From: Macrostomum hystrix
Taxonomy: Eukaryota; Animalia; Platyhelminthes
Assembly: GCA_950097015.1 (NCBI GenBank)
Contig: CATNEN010000038.1
Location: 19,468,001 to 19,532,000 of the forward strand
Direction: 5' to 3'
Length of the DNA stretch: 64,000 bases
Of the stretch, positions 1 through 64,000 are shown in pieces. The position numbers and the translations under genes are program-made. The notes beneath the pieces were generated by a model. It made no database searches. It saw only the letters and a list, made by a program, of their open reading frames with translations, and was not told the DNA's origin. Each line of letters opens with the position of its first letter. The stretch's first letter is position 1.

Positions 1-360
1 CTCTGCTATCAGTCCCCGCTCTCTCCCACCCTCTGCAATCAGTTCCCGCTCTCTCCCACCCTCTGCTATCAGTTCCCGCTCTCTCCCACCCTCTGCTATC
101 AGTTCCCGCTCTCTCCCACCCTCTGCTATCAGTTTATGCTGTCTCCCACCCTGTGCTATCAGTTCATGCTGTCTCCCACCCTGTGCTATCAGTTCATGCT
201 GTCTCCCACCCTGTGCTATCAGTTCATGCTGTCTCCCACCCTGTGCTATCAGTTCATGCTGTCTCCCACCCTGTGCTATCAGTTCATGCTGTCTCCCACC
301 CTGTGCTATCAGTTCATGCTGTCTCCCACCCTGTGCTATCAGTTCATGCTGTCTCCCATT
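1..360. repeat. 30-bp minisatellite (CTGTGCTATCAGTTCATGCTGTCTCCCACC), ~12 copies
   Basis: Direct 30-bp periodicity; explains the repetitive ORFs at 136-392. Confidence 0.95.
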
Positions 361-1199
361 CTACACTATTAGTGGAGATTTCAATCTCATAGTTTAGATT
401 GTGTCTCATAGAAAAACAGAACATTAGGAATTCCTGTTTTAATTGCATATTTGATCGGGCAAGGGATCTTGCTTGAAAATTTGTATACTTTCGCAGCGGC
501 TAATGTCTAAATGTAATCTGTATGGCACAGACAAAGCTTCAAGACAGAACAAATAGAAGATAGTAGAAGATGGAAAAACCCTACAGGATATTAAGGCAGT
601 AGAAGAAGAGGTCTTTTTGACTATTTTATTTAGCAATCATTCTGATTCAGACAAGAGAAAGGCGTGTGTATTTCCTGTTTATCTATAGAATCAGTACAGG
701 GAAGGGGCACGACTTGTGTGTCTGTGTGTGGTACATGTAGAAACCGGTTGTCTGTTGCACTTCTGCTTTGCAGGGGCAGGAAATAACGCACCACCTTGGA
801 TTAAAAGGTGCGATTGAATTTCTAGACTAGGGACTAGAAACACAGCTTCAATTGCAAGCCTCATATAAACACTTTCATGTCGACAAAAGTACAATAAAAC
901 CTTTACCCTCTAATTAATACTGTGGGTATTAAGGAAAATGGGATATTTAGAATACCTAGGGGATATTTTTTGAACTAAGGGGATATTTAGAATTCTGACG
1001 GGATAAGTTAGAAAAAAATTAAAGATATTTTGGCAATCGGGGTTCCGTTGTTTCGAAATAAAAAGCTTTTAAGCAACTAAAAAATTACTCTAAACTACAG
1101 ACACTTATCGATCACCAAAAATGTTATAGGGGCAGAAGTCGATAAGCCACAGTTGGCAAGCGATCATTGGCAGCAAAAACAGCAAAATTAGAGAATTAA

Positions 1200-4100
1200 T
1201 CACGAGATCTCAGCCTCATCATCGGTAGTGCTAGAATTGGTTAAGCCAGTATTGACAGGTCTCGGCGTAGACGTAGCCATCAGAGTACCGGATAGCGGTC
1301 GCACATTTGTCGCCGCACTACTATTAGTAGCTGCTGGCCCGGCCGAAGATGCGGCATGGCCAAGCACGAAGCCGAAACCGCCAACACCGGCTGGTACAAA
1401 TGTCGACGATAACGGCCGTGCGTTGCTACTATTAGTAGGCACTGTTGGCAATGGCCTCCTTGGCAGGGTGCTGGCCATTGTTGAATTGGGGCCGGCAATA
1501 GGAGATTCAACGCCTTCAATTAGAGGCTCATTTAATGGCGCAGCAGCAGCTGGAGACGTGCAGCCAAGAAGAAAAGTACAACCGGGCGGCACGCTGATTG
1601 GACGAGACGATCGGATGGCGACATTGTCGGGTAGGGGCAGATTGCCTGAATCATTTGACGGTGTGCGATTGTGCTGCAGATGTACAGACAGCCTGTTGCT
1701 TTGATTATTAGATAATTGGGCAAACTGTGGACGCTGCTGCTGCTGTTGCTGCTGCTGCGGCTGGGAGGACTGCCTGCGCAACGGGGGCGCCGGAGAACTT
1801 AGCAAAAGCTGCGACAGACGCACGGGTTGGGCGCGAACCCTCGGACCGACAACAGCCTGGCAATGGCGAGTGAGTTGGAGATTACATAATTAGTCAGTTG
1901 GTCTAATTATGCGCGGAATACATTCATGAGAAACTTCCTGTAGATAAAATGTACTTAATAAGACTAATTAGTTTGCAAATATGCGTATCTATCCAGCAAC
2001 GAAATGTGAACTAAACGGAAAGGCCTAGTGATGACAGACAGAGAGACGGAACAAACATACGGACAGAGAAGCTGACAGACACCCAGGACGGACAGAAAGA
2101 CAAACAGACACCCAGGGTAGACAGACAGAAAAACAGACAGACACCCAGGGTAGACAGACAGAAAGAAAAACAGACACCCAGGGTAGACAGACAGAAAGAC
2201 AAACAGACACCCAGGGTAGACAGACAGAAAGAAAAACAGACACCCAGGGTAGACAGACAGAAAGACAAACAGACACCCAGGGTAGACAGACAGAAAAACA
2301 GACAGACACCCAGGGTAGACAGACAGAAAGACAAACAGACACCCAGGGTAGACAGACAGAAAGACAAACAGACACCCAGGGTAGACAGACAGAAAGAAAA
2401 ACAGACACCCAGGGTAGACAGACAGAAAGACAAACAGACACCCAGGACAGACAGACAGACAAACAGCCACCCAGGACAGACAGACAGACAAACAGCCACC
2501 CAGGACAGACAGACAGACAAACAGACACCCAGGACAGACAGACAGACAAACAGCCACCCAGGACAGACAGACAGACAAACAGACACCCAGGACAGACAGA
2601 CAGACAAACAGCCACCCAGGACAGACAGACAGACAAACAGACACCCAGGCCAGACACCTAGGACAGACAAACAGAAAGACAGACAGTTAGACAGACAGAA
2701 AGACAGAGAGACAGCCCAACAGACACCCATGAGAGACAGACAGACACGCAGGACAGAGAGACAGACACAATAGAAAGTGTGCGTGTAAATATTTTCGATT
2801 TCGCAGTACTTTCTAATTAATTTCATTGACTAAAATTCTAATTTCATTAAAGTTAGTCTCTGGTGTTCAGATGAAAAGTCTGCCTAGCACTTGGTTTTTG
2901 ACCAAAGGCAAAATTAAAAGAAAACAAAAATCTCTGTTCACTGAAGAAATCTGCTTTAGACTAGACGACACAAGAGATTAATTGTGAATTATAAAGGCCT
3001 GGCTTACAGATATGGCTTAAATACTGTCGTGCATGTGAAAGTACATTAGTTGATAATTGATTAAGCATAGCATTACTGCCTATGTCACAAAAAATGCTTA
3101 GTATTATCAACTAAAAATGAATGCATCTGCGCATCTGAATAATAAGTATACCTAATACATTAATTTTTTCTCACCATTTTGCTGAAATTTAAAGTTCCGA
3201 ATCTTGTGTCTGTCCCTTCTTGTTTTTCCTATTCTCTATTTCTATTGTATCACTTCATCTTTCGCAATTTTCCCTTCTTTCTCGCCATTTCATTTCCTCT
3301 CTGCTTTTCCCTACTTTCTCGCCATTTCCCTTCCTCTCTCGCCATTACCCTTCCTCTCTGGACATTAACCATCAACTCTCGCCATTACACTTCATCTCTC
3401 GCCATTACACTTCATCTCTGGACATTAACCATCAACTCTCGCCATTACACTTCATCTCTTGCCATTACACTTCCTTTCTCGCCATTGCACTTCCTCTCTG
3501 GACATTAACCATCAACTCTCGCCATTACACTTCATCTCTCGCCATTACACTTCATCTCTGGACATTAACCATCAACTCTCGCCATTACACTTCATCTCTT
3601 GCCATTACACTTCCTTTCTCGCCATTGCACTTCCTCTCTCGCCATTACCCTTCTTCTCTGGACATTAACCATCAACTCTCGCCATTACACTTCATCTCTC
3701 GCCATTACCCTTCTTCTCTGGACATTAACCATCAACTCTCGCCATTACACTTCATCTCTCGCCATTACACTTCCTTTCTCGCCGTTGCACTTCCTTTCTC
3801 GCCATTACACTTCCTTTCTCGCCATTACACTTCCTTTCTCGCCATTACACTTCCTTTCTCGCCATTACACTTCCTTTCTCGCCATTACACTTCCTCTCTC
3901 TCAAAAACCACTAAAGTACAATTAGCCTATCAATAAAGACAAGATATAATGAAACAGAACTTACCGACGCGGCCGCAGTAGCGTTGCCGTCGCCCCTTAG
4001 ACCGGAGCCTTTGCGACGAGACAGCAGAAGAGAAGCAGCGAAGCCAATCAGCAGGCACAGGCCGGCTAGGCAGAGACTGGCAGCTAGCCAAACTCTCTGG

Positions 4101-5217
4101 TCCAACAGTAGCCATAGCAACACTTGCCCGGTAACGGGACACCTGCCAGTGGAATTGGCAATTAATTCGTCTAGACAGACGCCGTCTACACCACGAAGAA
4201 CCAGCGTATGCTGCTGCTGCTGACTGCTGCTTCGAGCTCCGACTGGCAAGGAACGCAGACTGATTGACACCTGAGCTACTTGCCAGATATCATCAGATGC
4301 CGCTGTAGATGCATGTACACCTACCCCAGTAGCATTGGAGCCAATGATGGGCCTTGATGCCGATGGCCAGTCAGCAAACCACTCTTGCTGATTATTGATC
4401 GACAGTGACAATGGAGGCTGTTGCTGTTGCTGCTGCTGCTGCTGTTGCTTCCGTGATTGTATTCGATAGCGTAGCTGCAGGCACAGGTGCAAACTATCAG
4501 GACCGTCGACTAATATCTGAATTTGAAAAAAAAGTGACGACAATAGAAAACGTAAAAAATATTTCGTTACAATGATTGGTGAATTTAAAAGGGGTCGGTG
4601 GCAGAGTGGCTAATGTGTTTGCCTCCAGTACCAAGGACCCCAAGTTCGATTCCGCGGCGAGGCCCCATTAATTTGGAGAGAACGATTGGTAGCTTGTCGT
4701 GGATTTTACGCCCTTGAGGGCCAACCTCCAAGGCACAGTGAGAGTGCACACTGCCTGACGATGAGAAAGTCAGGGCAGGTGTACACACCTGTGTGAGTGT
4801 GTTCCTGTGTAAGGTATCTGTAAGCATTTCTGCTCAGGAGTCAGCGAAACGGACAAAATCGTCTTTTTGCCCGCAGCCCTCCTGCAATTATTGTTATTAT
4901 TATTGGTGAGTTTGGTAAGACAGGCTCACGTGATTGGTCAGCTCGCTAGCCTTCTCGCCGGGCATTGCGCAGAGCAGTCTAAGCTGGCCTTCGGTTGCTA
5001 CGCGCCAGGCTTGCATAGTAAAATCGCAGCAGTGACGATCGTTAAAATTGCAAGTTAACTTTTCTGCAGCCGCAACAGACGGACTGATGGTAGGCGTCGA
5101 TGGTGAAAAATTGACATCCGACACGGCGGAGGCGGTGGAAATCAGGACGACGACGATTATTACTGTTGCCGCCGCTGCGACCGCCACCGGCGCCGACAGG
5201 CAGTAGGTGACTGTCAT
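1200..5217 (-). CDS. Predicted ~498-aa type I membrane protein: N-terminal hydrophobic segment, degenerate MAM-like ectodomain, TM helix, Pro/Ser/Gln-rich tail. Exons 5217-4930, 4516-3965, 1856-1200
   Basis: Three ORF blocks join in phase 0 through canonical sites (CAC|gtgagc ... ttcag|ATA; TCG|gtaagt ... ccag|GCT). TCNFND..CCDF and LCLQLRY resemble MAM-domain motifs. TM segment VWLAASLCLAGLCLLIGFAASLLL is followed by RRK. An acceptor-like ttttacag just upstream of the ATG suggests a further 5' exon. Confidence 0.6.
2033..2770. repeat. GACA-rich compound minisatellite (30-38-bp units) in intron 2 of the membrane-protein gene
   Basis: Repeating CACCCAGG(GTA)GACAGACAGA units. Confidence 0.9.
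3275..3900. repeat. 20-bp minisatellite (TCTCGCCATTACACTTCMT) with 60-bp higher-order units
   Basis: Direct periodicity; GGACATTAACCATCAAC variant recurs every 60-120 bp. Confidence 0.9.
4590..4903 (+). mobile_element. tRNA-derived SINE, family A, near full length
   Basis: A box TGGCAGAGTGG, B box GTTCGATTCC, body GATGAGAAAGTCAGGGCAGRTGTACACACCTGTGTGAG, (TTA)n tail; homologous copies elsewhere in the window. Confidence 0.8.
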
Positions 5218-7080
5218 TAGCAACGGCGGCTGTAAAATGTTGGAGAAATAATACTAATTAACAGTTAGGCTAGCGAGTAATAGGCTAACAATAGAGTGGA
5301 TTGGCTCTTATAATTGACAAAGTATATTATATAGTATTGTATTATATCAATATACTGTATTTATTTATATAAATATTACTTTTAAACAAATATTTCTCTT
5401 CCATTAAAAATAAAATAAAATTGTGGTTGTTTACTTTACTTAATTGCCCTTTGATGACATGATCTACCAAATGAAGTAAGTCACTTTCACAATAGACTAT
5501 CCAGATAAAAGAACTTTTTACCATAAAGTGCATAATTCATCTAATGGGACATTACTGAGGTTCCACACATCTTTCAACAGATCGAAAAAGTTGGAAACTT
5601 CTGGTGATGGCTCTGTGTAGACTTAGTACAGGGGTGGGAATATTTCTGATTGGCCAGAAATGGGTGAAATTAAAAAGTGCACAGACTTTTGGGACAACCC
5701 TTATATATTGCTATCTTGTTTTAGTGAATAGTTAAGGCTCAATATTTTCTTTTGTTTTTTTTCATTTCATAATATCTGATTATATTACCCCAGTGGCTAG
5801 AATCACTGGAAGCTACAGAAATCTGCAGATAGCACCAGGCACACTATTGAGAAATTTTTTAACCCATGACAGTGTATTCAATTGAGATATATACACAGAC
5901 TGAGTGAGTGACCATCTACAGACATTATCTGTGTGCACTGCCTCATTGGCACACAATCTTAGTGTTCAAAGGTAGTTAGATAATGCATATAAGATCCAAA
6001 ATAAGAAATTAAAACATGAAATATATAAAAGTCAACCATGTAAATTCGAAATCTGCACTTTTCCTTACTGTAACAATAAACTTAAACAAATGTTTTTAAG
6101 TGAGCATCAATTGACAAATTATTTTTTGTAAATCATTAAATTTAAGTATTTATTAACAAACTTTACAAATGTACAATTAATAAAAATGTAAATCAAATTA
6201 AAAAATGATAACTCTTTTTTCTAATGTGCAATATATTTGTTTTAGTATGCACATACATTTTTGTGAATATAAAATATTTTATTGGTGTGTACTCATTCAG
6301 ACTATGGACAATTTTTTCAATATTTTACTGTATACTCACTAGCCTATAATTGGATGGTACTTGGAAACCCATGATGGTTGTAACCCATGCAGCATATGAT
6401 AGGCCTAAAAGCCACAAAAAATCAATCCTAATTAAAACCATAGTTCCTTCTTGAATTTTTTATGATACAAATTGAATTTTTGAATAGAATTAGCTATTTA
6501 AAATTAAAAAAGTATAGCATACATAATAAGCTCTTCTAACCAAAGGCAAGATTTTATTTCTTATACCTAATATAATGGCTAACTACAATACTATCTATTG
6601 CTACTCTTAATTTTGGGCTGGTAATGCAATTAGGCTTACATAGCTAGTCAGAAGCCCACACATATCCCACGCGACAATCATAAAAGTATGTGGTCCCACT
6701 GACAACTTTTTGTGCTGCACCTGATTGAAGCAATGCAAACACACAAAACTCAAGAACATAAGCCAACTTTTTTGTGTGCATCTTTTGAAACAATAATCAA
6801 GTCTAAGCAGCAAGGAACAAGTCAATTCATGGCAATTAAGTCAAATAAGAGTCACAGGATAATGTGTAATCCAATATAGGATGTGGATAATGCCAAACTG
6901 ATGCATGAGGAAGACTTAAAACCACATAAAATTATGGAGGTAGGGACTAGAATACAACTGGTTGTTAACTGGCGCAACATTTGGTATTGCAGAGAGCCCC
7001 ATACCTTCGATTGTATTTGCATTGGATTCTGGGTAGGCCCTAGGCCTAGTAAAGGTAGGGTCCCATTGATCGGATAAGTT

Positions 7081-7088
7081 ATAAAGTG
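7081..7088 (+). repeat. Left target-site duplication ATAAAGTG
   Basis: Identical to 32449-32456. It can be read as 9-bp TATAAAGTG if the terminal T at 32448 is given to the target. Confidence 0.9.
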
Positions 7089-7560
7089 ACGTCTATACTT
7101 CCAGTACCAGAACCAGTACCAGAACCAGTACCAGAAAAAAATTATGTTATAGCCAACAAAAAATCGACAAGCAACTAATAAAAAGACTTCTAACAGATGA
7201 AATACTTATATATCGGTCCGAAAATATCATTATTGAGAATAAAATTAATAAATATCGACGGACTTGCGCACAACACACAAAAAATCGTTTACTTTCACAA
7301 AACGTTTTCTAATATATGTTTTTCATAGAATAAAACAAATTTGCTCAACCAACTAAGTAAACGAATACAAAAAGCGGTTTACTAAATATCGCAACTACTA
7401 AAATCACAACTCAAAACTCACCTCATTAAATGTGTTTGTATAATTTATTATTTTTATAATCATCGTAAACTTCATCAAAAAAACTAAAAATATAACCTCA
7501 CTTTTGCGCTTCGCAGGATTATTACTCGTACATGATATACAGCTGAGAGCAATGATAAGG
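7089..7560 (+). repeat. Left unique terminal segment of the TIR (~470 bp), including 3 x 12-bp CCAGTACCAGAA
   Basis: Reverse complement of 31977-32448; one mismatch seen (about 7359 vs 32178). Confidence 0.93.
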
Positions 7561-10500
7561 AAGGAAACATTATCTGTGAACACGGCTGTAAAATTTCAGA
7601 GCCCTGACTAGTCGCGTCTCGGAGTTGTAGACCCTCGAGTCCCCCCCACTCTGATATCTCCCATTTTAAAAGTACTTTTCGTCACCTCACTGAATCTGGT
7701 GGTCAGACGAGGCTGAAAACTCAGATCTGGAAGGAAACATTATCTGTGAATACGGCTGTAAAATTTCAGAGCCCTGACTAGTCGCGTCTCGAAGTTGTAG
7801 ACCCTCGAGTCCCCCCCACTCTGATATCTCCCATTTTTAAAGTACTTTTCGTCACCTCACTGAATCTGGTGGTCAAAAAAAGCTGAAATCTCAGATCTGG
7901 AAGGAAACATTATCTGTGAACACGGCTGTAAAATTTCAGAGCCCTGACTAGTCGCGTCTCGGAGTTGTAGACCCTCGAGTCCCCCCCACTCTGATATCTC
8001 CCATTTTAAAAGTACTTTTCGTCACCTCACTGAATCTGGTGGTCAGACGAGGCTAAAAACTCAGATCTGGAAGGAAACATTATCTGTAAACACGGCTGTA
8101 AAATTTCAGAGCCCTGACTAGTCGCGTCTCGGAGTTGTAGACCCTCGAGTCCCCCCCACTCTGATATCTCCCATTTTAAAAGTACTTTTCGTCACCTCAC
8201 TGAATCTGGTGGTCAGACGAGGCTGAAAACTTAAATCTGGAAGGAAACATTATCTGTGAATACGGCTGTAAAATTTCAGAGCCCTGACTAGTCGCGTCTC
8301 GAAGTTGTAGACCCTCGAGTCCCCCCCACTCTGATATCTCCCATTTTAAAAGTACTTTTCGTCACCTCACTGAATCTGGTGGTCAAAAAAAGCTGAAATC
8401 TCAGATCTGGAAGGAAACATTATCTGTGAACACGGCTGTAAAATTTCAGAGCCCTGACTAGTCGCGTCTCGGAGTTGTAGACCCTCGAGTCCCCCCCACT
8501 CTGATATCTCCCATTTTAAAAGTACTTTTCGTCACCTCACTGAATCTGGTGGTCAGACGAGGCTGAAAACTTAAATCTGGAAGGAAACATTATCTGTGAA
8601 TACGGCTGTAAAATTTCAGAGCCCTGACTAGTCGCGTCTCGAAGTTGTAGACCCTCGAGTCCCCCCCCACTCTGATATCTCCCATTTTAAAAGTACTTTT
8701 CGTCACCTCACTGAATCTGGTGGTCAAAAAAAGCTGAAATCTCAGATCTGGAAGGAAACATTATCTGTGAACACGGCTGTAAAATTTCAGAGCCCTAACT
8801 AGTCGCGTCTCGGAGTTGTAGACCCTCGAGTCCCCCCCACTCTGATATCTCCCATTTTAAAAGTACTTTTCGTCACCTCACTGAATCTGGTGGTCAAAAA
8901 AAGCTGAAAACTCAGATCTGGAAGGAAACATTATCTGTGAACACGGCTGTAAAATTTCAGAGCCCTGACTAGTCGCGTCTCGGAGTTGTAGACCCTCGAG
9001 TCCCCCCCACTCTGATATCTCCCATTTTAAAAGTACTTTTCGTCACCTCACTGAATCTGGTGGTCAGACGAGGCTGAAAACTCAGATCTGGAAGGAAACA
9101 TTATCTGTGAACACGGCTGTAAAATTTCAGAGCCCTGACTAGTCGCGTCTCGGAGTTGTAGACCCTCGAGTCCCCCCCACTCTGATATCTCCCATTTTAA
9201 AAGTACTTTTCGTCACCTCACTGAATCTGGTGGTCAGACGAGGCTGAAAACTCAGATCTGGAAGGAAACATTATCTGTGAATACGGCTGTAAAATTTCAG
9301 AGCCCTGACTAGTCGCGTCTCGAAGTTGTAGACCCTCGAGTCCCCCCCACTCTGATATCTCCCATTTTTAAAGTACTTTTCGTCACCTCACTGAATCTGG
9401 TGGTCAAAAAAAGCTGAAATCTCAGATCTGGAAGGAAACATTATCTGTGAACACGGCTGTAAAATTTCAGAGCCCTGACTAGTCGCGTCTCGGAGTTGTA
9501 GACCCTCGAGTCCCCCCCACTCTGATATCTCCCATTTTAAAAGTACTTTTCGTCACCTCACTGAATCTGGTGGTCAGACGAGGCTGAAAACTTAAATCTG
9601 GAAGGAAACATTATCTGTGAATACGGCTGTAAAATTTCAGAGCCCTGACTAGTCGCGTCTCGAAGTTGTAGACCCTCGAGTCCCCCCCCACTCTGATATC
9701 TCCCATTTTAAAAGTACTTTTCGTCACCTCACTGAATCTGGTGGTCAAAAAAAGCTGAAATCTCAGATCTGGAAGGAAACATTATCTGTGAACACGGCTG
9801 TAAAATTTCAGAGCCCTGACTAGTCGCGTCTCGGAGTTGTAGACCCTCGAGTCCCCCCCACTCTGATATCTCCCATTTTAAAAGTACTTTTCGTCACCTC
9901 ACTGAATCTGGTGGTCAGACGAGGCTGAAAACACAGATCTGGAAGGAAACATTATCTGTGAATACGGCTGTAAAATTTCAGAGCCCTGACTAGTCGCGTC
10001 TCGAAGTTGTAGACCCTCGAGTCCCCCCCACTCTGATATCTCCCATTTTAAAAGTACTTTTCGTCACCTCACTGAATCTGGTGGTCAAAAAAAGCTGAAA
10101 TCTCAGATCTGGAAGGAAACATTATCTGTGAACACGTCTGTAAAATTTCAGAGCCCTGACTAGTCGCGTCTCGGAGTTGTAGACCCTCGAGTCCCCCCCA
10201 CTCTGATATCTCCCATTTTAAAAGTACTTTTCGTCACCTCACTGAATCTGGTGGTCAAAAAAAGCTGAAATCTCAGATCTGGAAGGAAACATTATCTGTG
10301 AACACGGCTGTAAAATTTCAGAGCCCTGACTAGTCGCGTCTCGGAGTTGTAGACCCTCGAGTCCCCCCACTCTGATATCTCCCATTTTAAAAGTACTTTT
10401 CGTCACCTCACTGAATCTGGTGGTCAAAAAAAGCTGAAAACTCAGATCTGGAAGGAAACATTATCTGTGAACACGGCTGTAAAATTTCAGAGCCCTGACT

Positions 10501-13500
10501 AGTCGCGTCTCGGAGTTGTAGACCCTCGAGTCCCCCCCACTCTGATATCTCCCATTTTAAAAGTACTTTTCGTCACCTCACTGAATCTGGTGGTCAGACG
10601 AGGCTGAAAACTCAGATCTGGAAGGAAACATTATCTGTGAATACGGCTGTAAAATTTCAGAGCCCTGACTAGTCGCGTCTCGAAGTTGTAGACCCTCGAG
10701 TCCCCCCCACTCTGATATCTCCCATTTTAAAAGTACTTTTCGTCACCTCACTGAATCTGGTGGTCAGACAAGGCTGAAAACTCAGATCTGGAAGGAAACA
10801 TTATCTGTGAATACGGCTGTAAAATTTCAGAGCCCTGACTAGTCGCGTCTCGAAGTTGTAGACCCTCGAGTCCCCCCCCACTCTGATATCTCCCATTTTA
10901 AAAGTACTTTTCGTCACCTCACTGAATCTGGTGGTCAAAAAAAGCTGAAATCTCAGATCTGGAAGGAAACATTATCTGTGAACACGGCTGTAAAATTTCA
11001 GAGCCCTGACTAGTCGCGTCTCGGAGTTGTAGACCCTCGAGTCCCCCCCACTCTGATATCTCCCATTTTAAAAGTACTTTTCGTCACCTCACTGAATCTG
11101 GTGGTCAGACGAGGCTGAAAACACAGATCTGGAAGGAAACATTATCTGTGAATACGGCTGTAAAATTTCAGAGCCCTGACTAGTCGCGTCTCGAAGTTGT
11201 AGACCCTCGAGTCCCCCCCACTCTGATATCTCCCATTTTAAAAGTACTTTTCGTCACCTCACTGAATCTGGTGGTCAAAAAAAGCTGAAATCTCAGATCT
11301 GGAAGGAAACATTATCTGTGAACACGTCTGTAAAATTTCAGAGCCCTGACTAGTCGCGTCTCGGAGTTGTAGACCCTCGAGTCCCCCCCACTCTGATATC
11401 TCCCATTTTAAAAGTACTTTTCGTCACCTCACTGAATCTGGTGGTCAAAAAAAGCTGAAATCTCAGATCTGGAAGGAAACATTATCTGTGAACACGGCTG
11501 TAAAATTTCAGAGCCCTGACTAGTCGCGTCTCGGAGTTGTAGACCCTCGAGTCCCCCCCACTCTGATATCTCCCATTTTAAAAGTACTTTTCGTCACCTC
11601 ACTGAATCTGGTGGTCAAAAAAAGCTGAAAACTCAGATCTGGAAGGAAACATTATCTGTGAACACGGCTGTAAAATTTCAGAGCCCTGACTAGTCGCGTC
11701 TCGGAGTTGTAGACCCTCGAGTCCCCCCCACTCTGATATCTCCCATTTTAAAAGTACTTTTCGTCACCTCACTGAATCTGGTGGTCAGACGAGGCTGAAA
11801 ACTCAGATCTGGAAGGAAACATTATCTGTGAATACGGCTGTAAAATTTCAGAGCCCTGACTAGTCGCGTCTCGAAGTTGTAGACCCTCGAGTCCCCCCCA
11901 CTCTGATATCTCCCATTTTAAAAGTACTTTTCGTCACCTCACTGAATCTGGTGGTCAGACAAGGCTGAAAACTCAGATCTGGAAGGAAACATTATCTGTG
12001 AACACGGCTGTAAAATTTCAGAGCCCTAACTAGTCGCGTCTCGGAGTTGTAGACCCTCGAGTCCCCCCCACTCTGATATCTCCCATTTTAAAAGTACTTT
12101 TCGTCACCTCACTGAATCTGGTGGTCAAAAAAAGCTGAAAACTCAGATCTGGAAGGAAACATTATCTGTGAACACGGCTGTAAAATTTCAGAGCCCTGAC
12201 TAGTCGCGTCTCGGAGTTGTAGACCCTCGAGTCCCCCCCACTCTGATATCTCCCATTTTAAAAGTACTTTTCGTCACCTCACTGAATCTGGTGGTCAGAC
12301 GAGGCTGAAAACTCAGATCTGGAAGGAAACATTATCTGTGAACACGGCTGTAAAATTTCAGAGCCCTGACTAGTCGCGTCTCGGAGTTGTAGACCCTCGA
12401 GTCCCCCCCACTCTGATATCTCCCATTTTAAAAGTACTTTTCGTCACCTCACTGAATCTGGTGGTCAGACGAGGCTGAAAACTCAGATCTGGAAGGAAAC
12501 ATTATCTGTGAATAACGTTCTAAAATTTCAGAGCCCTGACTAGTCGCGTCTCGAAGTTGTAGACCCTCGAGTCCCCCCCACTCTGATATCTCCCATTTTA
12601 AAAGTACTTTTCGTCACCCCACTGAATCTGGTGGTCAAAAAAAGCTGAAATCTCAGATCTGGAAGGAAACATTATCTGTGAACACGGCTGTAAAATTTCA
12701 GAGCCCTGACTAGTCGCGTCTCGGAGTTGTAGACCCTCGAGTCCCCCCCACTCTGATATCTCCCATTTTAAAAGTACTTTTCGTCACCTCACTGAATCTG
12801 GTGGTCAGACGAGGCTGAAAACTCAGATCTGGAAGGAAACATTATCTGTGAACACGGCTGTAAAATTTCAGAGCCCTGACTAGTCGCGTCTCGGAGTTGT
12901 AGACCCTCGAGTCCCCCCCACTCTGATATCTCCCATTTTAAAAGTACTTTTCGTCACCTCACTGAATCTGGTGGTCAGACGAGGCTGAAAACTCAGATCT
13001 GGAAGGAAACATTATCTGTGAACACGGCTGTAAAATTTCAGAGCCCTGACTAGTCGCGTCTCGGAGTTGTAGACCCTCGAGTCCCCCCACTCTGATATCT
13101 CCCATTTTAAAAGTACTTTTCGTCACCTCACTGAATCTGGTGGTCAAAAAAAGCTGAAAACTCAGATCTGGAAGGAAACATTATCTGTGAACACGGCTGT
13201 AAAATTTCAGAGCCCTGACTAGTCGCGTCTCGGAGTTGTAGACCCTCGAGTCCCCCCCACTCTGATATCTCCCATTTTAAAAGTACTTTTCGTCACCTCA
13301 CTGAATCTGGTGGTCAAAAAAAGCTGAAATCTCAGATCTGGAAGGAAACATTATCTGTGAATACGGCTGTAAAATTTCAGAGCCCTGACTAGTCGCGTCT
13401 CGAAGTTGTAGACCCTCGAGTCCCCCCCACTCTGATATCTCCCATTTTAAAAGTACTTTTCGTCACCTCACTGAATCTGGTGGTCAGACGAGGCTGAAAA

Positions 13501-16500
13501 CTTAAATCTGGAAGGAAACATTATCTGTGAATACGGCTGTAAAATTTCAGAGCCCTGACTAGTCGCGTCTCGAAGTTGTAGACCCTCGAGTCCCCCCCCA
13601 CTCTGATATCTCCCATTTTAAAAGTACTTTTCGTCACCTCACTGAATCTGGTGGTCAAAAAAAGCTGAAATCTCAGATCTGGAAGGAAACATTATCTGTG
13701 AACACGGCTGTAAAATTTCAGAGCCCTGACTAGTCGCGTCTCGGAGTTGTAGACCCTCGAGTCCCCCCCACTCTGATATCTCCCATTTTAAAAGTACTTT
13801 TCGTCACCTCACTGAATCTGGTGGTCAGACGAGGCTGAAAACTTAAATCTGGAAGGAAACATTATCTGTGAATACGGCTGTAAAATTTCAGAGCCCTGAC
13901 TAGTCGCGTCTCGAAGTTGTAGACCCTCGAGTCCCCCCCACTCTGATATCTCCCATTTTAAAAGTACTTTTCGTCACCTCACTGAATCTGGTGGTCAAAA
14001 AAAGCTGAAATCTCAGATCTGGAAGGAAACATTATCTGTGAACACGGCTGTAAAATTTCAGAGCCCTAACTAGTCGCGTCTCGGAGTTGTAGACCCTCGA
14101 GTCCCCCCCACTCTGATATCTCCCATTTTAAAAGTACTTTTCGTCACCTCACTGAATCTGGTGGTCAAAAAAAGCTGAAATCTCAGATCTGGAAGGAAAC
14201 ATTATCTGTGAACACGGCTGTAAAATTTCAGAGCCCTGACTAGTCGCGTCTCGGAGTTGTAGACCCTCGAGTCCCCCCCACTCTGATATCTCCCATTTTA
14301 AAAGTACTTTTCGTCACCTCACTGAATCTGGTGGTCAGACGAGGCTAAAAACTCAGATCTGGAAGGAAACATTATCTGTAAACACGGCTGTAAAATTTCA
14401 GAGCCCTGACTAGTCGCGTCTCGGAGTTGTAGACCCTCGAGTCCCCCCCACTCTGATATCTCCCATTTTAAAAGTACTTTTCGTCACCTCACTGAATCTG
14501 GTGGTCAGACGAGGCTGAAAACTTAAATCTGGAAGGAAACATTATCTGTGAATACGGCTGTAAAATTTCAGAGCCCTGACTAGTCGCGTCTCGAAGTTGT
14601 AGACCCTCGAGTCCCCCCCACTCTGATATCTCCCATTTTAAAAGTACTTTTCGTCACCTCACTGAATCTGGTGGTCAAAAAAAGCTGAAATCTCAGATCT
14701 GGAAGGAAACATTATCTGTGAACACGGCTGTAAAATTTCAGAGCCCTGACTAGTCGCGTCTCGGAGTTGTAGACCCTCGAGTCCCCCCCACTCTGATATC
14801 TCCCATTTTAAAAGTACTTTTCGTCACCTCACTGAATCTGGTGGTCAGACGAGGCTGAAAACTCAGATCTGGAAGGAAACATTATCTGTGAATACGGCTG
14901 TAAAATTTCAGAGCCCTGACTAGTCGCGTCTCGAAGTTGTAGACCCTCGAGTCCCCCCCACTCTGATATCTCCCATTTTAAAAGTACTTTTCGTCACCTC
15001 ACTGAATCTGGTGGTCAAAAAAAGCTGAAATCTCAGATCTGGAAGGAAACATTATCTGTGAACACGGCTGTAAAATTTCAGAGCCCTGACTAGTCGCGTC
15101 TCGGAGTTGTAGACCCTCGAGTCCCCCCCACTCTGATATCTCCCATTTTAAAAGTACTTTTCGTCACCTCACTGAATCTGGTGGTCAGACGAGGCTAAAA
15201 ACTCAGATCTGGAAGGAAACATTATCTGTAAACACGGCTGTAAAATTTCAGAGCCCTGACTAGTCGCGTCTCGGAGTTGTAGACCCTCGAGTCCCCCCCA
15301 CTCTGATATCTCCCATTTTAAAAGTACTTTTCGTCACCTCACTGAATCTGGTGGTCAGACGAGGCTGAAAACTTAAATCTGGAAGGAAACATTATCTGTG
15401 AACACGGCTGTAAAATTTCAGAGCCCTGACTAGTCGCGTCTCGGAGTTGTAGACCCTCGAGTCCCCCCCACTCTGATATCTCCCATTTTAAAAGTACTTT
15501 TCGTCACCTCACTGAATCTGGTGGTCAGACGAGGCTGAAAACTCAGATCTGGAAGGAAACATTATCTGTGAATACGGCTGTAAAATTTCAGAGCCCTGAC
15601 TAGTCGCGTCTCGAAGTTGTAGACCCTCGAGTCCCCCCCACTCTGATATCTCCCATTTTTAAAGTACTTTTCGTCACCTCACTGAATCTGGTGGTCAAAA
15701 AAAGCTGAAATCTCAGATCTGGAAGGAAACATTATCTGTGAACACGGCTGTAAAATTTCAGAGCCCTGACTAGTCGCGTCTCGGAGTTGTAGACCCTCGA
15801 GTCCCCCCCACTCTGATATCTCCCATTTTAAAAGTACTTTTCGTCACCTCACTGAATCTGGTGGTCAGACGAGGCTAAAAACTCAGATCTGGAAGGAAAC
15901 ATTATCTGTAAACACGGCTGTAAAATTTCAGAGCCCTGACTAGTCGCGTCTCGGAGTTGTAGACCCTCGAGTCCCCCCCACTCTGATATCTCCCATTTTA
16001 AAAGTACTTTTCGTCACCTCACTGAATCTGGTGGTCAGACGAGGCTGAAAACTTAAATCTGGAAGGAAACATTATCTGTGAATACGGCTGTAAAATTTCA
16101 GAGCCCTGACTAGTCGCGTCTCGAAGTTGTAGACCCTCGAGTCCCCCCCACTCTGATATCTCCCATTTTAAAAGTACTTTTCGTCACCTCACTGAATCTG
16201 GTGGTCAAAAAAAGCTGAAATCTCAGATCTGGAAGGAAACATTATCTGTGAACACGGCTGTAAAATTTCAGAGCCCTAACTAGTCGCGTCTCGGAGTTGT
16301 AGACCCTCGAGTCCCCCCCACTCTGATATCTCCCATTTTAAAAGTACTTTTCGTCACCTCACTGAATCTGGTGGTCAAAAAAAGCTGAAAACTCAGATCT
16401 GGAAGGAAACATTATCTGTGAACACGGCTGTAAAATTTCAGAGCCCTGACTAGTCGCGTCTCGGAGTTGTAGACCCTCGAGTCCCCCCCACTCTGATATC

Positions 16501-18303
16501 TCCCATTTTAAAAGTACTTTTCGTCACCTCACTGAATCTGGTGGTCAGACGAGGCTGAAAACTCAGATCTGGAAGGAAACATTATCTGTGAACACGGCTG
16601 TAAAATTTCAGAGCCCTGACTAGTCGCGTCTCGGAGTTGTAGACCCTCGAGTCCCCCCCACTCTGATATCTCCCATTTTAAAAGTACTTTTCGTCACCTC
16701 ACTGAATCTGGTGGTCAGACGAGGCTGAAAACTCAGATCTGGAAGGAAACATTATCTGTGAATACGGCTGTAAAATTTCAGAGCCCTGACTAGTCGCGTC
16801 TCGAAGTTGTAGACCCTCGAGTCCCCCCCACTCTGATATCTCCCATTTTTAAAGTACTTTTCGTCACCTCACTGAATCTGGTGGTCAAAAAAAGCTGAAA
16901 TCTCAGATCTGGAAGGAAACATTATCTGTGAACACGGCTGTAAAATTTCAGAGCCCTGACTAGTCGCGTCTCGGAGTTGTAGACCCTCGAGTCCCCCCCA
17001 CTCTGATATCTCCCATTTTAAAAGTACTTTTCGTCACCTCACTGAATCTGGTGGTCAGACGAGGCTGAAAACTTAAATCTGGAAGGAAACATTATCTGTG
17101 AATACGGCTGTAAAATTTCAGAGCCCTGACTAGTCGCGTCTCGAAGTTGTAGACCCTCGAGTCCCCCCCCACTCTGATATCTCCCATTTTAAAAGTACTT
17201 TTCGTCACCTCACTGAATCTGGTGGTCAAAAAAAGCTGAAATCTCAGATCTGGAAGGAAACATTATCTGTGAACACGGCTGTAAAATTTCAGAGCCCTGA
17301 CTAGTCGCGTCTCGGAGTTGTAGACCCTCGAGTCCCCCCCACTCTGATATCTCCCATTTTAAAAGTACTTTTCGTCACCTCACTGAATCTGGTGGTCAGA
17401 CGAGGCTGAAAACTTAAATCTGGAAGGAAACATTATCTGTGAATACGGCTGTAAAATTTCAGAGCCCTGACTAGTCGCGTCTCGAAGTTGTAGACCCTCG
17501 AGTCCCCCCCACTCTGATATCTCCCATTTTAAAAGTACTTTTCGTCACCTCACTGAATCTGGTGGTCAAAAAAAGCTGAAATCTCAGATCTGGAAGGAAA
17601 CATTATCTGTGAACACGGCTGTAAAATTTCAGAGCCCTAACTAGTCGCGTCTCGGAGTTGTAGACCCTCGAGTCCCCCCCACTCTGATATCTCCCATTTT
17701 AAAAGTACTTTTCGTCACCTCACTGAATCTGGTGGTCAGACGAGGCTGAAAACTCAGATCTGGAAGGAAACATTATCTGTGAACATGGCTGTAAAATTTC
17801 AGAGCCCTGACTAGTCGCGTCTCGGAGTTGTAGACCCTCGAGTCCCCCCCACTCTGATATCTCCCATTTTAAAAGTACTTTTCGTCACCTCACTGAATCT
17901 GGTGGTCAGACGAGGCTGAAAACTCAGATCTGGAAGGAAACATTATCTGTGAATACGGCTGTAAAATTTCAGAGCCCTGACTAGTCGCGTCTCGAAGTTG
18001 TAGACCCTCGAGTCCCCCCCACTCTGATATCTCCCATTTTTAAAGTACTTTTCGTCACCTCACTGAATCTGGTGGTCAAAAAAAGCTGAAATCTCAGATC
18101 TGGAAGGAAACATTATCTGTGAACACGGCTGTAAAATTTCAGAGCCCTGACTAGTCGCGTCTCGGAGTTGTAGACCCTCGAGTCCCCCCCACTCTGATAT
18201 CTCCCATTTTAAAAGTACTTTTCGTCACCTCACTGAATCTGGTGGTCAGACGAGGCTGAAAACTCAGATCTGGAAGGAAACATTATCTGTGAATACGGCT
18301 GTA
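7561..18303 (+). repeat. Left arm satellite array, 170-bp unit, ~63 copies
   Basis: Strict 170-bp periodicity (AAGGAAACATTATCTGTGAAC...CTCAGATCTGG) with a small set of recurrent variants. Confidence 0.97.
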
Positions 18304-18674
18304 CGGCTTTTGGTATATTTTTCGTGAGCCCTCCTCTTTTTGAAACCAGGCTTGGGACTGGCTTAGGCAGAGTTTTTCACAAAGTCTTTAATACATTTTT
18401 AGTTTTAGTTTTTTGTAAGATTTTTGTTTTTTTAAGCGTTTTGTTGGTTTTAGTGTTTTTGTTTCACACAAAAGCCAATATTTACGAGTAGATAAGTCTT
18501 ACAATATTTTGCAGCTTAGATTATTCACAGTTTTACATGCAAACCGGTGGTATAATTTTTTACAGAATTGACTTGTCCTTATTAAAAAACTACAGATTTG
18601 ACATTTCATTTTTAAGCAAGTAGCTTTTAGTAATTAGTTTATTTTTTCACTGCACTCTTGGTGCATCCATCCAG

Positions 18675-21600
18675 CTATCGCGTTGCTGCGTACTCGGCGC
18701 AGCAGCAGACGTAGCCGTTGGACGCGTGGCGCTGGTGCATATCTTTCGATGCACACTCATGGTGCAGCCATGAATCACAAAGATCACATTGCAGCCAAGT
18801 TCCAGTCGCACTGGGTTCAGCTTCATGACAGCGAACGCACGAGTTGGTGGATTCTTCATTTTCTCTTTCCAAGTCTTTCCAGATGCAGATTCGAGCTCTG
18901 TTAAGAAATCCCTCCGTCGTTGGAAAGCACAAAGCTCGGAACTCGGTATCAACGGATGTTACTAGAACTTTCGCGTACAGACAGACAAATACACCACAGC
19001 TATGACCATCAAACTGCAATGATCTCAACATTGATTTATTTTTATACGTACCTAAAATTTCTGGCATGTCTTCGCGAATACTGGCGGTGCTTTGGATTAG
19101 GTTTTGCCATAGTTTTATAAAATGTTTTGGTATCGACTTATCTGAGATAGGTTTTGTGTCTAGGACAGCTAATTCTTTGCGTGTTGTGTCAATATAGACT
19201 AAGTAGAAGTGGTCGTTCTGAAGGATCGGACAGATCAAACGGGTGCATTTGTTTGAAACTGTCGCTCTTAGCATTTCAATTGCAGCGCTCGAATCTCCTT
19301 TGCGAATGCAGCTAAAGAAGCTAGATGGTAGGTGGCCCGCTTTGCTGTTTGGGTTGCATACGCAAAGTAGATGTATGAATGAATTTACTACTCCGACAGA
19401 AAGCCACTTTCCGGGTTCCAATGATTGTCTATCAAACTCAGTTAGGAAATCTCCAGCGCGGGTGCACCACACCTGTTCCCGTTCTGCTGTGCCTTGCTGC
19501 TTTCTATTCTTTGTCGCTGATTCTGTTCTCTGTCGCTTGTACTTTGAACGACTAACCCGCTCGGCCCTTCGCCACTCCTCGCGAGAAAAAGAAATATCTT
19601 CGTGCTTTCTCTTCCTTCCAGATAAAGTTGCTTTTCCCACTTTGTTGATTATGTCAAAGGCTGTTAATCTTGTTTTTAAATATTTTAACCGTCCGCAAAT
19701 AAAACTCGACACGTTCACCCTGGAAGCCTTGCCGAACCTTGTTTTTCGAGATTTAACGTCAGAAAAGTACGATTCTACATAAGAGTTTGAAAACCAACTT
19801 TTATTCTTTCTGAAGCTCTTGATACTCCCGATGAAATGGCAGAACAATGGAGCTAAACTACACCAGTGCTTCAGCAAGTAAACCAGAAGTTTTGGTGAGT
19901 AATAGCTTTTAAATGGCCCGGCTGGCTCGTCGGTTGCATCAATACTTGCCTGTCGGGACTTAAAAAGAAAAATGTACGGAGAGCTTTCGCGCAGAGAAGC
20001 AAATCGAGAACTTTCGGCCTGCTCTTCCTTATTGTTATTTATTTCATCGTCGTTGTAGAGCAAATATTCTTCGTCCACGGGCTCAGTTTCCCAATTGTTA
20101 ATCGCTGATCTTAATTCTTTCGGATCTCGCTGCCCTAAAAATGTATCTACAGTCAGACTCAAGGTAGTTTCAAACGCTTCAAAAGTCTCCTGATGCAATA
20201 AAAAAACGAATGCGCTAATAAATAATTCCCGCATAGCTTTACCTTCCGCAGTTTTAGACTTTAGTTGTATGCCATTAATGAACGCACGGATTACGTGATT
20301 TGTGCAAATGAATGGAATCGTGTACTTGATTTGTTTCCCCATGCGTAACGCACAATGCGTATCAATAAGGTATTGCTCTAAGCTAGTGCCAAATGACTGG
20401 CATACCGAATGTAACATAGCCCAAGAGAAGTCCGTGACGATGACAGCGGGTAAATAGTCATGCGACATAATTGTACTGCTTGCTAGTGTGCCCAAATCTG
20501 CGCGGACAGAAAACAAAAAGTGTTGGATTGATTTGGTCCTATGCTCACTTGTTATCATTTCGGCCACAGGCACACCACGCGTCTGACCGTTATCGGAGGG
20601 CATTGTCAGCGAGTAAAGAAATATTTGGCTACCTGCGAAATTCATTCTCTTGAAAATGCTTCCAGTGGCATCTAGATGTAAAACACACTGCGGCCTACTT
20701 GTAACAAGTCTAAGCTGTCTTTCGAGGTACAGATGTACATGAAATGGATGGCGAGACACAGCTTGAATGTATCCGCGTATACTCTTACTCTCTGTGTCTG
20801 TTTCGCTCAGTATTCGTTGCAAAGCAGCAATTTCGACTTCAACATTTTTATGCAGCCGTTCTTCTGCGGCCACCAACCGCTTCGCGTTTACCCGCCGAAT
20901 GGCATCCAAATTTTTCGATCGAGAAAAATCATTTTCCTTTATATCTTTATCTGTCATTTCCGAGAGTAGTCTATCATGTACATCAGTTGGTGCTTCAGTT
21001 TCAAGTAGTTTTGCTATCCTTTCTGATTCTAATGGCGTCATTCTAGACATCGTTGGATGATTATGATTCTTCTCACCTTTAGAATTAACAACTACCTCCA
21101 CAGGCTCATTTTCAGTTGGAAAATCTATAATTCTAAAATCGTGTACTATTTTGCATGCGGGATGCTGGCATAATGCGACCTGTTTTACGAAATATTTTGG
21201 CTTTAGTGCTCTGAGATTTGGAAAGTTCACATATCGATTTTTAAATTTTAGAACACAGTTACTTGCTTCCACATTCAAAGAGCAATATTGTCGATAATTT
21301 TCACGAATGCAGTTTAGCCACCAAAGAGCGGTTCTCTGACATATCGAATGCATTTTTTCTCCCCGCCTGATAAAAAAGTTACTTTTCCACTGTCTCCAAG
21401 CTATTCGAAAATGAAAAATTAAATTAGTCATTGATTCGCTTTCACCACTCTCGAAATCAGCACCAACTTCAGCATTAGTAAAATCCCTTACTTCTGAATC
21501 ATCACTCCCAGCATCATCACTCCCAGAAGCACTCATATCATCACTCCCAGCATCATCACTCACAGCATCATCTCTCCCAGCATCAACACTCCCAGCGTCA

Positions 21601-23483
21601 TCACTCCCAGCATCAACACTCCCAGCGTCATCACTCCCAGCATCAACACTCCCAGCGTCATCACTCCCAGCTTCAACACTCCCAGCGTCATCACTCCCAG
21701 CTTCAACACTCCCAGCGTCATCACTCCCAGCTTCAACACTCCCAGCTTCAACACTCCCAGCGTCATCACTCCCAGCATCAACACTCCCAGCGTCATCACT
21801 CCCAGCATCAACACTCCCAGCTTCAACACTCCCAGCGTCATCACTCTCAGCGACATCACTCCCAGCGTCATCACTCCCAGCATCAACACTCCCAGCGTCA
21901 TCACTCCCAGCTTCAACACTCCCAGCGTCATCACTCCCAGCTTCAACACTCCCAGCGTCATCACTCCCAGCATCAACACTCCCAGCGTCATCACTCCCGG
22001 CATCAACACTCCCAGCGTCATCACTCCCAGCATCAACACTCCCAGCGTCATCACTCTCAGCGTCATCACTCTCAGCGTCATCACTCTCAGCGTCATCACT
22101 CCCAGCTTCAACACTCCCAGCATCATTACTCCCAGAATCACTCATATCATCACCACCAGCATCATCACTTCCACGAGCAGGCCCCACAGAAGCAGCAACA
22201 GCACCACGGGCAGGCACAGCAGAAGCAGCAACAGCACGACGGGCAGGCACAGCAGAAGCAGCAACAGCACGACGGGCAGGCAGAACAGAAGCAGCAACAG
22301 CACGACGGGCAGGCACAGCAGAAGCAGCAACAGCACCACGGGCAGGCACAGCAGAAGCAGCAACAGCACCACGGGCAGGCACTGCAGAAGCAGCAACAGC
22401 ACGACGGGCAGGCACAGCAGAAGCAGCAACAGCACCACGGGCAGGCACAGCAGAAGCAGCAACAGCACCACGGGCAGGCACAGCAGAAGCAGCAACAGCA
22501 CCACGGGCAGGCACAGCAGAAGCAGCAACAGCACGACGGGCAGGCAGAACAGAAGCAGCAACAGCACGACGGGCAGGCACAGCAGAAGCAGCAACAGCAC
22601 CACGGGCAGGCACTGCAGAAGCAGCAACAGCACGACGGGCAGGCACAGCAGAAGCAGCAACAGCACCACGGGCAGGCACAGCAGAAGCAGCAACAGCACC
22701 AGGGGCAGGCACAGCAGAAGCAGCAACAGCACGACGGGCAGGCACACCAGAAGCAGCAACAGCACCAGGGGCAGGCACAGCAGAAGCAGCAACAGCACGA
22801 CGGGCAGGCACAGCAGAAGCAGCAACAGCACCACGGGCAGGCACTGCAGAAGCAGCAACAGCACGACGGGCAGGCACAGCAGAAGCAGCAACAGCACCAC
22901 GGGCAGGCACAGCAGAAGCAGCAACAGCACCACGGGCAGGCACAGCAGAAGCAGCAACAGCACGACGGGCAGGCAGAACAGAAGCAGCAACAGCACGACG
23001 GGCAGGCACAGCAGAAGCAGCAACAGCACCACGGGCAGGCACAGCAGAAGCAGCAACAGCACCACGGGCAGGCACAGCAGAAGCAGCAACAGCACGACGG
23101 GCAGGCACAACAGAAGCAGCAACAGCACGACGGGCAGGCACAACAGAAGCAGCAACAGCACCTCGAGTGGATCTTACGACAGCAGATTTATGATAAGCAG
23201 TATTCTTACTTTTCGAAACAGAAGATTTTGACTTACCGAATATTTTACGCTGATAATACAGCCAGACAACTCGACGGTTTTCAATAGTGTTCTTTGCTGA
23301 AAGCTTGCTCAGAATTTGCCCGCAAGCACCATAGGGACAGCGAAATGATTTGCGAAGGCACTCATCACTATAGTCTTCAAAATATTCAGGCGACAGTTCA
23401 AAAAAAGAAATGCGTCGATTGTGGGTTGCTTTGCAAATGCAGAAAATTGAAAGTAAAGCAATGATGCGAAGACTGAAAATCAT
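18675..23483 (-). CDS. 1602-aa multidomain Mutator-type transposase: low-complexity N-terminus, Zn-binding DNA-binding domain, DDE core, Ulp1/C48 peptidase, PHD finger
   Basis: CQHPAC...HNH (WRKY/GCM1-like); LHLDATGS (D1), IVTDFSWAM (D2), ICTNH (CxxH), NSYVESYF (E). Ulp1 motifs SLEPGKWL, NDHFYLVYID, VLDT, QFDGHSCGVFV. PHD CVRC..WLQCDLCDSWLHHEC..CCC. AATAAA at 18643-18638, ~30 bp after the stop. True start codon uncertain. Confidence 0.88.
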   Translation of the reverse strand: MIFSLRIIALLSIFCICKATHNRRISFFELSPEYFEDYSDECLRKSFRCPYGACGQILSKLSAKNTIENRRVVWLYYQRKIFGKSKSSVSKSKNTAYHKSAVVRSTRGAVAASVVPARRAVAASVVPARRAVAASAVPARGAVAASAVPARGAVAASAVPARRAVAASVLPARRAVAASAVPARGAVAASAVPARGAVAASAVPARRAVAASAVPARGAVAASAVPARRAVAASAVPAPGAVAASGVPARRAVAASAVPAPGAVAASAVPARGAVAASAVPARRAVAASAVPARGAVAASAVPARRAVAASVLPARRAVAASAVPARGAVAASAVPARGAVAASAVPARGAVAASAVPARRAVAASAVPARGAVAASAVPARGAVAASAVPARRAVAASVLPARRAVAASAVPARRAVAASAVPARGAVAASVGPARGSDDAGGDDMSDSGSNDAGSVEAGSDDAESDDAESDDAESDDAGSVDAGSDDAGSVDAGSDDAGSVDAGSDDAGSVEAGSDDAGSVEAGSDDAGSVDAGSDDAGSDVAESDDAGSVEAGSVDAGSDDAGSVDAGSDDAGSVEAGSVEAGSDDAGSVEAGSDDAGSVEAGSDDAGSVDAGSDDAGSVDAGSDDAGSVDAGRDDAVSDDAGSDDMSASGSDDAGSDDSEVRDFTNAEVGADFESGESESMTNLIFHFRIAWRQWKSNFFIRRGEKMHSICQRTALWWLNCIRENYRQYCSLNVEASNCVLKFKNRYVNFPNLRALKPKYFVKQVALCQHPACKIVHDFRIIDFPTENEPVEVVVNSKGEKNHNHPTMSRMTPLESERIAKLLETEAPTDVHDRLLSEMTDKDIKENDFSRSKNLDAIRRVNAKRLVAAEERLHKNVEVEIAALQRILSETDTESKSIRGYIQAVSRHPFHVHLYLERQLRLVTSRPQCVLHLDATGSIFKRMNFAGSQIFLYSLTMPSDNGQTRGVPVAEMITSEHRTKSIQHFLFSVRADLGTLASSTIMSHDYLPAVIVTDFSWAMLHSVCQSFGTSLEQYLIDTHCALRMGKQIKYTIPFICTNHVIRAFINGIQLKSKTAEGKAMRELFISAFVFLLHQETFEAFETTLSLTVDTFLGQRDPKELRSAINNWETEPVDEEYLLYNDDEINNNKEEQAESSRFASLRESSPYIFLFKSRQASIDATDEPAGPFKSYYSPKLLVYLLKHWCSLAPLFCHFIGSIKSFRKNKSWFSNSYVESYFSDVKSRKTRFGKASRVNVSSFICGRLKYLKTRLTAFDIINKVGKATLSGRKRKHEDISFSREEWRRAERVSRSKYKRQRTESATKNRKQQGTAEREQVWCTRAGDFLTEFDRQSLEPGKWLSVGVVNSFIHLLCVCNPNSKAGHLPSSFFSCIRKGDSSAAIEMLRATVSNKCTRLICPILQNDHFYLVYIDTTRKELAVLDTKPISDKSIPKHFIKLWQNLIQSTASIREDMPEILGTYKNKSMLRSLQFDGHSCGVFVCLYAKVLVTSVDTEFRALCFPTTEGFLNRARICIWKDLERENEESTNSCVRCHEAEPSATGTWLQCDLCDSWLHHECASKDMHQRHASNGYVCCCAEYAATR
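21495..23165 (-). repeat. In-frame coding minisatellites in the transposase ORF: 30-bp unit (AVAASAVPAR[R/G]-type decapeptide, ~33 copies) then 15-bp unit (GSDDA/GSVEA)
   Basis: Direct periodicity; unit lengths are multiples of 3 and the frame stays open. Confidence 0.92.
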
Positions 23484-23546
23484 GGTTAAAAATACGCTCG
23501 TATATTGATATACTAGCAGACGATTGAAATCAGCTTTTCTGAAGGC

Positions 23547-23630
23547 TTTATACTCGAGAATTTATGCATGGCTTGTTCGGATAGGGATATGAGATAGCAA
23601 GCAAAAAGCATATAAAGCAGCTGATTGGAT
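23547..23630 (-). promoter_or_regulatory. Possible transposase promoter: CCAAT box (~23624-23628) and TATAAA (23552-23547)
   Basis: Minus strand reads ATCCAATCAG, then ~70 bp later GTATAAAG, ~65 bp before the ORF ATG. Motif match only. Confidence 0.3.
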
Positions 23631-24048
23631 AGCCCAGCTACTAGTGTAAAACAGAGCACGGTACACACCCAAGTACACTTATTTTGTCAGGCATTAAATT
23701 AGCAATAAAGCATAAGGACAAAGCACTAATAACTAAATGCAATAAAGGATAAGCAATCGACACTATAAAATTCGAAGCAACATGCACACATGAGGCTTGA
23801 AATCTCAACACTCAACTTCAAACGCTAAAGCCTCAAAAGCCGACAAACATAAGAGGGCATTAGTACTTCAAAGAATAAAAAACAATAGCAAAAACCAGAT
23901 CCAACATGCAAAATAAAGACCTATGTGCACGACAAGGCAAAAAATTATCCTGCATTACCAATTGCGCAATACATCTCAACACTTCACGCAACTCAACGCT
24001 GACAATACGCAGGCATCTCAGAGTGAGGGTGTTGTATTGTGCCCACTA

Positions 24049-27000
24049 TAAAATGGGAGATATCAGAGTGGGGGGGACTCGAGGGTCTACAACTCCGAGA
24101 CGCGACTAGTCAGGGCTCTGAAATTTTACAGCCGTGTTCACAGATAATGTTTCCTTCCAGATTTGAGTTTTCAGCCTCGTCTGACCACCAGATTCAGTGA
24201 GGTGACGAAAAGTACTTTTAAAATGGGAGATATCAGAGTGGGGGGGACTCGAGGGTCTACAACTTCGAGACGCGACTAGTCAGGGCTCTGAAATTTTAGA
24301 ACGTTATTCACAGATAATGTTTCCTTCCAGATCTGAGTTTTCAGCCTCGTCTGACCACCAGATTCAGTGAGGTGACGAAAAGTACTTTTAAAATGGGAGA
24401 TATCAGAGTGGGGGGGACTCGAGGGTCTACAACTCCGAGACGCGACTAGTCAGGGCTCTGAAATTTTACAGCCGTGTTCACAGATAATGTTTCCTTCCAG
24501 ATCTGAGTTTTCAGCCTCGTCTGACCACCAGATTCAGTGAGGTGACGAAAAGTACTTTTAAAATGGGAGATATCAGAGTGGGGGGGACTCGAGGGTCTAC
24601 AACTCCGAGACGCGACTAGTCAGGGCTCTGAAATTTTACAGCCGTGTTCACAGATAATGTTTCCTTCCAGATCTGAGTTTTCAGCTTTTTTTGACCACCA
24701 GATTCAGTGAGGTGACGAAAAGTACTTTTAAAATGGGAGATATCAGAGTGGGGGGGACTCGAGGGTCTACAACTCCGAGACGCGACTAGTTAGGGCTCTG
24801 AAATTTTACAGCCGTGTTCACAGATAATGTTTCCTTCCAGATCTGAGATTTCAGCTTTTTTTGACCACCAGATTCAGTGAGGTGACGAAAAGTACTTTTA
24901 AAATGGGAGATATCAGAGTGGGGGGGGACTCGAGGGTCTACAACTTCGAGACGCGACTAGTCAGGTCTCTGAAATTTTACAGCCGTATTCACAGATAATG
25001 TTTCCTTCCAGATTTAAGTTTTCAGCCTCGTCTGACCACCAGATTCAGTGAGGTGACGAAAAGTACTTTTAAAATGGGAGATATCAGAGTGGGGGGGACT
25101 CGAGGGTCTACAACTCCGAGACGCGACTAGTCAGGGCTCTGAAATTTTACAGCCGTGTTTACAGATAATGTTTCCTTCCAGATCTGAGTTTTTAGCCTCG
25201 TCTGACCACCAGATTCAGTGAGGTGACGAAAAGTACTTTTAAAATGGGAGATATCAGAGTGGGGGGGACTCGAGGGTCTACAACTCCGAGACGCGACTAG
25301 TCAGGGCTCTGAAATTTTACAGCCGTGTTCACAGATAATGTTTCCTTCCAGATCTGAGATTTCAGCTTTTTTTGACCACCAGATTCAGTGAGGTGACGAA
25401 AAGTACTTTTAAAATGGGAGATATCAGAGTGGGGGGGACTCGAGGGTCTACAACTTCGAGACGCGACTAGTCAGGGCTCTGAAATTTTACAGCCGTATTC
25501 ACAGATAATGTTTCCTTCCAGATTTAAGTTTTCAGCCTCGTCTGACCACCAGATTCAGTGAGGTGACGAAAAGTACTTTTAAAATGGGAGATATCAGAGT
25601 GGGGGGGACTCGAGGGTCTACAACTCCGAGACGCGACTAGTCAGGGCTCTGAAATTTTACAGCCGTGTTTACAGATAATGTTTCCTTCCAGATCTGAGTT
25701 TTTAGCCTCGTCTGACCACCAGATTCAGTGAGGTGACGAAAAGTACTTTTAAAATGGGAGATATCAGAGTGGGGGGGACTCGAGGGTCTACAACTCCGAG
25801 ACGCGACTAGTCAGGGCTCTGAAATTTTACAGCCGTGTTCACAGATAATGTTTCCTTCCAGATCTGAGATTTCAGCTTTTTTTGACCACCAGATTCAGTG
25901 AGGTGACGAAAAGTACTTTAAAAATGGGAGATATCAGAGTGGGGGGGACTCGAGGGTCTACAACTTCGAGACGCGACTAGTCAGGGCTCTGAAATTTTAC
26001 AGCCGTATTCACAGATAATGTTTCCTTCCAGATCTGAGTTTTCAGCCTCGTCTGACCACCAGATTCAGTGAGGTGACGAAAAGTACTTTTAAAATGGGAG
26101 ATATCAGAGTGGGGGGGACTCGAGGGTCTACAACTCCGAGACGCGACTAGTCAGGGCTCTGAAATTTTACAGCCGTGTTCACAGATAATGTTTCCTTCCA
26201 GATCTGAGTTTTCAGCCTCGTCTGACCACCAGATTCAGTGAGGTGACGAAAAGTACTTTTAAAATGGGAGATATCAGAGTGGGGGGGACTCGAGGGTCTA
26301 CAACTCCGAGACGCGACTAGTCAGGGCTCTGAAATTTTACAGCCGTGTTCACAGATAATGTTTCCTTCCAGATCTGAGTTTTCAGCTTTTTTTGACCACC
26401 AGATTCAGTGAGGTGACGAAAAGTACTTTTAAAATGGGAGATATCAGAGTGGGGGGGACTCGAGGGTCTACAACTCCGAGACGCGACTAGTTAGGGCTCT
26501 GAAATTTTACAGCCGTGTTCACAGATAATGTTTCCTTCCAGATCTGAGTTTTCAGCCTCGTCTGACCACCAGATTCAGTGAGGTGACGAAAAGTACTTTT
26601 AAAATGGGAGATATCAGAGTGGGGGGGACTCGAGGGTCTACAACTTCGAGACGCGACTAGTCAGGGCTCTGAAATTTTACAGCCGTATTCACAGATAATG
26701 TTTCCTTCCAGATCTGAGTTTTCAGCCTCGTCTGACCACCAGATTCAGTGAGGTGACGAAAAGTACTTTTAAAATGGGAGATATCAGAGTGGGGGGGACT
26801 CGAGGGTCTACAACTCCGAGACGCGACTAGTCAGGGCTCTGAAATTTTACAGCCGTGTTCACAGATAATGTTTCCTTCCAGATCTGAGTTTTCAGCCTCG
26901 TCTGACCACCAGATTCAGTGAGGTGACGAAAAGTACTTTTAAAATGGGAGATATCAGAGTGGGGGGGACTCGAGGGTCTACAACTCCGAGACGCGACTAG

Positions 27001-30000
27001 TCAGGGCTCTGAAATTTTACAGCCGTGTTCACAGATAATGTTTCCTTCCAGATCTGAGTTTTCAGCTTTTTTTGACCACCAGATTCAGTGAGGTGACGAA
27101 AAGTACTTTTAAAATGGGAGATATCAGAGTGGGGGGGACTCGAGGGTCTACAACTCCGAGACGCGACTAGTTAGGGCTCTGAAATTTTACAGCCGTGTTC
27201 ACAGATAATGTTTCCTTCCAGATCTGAGTTTTCAGCCTCGTCTGACCACCAGATTCAGTGAGGTGACGAAAAGTACTTTTAAAATGGGAGATATCAGAGT
27301 GGGGGGGACTCGAGGGTCTACAACTTCGAGACGCGACTAGTCAGGGCTCTGAAATTTTACAGCCGTATTCACAGATAATGTTTCCTTCCAGATCTGAGAT
27401 TTCAGCTTTTTTTGACCACCAGATTCAGTGAGGTGACGAAAAGTACTTTTAAAATGGGAGATATCAGAGTGGGGGGGACTCGAGGGTCTACAACTCCGAG
27501 ACGCGACTAGTCAGGGCTCTGAAATTTTACAGCCGTGTTCACAGATAATGTTTCCTTCCAGATCTGAGTTTTCAGCTTTTTTTGACCACCAGATTCAGTG
27601 AGGTGACGAAAAGTACTTTTAAAATGGGAGATATCAGAGTGGGGGGACTCGAGGGTCTACAACTCCGAGACGCGACTAGTCAGGGCTCTGAAATTTTACA
27701 GCCGTGTTCACAGATAATGTTTCCTTCCAGATCTGAGTTTTCAGCCTCGTCTGACCACCAGATTCAGTGAGGTGACGAAAAGTACTTTTAAAATGGGAGA
27801 TATCAGAGTGGGGGGGACTCGAGGGTCTACAACTCCGAGACGCGACTAGTCAGGGCTCTGAAATTTTACAGCCGTGTTCACAGATAATGTTTCCTTCCAG
27901 ATCTGAGTTTTCAGCCTCGTCTGACCACCAGATTCAGTGAGGTGACGAAAAGTACTTTTAAAATGGGAGATATCAGAGTGGGGGGGACTCGAGGGTCTAC
28001 AACTCCGAGACGCGACTAGTCAGGGCTCTGAAATTTTACAGCCGTGTTCACAGATAATGTTTCCTTCCAGATCTGAGATTTCAGCTTTTTTTGACCACCA
28101 GATTCAGTGAGGTGACGAAAAGTACTTTTAAAATGGGAGATATCAGAGTGGGGGGGACTCGAGGGTCTACAACTTCGAGACGCGACTAGTCAGGGCTCTG
28201 AAATTTTACAGCCGTATTCACAGATAATGTTTCCTTCCAGATTTAAGTTTTCAGCCTCGTCTGACCACCAGATTCAGTGAGGTGACGAAAAGTACTTTAA
28301 AAATGGGAGATATCAGAGTGGGGGGGACTCGAGGGTCTACAACTCCGAGACGCGACTAGTTAGGGCTCTGAAATTTTACAGCCGTGTTCACAGATAATGT
28401 TTCCTTCCAGATCTGAGTTTTCAGCCTTGTCTGACCACCAGATTCAGTGAGGTGACGAAAAGTACTTTTAAAATGGGAGATATCAGAGTGGGGGGGACTC
28501 GAGGGTCTACAACTCCGAGACGCGACTAGTCAGGGCTCTGAAATTTTACAGCCGTGTTCACAGATAATGTTTCCTTCCAGATCTGAGTTTTCAGCTTTTT
28601 TTGACCACCAGATTCAGTGAGGTGACGAAAAGTACTTTTAAAATGGGAGATATCAGAGTGGGGGGACTCGAGGGTCTACAACTCCGAGACGCGACTAGTC
28701 AGGGCTCTGAAATTTTACAGCCGTGTTCACAGATAATGTTTCCTTCCAGATCTGAGTTTTCAGCCTCGTCTGACCACCAGATTCAGTGAGGTGACGAAAA
28801 GTACTTTTAAAATGGGAGATATCAGAGTGGGGGGGACTCGAGGGTCTACAACTCCGAGACGCGACTAGTCAGGGCTCTGAAATTTTACAGACGTGTTCAC
28901 AGATAATGTTTCCTTCCAGATCTGAGTTTTCAGCCTTGTCTGACCACCAGATTCAGTGAGGTGACGAAAAGTACTTTTAAAATGGGAGATATCAGAGTGG
29001 GGGGGACTCGAGGGTCTACAACTCCGAGACGCGACTAGTCAGGGCTCTGAAATTTTACAGCCGTGTTCACAGATAATGTTTCCTTCCAGATCTGAGTTTT
29101 CAGCTTTTTTTGACCACCAGATTCAGTGAGGTGACGAAAAGTACTTTTAAAATGGGAGATATCAGAGTGGGGGGACTCGAGGGTCTACAACTCCGAGACG
29201 CGACTAGTCAGGGCTCTGAAATTTTACAGCCGTGTTCACAGATAATGTTTCCTTCCAGATCTGAGTTTTCAGCCTCGTCTGACCACCAGATTCAGTGAGG
29301 TGACGAAAAGTACTTTTAAAATGGGAGATATCAGAGTGGGGGGGACTCGAGGGTCTACAACTCCGAGACGCGACTAGTCAGGGCTCTGAAATTTTACAGA
29401 CGTGTTCACAGATAATGTTTCCTTCCAGATCTGAGATTTCAGCTTTTTTTGACCACCAGATTCAGTGAGGTGACGAAAAGTACTTTTAAAATGGGAGATA
29501 TCAGAGTGGGGGGGACTCGAGGGTCTACAACTTCGAGACGCGACTAGTCAGGGCTCTGAAATTTTACAGCCGTATTCACAGATAATGTTTCCTTCCAGAT
29601 CTGTGTTTTCAGCCTCGTCTGACCACCAGATTCAGTGAGGTGACGAAAAGTACTTTTAAAATGGGAGATATCAGAGTGGGGGGGACTCGAGGGTCTACAA
29701 CTCCGAGACGCGACTAGTCAGGGCTCTGAAATTTTACAGCCGTGTTCACAGATAATGTTTCCTTCCAGATCTGAGATTTCAGCTTTTTTTGACCACCAGA
29801 TTCAGTGAGGTGACGAAAAGTACTTTTAAAATGGGAGATATCAGAGTGGGGGGGGACTCGAGGGTCTACAACTTCGAGACGCGACTAGTCAGGGCTCTGA
29901 AATTTTACAGCCGTATTCACAGATAATGTTTCCTTCCAGATTTAAGTTTTCAGCCTCGTCTGACCACCAGATTCAGTGAGGTGACGAAAAGTACTTTTAA

Positions 30001-31978
30001 AATGGGAGATATCAGAGTGGGGGGGACTCGAGGGTCTACAACTCCGAGACGCGACTAGTCAGGGCTCTGAAATTTTACAGCCGTGTTCACAGATAATGTT
30101 TCCTTCCAGATCTGAGATTTCAGCTTTTTTTGACCACCAGATTCAGTGAGGTGACGAAAAGTACTTTAAAAATGGGAGATATCAGAGTGGGGGGGACTCG
30201 AGGGTCTACAACTTCGAGACGCGACTAGTCAGGGCTCTGAAATTTTACAGCCGTATTCACAGATAATGTTTCCTTCCAGATCTGAGTTTTCAGCCTCGTC
30301 TGACCACCAGATTCAGTGAGGTGACGAAAAGTACTTTTAAAATGGGAGATATCAGAGTGGGGGGGACTCGAGGGTCTACAACTCCGAGACGCGACTAGTC
30401 AGGGCTCTGAAATTTTACAGCCGTGTTCACAGATAATGTTTCCTTCCAGATCTGAGTTTTCAGCCTCGTCTGACCACCAGATTCAGTGAGGTGACGAAAA
30501 GTACTTTTAAAATGGGAGATATCAGAGTGGGGGGGACTCGAGGGTCTACAACTCCGAGACGCGACTAGTCAGGGCTCTGAAATTTTACAGCCGTGTTCAC
30601 AGATAATGTTTCCTTCCAGATCTGAGTTTTCAGCTTTTTTTGACCACCAGATTCAGTGAGGTGACGAAAAGTACTTTTAAAATGGGAGATATCAGAGTGG
30701 GGGGGACTCGAGGGTCTACAACTCCGAGACGCGACTAGTTAGGGCTCTGAAATTTTACAGCCGTGTTCACAGATAATGTTTCCTTCCAGATCTGAGATTT
30801 CAGCTTTTTTTGACCACCAGATTCAGTGAGGTGACGAAAAGTACTTTTAAAATGGGAGATATCAGAGTGGGGGGGGACTCGAGGGTCTACAACTTCGAGA
30901 CGCGACTAGTCAGGGCTCTGAAATTTTACAGCCGTATTCACAGATAATGTTTCCTTCCAGATTTAAGTTTTCAGCCTCGTCTGACCACCAGATTCAGTGA
31001 GGTGACGAAAAGTACTTTTAAAATGGGAGATATCAGAGTGGGGGGGACTCGAGGGTCTACAACTCCGAGACGCGACTAGTCAGGGCTCTGAAATTTTACA
31101 GCCGTGTTCACAGATAATGTTTCCTTCCAGATCTGAGATTTCAGCTTTTTTTGACCACCAGATTCAGTGAGGTGACGAAAAGTACTTTTAAAATGGGAGA
31201 TATCAGAGTGGGGGGGACTCGAGGGTCTACAACTTCGAGACGCGACTAGTCAGGGCTCTGAAATTTTACAGCCGTATTCACAGATAATGTTTCCTTCCAG
31301 ATTTAAGTTTTCAGCCTCGTCTGACCACCAGATTCAGTGAGGTGACGAAAAGTACTTTTAAAATGGGAGATATCAGAGTGGGGGGGACTCGAGGGTCTAC
31401 AACTCCGAGACGCGACTAGTCAGGGCTCTGAAATTTTACAGCCGTGTTTACAGATAATGTTTCCTTCCAGATCTGAGTTTTTAGCCTCGTCTGACCACCA
31501 GATTCAGTGAGGTGACGAAAAGTACTTTTAAAATGGGAGATATCAGAGTGGGGGGGACTCGAGGGTCTACAACTCCGAGACGCGACTAGTCAGGGCTCTG
31601 AAATTTTACAGCCGTGTTCACAGATAATGTTTCCTTCCAGATCTGAGATTTCAGCTTTTTTTGACCACCAGATTCAGTGAGGTGACGAAAAGTACTTTAA
31701 AAATGGGAGATATCAGAGTGGGGGGGACTCGAGGGTCTACAACTTCGAGACGCGACTAGTCAGGGCTCTGAAATTTTACAGCCGTATTCACAGATAATGT
31801 TTCCTTCCAGATCTGAGTTTTCAGCCTCGTCTGACCACCAGATTCAGTGAGGTGACGAAAAGTACTTTTAAAATGGGAGATATCAGAGTGGGGGGGACTC
31901 GAGGGTCTACAACTCCGAGACGCGACTAGTCAGGGCTCTGAAATTTTACAGCCGTGTTCACAGATAATGTTTCCTTCC
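24049..31978 (-). repeat. Right arm satellite array, same 170-bp unit inverted, ~47 copies
   Basis: Reverse complement of the left array unit with the same variant set. Confidence 0.97.
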
Positions 31979-32448
31979 TTATCATTGCTCTCAGCTGTAT
32001 ATCATGTACGAGTAATAATCCTGCGAAGCGCAAAAGTGAGGTTATATTTTTAGTTTTTTTGATGAAGTTTACGATGATTATAAAAATAATAAATTATACA
32101 AACACATTTAATGAGGTGAGTTTTGAGTTGTGATTTTAGTAGTTGCGATATTTAGTAAACCGCTTTTTGTATTCGTTAACTTAGTTGGTTGAGCAAATTT
32201 GTTTTATTCTATGAAAAACATATATTAGAAAACGTTTTGTGAAAGTAAACGATTTTTTGTGTGTTGTGCGCAAGTCCGTCGATATTTATTAATTTTATTC
32301 TCAATAATGATATTTTCGGACCGATATATAAGTATTTCATCTGTTAGAAGTCTTTTTATTAGTTGCTTGTCGATTTTTTGTTGGCTATAACATAATTTTT
32401 TTCTGGTACTGGTTCTGGTACTGGTTCTGGTACTGGAAGTATAGACGT
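31979..32448 (-). repeat. Right unique terminal segment of the TIR
   Basis: Reverse complement of 7089-7558; ends ...TACTGGAAGTATAGACGT. Confidence 0.93.
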
Positions 32449-32456
32449 ATAAAGTG
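32449..32456 (+). repeat. Right target-site duplication ATAAAGTG
   Basis: Identical to 7081-7088. Confidence 0.9.
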
Positions 32457-34462
32457 TGTTAAAAAGCGTTATAATAATTTAGAGTGGGAAACCGAAACTA
32501 TGCAAAGAATGTTTACATAGAGCTGGGCTAGGCCATTTTAGAAGTCGAGCTCTGAAATTCTATGATTCAGAGTAGGTACCTAGGTACCTAGTATTCTACC
32601 TAGGGTAGTGCTCGGCAAATTGTAAAAATAAACAACTCAAGAATATAGATAAGGAACCTTTGACCATAACAATATTGCAATTGCATTTTGATTATACATA
32701 AATACAAAAATATAAATTATCTAAAAAATACCTCTTGAACCAGTCAAAGAAGCATCTACTTAATGTTGCTGATGATCAATTGTAAAACAAGATTTTTAAA
32801 CACCACTTCCTGCATACTACATTTAGGCCTAGACCTAGTTAACGAACTAAGTTTCTAAGAATATGGTCAGCTTTAACTTAAAAACAATTAACACTAAAAC
32901 AATTTAAAAGAAACACAGGTTTAAAAATATTGTTTAGTGATTTTTCAAATCTATGTCACACGCAGCTATTTTAATTTTCTCTCAGAGAGTTCTAGAATCC
33001 AGATTATTTTAGAAGTTGGAGCCATATTAGACGATAAAAAAAATTATATGCACTTTGAAAATACATGGATTCAATTTATCGTGTGGGTACAGAATAGCAC
33101 TTTTTCAATGGCTTTCAATCATTAGCTTTGCTAACATTACTTAAGCTATTTGTAGAATATATTGCTGTTTCCGCATTATCCTATGGACTCCAACACATGA
33201 TACAGCTATAGTTAAGTAGCGATTCATGTATATACTTGTAACTAGCTTGTTGCATTCTGTTGCTGTTAGCTGTTGCTTTCGATTTCAAAAAGTATCTCTG
33301 CCTATTCAATTAAATGCGATGAAACCCTCATGCAGCTAGCAACTATACATCAAGGACTATTAGAGTCCTACTACTGTGCTAGTGGTCCTTCTTGGGCGCT
33401 ATATGTATATATGACGAAAGAGCTGTAGATCATGTAGATTGGTGCGTAGTCGAATCTGGGTGCTGGACCAGTCGCTGTCTGAGCAAAATATCGTTCTTCT
33501 ACGGTCGCCTGCAGCACGAGGCATTAATCCTGGCTCTTCACAGCGAGCAAGAAAGTTTTCGGCGGTAAACATTCAATTGCTTTAATAAGCACTAGCAGAT
33601 AGTCGTCCAGTCGTCCTGAAACATTGCGTCTAAACCGTGGAAACTCTGCTTAAAACGCTTACATGAGATCTCATGCACTGCTAATTTGATGCAGGCGGAA
33701 AAATCGATCCCAAGACGAAAAAAGCTACTTCATGGCTCAAGGTTAAAACTTCGGGCTCAGTTAGTAGCCGAGGCTATAATGGCTTGGCATCATGAATTAG
33801 AGGTACTTGTCGAAGGCGCAGCCTGCAATTAAGTGAACATCTTAAGTATGGTCTCTACCAAAAAGCCAGGAACAACGATATTCAGATTTTCCGCTTTTAA
33901 GAACCCGTGAAATTAAGATAAACATCAAATATAAAGGTAACTTCTTCTGGCATACGTTTTTACTTGAAGTATTTCGAAAATGCAAAAACTGCTCTTATTT
34001 GTTAACTTGAAAACAAAAATTGCTCAACTAGTAAAACTAAGTGAAGTAGAGAAGAACTTATATAAGCTGCTGTCTTTGTCTGAATACACTAATAAAAGAA
34101 ATAGTTTCGTACCATAAACAGCTTGGTTGATTGAGTCAGGGTCACCATTTAAAAAAGTTCGGAGTTTTTTCAACGTCGCGAACTCATTTGATGACACGAG
34201 AATTTCACACCAAATTACAAGCTAGATAATAATTTGGCAAAGTTTAGAAAGGCCTGAGAATAATGATGTAGCTTTTAATTCAAATTAGTCGTAACTCTGT
34301 GCTGAGGTCTGATTTTGTTCATAGATTGACAGCAACAAAATACCATACAGAAGATATTCACGAAATTTATCAATCGCGTCTTCGGTACAATAAGACATAC
34401 TTTTATTCACAGAATATTCAAGACCTAGGCTATCGGGTCATGGCCAACTCTCGTTGAGCCAT

Positions 34463-37400
34463 CTATAGGTCATTGCTTTCATGGTTTATAGGGCGCTGAA
34501 AGAAGAACGCGCGAAAGAAGCAATTATGCAGGTAGCCGCGACAGGAACACCGGAACCAGCAGAGCAGTGTGGCGCAGCAGGTGCAACCCAGTGCGACTAG
34601 CACAGCCAGGACAAGCCAGCGGATTCCTGCTTCCTCTGTCGACGGAGTGTCGCGTCCGTCGCCTCCAAGACCCCGCAGAAGACGAAATAGGCAGGGCACA
34701 TCGTCGTCCTTATCCGATGCGTCCGGCTGCCTAGATAACTGGAAGCCAGCAGTTGCGCGTTGTCTGTCAACGATCAGCGGAGCCTCTACAGACCAATTCT
34801 GCATCGAATCTTCCAGCGCGGTCCCGTACCATCGGAGCAGAAAAATAAAGACATCATCGCTTTCGTCTACGTCGAGTTGGTCGAATTTTGCGTCTGTAGT
34901 CGCGGCTGCAAACCTGCATCCGGGACATTGGCGAGCGGAGGGGAATATCCAGCCCCGGGCTCGGTTGTGCAGCCGCCACAGCTGAAGCAGCTCGGCACGC
35001 GCCGTTGTCCGTGGATTGAATGCTTTTTTTAGCAACTTTGGTGGCATCGCTGACAATGGACAGGCGAGTTGAAATTTGCCAGCCGTGGCCAGCACTGATG
35101 GCAGGACTCCGGGTGACAAAACTCTTGCGGCGGCCAGTGACTGCAGAAGACGCCATCGCCAGTCTTCGTCAAGAGTTGCATTGCCGGTCTGAGCAGGATT
35201 CGCCAAGCCAGCTGCGACCAGAAGACGCCACCACGCTTTTAGAGTAAGACGACGTTGATACCGCCTCAATTGGGAGGCTAGCTGGTTCAGTTTGGGATCC
35301 CGGTTTGAAAATGCTGCCTTTAGAAGTTGAACGAATTGCGCGATTATTTTTTTAAACTTCTCGAAGCCACGCGAAGTTTTCCCAGACAGGCAGGCGAAAA
35401 CATCGCGTTGAAGAAATCTATGCGCGTCGGCAGTCAGCTGATGAATGCTCGGTGGCTGATCCAAGTTACACAAGACAACCTGTTGCACCTTGCCAACGCT
35501 GCTGCTGAGGTTGGATGTTAAATTCGTATGCTTTCTTGACTTGCAGTTAATCACAGCTTCCAGCTCGGTCGAGGAGTTCACTAGCAGGCGATAGCGACGC
35601 CGTCGATGGCGGAACGAGCTGACGTGAACGCGGCCAGGAGCCAGGTTGTAGTTGATGTGCCAGGCGACTCGGGGGCGCGTGGCTGACGATGGTCGCTCGA
35701 GGCAGTCCAGAATGACCCGTCTGGACAGGAAGGTGTCAGACGATTCCTCCAGGTAGAATGCTTCAATAGAGCCAGCTTTGTGAATCAACCGATTCCTGTA
35801 GCGAGCAAATGAATGGATGGCCAGAATCAAGTGTACAATCGATGAAACAGTGCGATCGTGATAAGCTAAAATAGCTGATAGGACAATGACAGGATTTGCC
35901 CCGCTCAAAACTGCAGCGAGGCCACATTCATTTAGAACACGGGTGGGAAAGCTTGGTGGCTTGACGTCCGATTCACAATTCCCGACCCATCAGAATTACC
36001 AACTCTAAACTGTAAAAAAACCACGGAGGCGGATTTCAAATACCCACATTTGTCTGTTGTTCTATATCTCCCTAAATATTCAACCAATGGTCATAAAAAT
36101 CCTGAGCAGGGGCTAAAATTCATCTGAAAGGATAAAACAACTTCCAGAATCACAAAAAATCGGCGTCGTCGAGATATTGAATGATTCTCCACGGATTGTC
36201 TGTTGGCAAGAACCACCAATATAGACGGTTCTTTTCTGTTCACAAAATTTCTTTATGTAATCATTGTTGACTATTTTGGATTGATCAAATTTTTTCGAGC
36301 CAATAGTGATTCGCCTTGGATACTAAGCAATGTCACTTGTTCTTGTCACCAGGGTCTTCGACAAGAATTGCTGAATATCTCAACGACACTGACTGACTTT
36401 GGCTTTGAAAATTAGTTCATTGTAAAGGACAGAAAAAATTGATCCATATGGTGGACTTTCACCTACACACCTTTGTGTGTACTCAGGAGTCAGCGGAATG
36501 GGCAGAATTGCCTCCTCGTTGGCTGCAGGTCTAGTGTCACCAAAAATGAGATCACTGCAAAAGTACTATCTGAAGCAACTCACACATTCTTTATAGGCCG
36601 CAGGTTGGGCACTTGCTTCTCTAATTCGATGAACAGAACTTCCTCCAGGTAGGCCGGGTCTCTGGGCATTTGTACCAGCTTGCGAGCCTCAGACGTATTA
36701 TCAAGCCAGGCCGTCTGTCTGGGGATGAACAGCAGCGTTGGCAGACCCTTGACCCGGTAGCGATGCAGCGCGGCGGTATTCTCGCTGCGGCCAGTGTCCA
36801 TTGCGGCCAGTCGGAGATAGGAGGGCCAGGCTGACAAGGTGGATTGAGTGACAACTCTTGTATTGAGATAGACATAAATTTCAAGGACTACTAAACAACA
36901 CTGTGTTGTGTTCCAAATACATTAACTGAAGACCAATAGTGTCGACATATCGACAAATCCAAGACACAATCTGTTGAAATTTGAACACTTGGCAAATAAG
37001 GCTGTACGACTATAGTTTCAGAAGGTGTGCAAAAGAATTAGGCCCCATGTTCTTGAATTTCATGCATCTAAGTTGCTCGACATGCAGTTTATATATTGAT
37101 TAGGGTCACCAAGATACCTAATATATGACTATTGCTTTTTGCATTGCACGTCTATGGCCCGTGCATCAATGCCGAGCAGCAATAGCATTGTACACTTTTG
37201 GAGGGGTTTTTTCCCAGCCACCAATGAAGCCTGATTGTTGCACGCCTTTACTGTCTATGTCCCGAACCCCGCCAGCTCGTCTCGCTGTCTTACAGCCTTC
37301 CCCAAACTGAGTTCTCTTGCTGCCCTAAGTCACGCGGTCTTCTTTTGGACCATAGACATTTCGGGCGTGCACCAATCGACAAAATAATCGATTGCTGCAC

Positions 37401-39615
37401 GCCCCGCGAGACCGCTGGCTATATCCGCTCCGTGAGACTGATTGTTGCACGCCCCAACTGTCTGTGGTCCAAAAGTATACAATGCCAGTGATAAACGGCT
37501 ATTCGTACTGCAAAGTTTTAAACCTCGGGCGCTACGCGCCCTCGGTTAAAAACATTGCAGCACTCATAGCCGTTTATTACTATATCATTATTGCACGGAT
37601 AAGTTATAACTTTCCAACTTCCTGCCAAGGTTCTTCAAAGTCACCAAAAAACTCATTCTCTGTAATGATGTTGAATGCCGAAATGAAAAGCGAAAGAGAC
37701 CTGTTTGAATGCACAGCAAGCTCGCTGGCGAGTATAAACCTCCGTTCACATTCTTCAAAGTCCCATAGAAAATGCGTAGCACAAACGCCGGCGCAGAGCG
37801 TTCACATGTCGTGATGTCAGCTTGAATGGATGAACACTACCATAGACGAAACGATAAGAAATTGAGAAAAACTTAAGGACGGCGGCATTGATGCACGGAC
37901 AGAGAAACGAAACGTAACTAAACCACGGCTGGCAGTGTGGCAACGCTTCACCCTTCAGTTCAATAATTTTGCATTCAATTCAAGACTAGCATTCTGAGCC
38001 TTTCTCGTGACCAGAAATTCTATGTCTATGGCAAAATCCTCCACTTTTTGGATTCAATTCAAGAGTTGCAGACTTCAGAGCGTTCAAATCGATTTTTTAC
38101 TCCCAGTAAGGAAGGAAAAGTGGAAAGGATGGATAGGAATATTTGACGAAACAGAATCACAACACAAGCCTCTAGGAAACGAAGAATAGATAGAAACGTG
38201 TTTCTTTTTTTCAAATAAATTGCCTTGGCGACGATGTCAGGGATCCACTCTGTAAAAGTCGAAATTTAAAAAACGTGATTCAGCGGAATGGGACATAAAG
38301 AGGTGAAAAAGCAAATTTAGCTTGCCAGGCATAACTCTATACTGCATTCTCTCGTGCATGGCTGCAAAGGAGAAAAAGACAGATGAGGCAAAATGAATAT
38401 TAGCACAATGGGAAGGGATCCAATGATTAATGTTTTTCCACTGACTGACTGCTGACAGAACAATGGAGGGTAGAGATGGGAACGAGCGATGTGAAAGATT
38501 TTATTGTGATTTTTTGCCCGCAATTATGCCTTCAAAGCCATCTATTCAGCCCTTTTATTTGTTTTTCTGCTCAGCAATAGACATTATTGAGTTAGTTTAA
38601 AATTAACTTTCTGTCCTAGTTTAGTTGAATACGCTGCAAATATACGCATAACGGATATGAGAATTAGAATAGGAAAACATAAGTCAGGGAATCATGTGAG
38701 TCAGGGAAACATGTGGGTCAGGGAAACATGTGAGTCAGGGAATCATTTGGGTCAGGGAAACATGTGGGTCAGGGAATCATATGGGTCAGGGAAACATGTG
38801 GGTCAGGGAATCATATGGGTCAGGGAAACATGTGGGTCAGGGAATCATTTGGGTCAGGGAAACATGTGGGTCAGGGAAACATGTGGGTCAGGGAAACATG
38901 TGGGTCAGGGAATCATATGGGTCAGGGAAACATGTGGGTCAGGGAATCATTTGGGTCAGGGAAAAATGTGGGTCAGGGAAACATGTGGGTCAGGGAAACA
39001 TGTGGGTCCGGGAATCATGTGAGTCAGGGAAACATGTGGGTCAGGGAATCATGTGGGTCAGGGAATCATGTGGGTCAGCGAATCATGTGGGTCAGGGAAA
39101 CATGTGGGTCAGCGAATCATTTGGGTCAGGGAAACATTTGGGTCAGGGAATCATTGGGTCAGGGAATCATTTGGGTCAGGGAAATATGTGGGTCAGAGAA
39201 TCATTTGGGTCAGGGAATCATTTGGATCTGGGAAACATGTGGGTCAGGGAAACATGTGGGTCAGCGAATCATGTGGATCAGGGAAACATTTGGGTCAGGG
39301 AATCATTTGGGTCAGGGAGAAAAATAAAGTTCTGCAGCACTCACCTGAAAAGCTTCTAGCGAGGTCTGCAAATTCTCTTGCATACTCCAGAGAATACGCG
39401 CCAAACGGATTGTACAGCAGCAGGAGCCAGTTGGTATTGACCTTTTTACCATAGACAGTGTTGGGCAGCTGGTCGAAATTCAGATGCAGCACGCCGCTAC
39501 GTGGCGACTTCAATACGTCGAAGTCAGCCTCGCTGGGCTCTGAGCAGGCGGCAGTTGATTTCAACAGTGCGTGAGCTTTGAGCAGCAGCAACAGCAGCAG
39601 CAGCAGTCGCAGCAT
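34463..39615 (-). CDS. QSOX (quiescin sulfhydryl oxidase)-like protein lacking redox-active CxxC motifs, ~616 aa. Exons 39615-39345, 36830-36584, 35795-34463
   Basis: Splice phases match (TCAG|gtgagt ... gtcag|CC; AATGT|gtgagt ... ctacag|G) giving 617 codons. Signal peptide; Trx1-like NWLLLLYNPFGAYS..LARSFSAWPSYLRLAAMD..GLPTLLF; Trx2-like FLSRRVILD; Erv-like LLQLWRLHNR..FPSARQCPGC..VFIFLLRWYG; C-terminal TM helix. Domain order matches QSOX. Homology judged by eye. Confidence 0.72.
36462..36545 (+). mobile_element. SINE family A fragment (3' part)
   Basis: CTCAGGAGTCAGCGGAATGGGCAGAATTGCCTCCTCG...CTAGTGTCACCAAA, shared with 51380-51445 and 61262-61375. Confidence 0.7.
37490..37577. mobile_element. 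Palindromic hairpin element, possible Crypton-type terminus or MITE
   Basis: ATAAACGGCTAT..TGCAAAGTTTTAAAC pairs with GTTAAAAACATTGCA..ATAGCCGTTTAT around a central CTCGGGCGCTACGCGCCCTCG. Confidence 0.6.
37630..37800 (-). pseudogene. Frameshifted fragment resembling the N-terminal helical region of Crypton tyrosine-recombinase (DUF3504-associated) proteins
   Basis: LRIFYGTLKNVNGGLYSPASLLCIQTGLFR, then after a frameshift FNIITENEF, matches the recalled pattern L..FY..v.k.dG..YsP.SL..i..gi.R...nIitd.EF. Confidence 0.5.
38680..39318. repeat. 17-bp minisatellite (GGGTCAGGGAAACATGT) in intron 1 of the QSOX-like gene
   Basis: Direct periodicity; source of the repetitive ORFs at 38657-39454. Confidence 0.93.
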
Positions 39616-41227
39616 GGCTACTGAACAATTAACGTCATGTTTGAAGGATGTCAATTGTTTTTGACATGCCGAACTCGAAATCTAAATTTATCGGTGGATT
39701 TGAAATTTCAGCTCAGTTTTCTAAGATAGCGGCTTATTATACACAAACAAGTAGCATTTCCTGCATAAATTTCCGTGCAGTGTACAGAAATGTGCAGCAA
39801 AGCTATTTGCTAAAATATGACAGGCCTTATGTGCACAGGGCCGCGTGTCATTGGTTGGTTGCGAAACAACTGCAGGAAGGACAGGAAACTGAGGTTGGGT
39901 CGGGAGTGGAGGGTCATCGGAAAGGGGAAGGATGTTAGGAGGGTGTGAAATTAGCTAGACAGCAAGCTCCAGCAGATTCTGAAGCGGCGTCAAGCTGAAA
40001 GCAAAGTAGAGTTCATATTTACACTTTCTAAGAACTATAAGTAAAATAACTTTTGATTTAAAAGGTGCTCAAGCTAACTTTTAAACGCTTACCCGACTCA
40101 CGTAAAAGGATGGAGTATCCAAATCCAAATAGATCCAAAGTCTATTGGAATTTTCGAAAGTAAATTTTTCTAAATTAAGTATAAGTTATTTCCGCTTAGT
40201 TATTTATTTGGTCTCGTCTTCGCCTCGGCCAAGAAACGAGTCCTCTGCCATTAATTCAGACCATAGACTAAATAAACGGAAATAATATATGTATCCCCCC
40301 GACTTGCCCCGGGCAGTTGTCTATGTTTTTAAGCTTTTCATTTATTTGCACTAGCGCAATAAACTATTTATTTCACTTTGCATCGATGCAAATAAATTAA
40401 CTATAACACAGAACTATAACACAACCATAGACAAACAGAATTAAACGAGCGAACGAATCAATAATCAGTAATGATAAAAATAAAATTGTTTGTTTGCCCG
40501 TTTCAAGTTAGGGATACATATCATATTCCCCACTCATTTAGTTGTCTCGGCTTCGCCTCGGTCAATAAACGAGACACCTCGTGCTTTTGCCCGCCAGACA
40601 ACAAAATAAATGGGGAATATTATACATTTATACCCCGTTCGGTATGTTGGCTGCTAGCGGGGATGAGGGGGGGGGCAGATTGTAGTTAGCCTAGGCGTGT
40701 TGAAACGAGGTTGAAACTAACGGCAGCCCGCCCTCTGCTGTTGTCTATGGTCGAATTCCATAGATATGCACTGCGGGCAGGCCGTGAAACGCGTTTCACG
40801 CCCGCTAACTACAACACCAATATGGATAGGCTGCTCGCTTCAGCCCTCTGCAGCCCTTAAATATTGGTATATTGTTCGGTGGGGGAAGCAACGCTGGGGT
40901 CTATTAAAACCATAGACGAAATAATTATTTAAATAATCGTTATTCGTGCGTCAATTTTTTTGCGATTAAATCCTAAAGCTTGGCCCGGCCCACGAGATTG
41001 CTCTACTAAAACTGTTTACAGTAACTGTGACCATAGACTATATGTTTAATAGGCCTAGGCCAGTTAAATAATAAATACATAGAATTAATAGCCAATAGGC
41101 CGGGCAAAGCTGGGGATTAAATAAACAATTTGTCTCCTAAATGACTAACAAGCTGCCATAGACAAAATTATAGAATCACCCTGGGTGTACTTTTAGCTTT
41201 TCCTTGAACTTCGGAGCAGAAGGCCTT

Positions 41228-41420
41228 AAGGCCACATTCAGTTTGGGCGCAGCCGCGTAGAGAAGGCTTGGGGGTTTGTCGTGCAAGTCACACACATGAG
41301 GGCCAACCCCAAAAGTGAAAGTGAAAGTCAGGGCAGATGTACACACCTGTGTGAGTGTGTGCTCAGGAGTCAGCGGAATGGGCAGAACTGACTCCTCGCT
41401 GGCTGCAGTGCCCAGAGTCC
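41228..41420 (+). mobile_element. SINE family A, 5'-truncated copy
   Basis: GGCCACATT..GGCGCAGCCGC..GAGAAGGCTTG..GAAAGTCAGGGCAGATGTACACACCTGTGTGAG matches the other copies. Confidence 0.75.
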
Positions 41421-41463
41421 TCTTGCGAATATACAATAAGCGTTATTCATGTTAATGACACGA

Positions 41464-42053
41464 TAATTGAATACGCAGGTCATAACCCTGGAATTGAATG
41501 CGTAGGTCATAACCCTGGAATTGAATGCACGTTATATTGCATTTTCATGCAATTCTAGGTAGGTCATAGGTCATAGAAGCGTAGGTCATAACCCTGGAAT
41601 TGAATTCGTAGGTCATAACCCTGGAATTGAATGCGCAGGTCATAACCCTGTAATTGAATGCGTAGGTCATAACCCTGGAATTGAATGCGTAGGTCATAAC
41701 CCTGGAATTGAATGCGTAGGTCATAACCCTGGAATTGAATGCGTAGGTCATAACCCTGGAATTGAATGCGTAGGTCATAACCCTGGAATTGAATGCGTAG
41801 GTCATAACACTGTAATTGAATGCGTAGGTCATAACCCTGGAATTGAATGCGCAGGTCATAACCCTGGAATTAAATGCGCAGGTCATAACCCTGGAATTGA
41901 ATGCGCAGGTCATAACCCTGGAATTGAATGCGCAGGTAATAACCCTGGAATTGAATGCGCAGGTAATAACCCTGGAATTGAATGCGCAGGTAATAACCCT
42001 GGAATTGAATGCGCAGGTAATAACCCTGGAATTGAATGCGCAGGTAATAACCA
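41464..42053. repeat. 30-bp minisatellite (AACCCTGGAATTGAATGCGYAGGTCAT-type)
   Basis: Direct periodicity of 27-30 bp; gives the repetitive NSRVMTYAF ORF. Confidence 0.9.
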
Positions 42054-42614
42054 CTTTGTATAGCATTTTTAGGACAAATTTCTTTAGGAAAAAGCACTCC
42101 TTTCTAGATATATTTCCTTCAGTGTCTCTGTTTTCCTTTCATAGCGTGTAGTGCTCACCTCAACCCGTGTCTAGTTCTTGACACGGGTCAATCAACCAAT
42201 TCTAAACCAATTCAAACAGTTTATTGACATGCCAGAGCAACTGACTATGCAACTGGAATTTCGTCAATATAAGAGTTGCATTCAACATAAGGCAGAACTC
42301 TAAGGCATCTGAAGTCAAGTGTAACCCCTTTGTTTCAAGGCTGTCTTGTTTAAAAGCAGCAGCAGCAGAAGTAGCTTTTCATACCCTCCAATATACGCTA
42401 AAAACATCTCCTAGACGTAAAAGTTTTTCCTTGGACTGTACAATACTGACTGTACAATATTATTCTGCAGCTGTGCATAGCTAGCATAAAATATTCATGA
42501 AGCCCGACGTGAGGATTCCTGAAAAAAGTCAGAAAAAGTCAGAAAAAATCGCACGTTGTACGACTTTGCCAGCGCGATGCATTAAATATTAATGAGCATA
42601 AGAATAAGCATAAA

Positions 42615-44425
42615 AAATTGAGGGGATAATTTAGGAGCTGAAGGGAAAATTTAGAATCCAAGGGGATAATTTAGAAGCTCAAGGGGAATTTAAGAATCTG
42701 AGGGGATAATTTGAGAGCTGAAAGAAAAATGAAGAAACTGAGGAGATAATTTAGGAGCAAAAGGAAAATTAAGAAACTGAGGGGATAATTTTAGCGATAT
42801 GGGCGGCATCAGCCGCCTCCTCGCTGCGTCCGTCATGGAGGCTCCCTGCCGCTAAGAGGGGATAATTTAGGAGCTGAAGGGAAATTTTTGAATCTGAGGT
42901 GATAATTTAGGAGCTGAAAGGAAAATTTTGAATCTGAGGGGATAATTTAGGAGCTGAAGGGAAAATTTTGAATCTGAGGGGATAATTTAGGAGCTGAAAG
43001 GAAAATTTTGAATCTGAGGGGATAATTTAGGAGCTAAAAGGGCAATTAAGAATCTGAGGGGATAATTTAGGAGCTGAAAGGAAAATGAAGAAACTGAGGG
43101 GATAATTTAGGAGCTGAAGGGAAAATTTGGAATCAGAGGGGATAATTTAGGAGCTGAAAGGAAGATTTAGAATCTGAGGGGATAAGTTAGGAGTTGAAGG
43201 GAAAATTTTGAATCTGAGGGGATAATTTAGGAGCTAAAAGGGCAATTAAGAATCTGAGGGGATAATTTAGGAGCTGAAAGGAAAATTAAGAAACTGAGGG
43301 GATAATTTAGGAGCTGAAGGGAAAATTTGGAATCAGAGGGGATAATTTAGGAGCTGAAAGGAAGATTTAGAATATGAGGGGATAAGTTAGGAGCTGAAGG
43401 GAAAATTTTAAATCTGAGGGGATAATTTGGGAGCTGAAAGGAAAATTAAGAACTGGGGGGGTAATTTGGAAGCTGAAGGAAAATTTAAGAAACTGGGGGG
43501 TAATTTGGAAGCTGAAGAGAAAATTAAGAAACTGAGGGGATAATTTAGGAGCTGAAGGGAAATTAAGAATCTGAGGGGATAATTTGGAAGCTGAAGGAAA
43601 ATTTAAGAAACTGAGGGGATAATTTGGAAGCTGAAGGAAAAATTAAGAAACTGAGGGGATAATTTGGAAGCTGAAGGAAAAATTAAGAAACTGGGGGGGG
43701 GGTAATTTAGAAGCTGAAGGAAAAATTAAGAAACTGAGGGGATAATTTGGAAGCTGAAGGAAAAATTAAGAAACTGGGGGGGGTAATTTGAAAGCTGAAG
43801 GAAAAATTAAGAAACTGAGGGGATAATTTGGAAGCTGAAGGAAAATTTAAGAAACTGAGGGGATAATTTGGAAGCTGAAGGAAAAATTAAGAAACTGAGG
43901 GGATAATTTGGAAGCTGAAGGAAAAATTAAGAAACTGGGGGGGGGGTAATTTGAAAGCTGAAGGAAAAATTAAGAAACTGAGGGGATAATTTGGAAGCTG
44001 AAGGAAAATTTAAGAAACTGAGGGGATAATTTGGAAGCTGAAGGAAAAATTAAGAAACTGAGGGGATAATTTGGAAGCTGAAGGAAAAATTAAGAAACTG
44101 AGGGGATAATTTGGAAGCTGAAGGAAAAATTAAGAAACTGAGGGGATAATTTGGAAGCTGAAGGAAAAATTAAGAAACTGAGGGGATAATTTGGAAGCTG
44201 AAGGAAAAATTAAGAAACTGGGGGGGGGGTAATTTGAAAGCTGAAGGAAAAGTTAAGAAACTGAGGGGATAATTTGGAAGCTGAATGAAAAATTAAGAAA
44301 CTGAGGGATAATTTGGAAGCTGAAGGAAAAATAAAGAAGCTGAGGGGATAATTTTGTAATCTGGATATTTTGGAAAATTTTGGATATTTTGTATAATCTG
44401 GAAATAGAGGGGATATTTTGGAAAC
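42615..44425. repeat. ~40-bp minisatellite (GAGGGGATAATTTGGAAGCTGAAGGAAAAATTAAGAAACT)
   Basis: Direct periodicity with gradual drift in unit sequence along the array. Confidence 0.92.
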
Positions 44426-44949
44426 TGATGAACGTTGTTCCAAAGTATATAAATTTTTCATCCACTTATCCCCACATCGCCATAAACAGGGGAGAATTTT
44501 CGAAAATTTAGATCTAACAAGAAGTAAAAAAGACAGATAAATTAAAAACTTACTATTTATGTTTACTCATAAGCCATTAAATTTCTAGTTTATATTATAA
44601 TGGTCTCATTAATTCCAGCACATACAGCACACAAAGCGCATGTACGCAAATATAACCACAAAAAGACTGTCAAAAAAAAGAATTTTTGTGATTGGTTTCA
44701 GCACCAATGAAAAATCTATGAAAACACTTAGGAGGCTACTTAAAGTACGCACAAGACGTTATGATAAGAAATATTTTATTAGAAAAAAGTATTGAAAAAA
44801 GACACAAAAAGCAGAATGCAACGATATGGGAATTTAAGACCACGAGCTTGTAGGGATAAAGTAGGGATAAATAAAAAAGAAATGAGCATTTTGTGTAGTT
44901 AGATGTAAGTAGTCACAAATGGCATCTTAATTATTATCGCGATCTAGAA

Positions 44950-45133
44950 AAGCCATAAAAATATTTACCAGTTGTTTACTTACGAGACAAGAAGCCATAA
45001 AAATGTTTACCAGTTGTTTACTTACGAGACAAGAAGCCATAAAAATATTTACCAGTTGTTTACTTACGAGACAAGAAGCCATAAAAATATTTACCAGTTG
45101 TTTACTTACGAGACAAGAAGCCATAAAAATGTT
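44950..45133. repeat. ~42-bp tandem repeat, ~4 copies
   Basis: AGCCATAAAAATRTTTACCAGTTGTTTACTTACGAGACAAGA repeated. Confidence 0.9.
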
Positions 45134-45387
45134 CAGTCAGGTGTACGACGGATTAAAACAAAAATCGTAAATCACAAAAAACTTCCAAGCTGATTTTCGG
45201 ATGCACAGAATTGGAAGCTGTGTTATATAGTAATTTTGTTGACAAAAATGTACTAAAAAAGGTTCTAAATTTATTAATAAAAAAGAGGATTTTTAGGAAC
45301 TGAAAAAATGGCGAATAAAGTGTTGATATGTGGACGTGGAAATGTGGAAAATGTGTAGGGAAAACTAGCGGTTATTAACAAGGTTTT

Positions 45388-45792
45388 TGAGGTCATGGTG
45401 GGGTAATGAGGTCAGTTTGGGGTAATGAGGTCAGGTTGGGGTAATGAGGTCAGGTTGGGGTAATGAGGTCAGGTTGGGGTAATGAGGTCAGGTTGGGGTA
45501 ATGAGGTCAGGTTGGGGTAATGAGGTCAGGTTGGGGTAATGAGGTCAGGTTGAGGTAATGCGGTCAGGTTGGGGTAATGAGGTCAGGTTGGGGTAATGAG
45601 GTCAGGTTGGGGTAATGAGGTCAGGTTGGGGTAATGCGGTCAGGTTGGGGTAATGCGGTCAGGTTGGGGTAATGAGGTCATGACCGTGGGGTAATGAGAT
45701 CAGGGTGGGGTAATGAGGTCAGGTTGGGGTAATAATTTCATGACCGTGGGGTAATGAGATCAGGGTGGGGTAATCAGGACAGTGGGGTAATA
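45388..45792. repeat. 19-bp G-rich minisatellite (GGGGTAATGAGGTCAGGTT)
   Basis: Direct periodicity. Confidence 0.92.
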
Positions 45793-46039
45793 GAGAGATA
45801 ATATGCTATACTGTAGTATAATTAAATTTAGTCTACTAAAGTAACTAAATTACTAAATAAGAAATAAATATGTATGCATGCTACTTACTATACTACTTTG
45901 AAGTACTACGGGTACAAATTTTACGTGTATAAACCAATACATTAATTCGTAACAATCCAAAAATTTAGTTGATAAAAATTCATGTGATTTAGACAGTGTA
46001 TGAAAATAATCGATTTACTGGCCAGTTAATAGAACCGGT

Positions 46040-63767
<17,728 letters not shown>

Positions 63768-63805
63768 CTGTGCAGTGCGGACGGGTTTAGAGAGCTTTTA
63801 TGGCT

Positions 63806-64000
<195 letters not shown>

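Follow-up and report, generated by a model that had tools for sequence, protein, structure and literature searches.

A 25,360-bp element of Macrostomum hystrix, at positions 7089-32448 of the window (the whole 64,000-nucleotide stretch of DNA that was analysed), is with a probability of roughly 0.85 an intact copy, probably an autonomous one, of a foldback-type cut-and-paste DNA transposon with recent activity, whose DDE transposase is best read as Mutator/IS256-like (Rehavkus-like) and is fused to an Ulp1/SENP protease and a PHD-like finger. The element lies between perfect 8-bp duplications ATAAAGTG (Table 1). In a direct read of the sequence, the left junction is ...GATAAGTT / ATAAAGTG / ACGTCTATACTTCC... 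and the right junction is ...GGAAGTATAGACGT / ATAAAGTG / TGTTAAAA..., and the duplication is exactly 8 bp long; lengthening it to 9 bp fails on either side, and a 9-bp repeat failed at both copies that were inspected closely.

The two arms match without gaps over their outer 3,169 bp, comprising the 470-bp terminus and the 15 outermost monomers, with a single mismatch. Three copies of (CCAGTACCAGAA) stand at 7101-7136, right after the ACGTCTATACTTCC start of the left terminus. The core between the arms (18304-24048; 5,745 bp) has a single ORF, and the arrays make up 73.6% of the element ((10,745 + 7,930) / 25,360). The element possesses the long, tandem-repeat-rich terminal inverted repeats and the bounding target-site duplication of the foldback class. 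The layout claimed in the original prediction, with its inverted ends, 8-bp repeat, termini of ~470 bp, inverted arrays, 5.7-kb core and ~74% satellite, was recovered throughout.

Table 1. Features of the window element, and other family elements with their own 8-bp duplication
Feature	Position	Strand	Basis or remark
Target-site duplication, left copy ATAAAGTG	7081..7088	.	Direct read
Left unique terminus, 470 bp, starts ACGTCTATACTTCC	7089..7558	+	Reverse complement of 31979-32448, one mismatch
Left arm, 64 monomers of 170-bp repeat	7559..18303	+	Tandem Repeats Finder (170-bp unit, 63.2 copies, 96% matches); count from anchoring on monomer motif
Twister-P1-like motif	18325..18379	- (transposase strand)	RF03160; 296 nt past stop codon, 22 nt ahead of left arm
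AATAAA hexamer, possible poly(A) signal	18638..18643	-	32 nt past stop codon; hexamer match only
ORF, 1,602 aa	18675..23483	-	Only ORF of core; conserved transposase is the last 941 aa (18675-21500)
PHD-like zinc finger, C-terminal	18705..18851	-	C4HC3-like motif; weak PDB PHD matches, E 0.03-0.8
Ulp1/SENP (C48) cysteine protease domain	18960..19448	-	Catalytic His, Asp, Gln and Cys positions aligned
DDE (RNase H-like) catalytic core	19596..20813	-	D277 (LHLDATGS), D357 (VTDFSWA), C399xxH402, E576 (SNxxVENWF..K583)
N-terminal beta-sheet module, putative DNA-binding zinc module	21021..21443	-	Conserved alignment columns: C82, C111, C116, H146
In-frame minisatellites inside ORF	21498..23162	-	Tandem Repeats Finder; 30-nt units 21498-22173, 33-nt units 22171-23162
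565-bp unique region, right arm to first ATG; presumed promoter and 5' UTR	23484..24048	-	Position only
Right arm, 47 monomers of 170-bp repeat, inverted relative to left arm	24049..31978	-	Tandem Repeats Finder (46.6 copies of 170-bp unit); count from anchoring on monomer motif
Right unique terminus, 470 bp	31979..32448	-	Reverse complement of left terminus, one mismatch
Target-site duplication, right copy ATAAAGTG	32449..32456	.	Direct read
Family element	C34:1953527-1973722		Own 8-bp duplication
Family element	C31:1843245-1863784		Own 8-bp duplication
Family element	C24:1887897-1903506		Own 8-bp duplication
Family element	C24:6018911-6059057		Own 8-bp duplication
Family element, core-less foldback derivative	C38:17425444-17428382		Own 8-bp duplication GCCTATTG; 2,939 bp, 5 + 6.5 monomers

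Genomic copies and satellite arms

A genome search with the terminus and the core, suggested as a check in the original prediction, recovered other copies with different duplications and supports the claim of a real transposon bounded by target-site duplications. The 470-bp terminus has 42 genome matches, many of them 98-100% identical, and the core has 31; the family consists of ~10 full-length copies on other contigs, plus short core-less derivatives. Perfect and mutually different 8-bp duplications were found in six elements checked at both ends, namely the window element and the five others in Table 1. A seventh duplication, AGCTAAGG, is common to a left end on contig C27 and a right end on contig C28; one copy is divided between these two contigs, and its C27 end is error-rich. 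The 2,939-bp element on contig C38 represents a derivative of two arms only, a form that also exists among other foldback elements.

In the transposase, four copies share 99.9% identity, differing over 2,826 bp by 0-2 substitutions and a single 1-bp gap, and 7/10 genomic copies are open across the conserved 941 codons. Substitution patterns show purifying selection on the transposase (dN/dS = 0.22 between two subfamilies, p = 3.5e-8). The near-identical intact transposase genes bear out the suggestion that the element is young and, being under purifying selection, make it very probably autonomous, as was also proposed. Empty-site alleles, another suggested check, and insertion polymorphism were looked for and none were seen. 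An RNA search returned only contigs of ~200 nt, in two runs of uncertain type, and no transcript evidence.

From the outside inwards, the monomer types of the left arm are arranged as ABCDEFGHAABFGIE, followed by a section unique to this arm. Over their outer 15 monomers, the left and right arms agree fully in both sequence and order, while further inward they differ in monomer number and order. The monomer motif occurs 568 times in forward and 551 times in reverse orientation in the genome (~1,119 in total) and 0 times in the control. All array matches listed in the genome search fall inside elements of the same family, with no large 170-bp array outside elements among them, and nearly all genomic 170-bp monomers appear to be located in arms of the family's elements. 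Separate loci have the same outer monomer order (C24b, one of two copies on C24, and the C28 copy; the left arms of C24a, the other C24 copy, and of the C31 copy), indicating that the arrays move together with the element. The claim that the element carries and disperses satellite arrays is thus upheld by a monomer order common to several loci.

Copies with near-identical coding sequences have, by match coordinates in the assembly, arms of ~3-11 kb with differing monomer orders; array length and monomer order are thereby shown to turn over far faster than point substitutions build up. The longest arms, ~26 kb by match coordinates, belong to one copy. No motif common to the 470-bp terminus and the 170-bp monomer was found, so that this comparison lends no support to the monomers as transposase-binding sites.

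Transposase domains and a twister-like motif

The N-terminal ~660 codons of the ORF consist of the 30-nt and 33-nt minisatellites, where long ORFs are present in all three frames of the minus strand, and the open frame in this stretch is therefore not evidence of coding. Among copies the open-frame length varies from 1,373 to 1,748 aa. In the catalytic core, D277, D357, C399xxH402 and N572..E576..K583 are invariant or near-invariant (alignments A1 and A2; 44 sequences), and no nonsynonymous differences between the subfamilies occur within aa 187-479. The N-terminal Cys/His module was modelled with four beta-strands (pLDDT 82.7), and although AFT2 (Z = 5.7) and WRKY33 (Z = 5.5) head its fold matches, unrelated folds score equally well; the matches are thus no more than suggestive of a putative DNA-binding zinc module.

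The C48 protease domain is intact, with its catalytic His, Asp, Gln and Cys aligned. It matches SENP2 (1tgz; E = 7.3e-7), with HFYLV aligned to HWSLV, LD to LD and QFDGHSCG to QLNGSDCG, and its fold resembles SENP3, SENP5 and Ulp1 (VIA-align Z = 20-22, rmsd 2.4-2.6 across 184-197 residues); Foldseek gives the domain target-normalised TM-scores of 0.7-0.8. Pfam PF02902 is matched in relatives only, not in the window protein, and Pfam PHD in 9/44 family members. In relatives of this family, the same end of the protein bears a C48, OTU or UCH domain, which suggests that these may be interchangeable deubiquitinase or deSUMOylase modules.

Downstream of the stop codon, the twister-like motif is a predicted self-cleaving RNA, conserved and adjoining the left arm. 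When 501 nt were searched with RF03160, the motif scored 40.4 bits (E = 1.7e-7), short of the gathering score of 67.2, and one stem of the model is missing; the alignment covers the full-length model and keeps the conserved stretches. In a sister element with only 67% identity in transposase DNA, a 60-nt core of the motif has hardly changed whereas its flanks have diverged, and one change replaces an A-C mismatch of P1 by an A-U pair. The conserved core nucleotides and the pairing of P1, P2 and P4 are thus kept under selection. Sister transposases with an identity of only 37-39% likewise have the motif downstream. The genome has 44 RF03160 matches, all under the gathering cut-off, compared with 0 in 14 control genomes.

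Superfamily assignment and competing explanations

The reading of the DDE transposase as Mutator/IS256-like draws on structure, motifs and duplication length. In the structure comparison, ISCth4 of the IS256 family (Z = 11.6) and the P element (Z = 10.9) are tied, followed by Hermes (Z = 8.7), and the nearest ESM Atlas clusters are MULE (0.89-0.94), the ten clusters listed being mostly MULE or SWIM. Yuan and Wessler reportedly defined the MULE core in 2011 by the DDE triad, C/DxxH after the second Asp and a Glu in N-x-x-E-x-x-x-x-x-x-K, and both the C/DxxH and the N-x-x-E-x-x-x-x-x-x-K block are present here. Transposases of the Mutator superfamily have an N-terminal zinc module of WRKY/GCM1/FLYWCH type, which the fold matches of the Cys/His module here do not single out. 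The 8-bp duplication falls inside the superfamily range of 8-11 bp. The Pfam MULE domain PF10551 is detected neither in the window protein (E <= 0.1) nor in any of the 44 family members (E <= 0.001).

Two other superfamilies share some of these properties, and we consider each of them quite improbable. Galileo, a Drosophila foldback element of the P superfamily, has long inverted ends containing tandem repeats, and its duplications are 7 bp, those of P elements 8 bp. The second-best structure is the P element transposase (245 residues, in a statistical tie with ISCth4), which Foldseek also finds (E = 7.5e-4). However, THAP and P-element Pfam domains occur in 0/44 members, the N-terminal module, with its beta-sheet, Cys/His residues and weak matches to WRKY and AFT2, does not look like THAP, and the ESM Atlas neighbours listed are mostly MULE. 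Zisupton/KDZ, the alternative named in the original prediction, combines 8-bp duplications with often large multi-domain transposases, which can carry an Ulp1-like domain. Each of the six elements with both ends checked has a duplication of exactly 8 bp, in agreement with the 8-bp duplications made by Zisupton (PMC12730594). However, PF18758, the KDZ transposase model used to recognise animal Zisupton (PMC9297572), is matched neither by the window protein (E <= 0.1) nor by any of the 44 family members (E <= 0.001), so that the alternative fails this Pfam test; the best structural match is moreover an IS256-family transposase, and the ESM Atlas clusters listed are mostly of MULE or SWIM families.

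Long near-identical inverted repeats are difficult to assemble, and one copy is broken over C27 and C28, with an error-rich C27 version. The long inverted arrays beside the transposase gene, or the perfect symmetry that they show over 3.2 kb, might instead be an assembly artefact in which satellite was collapsed or mis-joined. This seems even less probable than another superfamily, as the order of terminus, array, core, inverted array and terminus was assembled independently at ~10 loci with differing arm lengths and monomer orders, and at six loci the 8-bp duplications at the two ends match, something that a mis-join would not create. Furthermore, the arms are unlike each other in C24a, C31 and C34, so that the symmetry is not universal, and forward and reverse counts of the monomer motif are balanced across the genome.

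For the Mutator-like foldback transposon, we propose that the transposase would bind the unique 470-bp termini and cut at ACGTCTATAC..., and that unequal exchange, slippage and arm-to-arm conversion would grow, shrink and homogenise the arrays, possibly during gap repair following excision. The twister-like motif may cleave transcripts that run beyond the 3' end of the transposase, ahead of their entry into the left arm, and the protease and PHD finger may act on SUMO marks or host chromatin.

Relation to known mobile elements

The element belongs to the known foldback (Mutator/Rehavkus-like) kind, of which it is an extreme and intact case, and does not represent a new kind. The suggestion that the system is undescribed finds no support, since foldback and Rehavkus elements with tandem-repeat termini are already published. 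Neither do known elements all have much shorter arms, as had been supposed: Rehavkus-3_TC has up to 50 monomers, and the Rehavkus-like inverted termini of Tribolium freemani are 'sometimes over 11 kb long' (bioRxiv 10.1101/2024.12.02.626372). We did not find in print a flatworm host, an 8-bp duplication or a twister-like motif between stop codon and left arm.

By published descriptions, the window element resembles the Mutator-related Rehavkus (Repbase; Tribolium castaneum, T. freemani and Helobdella) in its tandem-repeat inverted termini, and both have one transposase ORF with a PHD finger as well as minisatellites. In contrast, the Rehavkus duplication is 9 bp (PMC6446971, Table 1) and here exactly 8 bp, and the published hosts are arthropods and annelids instead of a flatworm. 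The Ulp1/SENP protease of the window transposase is unmentioned for Rehavkus in the cited literature, and the ~26-kb arms of one copy and the twister-like motif also set this family apart.

FB/FB-NOF of D. melanogaster and Tetris of D. virilis share the foldback architecture and core-less derivatives (here 2.9 kb), and tandem repeats of their inverted ends likewise seed satellite-like arrays; FB-NOF is likened by architecture. Tetris is assigned to Mutator and has 8-10 bp duplications, and no autonomous copy of it is known (PMC4079207), whereas about seven copies of the window family have an intact transposase. Its repeats form kb-size arrays in D. virilis, while no large array lies outside elements among the matches listed here. 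Plant KI-MULEs likewise associate a C48 (Ulp1-like) cysteine protease with a Mutator-like transposase, the protease often being a separate or captured gene, but in the window element the protease is fused in frame to the transposase, with a PHD-like finger.

In open-access papers we found no report of a twister-class motif in the 3' untranslated region of a DNA-transposon transposase beside an inverted satellite arm. The closest parallel is the twister ribozymes of non-LTR retrotransposons in Schistosoma mansoni (PMC8501958). In both cases a mobile element of a flatworm contains a twister-class motif, which is copied along with it; however, the Schistosoma twister serves RNA-intermediate retrotransposition, whereas the window motif is located in the 3' untranslated region of a DNA-transposon transposase.

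Structure, copies and arrays of the element

The structure originally described, with inverted arrays, unique termini, an 8-bp duplication and a single-ORF core, proved accurate by repeat finding and by reading of the ends. The left end is GATAAGTT-ATAAAGTG-ACGTCTATACTTCC(CCAGTACCAGAA)x3. The right end mirrors it exactly and runs on into ATAAAGTG-TGTTAAAA, the target-site duplication being ATAAAGTG (8 bp; a 9-bp repeat fits neither). The matching ends and the duplication therefore place the element at 7089-32448 (25,360 bp), 73.6% of which is made up of the arrays. Tandem Repeats Finder resolved the left array (7559-18303) into 63.2 copies of a 170-bp period (96% matches) and the right array (24049-31978), its reverse complement, into 46.6 copies; when split, they gave 64 and 47 monomers, respectively, of 27 sequence types. 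Compared from the outside inwards, 3,169 bp of both arms are ungapped and identical save one mismatch, and the first 15 monomer types are the same in the same order (ABCDEFGHAABFGIE). Further inward the arms differ, yet the same blocks are reused. The earlier point that repeat annotators would probably split such an element into two satellites and a gene also stands. Unrelated minisatellites are exceptionally frequent in the flanks (1-7000 and 32500-64000); their periods are 15-50 nt and their arrays 0.3-2.5 kb long. A dispersed ~110-bp repeat at 6695-6803 has hundreds of copies at ~85% identity.

The genome (220 Mb, 42 contigs) contains 42 matches to the 470-bp terminus and 31 to the transposase region. 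Among these are five more elements, each with its own 8-bp duplication (see table), the kind of copy for which a search with terminus and core had originally been proposed. Another duplication, AGCTAAGG, is common to the left end of a copy on C27 (C27:945880-968104) and the right end of one on C28 (C28:2-35114), each with its own transposase core, and these two are one insertion that was split, or represented twice, by the assembly. The C27 version of the core has many gaps and stops (96.5% identity, 41 gaps) and looks like a low-quality contig end or a haplotig within a long inverted array. Insertion is thus shown to generate 8-bp staggered-cut duplications; the seven duplications are 71% A+T, in a small sample. 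Searches with the flanks did not turn up an empty-site allele in the assembly. A host gene lying between two satellites was rejected, since about ten dispersed copies with duplications do not fit it.

Two other full-length copies, C11:2382089-2398774 (transposase intact) and C38:3595139-3616298, are flanked by unequal 8-mers (TAACAAGA vs CTACAAAT and AACCAAAC vs GTTCAGCC, respectively), which could reflect recombination between elements or inversion across the arms. The smallest of the tabulated elements lacks the core and is a pure foldback, consisting of a terminus, ~5 monomers joined to ~6.5 inverted monomers, and a terminus; further short derivatives of ~0.9-1.6 kb are also found in the genome. 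A degraded copy at C38:10.87M of the assembly (G000) is adjoined by a tRNA-like match (locus L044, 1100-1169) of 32.1 bits, just above the Rfam cut-off.

Coordinates of family elements, twister-P1-like motifs and flanking repeats (positions with a C number lie on assembly contigs, the others in the window)
Feature	Position	Size or period	Remark	Duplication
Element	C34:1953527-1973722	20.2 kb	paired ends, perfect 8-bp duplication	TAGAAAAC
Element	C31:1843245-1863784	20.5 kb	paired ends, perfect 8-bp duplication	AATATTAA
Element	C24:1887897-1903506	15.6 kb	paired ends, perfect 8-bp duplication	CCATATTT
Element	C24:6018911-6059057	40.1 kb	paired ends, perfect 8-bp duplication	TAAGTTAG
Element	C38:17425444-17428382	2.9 kb	paired ends, perfect 8-bp duplication	GCCTATTG
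Twister-P1-like motif	C10:2684653-2684707		downstream of sister transposase C10:2.685M	
Twister-P1-like motif	C38:2157461-2157515		downstream of sister transposase C38:2.154M	
Twister-P1-like motif	C7:13363833-13363884		downstream of sister transposase C7:13.36M	
Flank minisatellite	52893-55392	period 30		
Flank minisatellite	42611-44354	period 40		
(AGAC)n	63808-64000			

The 170-bp repeat seems to be tied to this family. A genome-wide search for a 22-nt monomer motif, with at most 2 mismatches, gave 568 forward and 551 reverse occurrences, compared with 0 for the reversed pattern used as a control; the arm lengths summed from coordinates account for roughly a thousand monomers. Every array match listed (150 of 211; 100 of 1,119) lies inside a family element or at the family fragment C24:2.11M, and no block of the repeat was seen outside the family among these matches. 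In total the repeat amounts to ~190 kb, or less than 0.1% of the genome.

Arm lengths of the other copies were taken from match coordinates, and monomer order was compared for the outer ~8 monomers of each arm. The outer eight monomers have an identical order at different sites (C24:6.02M and C28; the left arms of C24:1.89M and C31), indicating that the arrays were copied or moved together with the ends and bearing out the idea that the element carries its satellite as a transposable unit. According to the match coordinates, the arms measure ~3-11 kb in the subfamily of the window copy and up to ~26 kb in C24:6.02M. Copies with almost identical coding sequence nevertheless have unlike arm lengths and unlike monomer orders; hence the arrays are remodelled much faster than bases are substituted. 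Mirror symmetry of the outer arms is present in the window copy and C24:6.02M and absent in C24:1.89M, C31 and C34, which argues for occasional conversion between arms over a habit of the assembler; an assembly artefact was considered and rejected. Only chance 8-mers are common to terminus and monomer, so that the idea cited for other foldback elements, in which monomers serve as extra transposase-binding sites (10.1101/2024.12.02.626372), is without support in the M. hystrix element. Near-identical intact copies with arms of ~3 to ~26 kb represent a natural experiment on the expansion, shrinkage and homogenisation of a satellite in a mobile unit.

The transposase, its relatives and its age

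The 5,745-bp core has one ORF of 1,602 aa (18675-23483, minus strand). Some 660 codons of this frame consist of 30-nt and 33-nt minisatellite units (21498-23162), a stretch with long ORFs in all three frames of the minus strand, and therefore the last 941 codons alone are evidence of a gene. The open frame ranges from 1,373 to 1,748 aa across copies, indicating that minisatellite repeat number varies in frame. These minisatellites encode DAGSVEAGSD-like and AVAASAVPARG-like units in the N-terminal part of the ORF, and long acidic N-terminal repeats also occur in some distant relatives (for instance P0006 of the protein alignment).

At E <= 0.1, Pfam has no match to the 941 aa. Among 1.84 billion representative proteins, a profile search recovered 7,014 relatives at E <= 0.001 (1,207 at E <= 1e-30), and hence this is a large family whose core has no Pfam model. 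Cluster look-up of the relatives returned unnamed proteins only, one of them from Mytilus coruscus, and a profile search of a word-indexed protein database added almost no further relatives. The conserved motifs are LHLDATGS (D277), VTDFSWA (D357), C399xxH402 and SNxxVE576NWF..K583 (alignment columns), and we take the D277/D357/C399xxH402/E576 pattern to be that of Mutator-type DDE transposases. Among ESM Atlas clusters, MULE families come nearest (0.89-0.94), and the AlphaFold model (pLDDT 78.6) finds its best structural match in ISCth4 (Z 11.6, 237 residues), a member of IS256, the bacterial kin of Mutator. The next matches are the Drosophila P element (Z 10.9), tied with ISCth4, and Hermes (Z 8.7); membership in the P superfamily is a minor alternative. 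Membership in Zisupton is likewise a minor alternative, against which stands the lack of any KDZ (PF18758) match in the 44 family members; MULE (PF10551) also matches 0 of the 44. A hAT assignment was considered and rejected.

Pfam domains found in the 44 members are PHD (9), Peptidase_C48 (8) and, in single members, OTU, UCH and YqaJ. The C-terminal part of the transposase is an Ulp1/SENP protease: it matches SENP2 (E 7.3e-7) and Ulp1/SENP structures (Z 20-22), and the catalytic His, Asp, Gln and Cys all have aligned counterparts. A PHD-like finger with weak PDB matches lies C-terminal to it, and an N-terminal Cys/His beta-sheet module has a weak, non-significant likeness to AFT2 (Z 5.7) and WRKY (Z 5.5). 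A metagenome scan gave 17 short loci; among the larger of these, five scanned for foldback arms and eight scanned for the twister motif had none, on contigs too short to show absence.

The 941-codon region is covered by ten copies, is open throughout in seven of them, and falls into two subfamilies ~2% apart. As originally proposed, the element is young: four copies of the window's subfamily differ by 0-2 substitutions over 2,826 bp (the broken C24 copy also has a 1-bp gap), and the other subfamily includes two identical copies. Purifying selection on the transposase is demonstrated by the differences between subfamilies (31 synonymous and 25 nonsynonymous; dN/dS = 0.22, binomial p = 3.5e-8), and the two subfamilies have the same amino acids throughout residues 187-479, a stretch that forms the initial part of the catalytic core. 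The dN/dS value and the near-identical copies therefore indicate that the family diversified with a working transposase gene and that the last transpositions were very recent.

Logan contigs carry the core at ~98% identity and high depth; the runs concerned come from a single study and bear the labels of two organisms. In the comparison of runs X1 and X2 (window 18304-21500), contigs of the run labelled as the second organism have the transposase at ~98% and share almost all differences of the first organism's collapsed contig; this reflects either a very close species sharing the element, recent transfer, or a mixed label or sample.

A candidate twister ribozyme beside the array

On the transposase strand (minus), 18325-18379 matches the Rfam twister-P1 model with 40.4 bits (E 1.7e-7 in 501 nt). 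One of the model's stems is missing, which keeps the score under the gathering threshold of 67.2. The motif lies between the stop codon, 296 nt away, and the left array, 22 nt away. Every copy examined has it at this position, as does a sister family with transposase DNA only 67% identical. In that family the 60-nt motif core is near-invariant and the flanks have diverged, the single change in the P1 stem turning an A-C mismatch into an A-U pair. At least 44 twister-P1-like motifs, all below the Rfam cut-off, were found genome-wide and none in 14 control genomes. Several of them follow sister transposase genes on the same strand at a distance of 0.25-0.7 kb (see table). The proteins of these sister genes are only 37-39% identical, and retention of the motif across such divergence argues for a function of the putative ribozyme. 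Roughly 30 others, some of them in groups of near-identical 57-nt versions, occur where no transposase match was seen and may belong to non-autonomous elements or other families.

An AATAAA hexamer is present 32 nt past the stop codon, ahead of the motif, and the putative ribozyme may thus act on read-through transcripts. We tentatively suggest, with a probability of only about 0.3, that the predicted twister is an insulator. It would cut any transcript running past the transposase 3' end before the inverted arm is reached. The resulting mRNA would be free of arm sequence, which could otherwise pair with the opposite arm and set off RNA silencing, and RNA polymerase would stop ahead of the array. 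Separately from this suggestion, the DDE transposase probably binds the unique termini, perhaps at the (CCAGTACCAGAA)x3 block, and the arrays probably change through unequal exchange or slippage, perhaps in gap repair after excision, and now and then through conversion of one arm by the other. Chromatin or SUMO marks, at either the donor or the target site, may be what the protease and PHD finger act upon. If true, the insulator would give a twister ribozyme a defined biological role in a DNA transposon, and foldback elements a way to tolerate arms tens of kilobases long.

Comparison with known foldback elements

Foldback elements are a long-known route for tandem repeats to arise in transposon ends and spread. 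To our knowledge, autonomous, intact and recently active ones are rare, and we know of descriptions of Rehavkus almost only in Repbase. Rehavkus is Mutator-related and combines long inverted termini and minisatellites with a PHD finger and duplications of 9 bp (PMC6446971); for instance, Rehavkus-1_TC measures 9.5 kb and has inverted termini with a 164-bp repeat (PMC10218199), and Rehavkus-3_TC of Tribolium has up to 50 monomers per terminus (10.1101/2024.12.02.626372). The foldback element Tetris of D. virilis, which is assigned to Mutator, has repeats of 220 bp, duplications of 8-10 bp and no known autonomous copy (PMC4079207). The architecture, the link to satellite DNA and arms of the window copy's size are hence already known, and the original suggestion of an undescribed system is not supported beside Rehavkus and Tetris. 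Nor are the arms of known elements always much shorter, as it had assumed, because the Rehavkus-like inverted termini of TfSat06 in Tribolium are 'sometimes over 11 kb long' (10.1101/2024.12.02.626372).

Since the flatworm family has 8-bp duplications and not the 9-bp duplications of Rehavkus proper, we call the element Rehavkus-like within the Mutator group, set beside Rehavkus by its published description. The M. hystrix family is set apart by its host phylum, its 8-bp duplication, the Ulp1 protease fused to its transposase, its many intact copies, arms of up to ~26 kb and its twister motif, for which a search of open-access papers gave only a retrotransposon context (PMC8501958). It also combines a SUMO-type protease with a PHD-like finger and a twister-like ribozyme, three modules that lend themselves to direct testing.
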